A stretch of DNA of 64,000 nucleotides from contig SVNT01000004.1 in NCBI GenBank assembly GCA_015066785.1, positions 126,376-190,375 on the forward strand, read 5' to 3'. Positions 1 to 64,000 of this stretch are shown one piece after another. The notes below the pieces were generated by a model. That model was not told the origin of the DNA and ran no database searches. It saw only the letters and a program-made list of their open reading frames with translations. Each line of letters begins with the position of its first letter. The stretch's first letter is position 1. The position numbers and the translations under genes were made by a program. The stretch comes from Ruminococcus sp. Lineage in GTDB: Bacteria > Bacillota > Clostridia > Oscillospirales > Ruminococcaceae.

Positions 1-309
1 AACCCATGGCCACGCAAATTCTGCTTTGTCTACTATGTGCGTTCCATTCCAGTCGGGAAGTTCGCCACTTACATCAGGAAAACTTTTTGCTTTTTCTTTT
101 GCTTCGTCGGAAATTGTGTTTGTATATGCATCTCTCTCAGGGATGTTTTCTTCCGTGGTTTCGGCCGTAGTTTCCTCCGCCACAGTAGTTGTCACCTCTG
201 TCTGTCCTGCGGGGTTATCATGTGCAGGTGTATTATCAGTACAGCCGACAAATGAGGCGAGTATCGCTGACGAAACAACAAAAGCCACAATTCTCTTTAA
301 ATTTTTCAT
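1..309 (-). CDS. Lipoprotein, 5' part only (runs off the left edge)
   Basis: Reverse-strand ATG at 307-309 preceded by a GAGAGGA-like RBS. Translation is MKNLKRIVAFVVSSAILASFVGC..., a signal peptide with lipobox Cys, followed by a Thr/Glu-rich linker. The + strand ORFs 26..352 and 37..255 are its antisense. Confidence 0.6.
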   Translation of the reverse strand, partial: MKNLKRIVAFVVSSAILASFVGCTDNTPAHDNPAGQTEVTTTVAEETTAETTEENIPERDAYTNTISDEAKEKAKSFPDVSGELPDWNGTHIVDKAEFAWPWV

Positions 310-499
310 AAAATCCTCTCTTTTCTTTTTGGGTTATTATTCCGTATTATAACATATTGAGACAATAAAATCAATGAATACCACAAAAAGCATAATGTGG
401 ATGTTTTTTTCGTTTTTTGGTTGACTTGGTAAATATTTCGTGCTGTACTGATAGGTGCAGAAGATTATTCAAAAATATATTATAGGAGGATTTTAAAAG

Positions 500-874
500 A
501 TGAAGTTTAAAAGGATTTTGTCATTTGCCCTTGCTGTGGCGATGACAGCAACATTATCTTCGGTAAATGTTTTTGCCGAAAAGGTAACAAATGTTTCAAT
601 CGATATTGACGGCAAATTCAACGAAACTATGGATTTCGGAGATATTACACTGCCTGAGATTGTAACAAAGACTGAAACGGGAAATGCGTTTATTTCTCCG
701 AATGCACCGAACTTCCTTTCGGAGAATTATAACATCGCTCGGACTGCTACCCCTGAACAGAGAAAAAGAAACGGAGTATATTTTACTCCGTTTCTTTTTC
801 GTCGGGACATAAGAACGCCCTCCCACAATCACGGGAGGGCGTCAGTTATTCTGTTATACATATCCTATCAATGA
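500..874 (+). CDS. Signal-peptide protein, probably a truncated remnant
   Basis: N-terminus MKFKRILSFALAVAMTATLSSVNVFA is a signal peptide. The last ~35 codons read through two terminator hairpins and overlap the transporter 3' end, so the C-terminus looks non-native. Confidence 0.3.
   Translation: MKFKRILSFALAVAMTATLSSVNVFAEKVTNVSIDIDGKFNETMDFGDITLPEIVTKTETGNAFISPNAPNFLSENYNIARTATPEQRKRNGVYFTPFLFRRDIRTPSHNHGRASVILLYISYQ
763..799. terminator. Bidirectional rho-independent terminator
   Basis: Stem AGAAACGGAGTA / TACTCCGTTTCT flanked by an A-run and a T-run. A second GC hairpin (GCCCTCCC/GGGAGGGC) lies at ~816-843. Confidence 0.6.
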
Positions 875-2254
875 TGAGATGAAAATGATGAGCATACAAA
901 CGGGGCAGATGAACTTCACCATTACTTCGTAAAGTCGCTTTGACCTGAACTTTGAATTTTCCATAACTTCTTCCTCAACATACTTCGGCTTGACAACCCA
1001 ACCGATAAGTATGCAGGTGATGAGTGCCACGAGAGGCATTATCACGTTGTTGCTGATGAAGTCGAAGAAATCCAGCATCTGTTTGCCGAAAATCGTGAAG
1101 TCGCTGAAAATTCCGTAACCGAATATCGAGAGAAGTCCCATCACGACGGAAACCGCAATCGCAATTATGCAGGCGGGAATTCTTTTTATGCGGAATTTTT
1201 CCATAAGCATCGACACGACGGTTTCAAGCAGGGCGATAGACGAAGTGAGCGCCGCCAATGTTACAAGCAGGAAGAATACTATGCCGACAACTCTTCCGCC
1301 GACCATGTAGTCAAATACCTTCGGGAGAGTTACGAACATAAGTCCGGGGCCGTAGCCGAGTGCGGATTCATCTCCTCCCGAAAATGCGAATACTGCGGGG
1401 ATAATCATAAGTCCTGCGAGGAATGCAATTCCCGTGTCGAAGATTTCGACATATCGCACAGCCTCTTCGATGTTGTCCTCTTTTCTCATATACGAACCGT
1501 AGGTGATGAGTATTCCCATTGCAATGGACATTGAGTAGAAAAGCTGTCCCATTGCGGCAACAACCGTCTTGAACGAGAACTTTGAAAAGTCGGGTGTGAG
1601 GTAGTATTTCACGCCGTCCATCGCACCGTCAATTGTCAGCGCATAGACGGAAATACCTATCGTAAGCAGTACAAGAAGCGGCATGAGGAGCTTGCTCACC
1701 TTTTCGATGCCCTTTTCCACGCCCATGATTACAATAACTGCCGTAAGCAGAAGGAATATCATAAAGAACAGGATTGACGGCCCTGTCGACGATATAAAGC
1801 TGTCGAAGTAAGCGGCGTATGCGTCCTTGCCTGCCTCTGCGGTTGCGAGGGCTGCTTTCTCTCCCGAAACGAAAACGGTGAAGTACTTGATTACCCAGCC
1901 GCCTATTACGCAGTAGTAGGGGAGAATGATAACGGGTACTACCGCCGCAAGAAGTCCCAACCCTCCGAATTTCGGGTGAACATCCTTGTATGCACTTAGT
2001 ACGCTCTTGCCCGTGCGTCGCCCGATAGCGATTTCACTGAGGCAAAGAGAAAATCCGAATGTTACTGCGAGGAGAATATAGACCAGAAGGAATATTCCGC
2101 CCCCGTATTTTGCGGCAAGATACGGGAAACGCCAGATGTTCCCGAGACCTACGGCAGAGCCTACCGCCGCAAGTACAAATCCCAGCTTTGAGCTGAATCC
2201 TGCCTTGTTAGTTGTAGTTTTATTTTCCTTTTTCACAAAATCCCACCAATACAA
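854..2254 (-). CDS. Sodium-dependent transporter, neurotransmitter:sodium symporter (NSS/SNF) family
   Basis: GSAVGLGNIWRFPYLAAKYGGG signature near the N-terminus. Polytopic hydrophobic protein of 466 aa. Confidence 0.9.
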   Translation of the reverse strand: MYWWDFVKKENKTTTNKAGFSSKLGFVLAAVGSAVGLGNIWRFPYLAAKYGGGIFLLVYILLAVTFGFSLCLSEIAIGRRTGKSVLSAYKDVHPKFGGLGLLAAVVPVIILPYYCVIGGWVIKYFTVFVSGEKAALATAEAGKDAYAAYFDSFISSTGPSILFFMIFLLLTAVIVIMGVEKGIEKVSKLLMPLLVLLTIGISVYALTIDGAMDGVKYYLTPDFSKFSFKTVVAAMGQLFYSMSIAMGILITYGSYMRKEDNIEEAVRYVEIFDTGIAFLAGLMIIPAVFAFSGGDESALGYGPGLMFVTLPKVFDYMVGGRVVGIVFFLLVTLAALTSSIALLETVVSMLMEKFRIKRIPACIIAIAVSVVMGLLSIFGYGIFSDFTIFGKQMLDFFDFISNNVIMPLVALITCILIGWVVKPKYVEEEVMENSKFRSKRLYEVMVKFICPVCMLIIFISSLIGYV

Positions 2255-2296
2255 AAATCAATAGATATTATACCTTTATTATTTATTTTTGTCAAA

Positions 2297-3307
2297 TTAT
2301 AAGCAATTATTACAGTATAAAAAATCGTTATATCCGTTTTTTGCAAGCATTTCAAGATTTTCTTCCGAGTATTCTATTTCTTTTGAGAAGTTCTTTGCCA
2401 GAGCGGCGCAGGCTGTCGGGGAGAAATCTCCGCCTTCCGAGAACATACGGGCGAGTATTGCAACGCTTGATACCATAAGATTTATCTTCGCCGGAACCTC
2501 ATCGTCGTACACGGACTTGAGGAAATATCTCCACACGAAATATACTGCAATGTTGCGGAGATACCCGTCGGTTTCGGGCAGGAAGATTTCCTTGTTACAG
2601 CCGCCGTCAATAATCCCCGAAATATACGGGTGCCAGCCGATGTCAAGAGGCTCGAGCGTCAAGAGAAATTCCAGCAGTTTTTGCGTGTCGGGGGAGAATT
2701 TTTCCCCGACGCTTTTTATTGTCGGCAGATTATAGTCGCCACCGTTAAGACATTCCTGCAGCTTATCGGTATATCGGATAATATCGCAGAGTGCATTTTC
2801 CAGCGGAATTTCTCTGTCCTGAAGGTGTGTAATGATTTTCTCTCTCGCAGAAAAGAGAAAACCGTATGCGTCGTCATCGGGCAGAAAAGTATCCTCGTCG
2901 GGAATTTCCTTTTCCGCAAGCGAAAATTCTTCGGTGAGGATTATCCGTGCCGCCTCCTCGCAGGAAAGACCTATGCCACCTTCCTTGATGTCGCCGAACC
3001 ATTCATAATATCTCGGGTGATTGGTGCATATGTCGCAGAGAGCGTTTTCACCGAGAGTGAGGATAATATCGCACAGATTGTTTTCGTTGAGGAACGGGCA
3101 ACGTTCGTTTTCGGCAAGAATGAAAGACGTAGGGTTGCCGTCGGATATCGACGACGACAGACGCTCCCCGAACTCTCCCTCGACCAGAGAATATTTCTGC
3201 GCTGTATCTTCGTCGATGTCTATTTCCCAGCCGATACAGCAGTTGTCACTGCACTTGTCGGCAATACAGCGGAATTTATCATAGTACGACGGTGTGCAGA
3301 ATATCAT
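2297..3307 (-). CDS. Cys-rich FliB-like (flagellin lysine-N-methylase family) / YkgJ-type protein
   Basis: MIFCTPSYYDKFRCIADKCSDNCCIGWEIDID N-terminal Cys cluster typical of this family. Start moved to the ATG at 3307 behind GGGAGGTG, which removes the overlap with the MATE gene. Confidence 0.55.
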   Translation of the reverse strand: MIFCTPSYYDKFRCIADKCSDNCCIGWEIDIDEDTAQKYSLVEGEFGERLSSSISDGNPTSFILAENERCPFLNENNLCDIILTLGENALCDICTNHPRYYEWFGDIKEGGIGLSCEEAARIILTEEFSLAEKEIPDEDTFLPDDDAYGFLFSAREKIITHLQDREIPLENALCDIIRYTDKLQECLNGGDYNLPTIKSVGEKFSPDTQKLLEFLLTLEPLDIGWHPYISGIIDGGCNKEIFLPETDGYLRNIAVYFVWRYFLKSVYDDEVPAKINLMVSSVAILARMFSEGGDFSPTACAALAKNFSKEIEYSEENLEMLAKNGYNDFLYCNNCL

Positions 3308-3327
3308 ACCGTCACCTCCCGAAAAAA

Positions 3328-4698
3328 TCAGTTTTCGCTTACAAGGTTGCTTATCCATATGCCACGCTTGACAAGGATGTATCCCACAACGATTTTGATT
3401 ATGTCAAGCGACTGTATGATTGCGTAAATCGCCAATATGCTGAGCGGTGTCAGATGGCAGAGAACAAGTGCCAGCGGCACGCTTATCGCCCAGGAATATA
3501 CGCTGTCGAAAAGGAATGTGATGAGCGTTTTTCCGCCTGAACGGAGAGTAAAGTACAGCGCATTGAGAAAGCCCTGAACAGGGAAGAAGCACGCCGTTAT
3601 TATGATGAAAAGCTGTCCGTAGCGACGGATTTCGTCGGTAGTGTCGTAAAGTGTGGGGAACACTCCCGATATTGCGATGAGAATAACGGTGAGGATTGCA
3701 CATATTCCGCCCGTGAATTTCATCAGGGCGAAGGAGTCCTTTTCTGCCTTTTCGTATTCCATAGCGCCGAGAGTCTGCCCCGTGAGTATTCCGACAGCGG
3801 AACCGAGTGCGACGAATACCACGTTGAGCAGGTTGCATATGGCGTTTGAAATGTTCAGACCTGCGACAATTTCAAGCCCTCTTGAAGAATAGCACTGTGT
3901 AAGTGCGGCAAGACCGCCTGCCCATAAAAATTCGTTCGAGAATATGGGAAGTGTTTTTATCAGGATTTTCTTTGCAAGCTCCTTCGGTATAAGGAGAGTT
4001 CTGTAAATCCCCTGAAGGAATGTGTGCTTGTTTTTTCTTGCGTGTGCCCAGATGATGACCACCGTAAATTCAACAAACCTTGCAAGCACCGTGGCGATTG
4101 CGGCACCACGGACGCCGAGTGCAGGCGCACCGAATTTTCCGTAAATGAGGATATAGTTGAATACGATGTCCACAACGACTGAGACAACCCCTCCGACCAT
4201 GGGCTTGAGGCTGTCGCCCGTTTCACGCAGGGTAGTGGCGTACACCTGAATGAGCGCAAACGGGAATATCTGTATCAGCATTACAGAAAGATATTCCTTT
4301 GCGTATTTCAGCGTGAGAGCCTTGTCTATGTCCGCACTCTCTCCGTTAAGATAGAGGTTTATCAGATTTTCTCCGAACAGGAGGAATACCGCAAGCCCTC
4401 CGAGAGAGCATATTATTGCGATTATCGTTTTCATACGGAAGGTACTGCGTATGCCCTCGGTGTTTTCCTGCCCGTAGAACTGCGCACCGAAAATTCCGGG
4501 GCCCGAAAGCCCTCCGAAAATCGACAGATTGAAAACGAATATAAGCTGTCCCACTATTGAAACCGCCGTCATAGCCTCAGTACCGAGACTTCCGACCATG
4601 ATGTTGTCGATAAGGCTGACCATATTCGTTATGCCGTTCTGTATCATCATAGGCACTGCAAGCAGCAGGGCACGTCTGTAAATTTCCTTGTTTTTCAT
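3328..4698 (-). CDS. MATE family efflux transporter
   Basis: 456 aa, 12-TM-like profile. N-terminus ...RRALLLAVPMMIQNGITNMVSLIDNIMVG is typical of MATE. Confidence 0.85.
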   Translation of the reverse strand: MKNKEIYRRALLLAVPMMIQNGITNMVSLIDNIMVGSLGTEAMTAVSIVGQLIFVFNLSIFGGLSGPGIFGAQFYGQENTEGIRSTFRMKTIIAIICSLGGLAVFLLFGENLINLYLNGESADIDKALTLKYAKEYLSVMLIQIFPFALIQVYATTLRETGDSLKPMVGGVVSVVVDIVFNYILIYGKFGAPALGVRGAAIATVLARFVEFTVVIIWAHARKNKHTFLQGIYRTLLIPKELAKKILIKTLPIFSNEFLWAGGLAALTQCYSSRGLEIVAGLNISNAICNLLNVVFVALGSAVGILTGQTLGAMEYEKAEKDSFALMKFTGGICAILTVILIAISGVFPTLYDTTDEIRRYGQLFIIITACFFPVQGFLNALYFTLRSGGKTLITFLFDSVYSWAISVPLALVLCHLTPLSILAIYAIIQSLDIIKIVVGYILVKRGIWISNLVSEN

Positions 4699-4839
4699 TT
4701 TTCTTCTCCGATAAATTACTGATATTTTATTATGTCCTGAATGACTATTATATCTTAAAGGAATGAAAAATTCAACCCCTTGGGAATAAGATGAAAAGCA
4801 TTACCAAAACTATAAGAAAAAACGGAGGTGCTTTTATCT

Positions 4840-5808
4840 ATGTGTACAAGTATAGCGTATCGTGACGGCGGAGTATTTTTCGGCAGGAATATGGACCTGG
4901 ACTATCATTTCGACGGTCGGATTTCTGTCACACCACGGAATTTTCCGCTTATATTCAGGGATTTTTCAACCCTTGACGAGCATTACGGCTTTATCGGAAT
5001 GACAGCACGGATAAACGGAGGATTTCCTCTTTACTGCGAGGGTATGAACGAAAAGGGACTGTATATGGCAGGCCTTGATTTTGTGGGCAACGCACATTAT
5101 CCGTCGGGGACAACGGCGGGGGTAGCTCCCTTTGAGCTTATTCCCTTAATCCTCGGGGAGTGTGCCTCTGTCGATGAGGCACGGTGTGTGCTTTCGGGGG
5201 TGACGCTTTCCGATACGCCGTACAGCGAGGAAGTATCCCTCACCCCACTGCACTGGCATATTGCGGACAGGGAAAAATCCATAGTCGTCGAGCCTCTTGC
5301 CGACGGAATGAAGATATACAACAACCCTGCCGATGTGCTGACGAACAATCCGCCGTTTGATTTTCAGATGAATAACCTTTGTATGTATATGAACCTCACC
5401 CCTACGGAGCCTCTCGGCAAGCTGGCAAAAAAACCGTGGCTGACAACCTTCGGTAAGGGACTCGGCAGTTTCGGTCTGCCGGGGGATTTCTCTCCGCCAT
5501 CGAGGTTTGTCCGTGCGGTGTATATGCTTTCTTCCTCGCAGACGGAGGAGGGTACAAGCCATATCAGTCAGGTGTTTCGCATACTCGATAATGTCGCTAT
5601 GGTAAGGGGAAGCGTTCTCACAGCGTCGGGGAAGTGTAACTTCACCGATTATTCCTGCTGTTTTTCACCTGCGGATATGGCGTGCTATATTAAAACTTAC
5701 GGTAACGGAAGATTATCCGCCGCCACAATGACCGAAGAGATGCTGAGGGGTGACGAAATCCGACACTTTGAAATACCACGGCAAGAGGATATATTCCGTC
5801 TTGCGTGA
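4840..5808 (+). CDS. Choloylglycine hydrolase / linear amide C-N hydrolase (Ntn hydrolase) family
   Basis: ATG at 4840 lies ~10 nt after GGAGG and gives MCTSIAY..., with Cys2 as the Ntn nucleophile. Also FGRNMDL, YMAGLDF. The track start at 4828 is unlikely. Confidence 0.8.
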   Translation: MCTSIAYRDGGVFFGRNMDLDYHFDGRISVTPRNFPLIFRDFSTLDEHYGFIGMTARINGGFPLYCEGMNEKGLYMAGLDFVGNAHYPSGTTAGVAPFELIPLILGECASVDEARCVLSGVTLSDTPYSEEVSLTPLHWHIADREKSIVVEPLADGMKIYNNPADVLTNNPPFDFQMNNLCMYMNLTPTEPLGKLAKKPWLTTFGKGLGSFGLPGDFSPPSRFVRAVYMLSSSQTEEGTSHISQVFRILDNVAMVRGSVLTASGKCNFTDYSCCFSPADMACYIKTYGNGRLSAATMTEEMLRGDEIRHFEIPRQEDIFRLA

Positions 5809-5868
5809 CCGTCGCCGATGATGTATAATGGATATGATAACTTATGACAAAAGGAGAAATTCGTATCT

Positions 5869-7101
5869 ATGAGCGAGAAGAAATGTCGGCTTTTCAAACG
5901 CTGCGGAGGGTGTCAGCTCAGCGAGGAGTATCCCGACCAGCTTAAATACAAACAGATGAAGGTAAAAAAGCTCCTCGGCAAATATGTGGCTCCCGAAAGA
6001 ATAATCGGAATGGAAAATCCGTACTGCTACCGCAACAAAGTACAGCACGGTTTCTACACCAACCCGAAAAGACAGATTATATCGGGAATATTCCAGTCGG
6101 GAAGCGGCAGGATAGTTCCCTGCGACCACTGTATGCTTGAGGACGAAAATGCGGGAAAAATCATTGAGAGCGTAAAAATTCTTATGAATTCGCTGAAGAT
6201 TTTCCCCTATAACCCCAACACCGAAAACGGACTTATCCGTCATGTCATGGTGCGTAAGGGCAGGGGAGAGTATCTTGTCTGCATAGTGACATCAAAGCCG
6301 ATATTCCCGTCGAAGAAAAATTTTATTACTGCACTGCTCCGTCGTCATCCCGAAGTGACGACGGTCGTGCAGAATGTCTGCACAAACCCTATGCCGCTGA
6401 CAATGGGCGACAAGGAAATAATACTCCACGGCAGCGGCTTTATCGTGGACGAAATATGCGGCAAGAAATTCTGCGTGTCGGCAAGGTCGTTCTACCAGGT
6501 CAATCCCACGCAGACGGAAGTGCTTTACCGCACCGCCATTGAGCTTGCAGGCCTCGGCAAGAACGACAGGGTGCTGGACTGCTACTGCGGTACGGGAACG
6601 ATAGGCATTATCGCCTCCGACTACTGCAGAGAGGTTGTCGGCGTTGAGATAAACAAAAGTGCAGTTGCCGACGCCGTGAAGAATGCGCAGAACAACAACT
6701 GCACGAATATACGGTTTGTCTGCGACGATTCGGGAAGGTTCATGTCCTCTCTTGCCGGGGCGGGAGAGAAGGTCGATGTCGTGTTCACCGACCCGCCACG
6801 CCAGGGCAGTGACAGAAGATTTTTAGAAAGTATGGCAAAGCTCTCCCCCGACAGAATAGTGTACATATCCTGCGGTATCGAAAGCCTTGAGCGTGACCTC
6901 GTAACTCTCAGAAAGCTCGGCTATACCCCGAAGAAAATCCAGCCCGTCGATATGTTCCCGCATACAAAGCATGTTGAGACGGTGGTATTATTGTCCAAAC
7001 TAAAATCAACACATCATATTGAGGTTGAACTGAATACGGACGAGCTTGATTTGACCTCTTCCGAAAGCAAGGCTACTTACGATGAAATCAAGTCTATGTA
7101 A
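5869..7101 (+). CDS. 23S rRNA (uracil-5)-methyltransferase, RumA/RlmCD-type SAM methyltransferase
   Basis: N-terminal CRLFKRCGGCQL Fe-S motif, DCYCGTGTIG SAM motif, DPPRQG motif, and C-terminal QPVDMFPHTKHVETVVLL. Confidence 0.85.
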   Translation: MSEKKCRLFKRCGGCQLSEEYPDQLKYKQMKVKKLLGKYVAPERIIGMENPYCYRNKVQHGFYTNPKRQIISGIFQSGSGRIVPCDHCMLEDENAGKIIESVKILMNSLKIFPYNPNTENGLIRHVMVRKGRGEYLVCIVTSKPIFPSKKNFITALLRRHPEVTTVVQNVCTNPMPLTMGDKEIILHGSGFIVDEICGKKFCVSARSFYQVNPTQTEVLYRTAIELAGLGKNDRVLDCYCGTGTIGIIASDYCREVVGVEINKSAVADAVKNAQNNNCTNIRFVCDDSGRFMSSLAGAGEKVDVVFTDPPRQGSDRRFLESMAKLSPDRIVYISCGIESLERDLVTLRKLGYTPKKIQPVDMFPHTKHVETVVLLSKLKSTHHIEVELNTDELDLTSSESKATYDEIKSM

Positions 7102-7251
7102 AGAAATACAGGCTTGACGTGTCTTCCCTGAACAATTTTGTCGGTCGTTTGATGAGTATTAATTGACAATTTCGTTATATTATGGTATAACATGGTTTAA
7201 ATTAATGCCTGTTTTGTCAAAATAAAGTATCATAATGGAAAGGAATTTTAT

Positions 7252-7851
7252 ATGAATCTCAACAGAATGAACAAGATAGAACTCTTATTCAACGACAGAG
7301 TGTTTGCAAAAACATTTGTTTTCGATTTTTATGATGACATAATTGAAATGAATATAGGAAATCACGATATGAAAATCGACTCCGAGAGAAAAATCACTCT
7401 TTGGGGGTATGATATAAGTGGAAATCGTGCTATGGCTCACGCTGTCATTCAGTCTTTCAAGGAAGGAAAAGCAATTGTCAAACTTACGTCGGATTTTGTT
7501 GACCTTCCGGACAGAAGGAGAGCTTTGAAATTATCTGCAATACCCGTTATGCCTGCCACGCTTATCGTTCAGAATGTTTCTTACGACACGGAAATCAAAG
7601 ATATAAGTATTACAGGTGTTTTCATCATTTATGAAGGAGAACTTGTCTTCGGAAGAAAATGCGGTATTCTTATTCCTTCGTTACATATCGACACGGAAAT
7701 TCGTGTTGTAAGGCGACAAGATGATAACAGTGGTTACGGATGTGAATTTGTAAAATTGAATCAGAAAGAGGAAGAAGAAATTTTACAATATTTGTTCAAA
7801 AGGCAGCTTGAAGAACGTGAACTAATGAACAGACGTAAAAACAACTTATAG
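7252..7851 (+). CDS. PilZ-like domain protein (putative c-di-GMP binding)
   Basis: PDRRRALKL ... DISITGVFI resembles the RxxxR / DxSxxG PilZ signature. Only a partial match. Confidence 0.45.
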   Translation: MNLNRMNKIELLFNDRVFAKTFVFDFYDDIIEMNIGNHDMKIDSERKITLWGYDISGNRAMAHAVIQSFKEGKAIVKLTSDFVDLPDRRRALKLSAIPVMPATLIVQNVSYDTEIKDISITGVFIIYEGELVFGRKCGILIPSLHIDTEIRVVRRQDDNSGYGCEFVKLNQKEEEEILQYLFKRQLEERELMNRRKNNL

Positions 7852-8106
7852 AAATCAGTAAAGTTACGGGAGAGAATGCTTTAACAGGGGGAACTCATTG
7901 TATAATTCCTTGTTTTTGGGATTGGAATTTTCCTTGTGGCCATTGGTTTGCTCAGACGCATAATCAGGGTCAGAAGTGAAAATCATGACGAAGAACTTCC
8001 TGAATCATATATTGATAATGTCATTGTGCTTGAAGAAGGACAGTTTTCTTTGCCTATCGAATTTGATTGTAATGAATTTAACACATAATCAGAAAGAGGT
8101 GTTTTT

Positions 8107-9132
8107 ATGGCGTTTATAAAAAATGTATCAGACAAAGCTGAAAAATGTCCGAATGACGAAACAGCTTTTTTCAAGGAAAAAGTGACTTGGAAGATAATGT
8201 TGATTGTAATTGCTTTGATATGCGTCGGTATATTTGTATTGATAAGCCCTGCGTTATTCCCAAAATTTGAAGTTGATAATGCAGAAATAGAAAAGTGGAA
8301 ATTAACAAGAACTATTGACGCTATATATTCAGGTTATTATGAGGCGACTATTGTGTCGGAACAAAAAAAGCCATTTATAGTCACAATAAATAATTATTTC
8401 GGAACAATTATTTTTCATCACTGTGCATATATCGAGAACGGAGAAGGTACACTTGAACTCTCGGCGTTTTTAGATGAAGACCCTTCACTCATCTACAAAA
8501 TAACCGGATATTTATCAGGCGACAATTTAGAAGAAAAAGACTTGAATTACATAAAATATTATAGCGACAACTATGAAGACAGTGAACTTATTAACGAAAC
8601 AAGTTGTTATATAACCGTAAATGTTGAAATGAAAAATAAATCATCGGGTTTATTTTTTTATGAATATAATTGCGAATTGAATAATAAAAAGGGATTATTG
8701 TATACTGCGGTTTATAACGGCAATGCGGAAGACACGATTTTTCTGTTTGATTTGCCGTATAAATCAAGAGAAACCGAAATCACTGTAACGCCCAAATACT
8801 TCTGCAAGTGTGTTCCGTTGACCGAAAACGGTTGTACCATTGAAAAAAACTTATCGTTCGAAACAGAAACCTCATCCGACCGAAAAATATACAACGGAGA
8901 GATGAAGTTACATATTGACAATTGCGAAAGAGGCATTCTTATTTATACCGAGCAGCTTAAAAACGGAGGTAATACAGAAAAGCTCGGCAAAATCTGGGTA
9001 TGTACTGCCGAAATATTGGATAACAGGTGTGATATAACGACATATGATAGCGGAGAAAATATAAATCAACCCGAATATGATATAAAAATCATAGGATATG
9101 TTCCGATAAATGAAATAGCAGAAAATGAATAA
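8107..9132 (+). CDS. Hypothetical N-terminally membrane-anchored protein
   Basis: Single TM (WKIMLIVIALICVGIFVLISPALF). AT-rich, with no recognisable motif. Confidence 0.5.
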   Translation: MAFIKNVSDKAEKCPNDETAFFKEKVTWKIMLIVIALICVGIFVLISPALFPKFEVDNAEIEKWKLTRTIDAIYSGYYEATIVSEQKKPFIVTINNYFGTIIFHHCAYIENGEGTLELSAFLDEDPSLIYKITGYLSGDNLEEKDLNYIKYYSDNYEDSELINETSCYITVNVEMKNKSSGLFFYEYNCELNNKKGLLYTAVYNGNAEDTIFLFDLPYKSRETEITVTPKYFCKCVPLTENGCTIEKNLSFETETSSDRKIYNGEMKLHIDNCERGILIYTEQLKNGGNTEKLGKIWVCTAEILDNRCDITTYDSGENINQPEYDIKIIGYVPINEIAENE

Positions 9133-9178
9133 CGAGTATGCTATGAATATTATAAAAATAAATAGTAGTATCAGGATT

Positions 9179-9228
9179 AAAAAAGCAACCTTTTCCCATA
9201 CAGTCAAGGGGAAAAGGTTGCTTTTTTT
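9179..9228. terminator. Bidirectional terminator between convergent genes
   Basis: GCAACCTTTTCCC ... GGGAAAAGGTTGC stem flanked by A/T runs. Confidence 0.7.
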
Positions 9229-9299
9229 GTCATTAACTTTGCTATTTTTGCAAATCTGCTGACATTTTCGTTTTGTTCTGCTAGAATGATTTTCGGAAT

Positions 9300-9611
9300 T
9301 CACATTGATTTGAGCAGCTTCAGAATTATATCCTGCTGTTCAATGGTGAGCTTGTTCCAGTTGTCGAGCAGTTCACGCTGTCTGTCGGAAATGACAATAG
9401 GCGAATTGTCGAAGGCGAAGAATTCCGAAAGAGAGATGTGAAAGGCCTCGCAGATATTCATGAGCGACGGTATTGACGGATAGATATTTTTCTTGAACCA
9501 TGAGGAAATCGTGGTCTGCGAAATTCCCGACTCCTCAGAAAGACGATACTCCGTCCAGCCGCGCTCATCTTTCAGTTGTAGTATGCGTTCCAAAACAGTT
9601 ATGACTGCCAC
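9300..9611 (-). CDS. XRE-family helix-turn-helix regulator (copy 1)
   Basis: ERILQLKDERGWTEYRLSEESGISQTTISSW HTH. Close paralog of 27616..27993 in inverted orientation. Confidence 0.8.
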   Translation of the reverse strand: MAVITVLERILQLKDERGWTEYRLSEESGISQTTISSWFKKNIYPSIPSLMNICEAFHISLSEFFAFDNSPIVISDRQRELLDNWNKLTIEQQDIILKLLKSM

Positions 9612-9653
9612 CTCCGATACTATGCTATATCGTTAATTTTATACGATTTCTTA

Positions 9654-9682
9654 TTGACATATAATAATTAAAATAGTATAAT
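9654..9682 (+). promoter_or_regulatory. Consensus sigma-A-type promoter facing the T7SS genes
   Basis: TTGACA (9654-9659), 17 nt spacer, TATAAT (9677-9682). Lies in the divergent region between HTH copy 1 and the receiver-like gene. Confidence 0.6.
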
Positions 9683-9778
9683 AATTACGAATATACTCAG
9701 TATAAGGATAATATGGAGAGTGACAGCCGATTTATTCGGATAACAAGGTATATATTTATCGCAAAGGAGGAAAAAACG

Positions 9779-10189
9779 ATGCCTGATGTTTATGTATATG
9801 ACCCCGATATATTAAGACATGTTCTGACGAAAAAATATTGCTTCAAATATTTTATCCAGAACAACATCCATTCGGAAGTAAAATTCATTACCGATGATAC
9901 GACAGAAGCGAAAGAAGTTTTTTCCGCCGTGACGGAGCAATCGATTTTCATACTGAACTGCGATGAATATACCGATGAGCTGATAGATTCGTTAAAGCAG
10001 GGAAATCCCGAAAGCTACATAATAATAGTCGCAAACGACTTCAACGAAATTCTCCGGAATATGAAATCAGGGCACACTCCCGCAGGATTTATATTGAGAC
10101 CGATGTGTCAGGCTGATATAAACCAAACCATAGGCGACATCATTTCGGATTATACTGCGAAGAATAAAAGATGCGGTATGGCGGGGTGA
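9779..10189 (+). CDS. Stand-alone atypical receiver-like protein (truncated paralog of 22004..22735)
   Basis: ATG at 9779 behind AAAGGAGG. MPDVYVYDPDILRHV... is near-identical at DNA level to the start of the REC-LytTR gene. It stops after the receiver-like domain with no LytTR part. Confidence 0.65.
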   Translation: MPDVYVYDPDILRHVLTKKYCFKYFIQNNIHSEVKFITDDTTEAKEVFSAVTEQSIFILNCDEYTDELIDSLKQGNPESYIIIVANDFNEILRNMKSGHTPAGFILRPMCQADINQTIGDIISDYTAKNKRCGMAG

Positions 10190-10211
10190 AATGTAAACGG
10201 GAGTTTTTATT

Positions 10212-11237
10212 ATGCAGAAAAAATCCAAAATCATCATAATCTCAATAGCGGCGGCACTCGTTCTGGTAGTGGGAGTGTTCACTGCAATATCCCTCATCGG
10301 CTCGTCGGAAGCCCCCGTAGTGCAGGCGGGCACAAGCGAACAGCTCTCGCTGGGGCAGAAGTTCCTCATTGACCTTGAGTATGAAAAAGCCGTGGCGGAG
10401 TTCAATGCCGTAATCGAAATCGAGCCTAAGAATGTCGACGCCTACATAGGTCTTGCCGACGCATATATCGGTATGGGCGATGAAGAAAAGGCAATCGAAA
10501 CCCTCGAAAAAGGTCTTGCCGAAACAGGCGACGAAAGACTGACGGCAAAGCTTGATGAGATGAAGAAGGCTGAAGAAACGACGGTTGAAACAACTACGGT
10601 GCCCGAAACGACAACAACGGCAGAAACCACGCCCGAAACGACAGCAGAAACGACAACCGCACCACAGGGTGCAAGAACAGAAAGAGTCGATAACGACGAT
10701 GGCTCGTATTGGATAGAAGAATACGATTCAAATGGGAATTATATAAAGTCAAGTTTTTATCGTGCCGACGGAACGCTTGAGCATATAGATGAATTTGTTC
10801 CTGATAGACCTGGTTGGATAAAGTACAGTTTTTACAGTGCTGACGGAATGCTTGAGGAGATAGGTGAATACGATTCGGATGGGAAATTGATAAAATGGAG
10901 TCGGTATAGCGCTGACGGAACGCTTGAGCAATACGATATATCTGAATACGATTCGGATGGGAAATTGATAAAATGGAGTCAGTATAGCGCCGACGGAACA
11001 CTAGATTATTACAATATATTTGAATACGGCGTTAAGGAACTTCAATACAGCTATAATAGTGACGGAATGATAACGGAGGTTGCCGTAAACGAACGGTATG
11101 AAAGCGGAGCTTTAAAAAAGCAGACTAGATATACATATTATGATGATGTTGATTATAACGGTATCATTCCCGAATACTGCGATATTACATGGGTTAAAGA
11201 ATACAATGACGGTGAATGTCTTGAGAGTTTCTTGTAG
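10212..11237 (+). CDS. Signal-anchor + TPR N-module protein A, YD/MORN-like repeat ectodomain
   Basis: MQKKSKIIIISIAAALVLVVGVFTAISLIG TM, then a TPR-like LIDLEYEKAVAEFNAVIEIEPKNVDAYIGLADAYIGMGD, a Thr/Glu linker, and repeated YDSDGKLIKWS.YSADGTL units. Confidence 0.75.
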   Translation: MQKKSKIIIISIAAALVLVVGVFTAISLIGSSEAPVVQAGTSEQLSLGQKFLIDLEYEKAVAEFNAVIEIEPKNVDAYIGLADAYIGMGDEEKAIETLEKGLAETGDERLTAKLDEMKKAEETTVETTTVPETTTTAETTPETTAETTTAPQGARTERVDNDDGSYWIEEYDSNGNYIKSSFYRADGTLEHIDEFVPDRPGWIKYSFYSADGMLEEIGEYDSDGKLIKWSRYSADGTLEQYDISEYDSDGKLIKWSQYSADGTLDYYNIFEYGVKELQYSYNSDGMITEVAVNERYESGALKKQTRYTYYDDVDYNGIIPEYCDITWVKEYNDGECLESFL

Positions 11238-11249
11238 GGGGCAACAGAT

Positions 11250-11918
11250 ATGAAAAGCAAAAAATTATGCTATATAATCGATGTGGTTATATTGCTGTCG
11301 CTTATTGCGGTGTGGGGGTATATTCTTATCAAAGAACTGCCCATAAAAACCGTGATTGCTGTTGCTGTACTTTCTCTTATACTTATTATACTCGGCGTTG
11401 TTGTTCTTTTTATGGCAATGAGAAGTAATTATGATGAAAAAAAGCCGGAACCTGTTGTGCAGGAGGATGAAATTCCTGAGGAAAAGGCAGAGAAGAAAAA
11501 GGTAAATAACAATCCCCCTACGCAGTTTCAGTTTGATCCGTCTACGGAATATGTATTTGGCTCCGATGATAACAGGAATACTGCGGACGAAACGGAAATC
11601 ATACCAACAAATAAGAATTACCGCATAGAATTGCGTGACAAGAATAATCCCGTAAAAACCTATCAGACATCATTCTCGGACGAGGCTGTCATAGGCAGAA
11701 TAGAGGGGCGTTGCAATATTGTCATTGCCGACGAAAAGAGCATATCCAGATGTCACTGCAGATTGTTCGTTGAAAACGGCAGGATTATGGCAGAGGATCT
11801 CAAATCATCGAACAGAACATATATAAACGGTACACAAGTCAGTGAAACTGCGCTTGAAATAAAAAGCGGTGATGAGCTTAAAATGGGTAGGGCAAAATTT
11901 ATTGTCACAATAAATTAG
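11250..11918 (+). CDS. FHA-domain membrane protein
   Basis: Two N-terminal TM helices. C-terminal AVIGRIEGRCNIVIADEKSISRCHCRLFVENGRIMAEDLKSSNRTYINGTQV is an FHA signature. Confidence 0.8.
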   Translation: MKSKKLCYIIDVVILLSLIAVWGYILIKELPIKTVIAVAVLSLILIILGVVVLFMAMRSNYDEKKPEPVVQEDEIPEEKAEKKKVNNNPPTQFQFDPSTEYVFGSDDNRNTADETEIIPTNKNYRIELRDKNNPVKTYQTSFSDEAVIGRIEGRCNIVIADEKSISRCHCRLFVENGRIMAEDLKSSNRTYINGTQVSETALEIKSGDELKMGRAKFIVTIN

Positions 11919-11927
11919 GAGGCTTTT

Positions 11928-13694
11928 ATGGAATATTGCGAATACACAAATGCAGGTGTGGTGCGCAATGTCAATCAGGACGCTGTACTTTCGCTTTGTA
12001 TGAACAACTCGGGACTGTTTGTTGTCGCAGACGGAATGGGCGGTCATACCGACGGAGATGTTGCAAGCGGGGCTGTCAGGAGTGCCTGTCTTAAATGGTG
12101 GAATATGTCGTTCATGGCAAATTCGGATATGGATTTGCTCTCGGCTGTTGAGGGGATAAAATCCGCATTAGAGGCCGTGAATACCGAACTTATATCCAGA
12201 ATGGAAGGTACAGGCAAAATCTGCGGAACAACTGTCGCTGTACTCTTTATACATAACGGTGCATATGCCGCTATGAATATAGGTGACAGCAGAATATATC
12301 TGTTGAATAAAAAAGGTGTGCGAAAAATTTCATTTGACCACACCTTGAATTCGTTTAAGGAAATAAAAAATATCAGAGTATCGAAAAAGGATAAACTTAC
12401 ACAGGCAATAGGGGTGAACAAAAGCCCTGATTGGTATTGCGCAACAGACACATTGAAGGGTAACGAAAGATTTTTTATCTGCACAGACGGTGTTTATAAA
12501 TATGTAGATGATGATATGCTTTTTTCCGTGATAAAAAATCGTTCGGAAGAAGATATAAAGGAAGAAATCGAAAAGCAGGTTATTCTGAATGGGGCGCCCG
12601 ATAATTTTTCTTTCATTTCGGTAAATCCGAAAAAAGAAAACAATAAAATATCAAAAAAACCGCTTATTATTGTTTCGGCAATAGCAATTTCACTTTTTAT
12701 TGTGTTTGCAGTAATTTCGGGGATTGCCGTTTCAGGCGGAAGTCATGCGGATGTACAGGTAACCATATCGGATAAGCTGTCGTTGGGGCAGAAGTTCCTT
12801 ATCGACCTTGAGTACGAAAAAGCCGTGGCGGAGTTCAACGCAATCATTGAGATTGAGCCTAAAAATGTCGACGCTTATATAGGCCTTGCCGACGCATATA
12901 TCGGGATGGGTGACAAAAACAAAGCAATTGAAACTCTCGAGAAAGGTTTTTCAGAAACAGGCGACGAAACTATCAGGGCGAAACTCAATGAGATAAGAAA
13001 GGTTGAAGAAACAACAGAGGAAACAACAACGGTTATTGCCGAGCCCGAAAAGAAACCAGTCATAAAAGCGATAAATTATTTCGATCCGAATGCTGGGGCA
13101 TATCAATATAATGCACCGGCGAATTTTATCAATTATATTTATAATGATAAAGGTCAGATAGAAAAAGAAATAGACGGTTATGATGGCAGAGGGGGTTTCT
13201 CATTTGTTTATAACTATGATTCAGACGGAAGATTGCTATCAAAAGAGCAGATTGCAGGCTGGAATGAACCAATGGGTAAGATAACTCTAAACTATAACGA
13301 GAGCGGTTTACTTGTGTCAGAAGAATATATGACCTATTCTTATTTTTCGGAATACACACCGAGAGATGCAGAAAAAAGATATATTATATATACTTATGAT
13401 AACGAAAACAGAATAGTAAAAGCAGACTACTATACAGAAGAAAAGAAAGAATACTATGTAGTTATGCAATATGATGAAAAGGGCAGAATTAAAATCAAAC
13501 AAACATTTAATGCAAATGATGAAGTTCTTGTTTGTTATTATTCCGAATATGACGAAAATGGACTTATTGTAAAAGAAATCAAATGTGATTCATCAAATAA
13601 TCATATCGGATATGTGACATATGAATACGATTACAATATTTTGTCAACTAACACATATTATCCACATTCCGAGTGGGGATATGACAGCTACTAA
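11928..13694 (+). CDS. PP2C-family Ser/Thr phosphatase fused to TM + TPR N-module homolog + YD/MORN-like repeats
   Basis: VADGMGGHTDGDVAS and ICTDGV PP2C motifs, TM (LIIVSAIAISLFIVFAVISGIAV), then LSLGQKFLIDLEYEKAVAEFNAIIEIEPKNVDAYIGLADAYIGMGD as in the anchor family. Confidence 0.85.
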   Translation: MEYCEYTNAGVVRNVNQDAVLSLCMNNSGLFVVADGMGGHTDGDVASGAVRSACLKWWNMSFMANSDMDLLSAVEGIKSALEAVNTELISRMEGTGKICGTTVAVLFIHNGAYAAMNIGDSRIYLLNKKGVRKISFDHTLNSFKEIKNIRVSKKDKLTQAIGVNKSPDWYCATDTLKGNERFFICTDGVYKYVDDDMLFSVIKNRSEEDIKEEIEKQVILNGAPDNFSFISVNPKKENNKISKKPLIIVSAIAISLFIVFAVISGIAVSGGSHADVQVTISDKLSLGQKFLIDLEYEKAVAEFNAIIEIEPKNVDAYIGLADAYIGMGDKNKAIETLEKGFSETGDETIRAKLNEIRKVEETTEETTTVIAEPEKKPVIKAINYFDPNAGAYQYNAPANFINYIYNDKGQIEKEIDGYDGRGGFSFVYNYDSDGRLLSKEQIAGWNEPMGKITLNYNESGLLVSEEYMTYSYFSEYTPRDAEKRYIIYTYDNENRIVKADYYTEEKKEYYVVMQYDEKGRIKIKQTFNANDEVLVCYYSEYDENGLIVKEIKCDSSNNHIGYVTYEYDYNILSTNTYYPHSEWGYDSY

Positions 13695-13714
13695 ACACAC
13701 AACGGAGAAAGATT

Positions 13715-15880
13715 ATGTTTAAACAAGGCGAATTGCTGAACGGGACATACAGAATAATAGAAAACATAGGCTCAGGTGGTGGCGGTGAAATTTACAAAGC
13801 CTATCATACCCACCTCAAATGTAATGTTGCCGTTAAACTTATAAAAGAAAATATAAAAGGAAAGCTTGATGACAGGGCGGAAGCAGACATACTCAAAAAA
13901 ATCAAGCATTCATATCTTCCACAGGTTTTTGACTTTGTTGAAACCGATAACGGTGACATCTATACCGTTATGGAATTTATAGAGGGTTCTTCTTTTCAGG
14001 AGCTTATAAACAACGGCAGAAAGTTTACGCAACAGCAGGTGCTTAAATACGCAAAGCAGATTTGCGAGGCGCTTGCTTATCTGCATACAAGAAAGCCGGC
14101 TATTGTTCATAGCGATATAAAGCCTGCAAACATTATGCTTACCCCCGAAGACAATATATGTATAATAGATTTCAATATCTCCTCCGCACTTAGCGACGGG
14201 GGAGCTTTTGCCGTTGGGAAAAGTGACGGATATTCTCCACCGGAGCAATATGTAAAGAAAAAGAATAACGGTGCTTATCAAGTCGGAGAAGACCAGACTG
14301 AATTTATAGAAAATACCGAAATTATTGCAGAATCCGATACAACAACCGTAATGGCAGACGAAACCGAAGTCATAACAGATACCGATGTTTCAGAAAGTGC
14401 AAAAAGCGACGGTTTCGTTTCAAAATTAATGGTTTCCAGAGCGATTATAAATGAAAGTTCGGATGTCTATGCAGTAGGAGCGACATTATACTGTCTCATA
14501 AGCGGAAGAAGACCCGAAAAGTCGATTGACAAGGTTACTCCGATAACCAGACTGGATGTTACAGCAAGCTACGGACTGAAACATATTATATCAAAAGCAA
14601 TGGAGGTTTCGCAGAAAAAGAGATATGCCAATGCGGGAGAGATGCTTGAAGCACTCAAAGATATTCATTGCATTGAAAAGCTTTACAGAAGTTTTGTTGT
14701 AAGAAATCGTATTGTATACTCTCTTCTGATTTTCGGAACAGCTTTGTTTTCAGTAATTGCGTTTATGGGATACGAAAAAATAGGTATAGAAAAAGCCGTT
14801 ACATATAACGAATATGCCGAAAGACTGGTTGTTCTTCGTGAAAGCGGAGATGTCGACGACTTTGAACAGATTTATTCGGCGGCTGAGGAAATCTATCAGG
14901 ACAGGCTGGATATACATTTCCAGAAGGCACTTTTTCTTTTTGAAAGGGCAGAATACGACGAGTGTATAGAATATATAGATGAAATACTTGCAGATCACCC
15001 CGAATACAATGATGACGCTGAAATGGCAGATCTTTTATTCGTGAATGCAAATTGTTTTTTCGAAAAAGAAGATTACATTTCAGCTATACTGAAGTATAAG
15101 GCTGCAATATACAAAAATTCCGAAAACGGAGAATATTATCGTGATTACGCCATTTCTCTTGCAAGAACAGGGGAACTTGAAAAAGCAGCAGATGCCCTGA
15201 ATCAGGCGACACAGCTCGGTCTGTCCGAAGAAAATATATGCCTTGTCGAAGGCGAAATAGAATTTGTCAGAGGAAGATATGACAAAGCGGAAGAAGCTCT
15301 CCTGAAATGCATAGACATTTCATCCGATGACTATATAAAACAGCGTGCGTATATTCTTTGCGGCAGTGTATATAATCAGTCTGGAAAGCTCACGGAAAAC
15401 GTACGGCTTATGGAATGTGCGCTTGAAGACCTGCCTGAAGAAAGACTGTACGGTATTTATGAAATTCTGGCACAGTGCTATCTGGACATCGGCAAGGAAA
15501 CAGGCAGTGTCGATTATTATCTTAAAGCGATTGATGTGTTTTCGATTATGCAGAAAAAAGGCATCGGCGGATATAGAGTATCCGAAAGTAAAGCAGTGGC
15601 TTTTTACACTGTCGGAGATTGCGAATCTGCAAAAGCAGAATTTGAAAATATGAAAAATGATTTCGGAGAAAATTACAGAATAAGTATGTATCTTGCTTAT
15701 GTGGAACTGCTTGAGGAATCACGCAAGAGCAATAACAACAGGGATTATTCGGATTTTCTGCGGCATTACAATGATGCCGAAAAGCTTTACAAAGAACAGC
15801 TGAAGGAAGGAACTACCGATATTGAAATGCAGGTTCTTGAAGACGCTTATCTTCAGCTCAGGGATGGTAATTGGTTTTAA
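13715..15880 (+). CDS. Hanks-type Ser/Thr protein kinase with TM and extracytoplasmic TPR repeats
   Basis: GSGGGGEIYKA G-loop, VAVKLI Lys, HSDIKPANIM catalytic loop, DFN, SPPE. TM is IVYSLLIFGTALFSVIAFMGY, followed by long TPR-like helical repeats. Confidence 0.85.
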   Translation: MFKQGELLNGTYRIIENIGSGGGGEIYKAYHTHLKCNVAVKLIKENIKGKLDDRAEADILKKIKHSYLPQVFDFVETDNGDIYTVMEFIEGSSFQELINNGRKFTQQQVLKYAKQICEALAYLHTRKPAIVHSDIKPANIMLTPEDNICIIDFNISSALSDGGAFAVGKSDGYSPPEQYVKKKNNGAYQVGEDQTEFIENTEIIAESDTTTVMADETEVITDTDVSESAKSDGFVSKLMVSRAIINESSDVYAVGATLYCLISGRRPEKSIDKVTPITRLDVTASYGLKHIISKAMEVSQKKRYANAGEMLEALKDIHCIEKLYRSFVVRNRIVYSLLIFGTALFSVIAFMGYEKIGIEKAVTYNEYAERLVVLRESGDVDDFEQIYSAAEEIYQDRLDIHFQKALFLFERAEYDECIEYIDEILADHPEYNDDAEMADLLFVNANCFFEKEDYISAILKYKAAIYKNSENGEYYRDYAISLARTGELEKAADALNQATQLGLSEENICLVEGEIEFVRGRYDKAEEALLKCIDISSDDYIKQRAYILCGSVYNQSGKLTENVRLMECALEDLPEERLYGIYEILAQCYLDIGKETGSVDYYLKAIDVFSIMQKKGIGGYRVSESKAVAFYTVGDCESAKAEFENMKNDFGENYRISMYLAYVELLEESRKSNNNRDYSDFLRHYNDAEKLYKEQLKEGTTDIEMQVLEDAYLQLRDGNWF

Positions 15881-15891
15881 GGAGTCGGATT

Positions 15892-16047
15892 ATGGTTGAG
15901 TTGATAAAAAATCTTACAATCGGTGAATTTATGTTTTATGGCGGAATTATCGGTGCGGGACTTTGTGTTCTTGCAATGATAGTCGGGATACCACTTACGG
16001 CAATTGGCAAAAAGCAGATAAAGAACAAAATATATAAGGAGTATTGA
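15892..16047 (+). CDS. 51-aa single-pass membrane peptide
   Basis: AAGGAG RBS overlaps the kinase stop. MVELIKNLTIGEFMFYGGIIGAGLCVLAMIVGIPLTAIGKKQIKNKIYKEY. Below the ORF-track length cutoff. Confidence 0.5.
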   Translation: MVELIKNLTIGEFMFYGGIIGAGLCVLAMIVGIPLTAIGKKQIKNKIYKEY

Positions 16048-16049
16048 TT

Positions 16050-17312
16050 ATGCAGAAAAAATCCAAAATCATCATAATCTCAATAGTGGCGGCACTCGTT
16101 CTGGTAGTGGGAGTGTTCACTGCAATATCCCTCATCGGCTCGTCGGAAGCCCCCGTAGTGCAGGCGGGCACAAGCGAACAGCTCTCGCTGGGGCAGAAGT
16201 TCCTCATTGACCTTGAGTACGAAAAAGCCGTGGCGGAGTTCAATGCCGTAATCGAAATCGAGCCTAAGAATGTTGACGCTTACATAGGCCTTGCCGACGC
16301 ATATATCGGTATGGGCGATGAAAACAAGGCAATCGAAACCCTCGAAAAAGGTCTTGCCGAAACAGGCGACGAAACTATTAAGGCGAAACTTGATGAGATT
16401 AAAGAGGCTGAGGAGACAACAGTGGAGGTAACTACTACTCCTGAGGTTACGACAACACCCGAGGAAACAACAGTAGAGGAAAATAGAGAAAATGACCCCA
16501 ATGGTGGGTATTGGATTCATAAATATGATACAAACGGAAATAAAATAAGTTCTTCTCATTATTTTGAAGGCGGAGATTTTGAATATATAATTTATTATAA
16601 ATATGATCAAAATGGAATTTTAATAAAAACAACAAAGGATATAGCCGATTTTGGTTATGAAGTGTATTCGCGAGAGGAATTTGCATATGATTCTCGTGGT
16701 AATATCATTGAAGAAACATTTCTTGGTTACAATTCCGATGATGATACATTGGATTTAATATGGAGAAATGTATATGAATATAATTCAAATTCGAAAAAAA
16801 TAAAAGAAACAAAATATGGATGGAAAAACGAACTCGAAGAAGAAATAGAATATCTTGATAACGGAGTCGTTTGTTTTACATATTACAGCGATGGTAAAAT
16901 AAGTGCTTATATAGAAGAAAATTCAAACGAAAACAGGATAAAAGAAATCTGGTATGATTCAGACGGCAATGTTGACTATTATTCCCGAAGCGAATACGAA
17001 TACTATCCGAATGGATTAATAAAAAAAATAACAGATTATAACGAAGACGGAAGTATAGATGATATTTATACATACGAATACGATTCACAGGGAAGAGAAA
17101 TCAAGTGTACTGAATATAACAATAGTGGCAAGATCAGATATATCAGAACCAGAGAATATGGTTCAAATGGACGACAGATAAGGCTTACTCTTTATAAACC
17201 TGATGGAACGATACAACTTATGAGAGAATGGGATCTGGAAGGTAATCTTATAAAAGAATATGGCTATGATCCCTATCAGATTGTCATCCATTCAAACGGT
17301 TCAGGAGCATAA
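16050..17312 (+). CDS. Signal-anchor + TPR N-module protein C, YD/MORN-like repeat ectodomain
   Basis: Same N-module as 10212, with one A->V change. Start is the ATG at 16050, not 16044. C-terminal repeats include YDTNGNKI, YDQNGILI, YDSDGNVDY, YDSQGREI. Confidence 0.75.
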   Translation: MQKKSKIIIISIVAALVLVVGVFTAISLIGSSEAPVVQAGTSEQLSLGQKFLIDLEYEKAVAEFNAVIEIEPKNVDAYIGLADAYIGMGDENKAIETLEKGLAETGDETIKAKLDEIKEAEETTVEVTTTPEVTTTPEETTVEENRENDPNGGYWIHKYDTNGNKISSSHYFEGGDFEYIIYYKYDQNGILIKTTKDIADFGYEVYSREEFAYDSRGNIIEETFLGYNSDDDTLDLIWRNVYEYNSNSKKIKETKYGWKNELEEEIEYLDNGVVCFTYYSDGKISAYIEENSNENRIKEIWYDSDGNVDYYSRSEYEYYPNGLIKKITDYNEDGSIDDIYTYEYDSQGREIKCTEYNNSGKIRYIRTREYGSNGRQIRLTLYKPDGTIQLMREWDLEGNLIKEYGYDPYQIVIHSNGSGA

Positions 17313-17418
17313 TTTAAGAAAGTTCTGATAATCCAATGAGAATAACAATACGAAAATTTTATGTTATATAATTAACGGCACACCAAGATAAACCCCTCTC
17401 GAAAGGACTTGAAAAATT

Positions 17419-20400
17419 ATGGCATATATATTTTATTTCAACTTCAAAGAAAATGTTTATGAATACCCTCTCCCTGCCGTGAGAAACAGAGCGGTAAGCA
17501 TCGATTTGTCTGAATTTTCATCGGAAAAGGGCGTTATAAATCTTGAAATGTTTGACGGAGTGTGGAAACTTCTCCCCTCTGATGATTTCGATTATTTTAT
17601 CAACGGAGCTCCAATAAAGGAAAAGGAAATCGGTGACGGAGATAAATTTACCGTAAGAGGAAAAAAGGGCGGACTTCAGTTTATGATTTTTGCTCTCATT
17701 GCGTCTGAAAACATAAGGGTATATAAAAAATGGTCGCTTGACGGTGTTGATACTATAACTATCGGTATGGACGACAGCTGCGATATTGTGTACAAGGAAC
17801 AGTTTGTAAGCCATAATCATGCCACTTTGAAAAGGAATGGCACCGATTTTTTCATAAGCGATAGCAGTACCAACGGTACATTCCTGAACGGCGTTAAAAT
17901 ATCGGAGGAAACAAAGCTTTCGGTATTTGACACGATTTATATTCTGGGGCTGAAAATAATATATCTGGGTGGATATATTGCAACAAACAAAATTCTTGAG
18001 CTGGATGTAAATCTTGCGGAAGTCTGCGATACAACCATTGAGTATGAGCCTTACGAGGACGAATCTGATTTTTCACGCTCTCCGAGAAGGACAGAGCCGC
18101 TTGATGACGAAGTCGTTGAAATAGAGGCTCCCCCTGCGCAGCACAAGGCAACGAGTCAGCCACTTATTTTTATAATCGGGCCGTCTGTAACAATGCCCTT
18201 GCCGATTATGATTTCGATTGTTATAAATATGATGTCATCAGGGAATACAGCAAATCCGCTTATGTATCTCGGAACAGTCATATCTGTTGTATGTTCGGGA
18301 TTTATCGGTGCAGGATGGGCACTTGCTCACCAGTTCTACAATAAAAAGACGATGAAAAAACAAGAGGAAGAACGAGTAAAAGCATACGGAGAATATATTG
18401 CCAAAAACGAAAAGCTTCTTTCCGAAAAGCAGGATAAAAACAAAAGTATAATGGAGGAGCAGTTTTTATCTTCGGATAAACTTATGAGCAGAATTCTTGA
18501 AGATAACACTTCCTTGTGGAACCGCAATATAAATCACGCTGATTTTTCGACAATCCGTTTCGGCACAGGGTCAGTAAAAATGACTAATGGAATTTCAATT
18601 CCGAAGGAACGGTTTTCTATGAGCGATGATTCGCTTGCGGATAAGCCGAGGGAGATTTTCGACCGTTATAATATAATGGAGGGTTGCGCATACACTACAA
18701 GACTGATTGGCAATAAAATCTGGGGCATTCTCGGTGAATATGAGAATGTCATGAATATAGTGAACAATATTGTTGTTCAGCTTTCTGCACTCCATAGCTA
18801 CAATGATATAAAAATCGCTATTCTTTGCAGAGAAAATGAAAAAGATAAATATCTGTGGATGAAATGGCTGCCGCATATGTTCACTGCCGATAAAAAAATA
18901 AGAATGTTCGGGTGTGATGGAAATTCCATAAAGAATGTATGCAGTTTTCTTGGTGGAGAACTTCGTTCAAGGGAAGAAAACGCAGGGGATTCATCAAAGA
19001 ATCAGATGATCCTTCCGCATTATTTTGTTATCTGCACAGATAAGAATATTCTTGAGAAAAATATTATCTCAAAGTACATAATGAACAATTCGGAATTAGG
19101 GTTCACATTTATTCTGGCTTATGAAAAGATGGACAAGCTCCCCAATGAGTGTAAGGTGATTATCCAGCATGACGATACATATAGTGGAATATATTCACTT
19201 TCATCAACAATAGATGAAACAAATTCAGTGGTTTTTGATAATGTTGATACAAAGAAAGCAGAAAGATATTCAAGAGCAATAAACGGACTTTATCTGACCG
19301 AATTCAGTCAGGGTGAAATTCCTGCATCTGTTGATTATCTTGATATGCTTGGCATAGGCAGATTTGAACAATGGAATCTTATTAAAAAGTATAAAGAAAA
19401 CCGTTCTTATGAGAGTATTGCGTCGTTTATAGGAATAGGCGCAGGAAACCGTCCTGTTATTCTTGATATAAGCGAAAAAATGCACGGTCCTCACGGTCTT
19501 GTTGCAGGAACAACAGGTTCGGGAAAAAGTGAGACTATACAGACCTTCATACTTTCTCTTATTCTCAATTACAGCCCCGATGAAGTGGCGTTTATCCTTA
19601 TAGACTACAAGGGAGGAGGAATGGCTGCAGCTTTTAACGGAATTCCTCATCTTGCGGGAATAATCACAAACCTCGGAGGAGATACAGGAGACGGCGAAAT
19701 CGATGAAAATCTCACAAGAAGAGCGCTTATTTCAATAAAGAGCGAAATAAAGAGACGACAGAAGATTTTCAATCGCTTTAAAGTAAATCATATTAATCAG
19801 TACATAAAAATGTATCGTGGCGGTACGGTCAGCGAAGCGTTGCCTCATTTAATTATTATATCGGACGAATTTGCAGAACTTAAACATAAACAACCCGAAT
19901 TTATAAAAGAACTTGTCAGTGTGGCGAGAGTTGGAAGAAGTCTGGGAATTCATCTGATACTTGCAACCCAGAAGCCTGCGGGAGTTGTTGATGAAGAAAT
20001 ATGGAGTAACTCACGCTTTAAAATCTGTCTTAAAGTTCAGGACAAACAGGATAGTATGGGCATGCTGAAACGCCCCGAAGCAGCATATCTTGTCAACACA
20101 GGACGAGCATATATGCAGGTTGGAAATGATGAAATTTTTGATATGTTCCAGTCGGGATATTCCGGGGCAGAGTATATTCCGACAGATGATTTTGTTTCTT
20201 CAAAGGACAAAGAAGTGATAATGATTGACATCGACGGAACATATCTTGAAGAGAATATAATGTCTGAAAATAAAAATCAGACCGAAGTTTCTCAGCTTAA
20301 AGCGGGTATAGACTATATAATTGCTGTTTCTGCCGCAAATCAGATCAAGGCAACAAGAAAACTCTGGAACGAATCACTGTCATCGCTTATAGGTCTTGAT

Positions 20401-22011
20401 AAAATGGATACCTCTGATATTGATTTTTCAAAAGGTCTTATATCTGTATTTGGTATGATTGATAATCCCGAAAAGCAATCCCAGTATCCCGCAACGATAG
20501 ATATATCAAAAACATCGAACATACTTGTTTCAGGTATGTCGGGTTCGGGAAAATCAACATTCCTCCAGACAGTTGTCTATTCACTCGTTTCAAACTATAC
20601 GCCCGACGAATTCCAGTTCTATTTTATTGACTTTTCGAGCAGAACAACAAGAAAGTTTGAAAAACTGCCTCATTGCGGCGGAGTTGTTTTCCAGGAAAAC
20701 AGCGAGCATATAGAAAGACTTTTCAAGCTTCTTGATAAAGAGTGCGAAGAAAGGAGAAGGCTTTTTGACGAGGCGAACACAGGTGGATTCGGAGAGTATG
20801 TAAAGAAGAAAAGAATACCTATGATTTTGCTTGTGATAGATAATTACGCAGGCTTCGCCGAAGGCTACCCTGAATTTGCCGAAAAGCTTGCAGCCTTTTC
20901 AAGAGACTGTCTTAAGTATGGAATTCAGCTTATTATCTCAGCAGGCAATCCAAACGATGTCAAATATAAAATGCAGCAGAATATAGGTTACAAAATCGCA
21001 TTACAGCTTTCCGACCGTTATGGATATAACGAGGTGTTCGGAAAATCCCCCGACTTTGCGCCATCCAAATACGCAGGCCGTGGAATTATCAAGGAAAACG
21101 AGCTTCTTGAATTCCAGACAGCTGTACCTTTTGAAATTGCAGATGAAACAGCACGCTCCGACAGAATGATTTCGGATATTTCAGATATTGCACGGAAATA
21201 TAAAAAGCACAAATCCGCAAAGAAAATTCCTGCTTTGCCGAAGGATGAGCCGTATGTTGATTTTTACAGAAACAACAAATCAGACGGACTGATTCCGTTG
21301 GGATATGATACAAATGATATTTCTGTCATAGCACCACTGAGAAAAGATATATTCTGCCTTGCAGTAGGTGGGCGTGAAGAAAAGAGCATTGCTCTCGTAT
21401 TTGACAATCTCGCTTTTTGCGCAAAGCAATCAGGTGCGGTTGTTTGGTATTTCAGGACGACATCGGATATTCTTTGTCAGTCGGAATTTGTGGATAAAAT
21501 CTATACCTCTGCTGACATTATAGAGTTCCTTGAGGGAGTACAGAAAGAATTTGAAGTTGCTTCAGAAATAAGAGGAAAATACAAGGATACAATGAATGCA
21601 ACTGCATTGGAAGAAAAAGTTGTGGAAGAAAAGAAGATGCTGTACATATTCATAGACAGCATGGCTGAATTCCACAAAATAATATACGATGCTTCCAATA
21701 AGTATCCTCTTAACACGCTTGTCGAGGAAACATTCAGATATGGAGAAAAGAGAGGCGTAAGCTTTATTGCGGGATTTGGCCAGGACAGCTATATCGATGC
21801 CGTTCATAGCAATGCCTGCAAGAACTTCCTTCTCAACAAGACGATTCTTCATATGGGCGGATGTCTCGAACAACAGAAGATGTATTCTTCATCATTGCCA
21901 TATAACATCCAGAACAAACCTCTCGATATGAATGTCGGATATTTCTTTGACGGAACGTCCGAAAGACGTATATTCATACCATTATCGGAACGGAGGGAAA
22001 ACGATGCTTGA
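17419..22011 (+). CDS. essC: T7SS FtsK/SpoIIIE-family ATPase EssC
   Basis: 1530 aa. N-terminal FHA-like ITIGMDDSCDIVY..HATL..STNGTFLNG, then two TM helices. Walker A GTTGSGKSE and GMSGSGKST, with a third degenerate P-loop region (VGGREEKS). Confidence 0.9.
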   Translation: MAYIFYFNFKENVYEYPLPAVRNRAVSIDLSEFSSEKGVINLEMFDGVWKLLPSDDFDYFINGAPIKEKEIGDGDKFTVRGKKGGLQFMIFALIASENIRVYKKWSLDGVDTITIGMDDSCDIVYKEQFVSHNHATLKRNGTDFFISDSSTNGTFLNGVKISEETKLSVFDTIYILGLKIIYLGGYIATNKILELDVNLAEVCDTTIEYEPYEDESDFSRSPRRTEPLDDEVVEIEAPPAQHKATSQPLIFIIGPSVTMPLPIMISIVINMMSSGNTANPLMYLGTVISVVCSGFIGAGWALAHQFYNKKTMKKQEEERVKAYGEYIAKNEKLLSEKQDKNKSIMEEQFLSSDKLMSRILEDNTSLWNRNINHADFSTIRFGTGSVKMTNGISIPKERFSMSDDSLADKPREIFDRYNIMEGCAYTTRLIGNKIWGILGEYENVMNIVNNIVVQLSALHSYNDIKIAILCRENEKDKYLWMKWLPHMFTADKKIRMFGCDGNSIKNVCSFLGGELRSREENAGDSSKNQMILPHYFVICTDKNILEKNIISKYIMNNSELGFTFILAYEKMDKLPNECKVIIQHDDTYSGIYSLSSTIDETNSVVFDNVDTKKAERYSRAINGLYLTEFSQGEIPASVDYLDMLGIGRFEQWNLIKKYKENRSYESIASFIGIGAGNRPVILDISEKMHGPHGLVAGTTGSGKSETIQTFILSLILNYSPDEVAFILIDYKGGGMAAAFNGIPHLAGIITNLGGDTGDGEIDENLTRRALISIKSEIKRRQKIFNRFKVNHINQYIKMYRGGTVSEALPHLIIISDEFAELKHKQPEFIKELVSVARVGRSLGIHLILATQKPAGVVDEEIWSNSRFKICLKVQDKQDSMGMLKRPEAAYLVNTGRAYMQVGNDEIFDMFQSGYSGAEYIPTDDFVSSKDKEVIMIDIDGTYLEENIMSENKNQTEVSQLKAGIDYIIAVSAANQIKATRKLWNESLSSLIGLDKMDTSDIDFSKGLISVFGMIDNPEKQSQYPATIDISKTSNILVSGMSGSGKSTFLQTVVYSLVSNYTPDEFQFYFIDFSSRTTRKFEKLPHCGGVVFQENSEHIERLFKLLDKECEERRRLFDEANTGGFGEYVKKKRIPMILLVIDNYAGFAEGYPEFAEKLAAFSRDCLKYGIQLIISAGNPNDVKYKMQQNIGYKIALQLSDRYGYNEVFGKSPDFAPSKYAGRGIIKENELLEFQTAVPFEIADETARSDRMISDISDIARKYKKHKSAKKIPALPKDEPYVDFYRNNKSDGLIPLGYDTNDISVIAPLRKDIFCLAVGGREEKSIALVFDNLAFCAKQSGAVVWYFRTTSDILCQSEFVDKIYTSADIIEFLEGVQKEFEVASEIRGKYKDTMNATALEEKVVEEKKMLYIFIDSMAEFHKIIYDASNKYPLNTLVEETFRYGEKRGVSFIAGFGQDSYIDAVHSNACKNFLLNKTILHMGGCLEQQKMYSSSLPYNIQNKPLDMNVGYFFDGTSERRIFIPLSERRENDA

Positions 22012-22735
22012 TGTTTATGTATATGACTCCGATATATCAAGGCATGTTTCAGTACAAAAATATTGCTTTACATATTTTATTCAGAATAACATCCAGTCTG
22101 AAATCAGATGCATTACCGATAATGTAAAAGAAGCGGGAGAAGTTTTTTCAAAAGCAGAAAGCCAATCGATTTTCATAATAAGTTGTGATGAACATACTGA
22201 TTTTCTTATAAATTCATTGAGGAAAGGAAATCGTGAAAACTATCTTATAATAGTCGCAAATGATTTCAACGATATTCTTCAATATATGAAACCGGGACAT
22301 AATCCTTCCGGTTTCATATTGAGACCTATGACTCAGAATGATATAAATAAGCTCATAGGCGATATAATTTCGGATTATATATCGAAGAAGAAAGAGCACG
22401 GGTTCGGATGCTTTACATTCAAGTCGAAGTCAACGGAGTACAGCATACCCTTTGAGTCTATTCTTTCCTTTGAAAGCGGAAACAAAAAGATAATCGTAAA
22501 AACTTCGGAAAATGAATATTCTTTTTACGGAACGCTTGATGAAATCCAGAATAATCTCCCTGATGGATTTATAAGAATTCATAAAAGCTTTATCATCAAT
22601 ATAGCGTGGATAAAACAGATTGATTATTCCGACTCAAAAATCATTTTAAACAATGGCAATATTGTTTATTTTTCGAGGACATACCGAAATATCATCAAGG
22701 AACTTTTTAACATTGGAACAGAAACTGTTTCATAA
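22004..22735 (+). CDS. Atypical receiver + LytTR DNA-binding regulator, translationally coupled to essC
   Basis: The ATG at 22004 overlaps the essC stop at 22009-22011. The C-terminal half (IPFESILSFES...IRIHKSFIINI...YFSRTYRN) is LytTR-like. Confidence 0.75.
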   Translation: MLDVYVYDSDISRHVSVQKYCFTYFIQNNIQSEIRCITDNVKEAGEVFSKAESQSIFIISCDEHTDFLINSLRKGNRENYLIIVANDFNDILQYMKPGHNPSGFILRPMTQNDINKLIGDIISDYISKKKEHGFGCFTFKSKSTEYSIPFESILSFESGNKKIIVKTSENEYSFYGTLDEIQNNLPDGFIRIHKSFIINIAWIKQIDYSDSKIILNNGNIVYFSRTYRNIIKELFNIGTETVS

Positions 22736-22749
22736 GAAAGGAAATTTAT

Positions 22750-23007
22750 ATGACAAAAATACTTGTCGAAATCAGCTGTCCGTCAACTGCAAGAAGTTAC
22801 GAATTCTGGATTTCAAAGCAGATGCTTATACGGGATATTATAGCAATCTGTATGAAAGAAATCTGTATGACTGAAGGCAGTAAAAGCATTTTCAGTGACA
22901 GCAAGAATATAAGCCTTTTCTCGCAAAGATTGTGTATGCCGCTTAACGAAAACTATACTGCAACGGAAGCGGGAATTATAGGCGGAGACAAACTTATGAT
23001 TGTGTAA
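22750..23007 (+). CDS. esaB: YukD/EsaB-like ubiquitin-fold T7SS protein
   Basis: 85 aa. MTKILVEISCP...YEFWISKQMLIRDII...EAGIIGGDKLMIV matches the YukD pattern, and the gene sits next to essC. Confidence 0.7.
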   Translation: MTKILVEISCPSTARSYEFWISKQMLIRDIIAICMKEICMTEGSKSIFSDSKNISLFSQRLCMPLNENYTATEAGIIGGDKLMIV

Positions 23008-23022
23008 AAGGAGATTTTATTT

Positions 23023-24621
23023 ATGCAGAAAAAATCCAAAATCATCATAATCTCAATAGCGGCGGCACTCGTTCTGGTAGTGGGAGTGTTCACTGCAATA
23101 TCCCTCATCGGCTCGTCGGAAGCCCCCGTAGTGCAAGCGGGCACAAGCGAACAGCTTTCGTTGGGGCAGAAGTTCCTCATTGACCTTGAGTACGAAAAAG
23201 CCGTGGCGGAGTTTAATGCGGTAATAGAAATCGAGCCAAAGAATGTCGACGCTTACATAGGTCTTGCCGACGCATATATCGGTATGGGCGATGAAAACAA
23301 GGCAATAGAAGCCCTCGAAAAAGGTCTTGCTGAAACAGGCGACGAGAGAATCCGGGCAAAGCTTGATGAGGTGAAGAAAGCAGAAGAGACGACAACAGCG
23401 ACAGTTACAACATCTGAAACGACAGAAGCCAGCCCCACAGTTATCATAAAAGAAGATATAGAATTAGCAATAACAAGTGATAAAAAGGCTACAATTACAT
23501 TAAAAAATCTTGACATAAAAGATAGTTATGTTGTTAATAAAGAAACATCTATTATGAATGAGTTGGAATACAGCTGGGGTGTAAGAATGCTCGGAAATCC
23601 TAAGGTACTGGAAGCCTCAATAACATCATGGGCAAACCCTCCCGGCTCTCCTGGGCTGAATAAAGAAAAAACAATTGAAGAAATGCAAAGCGACTTATGG
23701 GATTGCTATGAAGGCGGCGCTGGTCTTGTTGAAAACGCCGTGACAAGTACAACATGTTTTTCAGATAAAATTATATGGGATGTGGTAGTTCCCGATGAAT
23801 ATGATTTTAGTTTTTACAATGTAACAGAATTTGAAATCAGGATTTATGACGGAACTGGCAATTGGGAAGAGCGGGCTGTTGTATTGAATGATGAAACAAC
23901 GGTGGAAACCACAACGGCTCCTGAAACCACAGCTGCATTAGAAAAACCTGAAATAAGATATTTTGACGATTGTTGTTATGCGAAATATCAGTATGATTCA
24001 GACGGAAGGGTAGTTTATGAGGAATTTTATAATAAGATAGAAGATAATATTCCTTATTTGTGTTGTAAAATTCTTTATGATTCGGATGGAAATTTCATAG
24101 GTGAAACAATTGCAACTCCGCCAAGAGGGGGTTATAGTTTGCGTGAGTATGACTCACAGAATAAATTGATAAAAAGCACAGAATATGAGTGGAGCAATGG
24201 CGAAGACATTATTGAAGCCTATTCGAATTATGAGTATAATTCAAATGGCAAACTTGTAAAAGAAATTTATTATTCTTTAAACTATGAAACTCAAGAATTT
24301 GAATTGAGTACGATTTATGAGTATGATTCAAATGGCAAACTTGTAAAAGAAATTTATTATTCTTTAAACTATGAAACTCAAGAATTTGAATTGAGTACGA
24401 TTTATTATGAGTATGATTCAAACGAAAAACTGATAAAAAGAACTACATACAGTACCGATGGAACATATAAGGTGACAGAAGAAAGTGAGACAACTTACTA
24501 CAATGCGGACGGAACAGTAGATTGGGTTTTCTCACGTGGGCTGAAAGATGAAAAAAATGGTCGGCTTAGCACATATGAAAAACATTGTCACCACCACAAA
24601 CCTGGCGCACAGTACGATTAA
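23023..24621 (+). CDS. Signal-anchor + TPR N-module protein D, mixed beta-rich + YD/MORN-like ectodomain
   Basis: Same N-module. The C-terminus contains a perfect 87-bp tandem duplication. Confidence 0.75.
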   Translation: MQKKSKIIIISIAAALVLVVGVFTAISLIGSSEAPVVQAGTSEQLSLGQKFLIDLEYEKAVAEFNAVIEIEPKNVDAYIGLADAYIGMGDENKAIEALEKGLAETGDERIRAKLDEVKKAEETTTATVTTSETTEASPTVIIKEDIELAITSDKKATITLKNLDIKDSYVVNKETSIMNELEYSWGVRMLGNPKVLEASITSWANPPGSPGLNKEKTIEEMQSDLWDCYEGGAGLVENAVTSTTCFSDKIIWDVVVPDEYDFSFYNVTEFEIRIYDGTGNWEERAVVLNDETTVETTTAPETTAALEKPEIRYFDDCCYAKYQYDSDGRVVYEEFYNKIEDNIPYLCCKILYDSDGNFIGETIATPPRGGYSLREYDSQNKLIKSTEYEWSNGEDIIEAYSNYEYNSNGKLVKEIYYSLNYETQEFELSTIYEYDSNGKLVKEIYYSLNYETQEFELSTIYYEYDSNEKLIKRTTYSTDGTYKVTEESETTYYNADGTVDWVFSRGLKDEKNGRLSTYEKHCHHHKPGAQYD

Positions 24622-24630
24622 GCTTAACGA

Positions 24631-24663
24631 AAAAAGGACAACCATTAAAGGTTGTCCTTTTTT
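24631..24663. terminator. Bidirectional terminator between convergent anchor genes D and E
   Basis: GGACAACC ATTAAA GGTTGTCC hairpin flanked by A-run and T-run. Confidence 0.75.
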
Positions 24664-24669
24664 GTGGGG

Positions 24670-26235
24670 TTAGTCGATATATTCAGACAAATCCCATTCA
24701 TAATATGAGGGGTTGCTCGTTGAAATGTTGTCGGGGCAGTTTGTTATATAGCAATTTGTAGTTATTACTGTATCGAGTTTCTGCATATCGGCAAGCGGGC
24801 TGAGGTCTGAAACATTTGTGTCGTATAAAAAAAGACATTCAAGGTCTTTACAATTCTCAAGCGGGCTGATATCCGAAACCTGTGTATCTCCGATATTCAA
24901 CATTCTGAGTTTCGTCATTCCCGATAATGCGGATATATCATATATGTAGATGGTATCGTAATTTGATGCTGTTGTATCAGATACAGATAATGCTCTCATT
25001 TCTGTCATGCCCGATAACGCAGATAAATCCTTAGGATTATTTCCCGAAAGCTCAAGCACTTTCAGTTGTGTCATTCCTGATAATGCAGATATATCGCTTA
25101 TGTTGTTGTTGCTAAGATTTAGAGTTTCAAGTTTTGTCATTCCTGATAATGCAGATATATCGCTTATGTTGTTGCTGGCAAGACTTAGATATTCAAGTTT
25201 TGTCATTCCTGATAATGCAGATATATCACTTATGTTGGTACTATAAAGATATAACTCATTCATATTTGTCATATCAGATAATGCAGATATATCGCTTATG
25301 TTGGTGTAGCTAAGAGCTAGATATTCAAGTTTTGTCATTCCTGATAATGCAGATATATCGCTTATGTTGTTGTAGCCAAGACCTAGAAATTCAAGTTTTG
25401 TCATTCCTGATAATGCGGATATATCGCGTATGTTGTTGTAGCCAAGTTGGAGGAAATCAAGGTTTACAAGCCCTGAAAGTCCTGAAATATCATAAAGTGC
25501 TGAACAATGTAATTCGAGATGCTTTAATTGTTTCATTTCACCTATAACCGATATATTTTCTTTTGAAAGGTTAAAGCCTGCTATTTCAAGAACTTCGAGT
25601 TGTTCGAGTAATGCTATTTTTTCAAGTTCTTTCGGATTAAACATTGCATTTTCGACAACAAAACTCTGTTCTATATCTATATCGAGATCTTCTTTAAACC
25701 ATTCTACCTCTTCTTTGATGTATTCCTCTGCGTCATCATAGCTATCATAATTTTCGATATTACTGCTTATTATAACAAGCGATTTACAATCGGCAGGGAT
25801 TTCGTTTGAAAATATTTCTATCGGCTTTGGTTTCAATTCTTCAATCTTCTTTTCAATCTTTTCGATTTTTTCATCGACAATCTTCTTATCCTCATCAGAA
25901 AGTTCGTCATAGCCTTCCTTGATAGCAACAAGCCCTTTCTCAAGGGTTTCGATTGCCTTGTTTTCGTCGCCCATACCGATATATGCGTCGGCAAGACCTA
26001 TATAAGCGTCGACATTCTTTGGCTCGATTTCGATTACGGCATTGAACTCCGCCACGGCTTTTTCGTACTCAAGGTCAATGAGGAACTTCTGCCCCAGCGA
26101 GAGCTGTTCGCTTGTACCCGCCTGCACTACGGGGGCTTCCGACGAGCCGATGAGGGATATTGCAGTGAACACTCCCACTACCAGAACGAGTGCCGCCGCT
26201 ATTGAGATTATAATAATTTTCGATTTTTTCTGCAT
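24670..26235 (-). CDS. Signal-anchor + TPR N-module protein E, leucine-rich-repeat ectodomain
   Basis: Same N-module through ...ETLEKGL, then about ten 22-aa LRR units (LSGMTKLEYLSLASNNISDISA). Confidence 0.8.
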   Translation of the reverse strand: MQKKSKIIIISIAAALVLVVGVFTAISLIGSSEAPVVQAGTSEQLSLGQKFLIDLEYEKAVAEFNAVIEIEPKNVDAYIGLADAYIGMGDENKAIETLEKGLVAIKEGYDELSDEDKKIVDEKIEKIEKKIEELKPKPIEIFSNEIPADCKSLVIISSNIENYDSYDDAEEYIKEEVEWFKEDLDIDIEQSFVVENAMFNPKELEKIALLEQLEVLEIAGFNLSKENISVIGEMKQLKHLELHCSALYDISGLSGLVNLDFLQLGYNNIRDISALSGMTKLEFLGLGYNNISDISALSGMTKLEYLALSYTNISDISALSDMTNMNELYLYSTNISDISALSGMTKLEYLSLASNNISDISALSGMTKLETLNLSNNNISDISALSGMTQLKVLELSGNNPKDLSALSGMTEMRALSVSDTTASNYDTIYIYDISALSGMTKLRMLNIGDTQVSDISPLENCKDLECLFLYDTNVSDLSPLADMQKLDTVITTNCYITNCPDNISTSNPSYYEWDLSEYID

Positions 26236-26265
26236 AAATAAAATCTCCTTCTGAATTTTAACAGA

Positions 26266-27474
26266 TTATTTTTTTAAATCAATAAGCATTTCCTTCATAA
26301 TATTATGTAGTTTATCGTTACTTTCCTTTATGTCATCAGATTGATTTATTATAATTTTTTCTCCTATTCTCACCTTGTATTTTTTTGATTTTACTTTCTC
26401 GATAACAACAGGAATGATAGGTGCGTTTGTAATCTGCGCCACTCTTACCGCACCATAACGGAAAGGTAGCAGGAGTTCATTTGTTTTATTACGGGTACCC
26501 TCGGGAAAAACAATCAGGTTGCCTTTGTTGAGTATAGTCTGAATCATCACCAATCTTGAAGTTTTTCCTGAAATCTTGCTGTATCTGTTGACATAAATCG
26601 TTCCTAACGGTTTTTGTAAAAATCTCAGAGGAGAAAGTTCGTATTCTTTCTTTGTAAGAAGCCTTGCAAAACGGTTTTTCAACACAAGATATGCAATAGG
26701 AATATCCGATGAACGCCTATGATTAAAAACAAAAATACTCCCATCTGATTCAGGAATATTATTCTGGTTTTCGATTTCAAGTTTTAAAAAACAGGACACT
26801 ATTTTTCCTAATGTTTTCATTATGATTTTGTGATTTGATTTGTATTTTTCATATTCTTCCTCATCAAAAGGAATTCTGTTATAATCACTTATGGAGTTTG
26901 TTCTGTTGATTTTATTTATTTTGCTGTATAAATCCCCGAAATCCGATACAAATTCAAAATCAGGCATATGAGAATTATATCCTGCCTGCATGCATAATAC
27001 ATTGCATACATCCTTTAAAAGTTGTATATTTTCAGGGTCATCCTCTATAAAGCAATCTATATCCAGTTCTTTTGCCAATCTGAATTTTTCTTTGGCAGCA
27101 TTATGAGTATTCACAAAATAAATGTCATCATAACAGACATTGTTTTTATATAACCATTTTTTCAGAATATTCCGTATAATCCTGCCGAACAAAAAATTGT
27201 TCGCATATGCTCGGGCAGTTATGATATATATTTTATGCCCCTGTTTTTTCAATTCACGCATTACCGCAGATGCGTTTTCCCTTATAGGCATATTGATTAT
27301 ATACCATACAAAATGCTTTATATGAAATTTCAGTTCTTTCTTTTTTGTCCAGTTGTATCTTTTTTGTAAATCAAGTTCTGTTTTATTTATTGAATTTGAT
27401 TTGGCATAATAATCAAGATACCATTCATAATCCGTAAAAACTCCATCAACATCTATGGCGATATTCATCATCAA
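26266..27474 (-). CDS. HAD-like phosphatase / nucleotidase-like domain fused to PlsC-type lysophospholipid acyltransferase
   Basis: N-terminal IAIDVDGVFTD (HAD motif I). C-terminal FNHRRSSD (HX4D) and FPEGTRN acyltransferase motifs. Confidence 0.65.
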   Translation of the reverse strand: MMMNIAIDVDGVFTDYEWYLDYYAKSNSINKTELDLQKRYNWTKKKELKFHIKHFVWYIINMPIRENASAVMRELKKQGHKIYIITARAYANNFLFGRIIRNILKKWLYKNNVCYDDIYFVNTHNAAKEKFRLAKELDIDCFIEDDPENIQLLKDVCNVLCMQAGYNSHMPDFEFVSDFGDLYSKINKINRTNSISDYNRIPFDEEEYEKYKSNHKIIMKTLGKIVSCFLKLEIENQNNIPESDGSIFVFNHRRSSDIPIAYLVLKNRFARLLTKKEYELSPLRFLQKPLGTIYVNRYSKISGKTSRLVMIQTILNKGNLIVFPEGTRNKTNELLLPFRYGAVRVAQITNAPIIPVVIEKVKSKKYKVRIGEKIIINQSDDIKESNDKLHNIMKEMLIDLKK

Positions 27475-27553
27475 AACCTCTTTTTAAAAATATATAAACA
27501 AACTTGAATTTTCTTTGAAATGAATTCTATTTATAATAAGTATAATCGTATTT

Positions 27554-27582
27554 ATTATACTATTTTAATTATTACCTGTAAA
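27554..27582 (-). promoter_or_regulatory. Sigma-A-type promoter (mirror copy of 9654-9682) facing the acyltransferase/LRR operon
   Basis: On the minus strand: TTTACA, 17 nt, TATAAT. The surrounding sequence is the inverted copy of the 9620-9700 region. Confidence 0.5.
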
Positions 27583-27615
27583 CGAAAAATCGTATAAAAT
27601 TAACGATATAGACAT

Positions 27616-27993
27616 ATGCGGGAGGTGGTAGTCATAACCGTTTTAGAGCGTATTCTTCAACTGAAGAATGAGCGCGGATGGACAGAATACCGTCTTTCAG
27701 AAGAATCGGGAATTGCACAGACCACGATTTCTTCATGGCTTAAAAAGAACATCAATCCTTCCATCCCATCGCTCATAAGTATTTGTGAAGCATTCCACAT
27801 CTCTCTTTCGGAATTTTTCGCCTTTGACAACTCGCCTGTTGTCATATCCGACAGACAACGTGAACTGCTTGACAACTGGAACAAACTGACCATTGAACAG
27901 CAGGATATTGTTTTAAACCTGCTTAAATCAATGCAGCCGACAAGGATATTCTATCAGAATATCCCGAAGGTTTCAGTCGGTTTGCAAAAATAG
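27616..27993 (+). CDS. XRE-family helix-turn-helix regulator (copy 2)
   Basis: ITVLERILQLKNERGWTEYRLSEESGIAQTTISSW... Paralog of 9300..9611 with a different ~20-aa C-terminal extension. Confidence 0.8.
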   Translation: MREVVVITVLERILQLKNERGWTEYRLSEESGIAQTTISSWLKKNINPSIPSLISICEAFHISLSEFFAFDNSPVVISDRQRELLDNWNKLTIEQQDIVLNLLKSMQPTRIFYQNIPKVSVGLQK

Positions 27994-28031
27994 CAAAGAT
28001 TATGTCGAAAAAAACAAAAATCCACACTCCT

Positions 28032-29093
28032 TTAATGGTTGTCCTTTTTTTCTTCGTCTTTCGGCGTCCTGATTATTATCACATCATCGTTACCGTCTGA
28101 CGGTGACAGTTTTCCTGAGTAGTTATAGAAAAGTGCGGAAATATCTTTGAAAAGCTGATACTCGGTTTCTCCTATTTCGAGGTCTTCAAAATTCGTGAGT
28201 ATTGCAAGGGTGTATGGTCTTTCGTCATATATTATAGCCATATCGTGAAAATATCCCGCATACCAGCCGTATTTTCTCGCTATTTCAGAATTTTCGCCCG
28301 CATATATCATCGGGTGTAATGTAGATGTCATATATTCATATAGATTCTGGGAGTACGGATTTCCCTCTTCGATAAAATTATATATCTCTCTTGAGATATC
28401 AATTGCACTCTCTGCACATATCATGTTGCCGGAATTACAGTAATAATCAACCCCGATGGAGTTCATGTATCCGACAAACTCATTTTCGGGGAATACATTT
28501 TTAAGCATTGCGAAGGCGGTATTATCGCTTCTTTTTATAGAAAGTCCGATAAGTTCCTCTATCGTGAATTCTTTCCCGGGCTCCATATCCTTGATAACGC
28601 CTGTTCCGTTTCTTCTGAATTGTTCTTCAAAAACAACAATATCGGAAGTGTTTGCCTTATTTTCAAGTGCAAGTTCGTAAATATGAAGTATGTACGGTGC
28701 TTTTATTAACGACGCAGAATAATAATGATTATCGGGATTTATCATCACAGAGAAACCCGTTTCAATATCACTGTAAGCAACAGATATATCGTAATTATTG
28801 AAATGCGGATATTTTTCCATTATATCGGAAAGGTCTGAATAAAATTCTTTCGGGAAAGCGTATCTCCCATTGCCATATTCAAAAAATACAGGCACATTTT
28901 CGCTTGTGGTAGTAACGAAAGTATCAGTTGGTTTATCACGGGAAGCAGAAGCCGTATTTGTTGTTTCGGCAAATGTTGTATCAGTTGTAATTGCCTTTGC
29001 AATTTCGTGCATTTCGTGATTGTCTGTAAGCGATATGTACATTATAGATAGTGTATATAATACGACGGTAATGAATACTCTGATTTTTTTCAC
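28032..29093 (-). CDS. Secreted serine hydrolase, class A beta-lactamase-like
   Basis: SASLIKAPY (SxxK) and KRSDNTAF (SDN) motifs. GTG start at 29093 behind GGGAGGTG gives a VKKIRVFITVVLY signal anchor. Confidence 0.55.
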   Translation of the reverse strand: MKKIRVFITVVLYTLSIMYISLTDNHEMHEIAKAITTDTTFAETTNTASASRDKPTDTFVTTTSENVPVFFEYGNGRYAFPKEFYSDLSDIMEKYPHFNNYDISVAYSDIETGFSVMINPDNHYYSASLIKAPYILHIYELALENKANTSDIVVFEEQFRRNGTGVIKDMEPGKEFTIEELIGLSIKRSDNTAFAMLKNVFPENEFVGYMNSIGVDYYCNSGNMICAESAIDISREIYNFIEEGNPYSQNLYEYMTSTLHPMIYAGENSEIARKYGWYAGYFHDMAIIYDERPYTLAILTNFEDLEIGETEYQLFKDISALFYNYSGKLSPSDGNDDVIIIRTPKDEEKKDNH

Positions 29094-29273
29094 GGTGCTT
29101 TCACCTCCCGAACAGATAATAAATATTAACATATTTTTGCTGCAATATTTTTATATACTGATAAAACGCACGAATTGTTTCTTTAAATGTAAGGAATTGC
29201 AAAATATCTCCTTGGATTTGCAGATAATCAAAACCACCCCCGACGAATTTTCGTCGGGGGTGGTTTGCTTTCG

Positions 29274-30626
29274 TTATCCTTCTCTGCAGCCCATCAGAAC
29301 GCTTGCGGAGAATTTTCCGTTTTCAACTGTCGTTGAGTATGAGCCGTTGTATTTCTCGGCAATAGTCTTCACGATGTTTGTTCCCAGCCCGTGAAGGAAT
29401 TTGTCCGATTTCTGTGTTACCAGCTTTTTAGCCTTTTCTGCGTTGTGGCAGGAGTTTTCGCAGCATATTGCAACAGCACCCTTTTTGCACACGCAGTTGA
29501 GGGAGATTTTCTTTTCGGACTCTTCTTTTATGCGGTCGCATTCCTCTATTGCATTGTCGAGCAGGTTTGTGAAGACCGAAACTATATCCATAGCGTCTAT
29601 GTCTATCTTTTCGGGGAGGGTTATCGCCACATCGAAGTCGATGCCCTTTTCTCTTGCGACAGCCTCCTTGCTTGAAACTGCGGCGTTTACGATGTTGTTT
29701 TCGCAGTATTCTATCTTCCGTACCGTGTACGATGAGGTCATTTCCTTTACGTATTTACGGAAGCCCTCGGTGTCGTTGTTTTCCGAAAAGATGTTCAGCG
29801 CCTGAATATGATTTTTCATATCGTGGTTGAGCTTTCTTATCTTCTGCTGATTTTTCTCAAGCGCCGAGTAGTATTCATACTGTAATTTTGTCTGCTTTGC
29901 GAGAAGTTCTTTTTCACGCTTGTAGTTTGCGCTTAAAACGGTGCTGAAAAGAATGGTGTAGAGTATTGCCAGCGGGACAATTATTATAAAGAATATTGTC
30001 GGATATTTGACCTCGCCCGTCATAGAAAAATCGTTGATGAATACAACTATAAATCCCGGGATTTCGATTAAAATAAAGAGAATGGAAAAAATCATAGAAA
30101 AAGCAAGCGGCGGATGATATTTCCTGAAAAGAACAGGCCCTGCAAGATAGAGCGGAAGAAGATATCCTGTAATATCTATGCATCTTCTGAAAACCCATTC
30201 GGCAACAATAATCGTGTCCGAATAATTATCGGAAGCGAGGATAAATCCCTGAACATTCGTCACATCATAGAAGAACGAAACTATCATCGAGATGATCATA
30301 GTTGCGAATGCAACAAGAAAATAGAATGAAAAATACCGCCATTTTTCTTCATTGTAATTTATGATGGTGTATATATAGACCATTGCATAAAAAAGGAATG
30401 ACAGAATCAGCATAATATAGATATCAATATGGTATCCGTCGGCTGTAAGAAGATTTTTGAAAATGTTTCCTACAAATTTGACTGTAAAAAAAATCGGAAG
30501 AAGCACTTTGGAAAATTTCTTCGGCGGTATTGCAATCATTATCGAAACAAATTCTATGATTGTTGTTAAAAAAATCTGAAAGACATAAACAATATCCCCA
30601 AGATAAAAATGCTCTGCAAGTATCAT
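29274..30626 (-). CDS. AgrC/LytS-like GHKL sensor histidine kinase (polytopic)
   Basis: About 6 TM helices, KLNHDMKNH H-box, and LLDNAIEE and HGLGTNIV ATPase motifs. Confidence 0.8.
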   Translation of the reverse strand: MILAEHFYLGDIVYVFQIFLTTIIEFVSIMIAIPPKKFSKVLLPIFFTVKFVGNIFKNLLTADGYHIDIYIMLILSFLFYAMVYIYTIINYNEEKWRYFSFYFLVAFATMIISMIVSFFYDVTNVQGFILASDNYSDTIIVAEWVFRRCIDITGYLLPLYLAGPVLFRKYHPPLAFSMIFSILFILIEIPGFIVVFINDFSMTGEVKYPTIFFIIIVPLAILYTILFSTVLSANYKREKELLAKQTKLQYEYYSALEKNQQKIRKLNHDMKNHIQALNIFSENNDTEGFRKYVKEMTSSYTVRKIEYCENNIVNAAVSSKEAVAREKGIDFDVAITLPEKIDIDAMDIVSVFTNLLDNAIEECDRIKEESEKKISLNCVCKKGAVAICCENSCHNAEKAKKLVTQKSDKFLHGLGTNIVKTIAEKYNGSYSTTVENGKFSASVLMGCREG

Positions 30627-30629
30627 ATC

Positions 30630-31334
30630 TTAAACCCCTCTGCACATGAATTTTGCGAAATCGGTTTTTGTGGCGTCTGCATAGTTTCTGCTTATCGGAA
30701 TTTCGTTTCCGTTTTCAAAAACATACTTGTTCCTGAAAATTTCCGAAACCTTTACCATATTCACAATAAAGCTCTTGTGACATCTTGTAAAGCCTTTTTC
30801 GCAGAGGCTTTCATACAGCGTGTCGAGTTTTTCCGTAACCGTAAACGAGTCGTTTTCAAGGTAAATTTTCGCCGTTCTTCCGCTATGCTCGCAATAGAAT
30901 ATGTCGCTCACCTTCAGGACTCTTTTTCTGTCCTTTGACGAAACGGTTATAAAGTCGTTTTTTGCCGCTTCGATTTCGGACAGCGCCTTTTCAATCGCTC
31001 TGGGAAGATTTTTCTCCATATCCTCCTTGACGACGAAGTATGTATGCTCCGCCGAATAGACATCGGTTGCATAGCCTATGTGGTTTGTCAGGAAGATTAT
31101 CCTGCAGTCAGGAATTTTCTCGTTCAGGAGTTTTGCAAGGTCTATACCGCTTTCGTCTTTAAGTTCAATATCGAGAACTGCAATGTCAGCGTTTGAGTCA
31201 ACGCATTTTTTCAGGCCGTCATCGAAATTTTCCGAAACGACGATATTGAAGATGCCATTGTAATTTTCGGCAATGATTTTCTGCGACTGCGCAAGAAAAA
31301 CCCCGTTATCATCGCATAAAAGAAGATTGTACAT
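30630..31334 (-). CDS. LytTR-family response regulator
   Basis: Start at MYNLLLCDDN (31334) behind a GGGGGG RBS. Phospho-Asp context IAVLDIEL. C-terminal FTRCHKSFIVNM...ISRNY is LytTR. Confidence 0.8.
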   Translation of the reverse strand: MYNLLLCDDNGVFLAQSQKIIAENYNGIFNIVVSENFDDGLKKCVDSNADIAVLDIELKDESGIDLAKLLNEKIPDCRIIFLTNHIGYATDVYSAEHTYFVVKEDMEKNLPRAIEKALSEIEAAKNDFITVSSKDRKRVLKVSDIFYCEHSGRTAKIYLENDSFTVTEKLDTLYESLCEKGFTRCHKSFIVNMVKVSEIFRNKYVFENGNEIPISRNYADATKTDFAKFMCRGV

Positions 31335-31550
31335 TAAACCACGCCCCCCTGAAATTGTTACACGAATAATTATACATTTTAAGGCGAATTTAGTCAATAG
31401 AGGGAGAAAAAACGAAAAAATGACAAACGGCATAAAAATTGTCCTGAAATGCAAAAAAATCTGTAAATATCAAAAAAATGCAATTTGGTCAAGGAATTTA
31501 CACATCGGGATTTTTCTGATGTAGAATGTAAAAAAGAAAGGAGAGTGACA

Positions 31551-31859
31551 GTGGTGTTGGGTCTTTTAAATATATACTGGGATATCAGTCAGCTTGAGGA
31601 AATGAAATCAAAACTCCAGAAAAAGCGTGATGAATTTGCCGAAACGCAAAACACATTCATAGGCCAGCAGAACCTCCTGACTTCCGTCTGGAAGGGCGAT
31701 GCAGGCGATCTTGTGAATTACAGGCTGAGCATTGACAAGGACAAATTCGAAACAATTGTACGCCATATGGATTGGCAGATATCCGTTCTGGAATACGCCA
31801 TAAACCGATACCGTCAATGTGAAAATAATGTCCTGAACAAAGTCAGAAGAGTCGGCTGA
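31551..31859 (+). CDS. WXG100-like small helical protein
   Basis: GTG start after AAAGGAGA. SVWKGDAG is a W-x-G motif at the helix-turn-helix centre. About 100 aa. Confidence 0.55.
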   Translation: MVLGLLNIYWDISQLEEMKSKLQKKRDEFAETQNTFIGQQNLLTSVWKGDAGDLVNYRLSIDKDKFETIVRHMDWQISVLEYAINRYRQCENNVLNKVRRVG

Positions 31860-31892
31860 AATGCAAAAAGTCTTTGACAAGAGGTGATATAA

Positions 31893-32231
31893 ATGAGTGA
31901 GCAGATAAGTTCCGACATTCAGGTTATGGCAAATGTTGAAAGCGAGTTCACACAATTATCCGAAAAAATCGGATCGCTGGAATCGGAAATCAGGATTTTT
32001 GAAGAATATTACAAAGACACATGGGGCGAAAAGGCAAAAAAGAAATTCTTCTCCGAAATGTCTGATATGCATAATTGTATGTTAAAACTTGCGGAAACGG
32101 TAAAAGTCGAAAAGACTATTATTGAAACAGCAAGAAAGAATTACGAAAATGCGGAAAATATTTCTTCCAAGACTGTTCAGACTCTTCAGGAAGAGACCCC
32201 GTTTTCTACAAAAAATATGTTCAATAATTAA
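31893..32231 (+). CDS. WXG100-like small helical protein, C-terminal ...KNMFNN
   Basis: 112 aa, DTWGEKA motif, predicted all-helical. Confidence 0.55.
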   Translation: MSEQISSDIQVMANVESEFTQLSEKIGSLESEIRIFEEYYKDTWGEKAKKKFFSEMSDMHNCMLKLAETVKVEKTIIETARKNYENAENISSKTVQTLQEETPFSTKNMFNN

Positions 32232-32248
32232 GGAGGTGGATATTCAGG

Positions 32249-33178
32249 ATGTTACAGATAGACACGGAAGAATACAGGCGTATGGCAAGTAGCGCCAGAA
32301 GAAATGCCGAAAGTATCATGGAATCAACGATTGACATCAACGGATTTGTTAATACAGTTGAAGTTGCATGGATTTCGCAGGCGTCTTCCGAATATTGCGA
32401 AAAAATAAAAAACATAACAGAGAAAATGAAGAATACCGCCTACGATCTGAATGGTTTGTCCAAGAGGATAAATTCATATGTCAACGATATTATTGCAGCT
32501 GACCATGAGGCCGCAGAAATCATAGGAGGAGGCTCTTCGGGAGGGAATTCATCCTCACAGACAACAACGCAAAGTGTGGTTCTTGACAGATACAAGGCGA
32601 AGAATTATTCAACAAAGGGTGTTGTAGGGACAACAGGTTATGAGGGCTATGGCGGATATTATTATCAGAATGACTCAATAGGCGCTGCGGTTGCACAATT
32701 TAATGATAATTCGGGTTGGGTGTCATGTACATTCACAACCATGCACAAACTTCACAGTAAAGAATTGGGGTATCCGTTTGACCATGCGGGAGATACAAGT
32801 GGAGGACAGTGGTTTGACAACTGTGCGGCTGATTCTGCTAACAAATACGCAGGTGTTGAAGGTTTCAGGCAGATGGTTAATGAATATATGGAGTCAGACC
32901 AGACAGAGCCGTTAAGGAATATTGTTGTTTCTTTCGATTCAGGGCAATACGGCCATGTATTGTTTATAGACGGAATACATAAAGACGGAGAAATAACATT
33001 CTACGACAATTCTTGGGGCCCAGGATTCGAAACAAGGCTGTATGCCGAAAATCTTACAACAGAAGCTGCAATAAAGGCTGTTGACAATGCCCCCGTTCAT
33101 GGTATGCAGGTTGAAGAATTCCTCAATCACTATAAATGGATGGACATGAACGGCGCAGTTATAATCGGAAACAATTAA
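32249..33178 (+). CDS. WXG/LXG-like helical N-domain fused to CHAP/NlpC-like cysteine amidase domain
   Basis: About 90-aa helical N-terminus, GGGSSGGNSS linker, then GWVSCTF (Cys), GGQWFDN and GQYGHVLFIDGIHKDGEITFYDNSW (His...N), arranged as in CHAP domains. Confidence 0.6.
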   Translation: MLQIDTEEYRRMASSARRNAESIMESTIDINGFVNTVEVAWISQASSEYCEKIKNITEKMKNTAYDLNGLSKRINSYVNDIIAADHEAAEIIGGGSSGGNSSSQTTTQSVVLDRYKAKNYSTKGVVGTTGYEGYGGYYYQNDSIGAAVAQFNDNSGWVSCTFTTMHKLHSKELGYPFDHAGDTSGGQWFDNCAADSANKYAGVEGFRQMVNEYMESDQTEPLRNIVVSFDSGQYGHVLFIDGIHKDGEITFYDNSWGPGFETRLYAENLTTEAAIKAVDNAPVHGMQVEEFLNHYKWMDMNGAVIIGNN

Positions 33179-33201
33179 ATTTATTATAAGGAGATGTTTT
33201 T

Positions 33202-33495
33202 ATGGCACAATTTGAAATCAGACCAATGGAAATGGAACAGACAGCAAGGGAAATTGACGCTAAAATCAACGAATGGCAGGCATCGGTAAACAGACTTTAT
33301 CAGTATGTATCAGAACTTGACACTATGTGGGAAGGCGATGCAAACGACGCTTTCAACAAGACTTTTGCAGCTGACAGGTCAAAATACAACAGCCTCGCAA
33401 ATCTTATGGACGAGTACAAGAACGCAATCCTCAAAGCAGCTCAGGAATATAAGATTGCTGATTCGGAGAGCGCGAAAAAAATTTCAAACACCTAA
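33202..33495 (+). CDS. esxA: WXG100 family protein EsxA-like
   Basis: 97 aa. MAQFEIRPMEMEQTAREI..., central TMWEGDANDAF WXG motif. Confidence 0.85.
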   Translation: MAQFEIRPMEMEQTAREIDAKINEWQASVNRLYQYVSELDTMWEGDANDAFNKTFAADRSKYNSLANLMDEYKNAILKAAQEYKIADSESAKKISNT

Positions 33496-33528
33496 TTTAA
33501 ATATAAATCAACGAAAGGACAAAGAATT

Positions 33529-33852
33529 ATGAGTAATTTGGTAATAAAGGTTTCTACTGAGGAATTAAACAATAAGGCTGCACAGCTTGAAAAAGAAAAG
33601 GGCGAAATGGAAACGCTCATGAACGATATGAGAGCAAAGGTGACTTCCCTCAGTGATTTCTGGAAGAGCCAGTCTGGAACAAACTATGTCGACAAATATC
33701 AGAATGTCACAAGAGAAATCACAGCTTCGCTTGACGGACTTTCGAGACATATCCAGAACCTGAGAACATCAGCGGAAATATTGAAAGAAAAGGATAGCAC
33801 TACAACAAACGATGTAAACAGACTTTCTACAACCAAAATGTTCAACAACTGA
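33529..33852 (+). CDS. WXG100-like protein (EsxB-like partner), C-terminal ...TKMFNN
   Basis: 107 aa, SDFWKSQSG centre, helical. Confidence 0.6.
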   Translation: MSNLVIKVSTEELNNKAAQLEKEKGEMETLMNDMRAKVTSLSDFWKSQSGTNYVDKYQNVTREITASLDGLSRHIQNLRTSAEILKEKDSTTTNDVNRLSTTKMFNN

Positions 33853-33920
33853 TTTGATGAGGGTCGGTTTATCCGGAAGTAAGCCGACCCTGTTTCATTA
33901 TAATGTAAAGGGGAACACTT

Positions 33921-35243
33921 ATGCTTTACAAAATGAATGTAAAAGAAATAGCCACTGCGTATGCTGATATTTCGACTATAAAAAACAATTTTCAGGATAT
34001 ACATCAGCAATTTGTTGATTTCATAAACGAATTCAGTGATATACAGGGCAATGATGCAATATCACAGCAGTTTTTTGACGAAGCGGTTGAGTATATGAAA
34101 AAATTCGAAAGATGCAAAGAAGACATGGAAGAACTTATGGGTATTCTTTATGAATGTATAAGCATGACTCAGGAAGCGGAAAATGAAGTTGCCAATTATA
34201 TGACGCAATTAATATCCGAAAAAGAAGTGGTACCCACATCCAGATACGACGCATATCTTCATCATAGAAATCAGTATAATGAAAACTATGAAAAGTGGAC
34301 AGAAAAGAATTTCAACGTCAAGAATGTCATTGGATCGGCTATCAACGATATTTTTGATGAAAACATCGTTAGAGCCGGAAAGGATCTGCTATCTGGAGAG
34401 AGTATGGTTTCAAGAATTGAAACTGAAAATATCAAAAAAATTCTTCATTCGGCAATTCAGAACGAATGTCAGTCAAGAGAATTCAAGTGGCTGAATGATG
34501 GCATCGAAAAAGACATTATGGATGTAGCTCTCGATTCAAGAAAAACTGTGAATTACGGAAAAGACATCGGCGAATTCGTAGTGAAAAACACTTTGTCCGA
34601 AAGTCAGATGAATGTTATGGCGGAGAATATGAAACTTACGCCCGAAGCTTTCGGCAAATTCCTGAAGTACGGTAAAATGAGCGGAGAATATACAGAGTAT
34701 CTGATGAACGATTACAGCGAGAATATGGAATATCTCGATTCGCTTAAAACCGCTTTTTCGGAGGTTTCAAATCCTGCGGTAGTTGAAAATGTCATTAATG
34801 AGCTTGAAAGACAGTATACAGATAAATTCTTTGAAGTCGCCGACAAATTGGTAGACGACGGACTGGATATAGCGTCGGATAAGCTTACTGATACCCTGAT
34901 GGAATTAACCCCCGGGACACAGGCGCTTAAATTAGTTATTGATGGCGCAGAATTGCTCATGGATGCAACGGGCGCTTCTAAAAATATGGATAATTGGTCT
35001 GAAATTGTAAGATATAATAATAATTTCCAGGGCAGTATGGATAATGCGATAAACAATTATCTCGATAAATTCAATGACGGAACAGCATCTATGCAGGATA
35101 TTAAGACTCTGAATACGCTTATTGATATTGATACTTCCGCAAAACAGATTATGTACGATAAAATGTCTGTGGCAAATAACGGTCTTGCGTCGGATTTCGA
35201 ACAGGCCTCCGATGCACTCAGCAAATATCAACAGCTTTATTAA
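33921..35243 (+). CDS. 440-aa all-helical protein, possible LXG-like T7SS substrate
   Basis: The N-terminal ~100 aa resemble a WXG/LXG helical hairpin (FSDIQGNDAISQQF). No TM, no recognisable toxin motif, and no downstream immunity gene. Confidence 0.35.
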   Translation: MLYKMNVKEIATAYADISTIKNNFQDIHQQFVDFINEFSDIQGNDAISQQFFDEAVEYMKKFERCKEDMEELMGILYECISMTQEAENEVANYMTQLISEKEVVPTSRYDAYLHHRNQYNENYEKWTEKNFNVKNVIGSAINDIFDENIVRAGKDLLSGESMVSRIETENIKKILHSAIQNECQSREFKWLNDGIEKDIMDVALDSRKTVNYGKDIGEFVVKNTLSESQMNVMAENMKLTPEAFGKFLKYGKMSGEYTEYLMNDYSENMEYLDSLKTAFSEVSNPAVVENVINELERQYTDKFFEVADKLVDDGLDIASDKLTDTLMELTPGTQALKLVIDGAELLMDATGASKNMDNWSEIVRYNNNFQGSMDNAINNYLDKFNDGTASMQDIKTLNTLIDIDTSAKQIMYDKMSVANNGLASDFEQASDALSKYQQLY

Positions 35244-35250
35244 TAAAAAT

Positions 35251-35290
35251 AAAACCCCGTACCTTAGCTGATACGGGGTTGCTCTTTTTA
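35251..35290. terminator. Bidirectional terminator
   Basis: ACCCCGTA...TACGGGGT hairpin between convergent genes. Confidence 0.75.
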
Positions 35291-36715
35291 TTAAAGGTTG
35301 AAATATCTGTCGAACTCTGCAGGGTGAGGAATCTTTGACATTTCGAAAACTTCTTTTCTCTTGTTTGCGATGAATGTCTTGATGAGCTGCTCGGGGAATA
35401 CTCCTCCTTCTGTGAGGTAATCGTGGTCTGCCTCGAGAGCGTCGAGAGCAGCGTCGAGCGTTGTCGGGAGTGACGAGAGCTTTGCCTTCTCCTCATCCGA
35501 GAGCTTGTAGAGGTTGAAATCGTAAGGACCCCAACCGTTTGCGTGGGGGTCAATCTTGTTCTTTACGCCGTCAAGACCTGCCATGAGGATAGCAGCGTAT
35601 GCGAGATACGGGTTGCAGGTAGCGTCGGGGTTACGGATTTCAAAGCGGCGGAGTGCAGGGGTCTTTGCGTATGCGGGGATACGGATTACAGCACTTCTGT
35701 TTGATGTAGCGTAGCCTACCGTTACGGGAGCTTCAAATCCCGGAACAAGTCTCTTGAATGAGTTTGTGCTGGGGTTTGTGATAGCACAGAGCGATGAAAT
35801 ATGCTTGAGAAGTCCGCCCATGAAGTAGTGCGCAGTCTCGCTGAGGTGTGAGTATCCGTTGTCGTCGGAGAATACAGGCTCGCCGTCCTTGAGGAGAAGC
35901 ATATGTACGTGCATTCCGTTTCCTGCCTCGTTGTATACGGGCTTGGGCATGAATGTTGCAACCTTGCCGTACTTGAGAGCTGTATTATGCACGATGTACT
36001 TTATCATCATTGTTGCGTCTGCCATCTTTGACATCTGTCCGAGCATAGGTTCGATTTCAAACTGTCCCGCAGCACCTACTTCGGGGTGATGGTACTTGAT
36101 TGCGATGCCTGCCTTCTGCATTTCAAGGCACATTTCCGAACGGCACTCGTATGATGTGTCAAACGGCTTTGCGATGTGGTAGTTCTTCTGGTGAGCAACT
36201 ACACAGCCCTTGCCTTCTGTGTCGCTGTTCCAGTACGACTGTGTAGCGTCTACGTGCATTGAAATCTTTTCGGGTGTTACAGACCAGCCTGCGTTATCGA
36301 AAAGATGGAATTCAAATTCGGGGAGAATAAGCATTGTATCGGCAATGCCTGAGTCCTTCATATACTGCTCAGCAGCAAGAACAATGTTTCTGGGGTACTG
36401 GTCGAGAGGTCTGTTCTCAGGGTAGTCTATGACCATTGCGTTACCTGTGATGGAGAGCGTAGGCACTCCGCAGAAAGGGTCGATGAGTGCTGTATCGAGG
36501 TCGGGAATGAAAACCATGTCACTCTTTTCAACAACTGCATATCCGTAGTTTGATGCGTCAAATCCGATACCCTCGGAAAGTGTCTGCTCCGAAAACTGCT
36601 CCGCAGGGATTGTTACATGACGGAATTGTCCGTTGATATCAACGATTTTGAAGTCAATCATTTTGATATCGTTGTCTTTAATCATAGCCATGAGTTCCTG
36701 TACTGTTCTTGCCAT
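35291..36715 (-). CDS. glnA: Glutamine synthetase, type I
   Basis: 474 aa. FDASNYGY, MPKPVYNEAGNGMHVHM, NPSTNSFKRLVPGFEAP motifs. Confidence 0.9.
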   Translation of the reverse strand: MARTVQELMAMIKDNDIKMIDFKIVDINGQFRHVTIPAEQFSEQTLSEGIGFDASNYGYAVVEKSDMVFIPDLDTALIDPFCGVPTLSITGNAMVIDYPENRPLDQYPRNIVLAAEQYMKDSGIADTMLILPEFEFHLFDNAGWSVTPEKISMHVDATQSYWNSDTEGKGCVVAHQKNYHIAKPFDTSYECRSEMCLEMQKAGIAIKYHHPEVGAAGQFEIEPMLGQMSKMADATMMIKYIVHNTALKYGKVATFMPKPVYNEAGNGMHVHMLLLKDGEPVFSDDNGYSHLSETAHYFMGGLLKHISSLCAITNPSTNSFKRLVPGFEAPVTVGYATSNRSAVIRIPAYAKTPALRRFEIRNPDATCNPYLAYAAILMAGLDGVKNKIDPHANGWGPYDFNLYKLSDEEKAKLSSLPTTLDAALDALEADHDYLTEGGVFPEQLIKTFIANKRKEVFEMSKIPHPAEFDRYFNL

Positions 36716-36740
36716 TGTATAACCTCCAAAAATCTATTTT

Positions 36741-36795
36741 TCCCGATATATCGGGATAACATCCTTATTATACCACAAAAATATCTGCGGCGCAA
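36741..36795 (-). promoter_or_regulatory. Putative glnA promoter plus 16-bp perfect palindrome in the leader
   Basis: Minus strand: TTGCGC, 17 nt, (TGg)TATAAT at 36767-36772, followed by TCCCGATATATCGGGA (36741-36756) upstream of the RBS. Confidence 0.4.
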
Positions 36796-36876
36796 TAAGT
36801 GGCGGAGGATGTGTTGCGTTTTTTCGGGCAAAGTGATATACTTTCTACATAAAAATGCGTCAAAGGGAGAATAACT

Positions 36877-37308
36877 ATGTATTTTGAAGAAATCGAAAAG
36901 GGCTATACAACGCAGATTCCGACTGCTGTGATAAACAAGGACGAAATGGTCGAATTTGCCCTCAGATATGATAACATACCGCTTCACACGGATGAGGAAT
37001 ACGCAAAGACCACACGCTTCGGGCAGCTTATAGCACCGGGGGTGATGAGCTTTATGTCAGTGTGGGCAAAGTACCTTGAAATCGACCTTTTCGGCGAGGA
37101 ACTCGTTGCGGGCAAGTCCACGAAAATCGAGTGGCACAAGCCTGTTTTCGCAGGGGACGAGCTTTCTTCGACGGTGACGGTCAGCAACAAGGTACAGCGC
37201 AACGAGCGTAACGGGCTTGTTGCGCTTACGCTTGAAATAAAAAATCAGCACGGAGAAACGGTGATGACGAATATCACCGAGGCTGTCGTAAAATGCAGAG
37301 AAAAATAA
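36877..37308 (+). CDS. MaoC-like (R)-hydratase / hotdog-fold protein
   Basis: 143 aa. HTDEEYAKTTRFGQLIAPGVM motif. Confidence 0.7.
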   Translation: MYFEEIEKGYTTQIPTAVINKDEMVEFALRYDNIPLHTDEEYAKTTRFGQLIAPGVMSFMSVWAKYLEIDLFGEELVAGKSTKIEWHKPVFAGDELSSTVTVSNKVQRNERNGLVALTLEIKNQHGETVMTNITEAVVKCREK

Positions 37309-37393
37309 TTTTTACACGAAAAATGGAATTATAAAAAATAAAAACACCGTCATAATGGATACATTATGACGGTGTTTTGGTTTTAGAATAAAA

Positions 37394-64000: not shown

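Follow-up and report, generated by a model that had tools for sequence, protein, structure and literature searches.

A Ruminococcus sp. locus probably encoding a non-canonical T7SS with an embedded kinase, phosphatase and FHA signalling module

The T7SS variants c to j were defined by Garrett, Higginson and Palmer in 2024 (PMC11217815), with membrane kinases, PPM phosphatases and FHA proteins; in that work the kinase topology was described as EssB-like, and control by phosphorylation was proposed by analogy with T6SS. In Actinobacteria, threonine-phosphorylation control of Esx was reported in a 2026 preprint (PMC13622651): in Schaalia, EsrG is phosphorylated on a linker Thr upstream of its FHA domain by a kinase/phosphatase pair, and this pathway governs both Esx expression and late-effector export. 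The stretch of DNA analysed here, hereafter the window, comprises 64,000 nucleotides of Ruminococcus sp. (GCA_015066785.1 SVNT01000004.1:126376-190375) and contains a block encoding an EssC ATPase, a ubiquitin-like protein, a two-TM FHA protein, a membrane PP2C, a membrane Hanks kinase and a 51-aa TM peptide. Since a 2024 study (PMC11217815) had already described such systems, the architecture is not new in kind, and the locus is a new mosaic within the variant class of Garrett et al. What is new here is that the kinase family is catalytically invariant, that it carries repeated T-E-x-[I/L] motifs and that the module is portable. The region is probably the machinery and signalling part of a non-canonical T7SS, an estimate that covers the whole explanation developed below jointly.

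In terms of gene content, the mosaic resembles T7SSj and T7SSe, while its LytTR regulator recalls T7SSi and TsxI is absent. T7SSj (Clostridium acetobutylicum / C. felsineum; PMC11217815) shares with the locus an FHA-bearing TsxC ATPase, WXG100 proteins, a ubiquitin-like TsxB, a membrane kinase with a TPR C-terminus (TsjD), a PPM phosphatase (TsjF), an FHA protein (TsjJ) and a single-TM small protein (TsjK), as well as the lack of EssB, EsaA and EssA. However, the locus has no large Ig-like TsjI, two TM helices are present in its FHA protein, where DUF6382 is not detectable, its phosphatase is membrane-anchored and TPR-YD-fused, and the locus has in addition a LytTR regulator and the TM-TPR-(YD/LRR) paralogue family; besides, its ATPase shows only ~36% identity to TsjC where columns are shared, and a rough NJ tree does not place the two as sisters. 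T7SSe and T7SSd (Bacillota / Actinomycetota; PMC11217815) have in common with the locus a kinase, an FHA protein, small TM proteins, two WXG100 proteins and an FHA-bearing ATPase, to which T7SSe adds a PPM phosphatase, but equivalents of TseH and TseI are not recognised at the locus, whose kinase C-domain is TPR and whose ATPase is ~41% identical to TseC. Among ten representatives, the top identity (~45%) is to the ATPase of T7SSi (Vallitalea; PMC11217815). The T7SSi cluster likewise encodes TsiN, a regulator of the LytR/LytTR type that contains a CheY-like domain, together with WXG100 genes whose placement varies and an ATPase that carries FHA; its own features are an EspG-like TsiG, a ParA-like TsiM and no clear Hanks kinase/PPM/FHA triad. 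The window ATPase clade is placed weakly beside TsdC/TseC(/TsiC) in the NJ tree (~59/100 bootstraps) and appears to be separate. Finally, T7SSb (Staphylococcus aureus Ess, Bacillus subtilis Yuk) also has an EssC with an N-terminal FHA, a YukD/EsaB-fold protein, WXG100 proteins, helical-N-domain effectors and immunity genes, whereas the locus is without EssB/YukC, EsaA/YueB and EssA/YueC and has an active-looking kinase, a phosphatase and an FHA protein, so that the sequence-only reading was right to set it apart from the T7SSb layout.

Phosphorylation of threonine is also part of T6SS control, in the PpkA/PppA/Fha1 pathway and through TssL-Fha in A. tumefaciens, where binding of phospho-threonine by FHA acts as a post-translational gate. 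As at the locus, a membrane Hanks kinase, a PP2C and an FHA protein are encoded within the secretion-system locus, but the pathway serves an unrelated machine in Gram-negative organisms, making this an analogy only. The Esx-linked Esr threat-sensing pathway of Actinomycetales (PMC13622651) resembles the locus in its variable surface sensors, its kinase/phosphatase pair, its FHA output protein and the position of the regulatory Thr in a disordered linker upstream of the FHA domain. Genomic linkage to T7SS is partial in both (40% for Esr, PMC13622651; ~30% for the kinase family of the locus), and a vWA-FHA theme is shared with relatives L008 and L010, which encode vWA-FHA fusions. Nevertheless, Esr was reported as confined to Actinomycetes and uses MoxR, vWA and beta-propeller filament sensors (PMC13622651), whereas here TM-TPR-(YD/LRR/WG) proteins are the candidate sensors and MoxR was not seen at the locus.

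The EssC/TsxC ATPase (17419-22011; features lie on the plus strand unless stated) scores 1070 bits against a cut-off of 778 with NCBIfam TIGR03928 (T7_EssCb_Firm), and combines an N-terminal FHA region (Pfam FHA at residues 113-175), two TM helices at about residues 248-303 and FtsK-type NTPase domains (Pfam FtsK_SpoIIIE, twice). Of the three Walker A sites, those at 697 (GTTGSGKS) and 1039 (GMSGSGKS) are intact and the third (VGGREEKS) is degenerate; TIGR03928, Pfam and motif inspection thus agree with what had been seen in the sequence of essC. The 85-aa protein encoded at 22750-23007, proposed earlier to be YukD/EsaB-like, gives no significant match at the sequence level (Pfam YukD is the sole family, at E=0.3 with an end-to-end alignment), and a PDB profile search found nothing; its predicted fold bears the proposal out. 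The AlphaFold2 model (pLDDT 91.5) is a beta-grasp, which Foldseek relates to SUMO/NEDD8 at E ~5e-6 and, with the top TM-scores, to the ubiquitin-like domains of EccD5 (0.79) and EccD1 (0.76) from mycobacterial T7SS, and the positional orthologue in L012 has a weak YukD match. On this model, the product is a YukD/EsaB/TsxB-type ubiquitin-fold protein. As for the T7SSb membrane parts, no ORF of 8-28 kb matched YukC/EssB, EsaA/YueB or EssA (Pfam, NCBIfam, E<=0.01), nor did selected small ORFs at E<=10. EssC aside, ORFs in the whole window reach 721 aa at most, hence the window encodes neither a large polytopic EsaA nor a protein of the TsxI type; profile searches and ORF sizes therefore concur with the earlier claim that EsaA, EssA and EssB are missing.

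The system extends to 35.2 kb, where the WXG100 genes sit. Two WXG100 proteins, equivalents of TsxA1/TsxA2 (33202-33495 and 33529-33852), score 49.4 and 48.9 bits with Pfam (cut-off 27.3) and are 66-69% identical to the pair in relative L007. The product of 32249-33178, with a WXG100-like helical N-domain (Pfam WXG100 E=1e-4), a Gly/Ser linker and a CHAP domain (peptidoglycan amidase/peptidase; E=4e-6, above cut-off), is 40% identical to a 343-aa L007 protein and is a candidate secreted effector. Two small WXG100-like helical proteins (31578-31859 and 31893-32231), located by tblastn with L007 proteins and matching Pfam WXG100 and YwqH-like families weakly, are probable targeting partners (Lap-like). 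The cluster is closed by a conserved 440-aa helical protein (33921-35243), which has no Pfam family and is 22% identical to a 415-aa protein at the equivalent position in L008. A toxin/immunity island lies at 40-50 kb.

Upstream of essC, the FHA membrane protein, the membrane PP2C, the membrane Hanks kinase with intact catalytic residues and the 51-aa TM peptide of the earlier description were all confirmed. The FHA protein (11250-11918) has two TM helices and, at its C-terminus, an FHA domain (Pfam E=3e-17). The PP2C/PPM phosphatase (11928-13694) covers the full NCBIfam Stp1/IreP model (133.6 bits) and matches Pfam PP2C_2, TPR_19 and RHS_repeat; residues 1-235 are cytoplasmic, a TM helix spans 241-274, and the extracytoplasmic part consists of TPR and YD-like repeats, its TM-TPR portion being the same module as in the TM-TPR paralogue family (repeat family D2, I5). 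The Hanks-type Ser/Thr kinase (13715-15880; Pfam Pkinase E=1e-37) has a cytoplasmic kinase domain, one TM helix and an extracytoplasmic TPR domain, the predicted topology thus placing both catalytic domains in the cytoplasm and both TPR domains outside. Across 120 homologues, its residues K41, E56, H132, D134, K136, N139 and D152-F-N154 do not vary; its best matches among PDB structures are Snf1, PknB, StkP and PknA, EssB not being among them, and it has no EssB sequence similarity. Directly after the kinase gene, the single-TM peptide (15892-16047), with a Lys-rich C-terminal tail and a 78% identical orthologue in L007, resembles a TsxK/TsxH-type small component.

Many FHA domains prefer pT-x-x-(I/L). 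A kinase-domain insert of 72 aa holds TEFI195, TEII201 and TEVI217, and the density of T-E-x-[ILVM] per 100 aa is 2.07 in the kinase insert against 0.13 elsewhere (201 observed versus 15.7 +/- 4.0 in shuffles). In the FHA proteins adjoining these kinases, the 90 aa upstream of the FHA domain contain 46 T-E-x-[ILVMF] or T-V-L-L-type motifs versus 7.3 +/- 2.6 in shuffles; these counts are to be read with T-x-x-[IL] patterns set post hoc, after sequence inspection. The repeats in the kinase family fit FHA docking sites, and the motifs of both protein groups match this FHA preference. As to the reader, the stand-alone FHA protein retains the canonical G-R and S-x-x-H motifs, while in the EssC FHA of the window Met replaces the phosphate-binding Arg (G-M instead of G-R) and Arg is found in only 35/117 clade members; EssC itself may therefore not read phospho-threonine, and the stand-alone protein is the more likely reader.

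A LytTR DNA-binding regulator (22004-22735; Pfam E=2e-21), whose gene start overlaps the essC end by 8 nt, lies immediately 3' of essC in 5/6 relatives as well. Its receiver-like N-domain is atypical, with an acceptor-Asp column that is not conserved and an AlphaFold2 (beta-alpha)5 secondary structure at a pLDDT of merely 54. A 136-aa receiver-like protein (9779-10189; direct repeats D3, D6), without Pfam match, is 65% identical to this domain, of which it is a truncated paralogue. Four surface proteins complete the set. Paralogue 1 (10212-11237; Pfam TPR_19, DUF2963) has a signal-anchor (TM helix at residues 2-37), TPR and DUF2963/MORN-like repeats, its first 300 nt being 94-97% identical to the other TM-TPR paralogues, and paralogue 2 (16050-17312; Pfam DUF2963, TPR_19, RHS_repeat; repeat family D2) is likewise of the TM-TPR-YD-like type. 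So is paralogue 3 (23023-24621; Pfam, repeat D5), which contains an 87-nt tandem repeat of strain-variable copy number (532 aa here, 503 aa in L001 and L003). Paralogue 4 (24670-26235, minus strand; inverted repeats I1-I3) is a TM-TPR-LRR protein (Pfam LRR_4 E=1e-50, TPR_19) with internalin-like leucine-rich repeats whose copy number also varies between strains (521 versus 499 aa). The machinery block, of low GC throughout, is flanked by an inverted repeat (9218-9712 versus 27524-28017; I4, I6 and I7, ~84% identity), the left copy of which holds an XRE-type HTH regulator (9300-9611, minus strand; NCBIfam RstR/PuuR-like matches). The machinery layout drawn earlier for 9300-27993 is therefore real, but 26.3-28.0 kb (HAD-acyltransferase, XRE regulator) is outside the system, and the WXG100 cluster with its CHAP effector (31.5-35.2 kb), the LytTR regulator, the TM-TPR paralogues and the toxin/immunity island had been missed.

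On balance, the sequence data favour a T7SS in which an embedded transmembrane Ser/Thr signalling module would control EssC. The TPR/YD/LRR ectodomains would sense an envelope or cell-contact cue, upon which the kinase would phosphorylate the T-E-x-I repeats found both in the insert of its own kinase domain and in the FHA-protein linker. These sites would be bound by FHA domains, most likely that of the stand-alone protein and less certainly the EssC N-terminus, which would promote EssC assembly or activation; the PP2C would reset the switch, and the LytTR protein probably links the same signal to transcription. The original suggestion that Thr phosphorylation read by the EssC/FHA domains gates secretion stands as regards the genes, which are real, intact and syntenic, and is weakened by an EssC FHA without the canonical Arg.

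That synteny comes from six EssC-centred neighbourhoods of relatives (EssC identity 68% down to 36%), ranging from Oscillospiraceae to Erysipelotrichaceae, where the kinase is found in 6/6, the PP2C in 5/6, a separate FHA protein confidently in 3/6 (with a weak FHA match in one more, L009) and the ubiquitin-like and WXG100 genes in 6/6. In metagenomes, at least one kinase, PP2C or FHA gene is present in 11/13 well-flanked loci with EssC >=35% identity; in a wider EssC sample a kinase is within view in only 8/30 loci. The kinase could also be a core membrane subunit replacing the EssB pseudokinase and constitutively binding the EssC FHA region, phosphorylation being secondary. Its bitopic, EssB-like build (cytoplasmic kinase fold, one TM helix, extracytoplasmic helical domain), the failure to find EssB, the position of its gene 1.5 kb upstream of essC, its presence in all six neighbourhoods and the EssB resemblance of TscD remarked by Garrett et al. 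(PMC11217815) speak for such a role. It is nevertheless unlikely given the invariant catalytic residues, unlike a pseudokinase, the lack of sequence similarity to EssB, and a kinase type that varies among EssC relatives, the TPR-kinase family occurring in only 3/30 metagenome loci. This family, with its ~50-aa peptide (adjoining the kinase in 23/36 well-flanked species loci) and TM-TPR partners, is found in at least 406 species, but EssC lies within 10 kb in only 9/36 well-flanked loci and ~70% have no T7SS marker within that distance, so that its link to secretion is not obligatory. At the two such loci inspected, the kinase, peptide and TM-TPR genes adjoin an FHA-FHA-ABC transporter (L071) or Tad pilus genes and a DUF6382-FHA protein (L036). 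The earlier suggestion that an active kinase may occupy the EssB position is weakened accordingly, and portability makes a regulator more likely than a subunit dedicated to replacing EssB.

The kinase, PP2C and FHA protein might instead act on LytTR, and possibly on XRE regulators, to switch the locus on and leave the machine untouched. Without a conserved acceptor Asp, LytTR needs another input; its gene follows essC in most relatives, the Esr1 output in Schaalia is transcriptional (PMC13622651), and IreK activates T7SS transcription in Enterococcus faecalis (cited in PMC11217815). This purely transcriptional role is improbable, however, as the FHA protein is anchored in the membrane next to the machine, EssC carries FHA domains too, the only T-E-x-I of LytTR is at its extreme C-terminus, with no conserved internal copy, and in Schaalia the copy adjacent to Esx, Esr2, acts post-transcriptionally (PMC13622651). 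Still less probable is an independent envelope-sensing/surface-protein module, made of the kinase, peptide, TM-TPR, FHA and PP2C genes, that merely shares the T7SS island, as the many loci without T7SS markers and the low-GC block between inverted repeats would allow. The signalling genes are interspersed among those for EssC, the ubiquitin-like protein and the WXG proteins along a single strand with very short gaps, their association is kept across the whole EssC identity range and across families, and FHA-domain proteins are encoded at both inspected non-T7 loci as well.

The machinery is encoded by a tight series of plus-strand genes extending from 9.7 to 24.6 kb, from a receiver-like gene to the third of the genes coding for TM-TPR-repeat proteins. 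In order, the series comprises a 136-aa receiver-like protein (9779-10189), a TM-TPR-repeat protein (10212-11237), an FHA protein with two TM helices (11250-11918), a PP2C-TM-TPR-repeat protein (11928-13694), a Hanks kinase-TM-TPR protein (13715-15880), a 51-aa TM peptide (15892-16047), a second TM-TPR-repeat protein (16050-17312), EssC (17419-22011), a LytTR regulator (22004-22735), an 85-aa protein (22750-23007) and a third TM-TPR-repeat protein (23023-24621, with YD-like repeats), and it is followed by a TM-TPR-LRR gene on the minus strand (24670-26235). The named domains of these genes were confirmed with Pfam and NCBIfam. EssC is a membrane FtsK/SpoIIIE-type ATPase (TIGR03928, 1070 bits against a cut-off of 778) with two FtsK_SpoIIIE domains and two TM helices; the FHA-like N-terminal segment proposed from the sequence corresponds to an FHA domain at residues 113-175, and the Walker A sites are, as proposed, two intact and a third degenerate. 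According to hydropathy, the catalytic domains of the kinase and of the PP2C are cytoplasmic and their TPR-containing C-terminal parts lie outside. The GC content of the block is below that of its flanks, and the same locus was found in several metagenomes at 99.9-100% identity, an identical copy of the 85-aa protein being annotated in a Ruminococcus sp. MAG. The 341-aa protein with a single TM helix encoded at 8107-9132, which has no family match and no counterpart in the T7SS loci of relatives, was excluded from the system. Flanking the block is an inverted repeat whose copies (9218-9712 and 27524-28017) are about 500 nt long and about 84% identical; each copy contains an XRE-HTH regulator gene and a divergent promoter region, so that each end consists of a regulator divergent from an operon. 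This repeat could be an inversion substrate, or the trace of a regulatory-cassette duplication.

The switching-on of T7SSs, and the composition of their channel outside model organisms, are poorly understood. The sequence-only reading had described a core devoid of EssB, EsaA and EssA and built around kinase, PP2C and FHA proteins, and this description is confirmed. With Pfam and NCBIfam, no ORF searched between 8 and 28 kb matched EssB/YukC (PF10140 or the TIGR EssB model) or EsaA/YueB, and, EssC aside, no ORF exceeds 721 aa in the whole 64 kb. EssA/YueC likewise gave no match in these searches, the 51-aa peptide included at E<=10, the models being weak for such short proteins. The layout is thus not that of T7SSb, none of the three T7SSb components having been detected.

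The identity of the 85-aa protein was more difficult to establish. Its sequence has no significant match: YukD is the only Pfam family that aligns, end-to-end and below threshold (E=0.3), and a sequence-profile search of the PDB returned chance matches only. A demonstration of YukD identity at the sequence level therefore failed, and the question was decided on the fold. The AlphaFold2 model is a beta-grasp (pLDDT 91.5) for which Foldseek retrieves SUMO/NEDD8 at E of about 5e-6, and the top TM-scores are those to the mycobacterial ubiquitin-like domains of EccD5 (0.79) and EccD1 (0.76). The YukD/EsaB-like call made from the sequence therefore rests on the predicted fold, which supports it. The positional orthologue in one relative's T7SS locus (L012) has a weak YukD match.

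The prediction of a membrane Hanks kinase with intact catalytic residues holds as well, since 120 homologues all share the G-loop, K41, E56, H132, D134, K136, N139, D152-F-N154 and P-P-E177. The protein is organised as a Pkinase domain, one TM helix and then TPR_2/12/14/16 repeats, and its closest solved structures are Snf1, PknB, StkP and PknA, EssB not being among them. The PP2C, membrane-anchored and fused to a TPR-YD part, possesses the DGMGGH, TDG and PDN motifs, and the stand-alone FHA domain displays the G-R, S-x-x-H (S-R-C-H) and S-S-N signature. Judged by motifs, the locus therefore combines an active-type kinase, a PP2C and an FHA protein with a phospho-threonine-binding signature.

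Many FHA domains are known to prefer pT-x-x-(I/L), and in GarA and OdhI the regulatory threonine lies just upstream of the FHA domain. Members of the kinase family carry an insert, 23-206 aa long, that separates the PPEQ motif from subdomain IX and in which T-E-x-I repeats, as candidate phospho-sites, are enriched about 16-fold: the density of T-E-x-[ILVM] is 2.07 per 100 aa in the insert versus 0.13 elsewhere, with 201 occurrences versus 15.7 +/- 4.0 in shuffles. The insert of the window kinase contains TEFI, TEII and TEVI; in other kinase lineages, T-V-L-L or T-E-x-F is repeated in place of T-E-x-[ILVM]. FHA proteins encoded beside kinases of the family show the matching type of motif in the 90-aa stretch that precedes the FHA domain (46 motifs over 42 proteins versus 7.3 +/- 2.6 in shuffles, 17 proteins having at least two), and the linker of the window FHA protein has TEYV99 and TEII115. 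As these patterns were picked after inspection, the statistics for the inserts and for the linkers are indicative only. The T-E-x-I sites of the kinase insert and of the FHA linker fit both the pT-x-x-(I/L) preference and the design of GarA, OdhI and the actinobacterial EsrG.

As for the protein that would read such sites, the sequence-only reading had proposed the FHA domains of both EssC and the separate protein. While the signature is intact in the stand-alone FHA protein, the EssC domain keeps S131, H134, S150, N152 and G153 and has a Met at the Arg position, an Arg being present in this phosphate-binding column in only 35 of 117 clade members. Residue signatures thus suggest that the stand-alone FHA protein, more than EssC, is the likely phospho-threonine reader. 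TEPL at EssC residue 225 was rejected as a phospho-site because most relatives have I, M or L in the Thr column. Threonine-phosphorylation control is the best-supported mechanism, in which we infer phosphorylation, binding and secretion alike. The proposal of reversible gating retains its kinase, PP2C and FHA motifs, with EssC as the less likely reader, and the idea itself was already published.

The survey of relatives indicates how closely these genes are tied to essC. In six EssC-centred neighbourhoods, whose EssC proteins are 36-68% identical to that of the window, the kinase, an 82-87-aa ubiquitin-like gene and a WXG100 cluster are always present, and the PP2C and a LytTR gene directly 3' of essC are each found in five, so that kinase and PP2C are indeed syntenic with essC. 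A separate FHA protein is confidently identified in three (two of them vWA-FHA fusions), with a weak match in a fourth (L009). From a metagenome sample of 80 EssC-centred loci, scanned with HMMs built from the six neighbourhoods, the 30 loci of at least 18 kb were tabulated: a kinase, PP2C or FHA gene is present in 18, the ubiquitin-like protein in 24 and WXG genes in 22, and at least one of the three regulatory genes occurs in 11 of the 13 loci whose EssC is at least 35% identical. The TPR-kinase family is present in only 3 of the 30, so the type of kinase varies among EssC loci. A minimal arrangement is seen at L159:8771-15288, a metagenome locus similar to L148 and L170: next to the ribosomal L13/S9 genes lies an EssC gene (32% identity) with an 87-aa ubiquitin-like gene behind it, whereas kinase, PP2C, FHA, EssB and WXG100 all went undetected within 10 kb.

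When centred on the kinase, the picture changes. The TPR-kinase family, with its CLIDFNIS signature, occurs in at least 406 GTDB species, and among 36 loci with full 10-kb flanks, TM-TPR proteins are found in 31, the 50-aa peptide in 23, an FHA protein in 18, a PP2C in 12, any T7SS marker in 11 and a true EssC in only 9. In Merdimonas faecis (L071), the kinase adjoins an FHA-FHA-ABC transporter and an FHA protein; in Blautia caecimuris (L036:742-12207), the kinase, peptide and TM-TPR module and a DUF6382-FHA (TsxJ-like) protein lie beside Tad pilus genes (TadE, prepilin peptidase, DUF5702), with no EssC within 10 kb. Both of these inspected non-T7 loci thus encode adjoining FHA-domain proteins. 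Given the scarcity of EssC at kinase loci and these other partners, the module is considered portable. The sequence-only reading had suggested that the kinase might occupy the place of EssB. The sole kinase-fold protein of the block has all its catalytic residues and resembles PknB-type kinases, and most kinase loci have no EssC within 10 kb; this weakens the suggestion, and the kinase seems more a portable regulator than a substitute for EssB. Other envelope machines appear to share the regulatory module, which may also serve the FHA-FHA-ABC transporter as a second type of FHA-bearing exporter. This protein (L071:7099-9408, FHA-FHA-ABC_tran-ABC2_membrane) is encoded near zinc-ribbon/TM-TPR-WG-repeat proteins, and a candidate counterpart of equal size and position is found in Sporofaciens (L088:7121-9451). 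Both had been retrieved as 'EssC-like' neighbours at E of about 1e-17, a label rejected once the Merdimonas protein proved to be a transporter; the EssC threshold of the kinase-centred survey was tightened to 1e-50.

The sequence-only reading had noted that the architecture differs from the described T7SSb layout; both the class of system and the idea have been published before. Garrett, Higginson & Palmer (microLife 2024, PMC11217815) defined T7SSc-j, with membrane Ser/Thr kinases of EssB-like topology and conserved active sites, PPM phosphatases, separate FHA proteins and small single-TM proteins, including a TPR-tailed kinase in T7SSj and a LytR-like regulator in T7SSi, and explicitly proposed phosphorylation control by analogy with T6SSs. 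In Schaalia, Thr152, which lies in the linker preceding the EsrG FHA domain, is phosphorylated by a pathway of sensor, kinase and phosphatase, and this governs Esx expression; an Esx-adjacent copy of the pathway is required for late-effector export; this Esr pathway is described as confined to Actinomycetes (preprint, September 2026, PMC13622651). Our literature search found no treatment of a Ruminococcus/Oscillospiraceae version.

Compared with T7SSj, the window kinase has the architecture of TsjD (membrane Ser/Thr kinase, C-terminal TPR) as matched by domain description, and the 51-aa TM peptide may correspond to the single-TM TsjK. A PPM is present like TsjF, but membrane-anchored and fused to TPR-YD, and the FHA protein differs from TsjJ (DUF6382 + FHA) in having no DUF6382 match even at E<=10, although the Blautia DUF6382-FHA protein accompanies the same kinase family. 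No ORF of the window resembles TsjI, a large Ig-like protein that is exported by Sec and carries a TM helix at its C-terminus. T7SSi encodes a LytR-like TsiN, an EspG-like TsiG and a ParA-like TsiM; the LytTR regulator recalls TsiN, and Pfam found no ParA/MinD-type protein among the ORFs of 8-28 kb. The ATPases were compared in an alignment of ten TsxC representatives (x being the subtype letter), the window EssC and eleven relatives. Over 702 shared columns, identity to the window EssC is 45% for TsiC, 42% for TsfC and TsgC, 41% for TseC, 39% for TscC and TshC, 36% for S. aureus EssC, TsdC and TsjC (35.9%) and 26% for EccC, the references being partial sequences rebuilt from a machine-read Fig. 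S2 and the placement hence provisional. In the NJ tree, subject to the same partial references, the window clade stands on a branch of its own; a sister relation to TsdC/TseC(/TsiC) has weak support (about 59 of 100 bootstraps), and TsjC is not its sister. The clade spans 43-76% identity and includes Holdemania massiliensis and Erysipelotrichaceae and Lachnospiraceae MAGs.

Assignment to T7SSj by gene content was rejected, the ATPase being distant from TsjC and TsjI absent. Gene content is nearest to T7SSj/e, the LytTR gene recalls T7SSi, TsxI is absent, and a phosphatase-TM-TPR-YD fusion and a TM-TPR paralogue family are additions over the published subtypes. The locus is therefore filed, provisionally and pending a proper phylogeny, as a new mosaic variant of the T7SSc-j class. 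Current views are not overturned by it: the original observation is confirmed and extended, its interpretation is partly supported, and a gut-commensal lineage, Ruminococcus and relatives, is added to the T7SS variants associated with kinase, phosphatase and FHA proteins. It also offers concrete candidate phospho-sites in the T-E-x-I repeats of the kinase insert and FHA linker, and candidate sensors in the TM-TPR-YD/LRR paralogues and the sensor-phosphatase fusion. The same layout exists in cultured relatives (Holdemania massiliensis, Hydrogeniiclostridium mannosilyticum and Merdimmobilis hominis), in which the gating hypothesis could be tested. A broader reading, which we put forward tentatively as possible rather than probable, is that of a gut Clostridia counterpart of the actinobacterial Esr pathway: a portable set of DFN-type Hanks kinase, 50-aa TM peptide, PP2C, FHA protein and diversifying TM-TPR-(YD/LRR/WG) sensors would dock on FHA-bearing machines (T7SS EssC, FHA-ABC exporters, Tad pili) via repeated pT-x-x-(I/L) sites and, together with EssC, would constitute a T7SS subtype whose ATPase clade stands apart from T7SSa-j and is widespread in Oscillospiraceae, Lachnospiraceae and Erysipelotrichaceae.

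The confirmed core is not the only T7SS-related part of the window. A WXG100 module at 31.5-35.2 kb, found by tblastn with proteins from the relatives' loci, and a segment at 40-50 kb had both been overlooked, the three WXG100 genes (33202-33495, 33529-33852 and 48912-49205) all lying outside the 9300-27993 interval initially described. The first two score 49 bits against a Pfam cut-off of 27.3; their module also encodes a pair of weaker WXG-like proteins, a 440-aa helical protein that is conserved, and a candidate effector with a WXG-like N-domain and a C-terminal CHAP domain. Low GC (0.34) and a strongly negative GC skew mark the minus-strand segment at 40266-50095 as an island, which resembles a T7SS effector/immunity array: alongside many small family-less ORFs, it encodes a YezG-like immunity protein (40266-40895), a ribonuclease-domain protein (46909-47490) and the best EsxA-like protein of the window (48912-49205, 73 bits). 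The interval separating the machinery block from the WXG100 cluster carries, on the minus strand and divergent from the cluster, a canonical LytTR response regulator and an AgrC-like GHKL histidine kinase that has six TM helices (29274-31454); the pair may provide a quorum-type input to effector expression.

In the LytTR regulator of the machinery block, the N-domain has a predicted (beta-alpha)5 order of secondary-structure elements, at low confidence (AlphaFold2 pLDDT 54, two-sequence alignment). Its acceptor Asp column is not conserved, and another input is therefore likely. The 136-aa protein at 9779-10189 is a stand-alone duplicate of this receiver-like domain (65% aa identity) whose gene, at the operon start, is followed by a TM-TPR paralogue, which suggests that the LytTR/ubiquitin-like/TM-TPR segment was partly duplicated. 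The TM-TPR paralogues are 93-97% identical over their first 300-330 nt and divergent beyond. Finally, strains of the same species (L001 and L003) are 99.93-99.95% identical to the window over 13-19 kb, and repeat copy number varies in two of these proteins: an 87-nt repeat at 24224-24397 (532 versus 503 aa) and a 66-nt LRR unit at 24981-25501 (521 versus 499 aa).

Follow-up and report, generated by a model that had tools for sequence, protein, structure and literature searches.

Type VII secretion systems (T7SS) with a link to protein phosphorylation were defined as the variants T7SSj, T7SSe and T7SSf by Garrett, Higginson & Palmer 2024 (PMC11217815). T7SSj combines an FHA-domain-containing EssC-type ATPase, WXG100 and a small protein at the EsaB/YukD position with a membrane kinase carrying a C-terminal outer TPR region (TsjD), a PPM/PP2C phosphatase (TsjF), an FHA protein (TsjJ), a small single-TM protein (TsjK) and the large Ig-like TsjI. 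A role as conduit or in target recognition has been proposed for EsaA of T7SSb and TsxI of T7SSd, T7SSe and T7SSj, and a multi-copy TM-TPR family is not described in that RefSeq-based work, which was without Oscillospiraceae (PMC11217815).

As judged from gene content, the type VII secretion cluster in the window (i.e. the whole 64 kb stretch of DNA analysed here) is of the kinase/PP2C/FHA type and, among published systems, most like T7SSj. Its EssC ATPase (17419..22011; features are on the plus strand unless stated otherwise) scores 1070 bits on TIGR03928 (T7_EssCb_Firm; cut-off 778) and contains two FtsK_SpoIIIE stretches and an N-terminal FHA domain, the translation of which reads GM in place of GR, i.e. 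is without the phosphothreonine-pocket Arg. The two WXG100 genes, encoding secreted core substrates (33202-33495 and 33529-33852), both have a recorded Pfam WXG100 match and reach 57.1 bits and, just under the cut-off of 44.85, 43.8 bits on TIGR03930, respectively. An 85-aa protein (22750..23007), without a Pfam, NCBIfam or PDB profile match, is assigned to the EsaB/YukD position from position alone; its size fits as well, and its gene is kept beside essC in sister loci. The Ser/Thr kinase (13715..15880; Pkinase 1e-37) continues through a single TM segment into an extracellular array matching TPR families, as in TsjD. The TsjK-like 51-aa single-TM protein (15892..16047) has conserved counterparts (74-78% aa identity) at the same place, between kinase and gene B, in sister genomes, and the separate FHA protein (11250..11918; FHA profile E 3e-17), in which the profile search found no DUF6382, has two TM helices, as has TsfJ. 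A consensus sigma-70-like promoter (9654..9682) precedes the plus-strand operon, and a copy on the minus strand (27582-27554), inside an ~800 bp inverted repeat, precedes an acyltransferase gene and gene D.

In contrast to T7SSj, TsjI is absent from the window; in fact, the 64 kb contain no gene for an envelope protein the size of EsaA or TsxI and, EssC aside, no ORF exceeds 721 aa. Moreover, the phosphatase is membrane-anchored and bears a TPR and a YD-repeat ectodomain, whereas TsxF was described as cytoplasmic (PMC11217815). Elsewhere in the window, polymorphic toxin arrays are found at 39.5-48 kb.

The TM-TPR module and its place in the secretion locus

The initial annotation had described a near-identical N-terminal module at four sites, with its TPR half recurring after the TM segment of the PP2C phosphatase, and our analysis supports both statements. 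The module, in which a signal-anchor helix precedes two TPR motifs close to the consensus, spans ~320 nt with 94-98% nucleotide identity between full copies. Copy A (10192..10532) comprises the ribosome-binding site and codons 1-107 of gene A (10212-11237), the remainder of which encodes a Thr/Glu linker and YD/DUF2963 repeats. Copy B (16033..16370), delimited by repeat search and coding alignment, belongs to gene B (16050-17312), copy C (23008..23343) to gene C (23023-24621) and copy D, on the minus strand (25929..26250), to gene D (24670-26235), where a charged helical linker and internalin-like leucine-rich repeats (LRRs) follow. The ATG start codons lie at 10212, 16050, 23023 and, on the minus strand, 26235.

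The repeat search returned a direct family at 10200-10499, 16038-16337 (97%) and 23011-23310 (94%), with a weak direct copy at 12633-12932 (60%). Inverted arms at 25926-26258 match the complement of the three direct copies to 93-96%, and the segment 12775-12946 pairs in the same way with 25934-26105 (88%); a sixth copy was not found within the 64 kb. The 5' boundary of the repeat lies at the ribosome-binding site, ~15-20 nt before the ATG, and the 3' boundary at about nt 307 in copy D and at nt 325-330 in copies A, B and C. Over codons 1-102 the four full copies share 94.4-97.7% nucleotide identity, and the differences are mostly synonymous, as proposed, with 4-16 synonymous versus 1-3 non-synonymous changes. 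The first ~110 nt, which had been read as identical throughout, are so between A and C (nt 1-113), but B differs by one change (nt 38) and D by three (nt 15, 21 and 24).

All five proteins match TPR_19 (E 1e-8 to 1e-10), and for module residues 45-103 the PDB offers consensus TPR designs as matches (E 1e-10 to 1e-38), which identifies the two motifs as TPRs, i.e. 34-residue helix-turn-helix repeats. The TPR pair is near the generic TPR consensus (43,659 library matches at E<=1e-3) and therefore says little alone about a specific partner; sequence similarity between the module and the kinase ectodomain was not detectable.

The fifth member is the PP2C phosphatase (11928..13694), i.e. a catalytic domain (aa 1-235; PP2C_2 profile match, E 5e-11; motifs DGMGGH, GDSR, TDG and DN readable in the translation) fused to a complete family member with a TM and TPR module (12648-13001), a Thr/Glu linker and YD repeats. 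Its near-identical TPR half (12775-12950) shows 84.5-86.8% identity to the other copies over codons 45-102 (dS ~1, dN 0.02-0.04) and 82-87% over a longer 189-nt window, and the TM segment is homologous as well, at lower identity (70% amino-acid identity over module residues 1-119). The same fusion is present in six protein clusters.

Three other genomes of Oscillospiraceae show synteny at the positions of A, B, C and the PP2C gene. The gene order is retained among ruminant-gut Oscillospiraceae, with module genes at equivalent positions: S1, S2, S3 and S5 all have module-FHA-PP2C::module-kinase-51aa-module-essC-LytTR-85aa-module. In twelve more loci, with EssC identities as low as 32%, modules adjoin essC or the TPR kinase. 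The proposed linkage to T7SS holds for the close subfamily, as all loci with a whole-module match of at least 50% identity have T7SS genes alongside, but not for distant TM-TPR relatives (33-47% identity), which in eleven loci are arranged in arrays lacking any T7SS gene within 10 kb. Therefore, the general architecture is not T7SS-exclusive.

On balance, we favour by a little the reading that the five genes form one type-II membrane protein family built into a phosphorylation-regulated T7SS locus, with the module assembling with the secretion and signalling complex. The constant N-terminus consists of a short Lys-rich cytoplasmic tail, one TM helix and a two-repeat TPR with capping helix outside the membrane, followed by a Thr/Glu/Pro-rich stalk and a variable, predicted ligand-binding ectodomain, and one member bears the locus PP2C phosphatase on the cytoplasmic side. 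The TM-TPR module would be the part that assembles with the complex, its candidate partners being the TPR-ectodomain kinase, the PP2C protein with the same module and the small TM protein; in this way, it may act as a docking handle on the kinase/phosphatase complex.

Alternatively, the genes may be an independent, fast-evolving adhesin family in a recombination-prone island beside the T7SS, with no functional tie to it. The arrays of distant relatives away from T7SS genes fit this possibility, as do the adhesin-like ectodomains, i.e. the internalin-like LRR and the PASTA, Big_1 and SpaA/SdrD-like domains found among the ectodomain types, and the YD-repeat proteins upstream of the S5 locus, which are anchored by a lipoprotein or plain TM segment without TPR. 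However, the module genes are embedded in the operon, one separating the 51-aa gene from essC and another immediately following the 85-aa gene, and these positions are kept across genomes with saturated orthologue dS; the locus PP2C is itself a family member; a sister genome has T7SS-kinase paralogues fused to YD repeats (P0289), i.e. to the same ectodomain class; and the duplicated operon promoter region serves gene D. We regard the adhesin explanation as possible but rather unlikely.

Ectodomains and the exchange of cassettes

The ectodomains had been called unrelated, which, as judged by sequence comparison, is overstated. Those of A, B, C and the PP2C protein belong to a common class of DUF2963/RHS-like YD repeats (24.6-31.2% identity, E 1e-12 to 4e-29 by BLAST), to which gene C adds one beta-sandwich domain, and the statement stands for gene D, the sole different fold among the five, with eight LRR_4 matches in an internalin-like arrangement. 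Across the family, YD/DUF2963 hairpin repeats, LRR, beta-propeller and beta-sandwich ectodomains are seen. The AF2 model of A shows a TM helix (6-26), helices (41-119), a disordered stretch (121-153) and beta hairpins (155-340), with hairpin sheets of the Rhs/teneurin/OspA type as fold neighbours.

We rejected an assignment as Rhs/YD-repeat toxins. The YD regions of A-D and the PP2C protein have only weak RHS_repeat/DUF2963/MORN_2 profile matches, the profile search found no Rhs core and no C-terminal toxin domain in the ectodomains of A-D, and the YD region of A, ~185 aa in the model, is too short for a closed shell (Foldseek TM-scores to Rhs shells 0.09-0.15). Gene D was likewise rejected as a class 1 internalin: NCBIfam internalin models match at E 1e-45 to 1e-53, with a best score of 179 bits against a cut-off of 1050, and its anchor is the N-terminal TM-TPR module.

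That the ectodomains are interchangeable, as had been supposed, finds support in two natural recombinants at the gene B ectodomain cassette (16427..17399; linker end, YD repeats and 3' intergenic sequence). In L064, a conspecific contig with flanks 97-98% identical to the window, position B is occupied by a mosaic module, i.e. a patchwork of B-, C- and A-type sites, followed by an A-type linker and a DUF5050-like beta-propeller. In L066, from another species, an S2-type module and essC (98.3% identical to S2) surround a window-type B ectodomain with 97-100% nucleotide identity. Both contigs are short, of metagenomic origin and low in coverage; a chimeric assembly is unlikely, as the two ORF-preserving L064 junctions and the L066 3' switch lie outside the stretch common to the two parents. 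The segment exchanged at B is bracketed by the module and linker on the 5' side and by a conserved flank, the start of essC, on the 3' side. These brackets appear to serve as homology arms, so that ectodomain cassettes are traded between paralogues, strains and species.

A programmed switch of the ectodomain expressed from the T7SS operon, in which the inverted modules of C and D (and the direct ones) act mainly as sites for inversion or deletion and thereby for phase or antigenic variation within a clone, appears quite improbable. In favour of such a switch, the convergent genes C and D have inverted arms of 325 nt that are 94% identical and 2.6 kb apart, and in L065 a D-type gene is preceded by 65-80 nt of sequence from upstream of C. 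Against this, the orientation is the same in 11/11 contigs with the C protein (assemblies showing the majority form only), an exact-pattern scan of metagenome contigs did not find the inverted junction, and no recombinase gene adjoins the module genes.

Concerted evolution of the module

Module copies group by genome and not by position (bootstrap 98-100%, third codon positions included), and the nearest neighbour of a TPR unit comes from its own genome in most multi-copy genomes. For TPR-half DNA, the window clade including the PP2C copy receives 98.5% bootstrap support (99.2% from third codon positions only), versus 0% for a clade of all PP2C copies. Among the full copies, dS is 0.06-0.26 and dN 0.004-0.013 over codons 1-102, whereas dS is saturated (>1.6) in codons 108-125 of the same genes, just downstream of the module, and EssC and kinase orthologues differ by dS 1.65-2.3 between the window and S1, S2, S3 and S5. 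Paralogues within a genome are thus closer than orthologues between genomes, also at silent sites, which, as far as sequence comparison goes, demonstrates homogenisation of the module within each genome by gene conversion. Gene conversion had been proposed before, and the clustering by genome together with the dS contrast now places it on firmer ground. GC3 reaches 0.54-0.60 in the window modules but only 0.22-0.42 in the coding DNA around them, which would fit GC-biased conversion. A GENECONV-type permutation test for mosaic tracts, with only 41 polymorphic sites, gave a global P=0.089 (B-D 0.006, C-D 0.028).

The low dS, as in young duplicates, and the weak within-module mosaic test could also be read as recent duplication with later replacement of the C-termini and no gene conversion. 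Yet S1, S2, S3 and S5 have genes at all four positions (A, B, C and PP2C), at the orthologue dS given above, and the paralogues therefore predate those splits. The PP2C copy joins the copies of its own genome and in no case those of other PP2C genes, the L064 module combines three site types, and dS reaches saturation within the same genes; we consider recent duplication very improbable.

Gene conversion is also preferred to an RNA-level or regulatory constraint, i.e. a 5' mRNA element such as a translational control structure or sRNA target shared by the copies. The start of the repeat at the ribosome-binding site and the lack of any A-C difference over nt 1-113 agree with such an element, but the four 5' regions are no better folded than shuffled controls (z -0.31 to +0.60), the changes are mostly synonymous with dN/dS far below 1, as expected from protein-level constraint, and the PP2C copy sits mid-gene, making this explanation hardly credible. 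Finally, one real gene collapsed or copied by the assembler can practically be dismissed: the window is apparently metagenome-assembled (NCBI labels the PP2C protein 'MAG'), but each copy has its own SNPs and a different in-frame continuation, 11 independent metagenome contigs carry the arrangement, the module copies compared on these contigs (five loci from five different samples) are base-identical to the window, and several other genomes show the same architecture.

Comparison with sensing and secretion systems

The members without an enzymatic tail might function as co-receptors through which ligand binding at the cell surface affects the Thr phosphorylation that FHA proteins read, and this coupling would gate or aim T7SS firing. 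A bolder version, which we put forward only tentatively and consider doubtful, makes the TM-TPR proteins exchangeable specificity subunits of a phosphorylation-gated T7SS, the heads of which recognise particular neighbour cells or envelope cues. Their shared module would pair them with the PP2C protein or the TPR kinase and thereby control the level of phosphothreonine sensed by the FHA proteins. If this were true, the cassettes carried would decide when, or against whom, the LXG toxins of a strain fire, and gut bacteria would retune T7SS targeting through cross-species cassette trading. Exchange within and between species makes the outward-facing domains candidates for a role in sensing or target recognition by the secretion machine.

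Like EsaA and TsxI, the TM-TPR proteins are locus-encoded and predicted to reach the surface, and they are the only candidates in the locus for a conduit or target-recognition role. Nevertheless, there is no relation in sequence or architecture, the proteins here being multi-copy and much smaller (341-532 aa), with a single N-terminal anchor and exchangeable heads. With polymorphic toxin loci (LXG, Rhs and CDI) they have in common a constant N-part, a variable C-part and cross-species exchange by homologous recombination at the conserved part. In contrast to these toxins, the variable parts are binding scaffolds, the constant part is a Sec-type signal anchor and not a T7SS/T6SS targeting domain, and translations and profile searches revealed neither a toxin domain nor a small downstream immunity-type gene for A-D; only the recombination logic is common. 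Gene D resembles Listeria internalins in its 22-residue LRR units, but has no cap/IR region match and no LPXTG or GW anchor, anchoring being by the N-terminal TM-TPR module.

In plants, LRR-RLP/RLK pairs combine enzyme-bearing receptors with tail-less receptors that need a signalling partner. As a working analogy, the present family also has enzyme-bearing members (PP2C here, a kinase in a sister genome) and tail-less ones with fast-diversifying ectodomains, although there is no homology, the shared element is a TM helix with a juxtamembrane TPR, and the partnering is hypothetical.

In type VI secretion, threonine phosphorylation involves the PpkA kinase, the PP2C phosphatase PppA, Fha1 and the TagQRST sensor proteins. 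The Agrobacterium case of this phosphorylation is cited in PMC11217815. The secretion system and envelope differ from those considered here, the accessory proteins are non-homologous and the present phosphatase has its own ectodomain. Regardless, both loci have genes for a membrane kinase, a PP2C phosphatase and an FHA protein alongside those of a contact-dependent secretion system, and the accessory envelope proteins that feed a surface signal to the kinase in the type VI pathway would have their counterparts, as predicted from the genes alone, in the TM-TPR proteins.

Module copies, their proteins and the surrounding operon

Four genes, i.e. A (10212-11237), B (16050-17312), C (23023-24621) and D (24670-26235, minus strand), start with a module of about 320 nt encoding a signal anchor and two TPR motifs, and a PP2C fusion gene is the fifth member of the family. 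The near-identity of the module in several genes reported in the initial annotation is real: a repeat search of the window returned a direct-repeat family at 10200-10499, 16038-16337 (97 %) and 23011-23310 (94 %), inverted arms at 25926-26258 with 93-96 % complementarity to each member of that family, and, in the PP2C gene, an arm at 12775-12946 with 88 % complementarity to the inverted copy. In the alignment, identity starts 15-20 nt 5' of each ATG, at the AAGGAG ribosome-binding site, and extends to about nt 307 in D, the LRR gene, and to about nt 325-330 in A, B and C. The four full copies share 94.4-97.7 % identity over codons 1-102, with 4-16 synonymous and 1-3 non-synonymous differences (dS 0.06-0.26, dN 0.004-0.013). 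The TPR half said to recur in the PP2C gene is likewise present, showing 82-87 % identity to the other window copies over a 189-nt comparison stretch (84.5-86.8 % for codons 45-102, with dS about 1 and dN 0.02-0.04). Its TM segment is homologous to the module TM but has diverged, the amino-acid identity being 70 % over module residues 1-119. Since both TM and TPR are homologous, the PP2C protein, labelled ‘MAG: tetratricopeptide repeat protein [Ruminococcus sp.]’ at NCBI, is a whole family member with the phosphatase added at the cytoplasmic end.

All five proteins contain TPR_19 (Pfam), and a PDB sequence search aligned residues 45-103 with designed consensus TPR proteins, B and C being matched in their TPR part only. 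No sequence similarity was found between the module and the kinase ectodomain. The Lys-rich N-terminus and the 23-residue hydrophobic segment would, by the positive-inside rule, form an uncleaved signal anchor and leave the remainder outside the cell. The AlphaFold model of A comprises a TM helix (6-26), four helices plus a capping helix (41-119; pLDDT 60-87), a Thr/Glu-rich disordered stretch (121-153) and beta hairpins (155-340; pLDDT 70-85), the last resembling, at low TM-score, single-layer sheets (OspA) and the YD shells of Rhs proteins and teneurins. The ectodomains, or heads, had been described as unrelated, which holds for D, an internalin-like LRR protein scoring far under the internalin family cut-offs, and fails for A, B, C and the PP2C protein, as these have DUF2963/RHS-like YD repeats in common (mutual identity 24.6-31.2 %). 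C has an additional beta-sandwich middle domain (AF2, pTM 0.70) with no significant fold match in the PDB (best E 0.026). A role as T7SS substrate or Rhs toxin was rejected, given the Sec-type signal anchors and the lack of an LXG/WXG part and of a toxin or Rhs core.

The plus-strand operon, preceded by a near-consensus promoter (9654-9682), runs A, FHA protein, PP2C fusion, kinase, 51-aa gene, B, EssC, LytTR, 85-aa gene and C. The FHA membrane protein (11250-11918, plus strand) has two TM segments and an FHA domain, the Ser/Thr kinase encoded on the same strand between the PP2C fusion and the 51-aa gene has an outer TPR array, and EssC (17419-22011, plus strand) matches TIGR03928 over the cut-off. 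The FHA domain of EssC (residues ~113-175) has GM instead of the phosphothreonine-binding GR and retains SxxH and N, and the separate FHA protein retains all three; the latter may be the phospho-dependent reader. The 51-aa single-TM ORF (15892-16047) is found at the same place, with 74-78 % amino-acid identity, in the Oscillospiraceae genomes S1, S2, S3 and S5, and its product is a candidate small membrane component of the T7SS (TsxK/EssA-like); the 85-aa protein, encoded on the plus strand between the LytTR gene and C, is placed as EsaB/YukD by position alone. Just 5' of A, a 158-aa ORF (9713-10189) is a truncated paralogue (76-82 % at the nucleotide level) of the N-terminal part of the LytTR protein (21932-22735), without the LytTR DNA-binding domain.

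Gene D is convergent to C and stands behind an acyltransferase gene, whose promoter/XRE region is an inverted duplicate of that of the operon. The whole T7SS core is flanked by an inverted repeat of about 800 bp with 77-85 % identity (9218-9712 and 27524-28017), each arm holding an XRE-type HTH gene (9300-9611, minus; 27616-27993, plus) and a near-consensus promoter, that of the right arm at 27582-27554 (minus). As the right arm appears to drive the acyltransferase gene and D, D may be co-regulated with the operon. 3' of the cluster lie WXG100 genes followed by orphan toxin/immunity cassettes. The product of 32249-33178, with a WXG100-like N-terminus and a weak match to CHAP (peptidoglycan hydrolase), is probably a T7SS-exported effector degrading the cell wall, and a 440-aa protein (33921-35243) was read as LXG-like without family support. 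The mostly minus-strand region 39500-47850 is, judged by its repeats, a typical polymorphic-toxin array: repeat families D3, D4, D6 and D10 mark orphan toxin C-terminal cassettes, which have a common junction (…GAVSKYADE…), with small immunity-like genes lying between them. A third WXG100-like gene is located at 48912-49205.

Linkage to type VII secretion and a putative role

With the module as query, an exhaustive HMMER search matched 43,659 TPR proteins (E≤1e-3), a number to be expected of a TPR so close to consensus; identity of 55-75 % over the whole module was confined to a small group with varied C-termini, including a PP2C fusion. The four weak matches from a word-indexed protein search with only the module mark a limit of sensitivity and not rarity; HMMER and full-length searches recovered the family. 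Scanning one genome per species yielded 33 loci in Clostridia-type genomes, the comparative data consisting of MAGs and short metagenome contigs. Gene order and module positions are as in the window in the ruminant-gut Oscillospiraceae MAGs S1 (L006/7), S2 (L008/9), S3 (L010/11) and S5 (L061/62). At every locus with a whole module of at least 50 % identity, essC, TPR kinase or WXG100 genes adjoin it; overall, T7SS genes adjoin 19 of the 33 loci, down to an EssC identity of 32 % (L038). The other 14, some of them arrays of 4-8 copies, have no such genes beside them and mostly show 33-47 % module identity. The proposed T7SS linkage of the module therefore applies to the close subfamily and not to its distant relatives, the broader TM-TPR architecture not being exclusive to T7SS. 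Scanning metagenomes with the 85-aa protein as anchor added a single locus, L063, which was short and uninformative.

Elsewhere in the family, the heads are LRR, PASTA with WG repeats, Big_1, SpaA/SdrD-like, transglutaminase-like, alpha-helical or propeller domains, and the PP2C-TM-TPR fusion is limited to six protein clusters. S3 has T7SS-kinase paralogues fused directly to YD repeats, such as P0289 (720 aa), in which a T7SS-type kinase domain and a TM segment are followed by a long YD-repeat ectodomain replacing the TPR; here (RGIG6418; L011 3442-9458), three consecutive kinase genes, at least one of them of this YD-repeat type (P0289), stand in place of the single one of the window. In S5, an array of six more YD-repeat surface proteins lies 5' of the XRE gene (L061 934-7534). 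Their anchors are lipoprotein signal peptides or plain TM helices with no TPR module, i.e. YD heads have been joined to at least three kinds of anchor.

We consider it likely that the TM-TPR family is a genuine part of this type of T7SS. More tentatively, and by analogy, its members may act as co-receptors, a mechanism to which we give somewhat less than an even chance. The module would then be an assembly element: a two-repeat TPR alone would be too short for a binding groove, and relatives with 2-7 tandem copies of the TPR unit (proteins P0005, P0030 and P0032) suggest that units can stack. With a cytoplasmic tail of only six residues, the tail-less members could not signal alone and would thus be co-receptors of the PP2C protein and/or the kinase. 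On binding a ligand or on contact, the wall-spanning heads would alter the Thr phosphorylation that the FHA proteins read, and the T7SS would be controlled in this way in its assembly or firing. The adhesin-like heads and the distant relatives unlinked to T7SS would also suit a family of plain adhesins merely co-residing with the T7SS, in which case the value of the locus would be reduced to an evolutionary curiosity; however, the module genes are interleaved in the operon and fusions to PP2C and kinase exist, making plain adhesins an unlikely, if still serious, alternative to co-receptors.

Exchange of heads and homogenisation of the module

Two contigs carry natural recombinants at position B. 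In L064 (3.3 kb), the kinase 3' end, the 51-aa gene and the essC start match the window at 97-98 % identity, and the position-B gene differs, having a module mixing B-, C- and A-type variants, an A-type linker (94 % to A and 70 % to B over nt 331-380) and a DUF5050/LRP1-like beta-propeller as ectodomain, with homology to the window returning 19 nt 5' of the essC start codon. In L066, the essC start is 98.3 % identical to S2 and the module is of S2 type, while about 900 nt coding for the ectodomain are 97-100 % identical to gene B of the window. Its 5' breakpoint falls within the Thr/Glu linker and its 3' switch about 12 nt before a 70-nt stretch identical in both parents, a point at which a k-mer chimera is not expected to be joined. 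Given the frameshift in its B gene and a different upstream context, L066 may represent a decaying or second locus. Subject to the assembly caveat on short contigs, these sequences show the exchange of ectodomain cassettes, including across species, and thereby support the suggestion that the ectodomains are interchangeable.

A further contig (L065 1-2297) holds a D-type LRR gene with 96 % identity to the window, different neighbours, fewer LRR units and a start codon mutated to ATA. It is preceded by 65-80 nt found 5' of C in the window; a fragment of the 3' end of the 85-aa gene and a 125-aa ORF similar to the N-terminal end of the FHA membrane protein lie on its 5' side, and a histidine-kinase gene only 79 % identical to that of the window follows. 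We read this arrangement as a putative footprint of C-to-D duplication or conversion. An inversion switch between C and D is improbable, as inversion was neither seen in 11 contigs nor found by an exact-pattern scan of metagenome contigs. Within the YD repeats of gene C, an 87-nt tandem duplication with 98 % identity (24224-24397) points to a very recent expansion of ectodomain repeats, and the S5 position-B gene encodes 475 aa in one strain versus 449 aa in another (L061 versus L062).

The module itself evolves in concert. Among 18 copies of the 189-nt TPR half from the window, S1, S2 and S3, the window copies including that of PP2C are 82-97 % identical to each other versus 71-82 % to any copy elsewhere, and the window PP2C copy shares only 74-76 % identity with its PP2C counterparts in the other genomes. 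Neighbour-joining gave bootstrap values of 98.5 % for the window clade, 99.8 % for the S1 clade and 0 % for a clade of all PP2C copies. The window clade reached 99.2 % with third codon positions alone, indicating a DNA-level effect and not convergent protein selection. For most multi-copy genomes, a TPR unit has its closest relative within that genome. Between the window, S1, S2 and S3, dS is 1.65-2.3 for EssC and kinase orthologues, as against the 0.06-0.26 of the module, and the window paralogues are equally saturated in codons 108-125 and in their ectodomains. As positions A, B, C and PP2C are older than the species splits, the modules must have been homogenised afterwards. While this comparison of dS between module and C-termini agreed with the initial annotation, a Sawyer/GENECONV-style permutation on the four window copies was weak (global P=0.089) for want of polymorphic sites, and the cross-genome phylogeny was relied on instead. 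As judged from these sequences, the module has very probably been homogenised by gene conversion, as had been proposed.

Young duplicates without gene conversion are contradicted by synteny combined with the saturated dS of the orthologues, which makes them highly improbable, and an RNA element at the 5' region of the module, where folding gave no signal, deserves even less credence. That the copies arose as an assembly artefact can be dismissed, with the same arrangement present on 11 independent metagenome contigs and the module copies compared in L001-L005 base-identical to the window, which hence offer no strain polymorphism to use.

GC3 of the module is 0.54-0.60 (10212-10532, 16050-16370, 23023-23343, 25933-26235 and 12775-12950) versus 0.22-0.42 in the rest of the genes and their neighbours. 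This rise is limited to the homogenised stretch, including the TPR half within the PP2C gene, and is not seen in sister genomes (0.37-0.48); it may fit GC-biased gene conversion. With GC3 values of 0.22-0.36, the ectodomain cassettes are unusually rich in AT.

Significance and relation to known systems

To our knowledge, it is not known how Gram-positive type VII systems sense or choose their target cells. The locus offers concrete candidates for such input, i.e. a multi-copy surface family wired into the operon with the phosphatase as one member, and thus makes the input side of T7SS regulation accessible to tests in Clostridia that are abundant in the gut. The evolution of the family resembles that of a receptor repertoire, in that a constant, homogenised anchor carries heads swapped also across species, and the family is a clean natural example of bacterial concerted evolution with cassette exchange. 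The T7SS variant class, TPR domains, YD repeats, gene conversion and cassette displacement were known already; in the literature, we found no description of a multi-copy TM-TPR family with swappable heads inside a phospho-regulated T7SS operon, of a phosphatase belonging to such a family or of cross-species head transfer.

The logic proposed here is that of the PpkA/PppA/Fha1 pathway of type VI secretion. T7SS variants with kinase, phosphatase and FHA proteins were described in 2024 from genomes alone, with no input signal given, in a paper that cites the Agrobacterium case of the type VI phosphorylation pathway and in which the TM-TPR family and the Oscillospiraceae are both absent (Garrett, Higginson & Palmer 2024; PMC11217815). 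By gene content, the window locus appears to be a phosphorylation-linked T7SS variant closest to the T7SSj of that paper, EssC being placed by profile match. Like the window, T7SSj has a kinase with a TPR C-terminus, a PPM phosphatase, an FHA protein and a small TM protein. In contrast, T7SSj has a large Ig-like protein, TsjI, with no such protein at the window locus, and its phosphatase is described as cytoplasmic, whereas that of the window is predicted to be membrane-anchored.

What the first reader, a model, noticed from the sequence alone, without database searches (positions are those of the whole stretch)
32249..33178. WXG/LXG-like helical domain fused to a CHAP-type cysteine amidase with no adjacent immunity gene
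A ~90-aa helical N-domain and a Gly/Ser linker precede a domain with the CHAP arrangement: Cys in GWVSCTF, GGQWFDN, then GQYGHVLFIDG...ITFYDNSW. The gene sits between WXG100 genes, so it is very likely a T7SS substrate.

Peptidoglycan hydrolases are known T7SS accessories or effectors; S. aureus EssH is a CHAP enzyme. The next gene here is esxA rather than an immunity gene. That favours a self-wall-remodelling role, or a toxin that acts only from outside on competitors.
Basis: partly seen in the sequence, partly recalled or inferred. Interest (0 to 1): 0.6.

Follow-up and report, generated by a model that had tools for sequence, protein, structure and literature searches.

The report
Type VII-exported cell-wall hydrolase without antidote
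A rumen/gut Oscillospiraceae bacterium joins an ESAT-6-like secretion handle to a divergent CHAP-type wall-cutting enzyme with no antidote gene, so it is probably type VII cargo that opens peptidoglycan rather than a classical toxin, a cargo class I found no experimental report of in Firmicutes.

Summary
ORF 32249..33178 (+, 309 aa) has three parts: an EsxA-fold hairpin (res 1-93, W41-I-S43 at the turn), a disordered Gly/Ser/Thr linker (93-117), and a divergent papain-like domain. That domain passes the Pfam CHAP cut-off narrowly (27.7 vs 26 bits). It has invariant Cys160 and His236, nearly invariant Asp253, and dN/dS of 0.05-0.12.

There is no Sec signal or membrane segment. A bona fide EssC lies 10 kb upstream. 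Within the genus the gene occurs in exactly the 4 of 8 genomes that have EssC.

Two small WXG-like helper genes precede it, and the system's conserved WXG100 pair follows it. The helpers and the hairpin form a sharply bounded 1-kb cassette that is swapped between strains, while the enzyme domain stays 99% identical.

None of the six loci read at sequence level has a membrane or secreted immunity candidate after the hydrolase gene. Only L016 has an uncharacterised cytosolic gene there. Other effectors in these genomes do have immunity-like neighbours. Distant relatives sit beside essC, and a few carry Sec signals or a ricin lectin domain instead of the hairpin.

Best reading: a T7SS-exported wall-opening peptidoglycan hydrolase. 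A competitor-lysing toxin is the close rival. Enzyme activity and secretion are untested. This is a new variant of a known kind.

The parts
31551..31859 (+). A1: small WXG100/YwqH-like helper (Lap-like). The start is uncertain; the longest ORF starts at TTG 31485.
   Evidence: - Pfam YwqH-like E 7e-4 and WXG100 E 2.7e-3.
- Homologous to A2, E 1e-7.
- Conserved in position in L001, L003 and L004.
- Part of the swapped cassette.
31893..32231 (+). B1: second small WXG-like helper, ending in FSTKNMFNN.
   Evidence: - TIGR03930 E 8.6e-5.
- The tail F/L-S-T-x-x-M-F-x-N is kept in B1 of three of the four loci and, with Pro for Ser, in B2 of L004, although the B1 body is only 35-52% identical.
- Similar -NIF tails occur in L009.
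32249..33178 (+). E1: the finding, a WXG hairpin::linker::CHAP-like hydrolase, 309 aa.
   Evidence: No hydrophobic segment; maximum KD19 is 0.93.
32249..32527 (+). E1 residues 1-93: EsxA-fold helical hairpin with W41-I-S43 at the turn (codons 32369-32377).
   Evidence: - AF2 helices 6-40 and 44-93.
- Foldseek TM 0.82-0.88 to S. aureus and Geobacillus EsxA.
- The family profile hits about 90 free-standing ~100-aa proteins, matched over the hairpin positions only.
32525..32599 (+). E1 residues 93-117: Gly/Ser/Thr-rich disordered linker. The recombination breakpoint of the targeting cassette lies just before it.
   Evidence: pLDDT below 50 over residues 93-117. The L001/L003 DNA identity jumps from about 52% to 99% at the position of E1 residue ~85.
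32600..33175 (+). E1 residues 118-309: divergent CHAP/papain-like domain. Cys160 is at 32726-32728, His236 at 32954-32956 and Asp253 at 33005-33007.
   Evidence: - Pfam CHAP 28.9 bits against a cut-off of 26.
- AF2 pLDDT 89.7; the Cys starts a helix, the His starts a strand, and the Asp follows the next strand.
- The weak fold hits are dominated by CHAP, amidase and papain-like proteins.
- dN/dS 0.05-0.12.
33202..33495 (+). A2: WXG100 protein, member of the conserved core pair.
   Evidence: - TIGR03930 57.1 bits (above 44.85) and Pfam 49.4 bits.
- 70-97% identical among the four loci.
- By my reading of the translations, L009 10732..11025 looks like its homologue; no comparison was run.
33529..33852 (+). 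B2: WXG100 protein, member of the conserved core pair, ending in LSTTKMFNN.
   Evidence: Pfam 48.9 bits. 74-93% identical among the four loci. By my reading of the translations, L009 11037..11354, which ends in LSTENIF, looks like its homologue; no comparison was run.
33860..33891 (+). Terminator-like hairpin between B2 and the second effector (13-bp stem, weak T tail).
   Evidence: Consensus scan only.
33921..35243 (+). E2: second, polymorphic effector (440 aa). It has a helical ~100-aa N-domain and an unknown ~340-aa helical C-domain.
   Evidence: - Its N-terminal 100 aa are 36% identical (E 3e-19) to the N-terminus of P0011, whose C-domain is a CHAP paralogue.
- A 46%-identical orthologue is in L004.
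- In L001 this slot holds a CHAP paralogue truncated at the catalytic Cys motif.
17419..22011 (+). EssC: FHA-FtsK/SpoIIIE ATPase of the T7SS, the presumed exporter.
   Evidence: TIGR03928 1070 bits against a cut-off of 778. Pfam FHA plus two FtsK_SpoIIIE hits.
29274..31454 (-). AgrC-like GHKL histidine kinase (29274..30626) and REC-LytTR regulator (30630..31454), divergent from the operon. Candidate regulators.
   Evidence: Pfam HATPase_c_5, Response_reg and LytTR. No LytTR boxes were found.

Best explanation
**What it is.** E1 is cargo of the type VII secretion system encoded in the same window.

**How it most likely works.**
1. In the cytoplasm, the EsxA-like hairpin (res 1-93) pairs with the two small helper proteins encoded just upstream (A1, B1). 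Together they form a helical bundle like an LXG-Lap1-Lap2 pre-secretion complex.
2. B1 carries the same C-terminal ...ST..MFNN tail as the core WXG100 protein B2. This tail probably presents the complex to EssC.
3. After export, the C-terminal Cys160/His236/Asp253 CHAP-like domain hydrolyses peptidoglycan.
4. Cross-linked peptidoglycan exists only outside the membrane, so the enzyme is harmless in the producer's cytoplasm and needs no antidote.

**Role.** I think it most likely acts as a non-lytic wall-opening enzyme for the secretion system. It would loosen the producer's own sacculus, and possibly a touching neighbour's, so that T7SS cargo can pass. That makes it a functional analogue of S. 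aureus EssH, but routed through the T7SS itself.

**Shown:** architecture, conservation, gene context, co-occurrence with EssC, cassette swapping, and absence of an immunity gene.

**Inferred:** complex formation, export, peptidoglycan as the substrate, and the wall-opening role.
For: **Export route**
- The EsxA fold is matched at TM 0.82-0.88.
- There is no Sec signal or membrane segment.
- EssC is in the window.
- The gene is present in exactly the 4 EssC-positive genomes of the 8 in the genus. In two of them it sits on the essC contig, 8-14 kb away.
- Six of six sequence-read loci of the wider family lie among WXG100, YukD, DUF4176 or EssC genes (window, L003, L007, L009, L014, L016). L015, read from its gene table only, fits the same pattern. 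Three lie in or immediately next to the essC core: L007, L009 and L015.

**Helpers and hairpin act as one unit**
- A1, B1 and E1 residues 1-~85 form a sharply bounded cassette. It is 39-83% identical at the DNA level between L001 and L003, inside flanks that are 96-100% identical.
- Protein identity across the four loci is 27-52% for the cassette parts and 74-99% for the enzyme domain.

**Functional extracellular hydrolase**
- Pfam CHAP is above its cut-off.
- The catalytic residues are conserved.
- The model has papain-like topology.
- dN/dS is 0.05-0.12.
- Some relatives carry a Sec signal, with or without a ricin-B lectin domain, or a membrane segment ahead of the same domain.

**No antidote**
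- No membrane or secreted immunity candidate follows the hydrolase gene in the window, L001, L003 (two copies), L004, L007 (two copies), L009 or L014.
- By contrast, the non-CHAP paralogue in L014 is followed by a 209-aa multi-membrane-span gene.
- The toxin cassettes at 40-49 kb of the window are each followed by a small ORF that could be an immunity gene (not tested here).

**Precedent for need**
- EssH is required for T7SSb assembly across the wall (PMC13059805).
- How cargo crosses the wall is called an open question in PMC13492133.
Against: - Enzyme activity, substrate and secretion are all untested.
- The CHAP assignment is marginal. The score is 1.7-2.9 bits above the cut-off. No fold match beats E 0.01 or TM 0.44. 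The family profile finds nothing among PDB sequences. My ad hoc hhalign was inconclusive.
- The enzyme is not a general part of this machinery. Of the 17 EssC-positive genomes among 151 sampled in the family, only this genus has it. Eight EssC-positive sister genera show only small WXG100 ORFs.
- Duplication (L003) and pseudogenisation (L001) of the paralogue, the Lap-like helpers and the polymorphic neighbour E2 all look like effector biology rather than machine biology.
- The hairpin turn is W-x-S, and the N-domain scores below the WXG100 cut-offs.
Confidence: 0.45

Rival explanations
1. E1 is a true antibacterial effector, a T7SS-delivered bacteriolysin that degrades the peptidoglycan of competitors. 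The producer and its kin would be protected not by a cognate immunity protein but by wall chemistry the enzyme cannot cut, by a protective gene elsewhere, or by spatial separation.
For: - The operon is effector-like, with two Lap-like helpers.
- It sits next to a polymorphic second effector whose slot holds a CHAP paralogue in other strains.
- The paralogue shows duplication and decay.
- Distribution in the family is patchy and genus-specific, although other genera have T7SS.
- Sec-signal and ricin-lectin versions of the domain resemble secreted bacteriolysins.
- The genome invests heavily in toxin cassettes.
- A wall-degrading T7SS toxin exists in mycobacteria: EatA, with two Tap helpers (PMC13444075).
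Against: - No membrane or secreted immunity candidate in the six loci read at sequence level. Characterised wall-targeting T7SS and T6SS effectors (TelC-TipC, EatA-EatI, Tae-Tai) have adjacent immunity genes.
- The payload is highly conserved and under strong purifying selection, with no sign of an arms race.
- No conserved wall-modifying gene sits next to the module.
Confidence: 0.3
2. The C-domain is a papain-like enzyme with a substrate other than peptidoglycan. It could be a protease, deamidase or acyltransferase acting on proteins or lipids of target cells, or on secreted peptides.
For: - The fold matches are weak. They include C39 peptidases, MCF-like cysteine proteases, LRAT and a papain-like toxin as well as CHAP enzymes.
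- The family profile finds no solved CHAP by sequence.
- An AgrC-like kinase without agrB or agrD lies next door (lead from note e1-3010350).
Against: - CHAP is the only Pfam catalytic family hit, in 18 of 29 members.
- A cytoplasm-active protease or deamidase made without an immunity protein would harm its producer.
- Ricin-lectin and Sec-signal variants point to an extracellular glycan-bearing substrate.
Confidence: 0.12
3. E1 is not exported by the T7SS. It would be released by lysis or another route, or would act inside the cell, and the WXG-like hairpin would serve only for oligomerisation.
For: The N-domain scores below the WXG100 cut-offs and lacks the Gly of W-x-G. No secretion data exist.
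Against: - Exact co-occurrence with EssC.
- Conserved T7SS neighbours in every locus read.
- EsxA-fold match.
- Helpers and hairpin are inherited as one cassette.
Confidence: 0.06

Closest known systems
EssH of Staphylococcus aureus (CHAP peptidoglycan hydrolase required for T7SSb secretion; PMC13059805)
   Same: - A CHAP-type cysteine hydrolase encoded with a T7SS.
- Non-lytic and has no immunity protein.
- Proposed to open the wall for the secretion apparatus.
   Different: - EssH has a Sec signal peptide and is explicitly not a T7SS substrate. E1 has an EsxA-like hairpin, no signal peptide, and two Lap-like helper genes.
- Sequence similarity to EssH was not tested here.
- By Pfam I saw no EsaA, the protein EssH helps across the wall, in this locus (lead from note e1-3010342).
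LXG polymorphic toxins with Lap1/Lap2 targeting factors (S. intermedius TelA-D; PMC9600955, bioRxiv 10.1101/2023.07.21.550046, PMC5555719)
   Same: - An N-terminal helical targeting domain and a C-terminal enzyme.
- Two small WXG-like helper genes directly upstream.
- Encoded with essC.
- TelC also acts on the wall pathway from outside the membrane.
   Different: - E1's targeting domain is a 93-aa WXG hairpin, not a ~200-aa LXG domain, and Pfam LXG does not hit it.
- The polymorphism is reversed: the targeting cassette varies and the payload is conserved.
- There is no cognate immunity gene.
EatA / TapA1-TapA2 / EatI of Mycobacterium abscessus (T7SSa ESX-4 endo-arabinanase toxin; PMC13444075)
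   Same: - A T7SS-secreted enzyme that degrades a cell-wall polymer.
- Encoded behind two small helical partner genes.
- The same paper predicts NlpC/P60 payloads in Actinomycetota.
   Different: - Different phylum and T7SS type, and a different enzyme (GH183).
- EatA has an adjacent secreted immunity protein and demonstrated toxicity. E1 has neither.
T6SS amidase effectors Tae/Tse1 with Tai/Tsi1 immunity
   Same: Papain-like (NlpC/P60-CHAP superfamily) peptidoglycan amidases delivered by a specialised secretion system. Tse1 appears among the weak fold hits.
   Different: They are delivered by a Gram-negative T6SS into the prey periplasm and are always paired with a periplasmic immunity protein. 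No detectable sequence relationship.
CHAP-domain proteins in streptococcal and enterococcal T7SS loci (PMC9900821, PMC13492133)
   Same: CHAP genes sit in T7SS loci, and their role is undefined.
   Different: [quoted passage not shown]

Membership tests
CHAP domain (Pfam PF05257; NlpC/P60-CHAP papain-like superfamily) | Score above the Pfam gathering threshold. | tested here: met
   27.7 bits for the whole protein and 28.9 for the C-domain, against 26. E is 4e-6 and 1.7e-6. Eighteen of 29 family members match at E <= 0.01. The margin is small.
CHAP domain (Pfam PF05257; NlpC/P60-CHAP papain-like superfamily) | A catalytic Cys, then a His, then a polar third residue about 17 residues after the His, all conserved. 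| tested here: met
   C160 and H236 are invariant. D253 (H+17) is at least 90% conserved across 21-29 sequences down to about 30% identity.
CHAP domain (Pfam PF05257; NlpC/P60-CHAP papain-like superfamily) | Papain-like topology: the Cys at the N-terminus of a helix, the His on a beta-strand, and the third residue by the next strand. | tested here: met
   In the AF2 C-domain model (pLDDT 89.7), the helix starts at the Cys, a strand starts at the His, and the Asp directly follows the next strand. Atomic distances could not be measured.
CHAP domain (Pfam PF05257; NlpC/P60-CHAP papain-like superfamily) | Significant structural or profile similarity to solved CHAP structures. | tested here: inconclusive
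   - Most of the top Foldseek PDB hits are CHAP or other papain-like proteins (2lrj, 5t1q, 2k3a, 4cgk, 4csh), but E is at least 0.045 and TM at most 0.44.
- BFVD gives the same picture.
- The HMM profile finds nothing among PDB sequences.
- hhalign aligns only the His region, E 0.089.
CHAP domain (Pfam PF05257; NlpC/P60-CHAP papain-like superfamily) | Peptidoglycan amidase or endopeptidase activity. | not testable with these tools
   Needs zymography or muropeptide analysis of the purified domain and a C160A control.
WXG100 / ESAT-6 family T7SS substrates | A helix-turn-helix hairpin of about 100 residues with the EsxA fold. | tested here: met
   Helices 6-40 and 44-93. TM 0.82-0.88 to EsxA 2vrz and 3zbh.
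WXG100 / ESAT-6 family T7SS substrates | A W-x-G motif at the hairpin turn, and a family-model score above the cut-off. | tested here: not met
   The turn is W41-I-S43; both W and S are invariant in the orthologues. PF06013 scores 22.6 against 27.3, and TIGR03930 24.2 against 44.85. It works like a WXG hairpin but is not a scoring member.
WXG100 / ESAT-6 family T7SS substrates | Encoded together with an EssC/EccC ATPase. | tested here: met
   EssC is 10 kb upstream. Co-occurrence in the genus is 4 of 4 EssC-positive against 0 of 4 EssC-negative genomes.
WXG100 / ESAT-6 family T7SS substrates | EssC-dependent secretion. | not testable with these tools
   Needs a secretome comparison of the wild type and an essC mutant.
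LXG polymorphic toxins (PF04740) with Lap helpers | An N-terminal LXG domain of about 200 aa. | tested here: not met
   There is no Pfam LXG hit, and the helical domain is only 93 aa. One distant family member does hit LXG.
LXG polymorphic toxins (PF04740) with Lap helpers | One or two small WXG-like helper genes directly upstream. | tested here: met
   A1 (YwqH-like/WXG100) and B1 are conserved in all four orthologous loci and are inherited with the hairpin as one cassette.
LXG polymorphic toxins (PF04740) with Lap helpers | A variable C-terminal toxin with an adjacent cognate immunity gene. | tested here: not met
   The C-domain is 74-99% conserved. No membrane or secreted immunity candidate follows in the six loci read at sequence level.
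EssH-type T7SS-dedicated wall hydrolase | An N-terminal Sec signal peptide (Sec-secreted, not a T7SS substrate). | tested here: not met
   The maximum 19-residue hydropathy is 0.93, and the N-terminus is an amphipathic hairpin. The EssH properties are taken from PMC13059805.
EssH-type T7SS-dedicated wall hydrolase | Required for export of other T7SS substrates. | not testable with these tools
   Needs an E1 deletion and a secretion assay for A2/B2.

The most novel reading that the evidence does not exclude
The kinase/phosphatase/FHA-regulated T7SS variants of gut Clostridia have no recognisable EsaA. They may export their own peptidoglycan hydrolase through the T7SS channel to cut a path through the Gram-positive wall. 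The hydrolase rides on an exchangeable three-part targeting cassette (two helpers plus the hairpin). Deeply divergent alleles of this cassette are shuffled between strains while the enzyme is kept constant. That would be a reversed form of toxin polymorphism and a new class of T7SS cargo in Firmicutes.
Probability: 0.3. Interest if true: 0.75.

Novelty: new variant of a known kind. Interest (0 to 1): 0.58.

Why it matters
**The open question.** How T7SS cargo crosses the thick Gram-positive wall is stated as open in a 2026 review (PMC13492133). The only characterised helper, EssH, is specific to S. aureus and is Sec-dependent.

**What this would add.** A wall hydrolase that is itself T7SS cargo, tied to EssC by presence and absence and embedded beside essC in distant lineages, gives a concrete and testable answer for non-staphylococcal systems. 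If the rival reading is right instead, it would be the first T7SS-delivered peptidoglycan-lytic weapon in Firmicutes, and one that works without an immunity protein.

**The swapped cassette.** The sharply bounded swap of helpers plus hairpin is natural genetic evidence that these three parts work together. It also shows polymorphism in the targeting module rather than in the payload.

**Wider pattern.** Notes from this scan report similar signal-less WXG-hydrolase fusions in several other uncultured gut Firmicutes, so this may be a widespread cargo class. Those notes are unchecked leads.

Tried and rejected
1. **Double-glycine leader or C39-type self-processing.** The linker starts ...E-x-x-x-I-I-G-G, which resembles a GG leader, and C39 peptidases appear among the weak fold hits. 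The GG is not conserved outside the close orthologues (P0011-P0013, P0017 and P0028 lack it), and Pfam gives no C39 hit. Rejected.
2. **Family profile (A3) against PDB sequences.** Nothing relevant.
3. **hhalign of A3 against seven canonical CHAP domains from relatives' genomes.** Only a local His-region match, E 0.089. The ad hoc CHAP alignment was poor, so the result is inconclusive.
4. **Metagenome-contig scan for more contexts.** The first alignment was too diverse. The second found one 1.5-kb contig. Contexts were obtained through the look-up of encoding contigs instead.
5. **Conserved immunity or wall-modifying partner near the module.**
   - The membrane-anchored Beta-lactamase2-family protein (28032..29132) and the acyltransferase (26266..27474) do not appear among the genes called or ORFs read next to the module in L001 and L003. 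L004 ORFs were listed by length only.
   - The TPR-anchored proteins upstream in L001 and L003 are divergent T7SS-locus surface proteins, not specific partners.
6. **LytTR-box direct repeats in the 31335-31550 promoter region.** None convincing.
7. **B1/B2 paralogy by BLASTP.** Not significant apart from the tail, E 8.2.
9. **WXG-fused enzymes in eight EssC-positive sister genera.** None; all WXG100 hits lie in ORFs of 157 aa or less.
Full report
**1. The observation**

ORF 32249..33178 (+) encodes 309 aa behind a GGAGG-type ribosome-binding site. AlphaFold2 on an 11-sequence alignment gives two long helices (6-40, 44-93), a disordered Gly/Ser/Thr linker (93-117) and a mixed alpha/beta C-domain. 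Cys160 (32726-32728) and His236 (32954-32956) are invariant, and Asp253 (33005-33007) is nearly invariant, in alignments reaching about 30% identity.

Pfam gives CHAP at 27.7 bits against a cut-off of 26, over residues 154-252. The N-domain gives WXG100 at 22.6 bits, below the cut-off of 27.3. NCBIfam TIGR03930 gives 24.2 bits, also below its cut-off. The protein has no hydrophobic segment (maximum KD19 0.93), so it has no Sec signal or membrane anchor.

**2. The two domains**

*N-domain.* It superposes on solved EsxA structures from S. aureus, Geobacillus and S. agalactiae with TM 0.82-0.88 normalised to the target. A profile of the family recovers about 90 free-standing ~100-aa proteins, matched over the hairpin positions only, from 1.84 billion representatives. 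The turn reads W41-I-S43, not W-x-G.

*C-domain.* Modelled alone on a 29-sequence alignment, it is confident (pLDDT 89.7, pTM 0.89). It has the papain-like layout: the Cys opens a helix, the His opens a strand, and the Asp follows the next strand.

Fold searches are weak: PDB E at least 0.045 and TM at most 0.44; BFVD E at least 0.011. Even so, the hit lists are dominated by CHAP, amidase and papain-like proteins, including 2lrj, 5t1q, 2k3a, PcsB, LysK, Tse1 and phage lysins. A sequence profile finds no solved relative, and an ad hoc hhalign against canonical CHAP domains aligns only the His region.

I therefore call it a divergent CHAP-like clade of the NlpC/P60-CHAP superfamily. dN/dS of 0.05-0.12 shows the domain is under strong constraint. 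It is the only CHAP-like gene found in this 1.8-Mb genome.

**3. Context in the window**

- EssC (17419..22011) scores 1070 bits on TIGR03928, against a cut-off of 778.
- It sits with an FHA protein, a PP2C phosphatase, a Ser/Thr kinase and TPR-anchored proteins. A REC-LytTR regulator and a weak YukD-like ORF follow it.
- This matches the kinase-linked T7SS variants catalogued by Garrett et al. 2024 (PMC11217815). That lead came from an earlier scan note. I confirmed only the domain content.
- The E1 operon reads A1 (31551..31859, YwqH-like/WXG-like), B1 (31893..32231), E1, A2 (33202..33495), B2 (33529..33852), a terminator-like hairpin (33860..33891), then E2 (33921..35243). A convergent gene (35291..36715, -), which I take from its translation to be glutamine synthetase, closes the locus.
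- A divergent AgrC-like kinase and LytTR regulator lie upstream.
- The genome's best EsxA (72 bits) heads a separate toxin-cassette island at 40-49 kb. There each toxin-like fragment is followed by a small ORF that could be an immunity gene; I did not test these.

**4. Relatives**

Close orthologues (57-98% identity) fall into only ten 90%-identity clusters among 5.8 billion proteins. Two species genomes in GTDB carry it, both Oscillospiraceae MAGs, one from sheep rectum and one from water-deer caecum. All loci keep the order A1-B1-E1-A2-B2.

The sixth slot is polymorphic:
- a 440/442-aa helical protein in the window and L004 (46% identity);
- a second CHAP paralogue in L003, with an N-terminus 36% identical to that of E2;
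- a copy of that paralogue truncated at the catalytic Cys motif in L001.

**5. Link to the T7SS**

- Within the genus, EssC occurs in 4 of 8 genomes, and the hydrolase occurs in exactly those four. In two of them it is on the essC contig.
- Across 151 genomes sampled from the family, 17 have a true EssC, but only this genus has the hydrolase.
- Eight EssC-positive sister genera have only small WXG100 ORFs.

The enzyme is therefore T7SS-dependent in distribution, but it is not a universal part of the machine.

**6. The wider family**

About 45 of the 136 representative hits match the enzyme-domain positions of the profile. Of the 22 whose sequences I read:
- most have helical N-domains; Pfam recognises WXG100, WXG100_2, LXG, DUF5344 or DUF6507 in ten of the 29 scanned members;
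- three have a membrane segment between the handle and the enzyme;
- two have Sec signals, one of them with a ricin-B lectin domain.

Context was readable for seven distant members, and all are T7SS loci:
- L007 and L009/L010 lie directly after FHA-EssC, with YukD-like, WXG100, DUF4176, PP2C, FHA and PASTA-kinase genes.
- L015 lies after an EssC fragment, a LytTR gene, a YukD gene and five WXG100 genes.
- L014 and L016 lie behind WXG100 and helper genes.

None has a membrane or secreted protein directly after the hydrolase gene. L016 has an uncharacterised cytosolic 213-aa gene there. In L014, the neighbouring paralogue with a different C-domain is followed by a 209-aa protein with two to three membrane spans.

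**7. The swapped targeting cassette**

Among the four orthologous loci, identities are:

| Part | Protein identity |
|---|---|
| A1 | 39-49% |
| B1 | 35-52% |
| E1 hairpin | 27-49% |
| E1 enzyme domain | 74-99% |
| A2 | 70-97% |
| B2 | 74-93% |

At the DNA level, L001 and L003 are 97-100% identical up to the A1 start. Identity drops to 39-83% across A1, B1 and E1 codons 1-~85. It returns to 96-100% from the linker through most of B2 and falls to 80-86% over the last ~190 nt compared. Synonymous divergence is saturated inside the cassette and 0.06-0.14 outside it.

So deeply diverged alleles of a helper-helper-hairpin unit are exchanged by recombination. This is genetic evidence that the three parts function together, as LXG-Lap1-Lap2 complexes do (PMC9600955; bioRxiv 10.1101/2023.07.21.550046).

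B1 keeps the tail F/L-S-T-x-x-M-F-x-N in all four loci despite this divergence. B2 keeps it in three of the four loci, with Pro in place of Ser in L004. The two L009 ORFs that look like their counterparts end in -NIF. I infer that this tail is a shared export signal.

**8. Mechanism**

*Shown:* the architecture, the conservation, the link to EssC, the cassette behaviour, and the lack of an immunity gene.

*Inferred:* A1 and B1 bind the hairpin. B1's tail presents the complex to EssC. After export the CHAP-like domain cuts peptidoglycan.

The absence of any antidote fits an enzyme whose substrate exists only outside the membrane and which is not lethal to kin. I lean to a wall-opening helper role analogous to EssH (0.45). 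A competitor-lysing toxin is second (0.30). Four points weigh for the helper role:
- there is no immunity gene;
- the payload is highly constrained;
- relatives sit inside the essC core;
- some versions are membrane-anchored.

The patchy distribution, and the duplication and decay of the paralogue, keep the toxin reading close.

**9. Comparison with the literature**

- EssH is Sec-secreted and is not a T7SS substrate (PMC13059805).
- Two T7SSb reviews (2023, 2026) and a 2023 group B Streptococcus preprint mention CHAP genes in some streptococcal and enterococcal loci; the 2026 review adds that no functional link is established. The passages I read list no wall-hydrolase payload among the toxins (PMC10765036, PMC13492133, PMC9900821).
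- The polymorphic-toxin catalogue lists Tox-NlpC/P60 only for T6SS, PVC and Tc systems (PMC3482391).
- The T7SSc-j paper mentions no peptidoglycan hydrolase cargo (PMC11217815).
- A Lactococcus bacteriolysin linked to contact-dependent killing is Sec-dependent (PMC12116727).
- The nearest experimental parallel is mycobacterial EatA, a T7SSa arabinanase with two Tap helpers and a secreted immunity protein. That paper also predicts NlpC/P60 payloads in Actinomycetota (PMC13444075).

In five full-text searches I found no experimental report of a T7SS-exported peptidoglycan hydrolase in Firmicutes. Earlier notes of this scan describe similar fusions in other uncultured gut Firmicutes. These are unchecked leads, not evidence.

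**10. Verdict**

This is a real, well-conserved gene. It is a new variant of known kinds (T7SS effector with helpers; CHAP wall hydrolase). It is of moderate to good interest because it makes the wall-crossing question testable and shows an unusual polymorphism in the targeting module rather than the payload.

Noticed in passing
window 33921-35243 (+); L004 11680-13008; L003 11692-12627; L001 11675-12241: The second effector slot is polymorphic. A shared ~100-aa helical N-domain carries one of three things: an unknown ~340-aa helical domain with no Pfam or NCBIfam hit (window, L004), a CHAP paralogue (L003), or a CHAP paralogue truncated at the catalytic Cys motif (L001). No immunity gene follows it in the window or L003; in the window the next gene, on the other strand, looks like glutamine synthetase.
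   Followed up: partly
L001 9261-10253 vs L003 (corresponds to window 31551-~32500): A sharply bounded ~1-kb cassette (A1 + B1 + the E1 hairpin) is 39-83% identical at the DNA level between two strains whose flanks are 96-100% identical. Synonymous sites are saturated inside it and dS is 0.06-0.14 outside. Why targeting modules rather than payloads are kept polymorphic is unexplained.
   Followed up: yes
window 32205-32231 and 33826-33852; L009 7354-7668 and 11037-11354: B-type WXG partners share a C-terminal tail: F/L-S-T-x-x-M-F-N-N here and ...NIF in a distant locus. The tail is conserved although the B1 bodies are only 35-52% identical. It is a candidate EssC-recognition signal.
   Followed up: partly
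window 39800-50100 (-): A low-GC island is headed by the genome's best EsxA (48912..49205, 72 bits). It holds a string of C-terminal toxin-like fragments that share a ...KYADE... junction, each followed by a small ORF. One example is 46909..47490 followed by 46484..46906. I read these from the translations only and ran no family search.
   Followed up: no
L014 6874-9441: In a distant T7SS locus, a paralogue of the CHAP effector has the same N-domain and membrane segment but a different C-domain. It is followed by a 209-aa protein with two to three membrane spans, which looks like an immunity protein. The CHAP copy 1.5 kb upstream has none. This works as an internal control for the 'no immunity' observation.
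   Followed up: partly
L009 9008-10078: Directly after the CHAP-like gene lies a 356-aa protein with a helical N-domain and a Gly/Ala/Val-rich C-terminal half. It is followed by a DUF4176 gene. I think it may be a membrane-active effector.
   Followed up: no
window 28032-29132 (-) and 26266-27474 (-): A membrane-anchored Beta-lactamase2-family protein and an acyltransferase with an N-terminal extension that gave no Pfam hit lie between essC and the effector operon. Neither appears among the genes called or ORFs read next to the module in L001 and L003, so I do not take them as partners.
   Followed up: partly
window 33860-33891 (+): A 13-bp-stem hairpin with a weak T tail lies between B2 and the second effector. 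It may be an attenuator that sets E2 expression lower than that of A1 to B2.
   Followed up: no
L007 6331-7446; proteins P0018, P0019, P0025: Some family members carry a hydrophobic, probably membrane-spanning stretch between the helical handle and the CHAP-like domain. This would tether the enzyme to a membrane with the catalytic domain outside.
   Followed up: no
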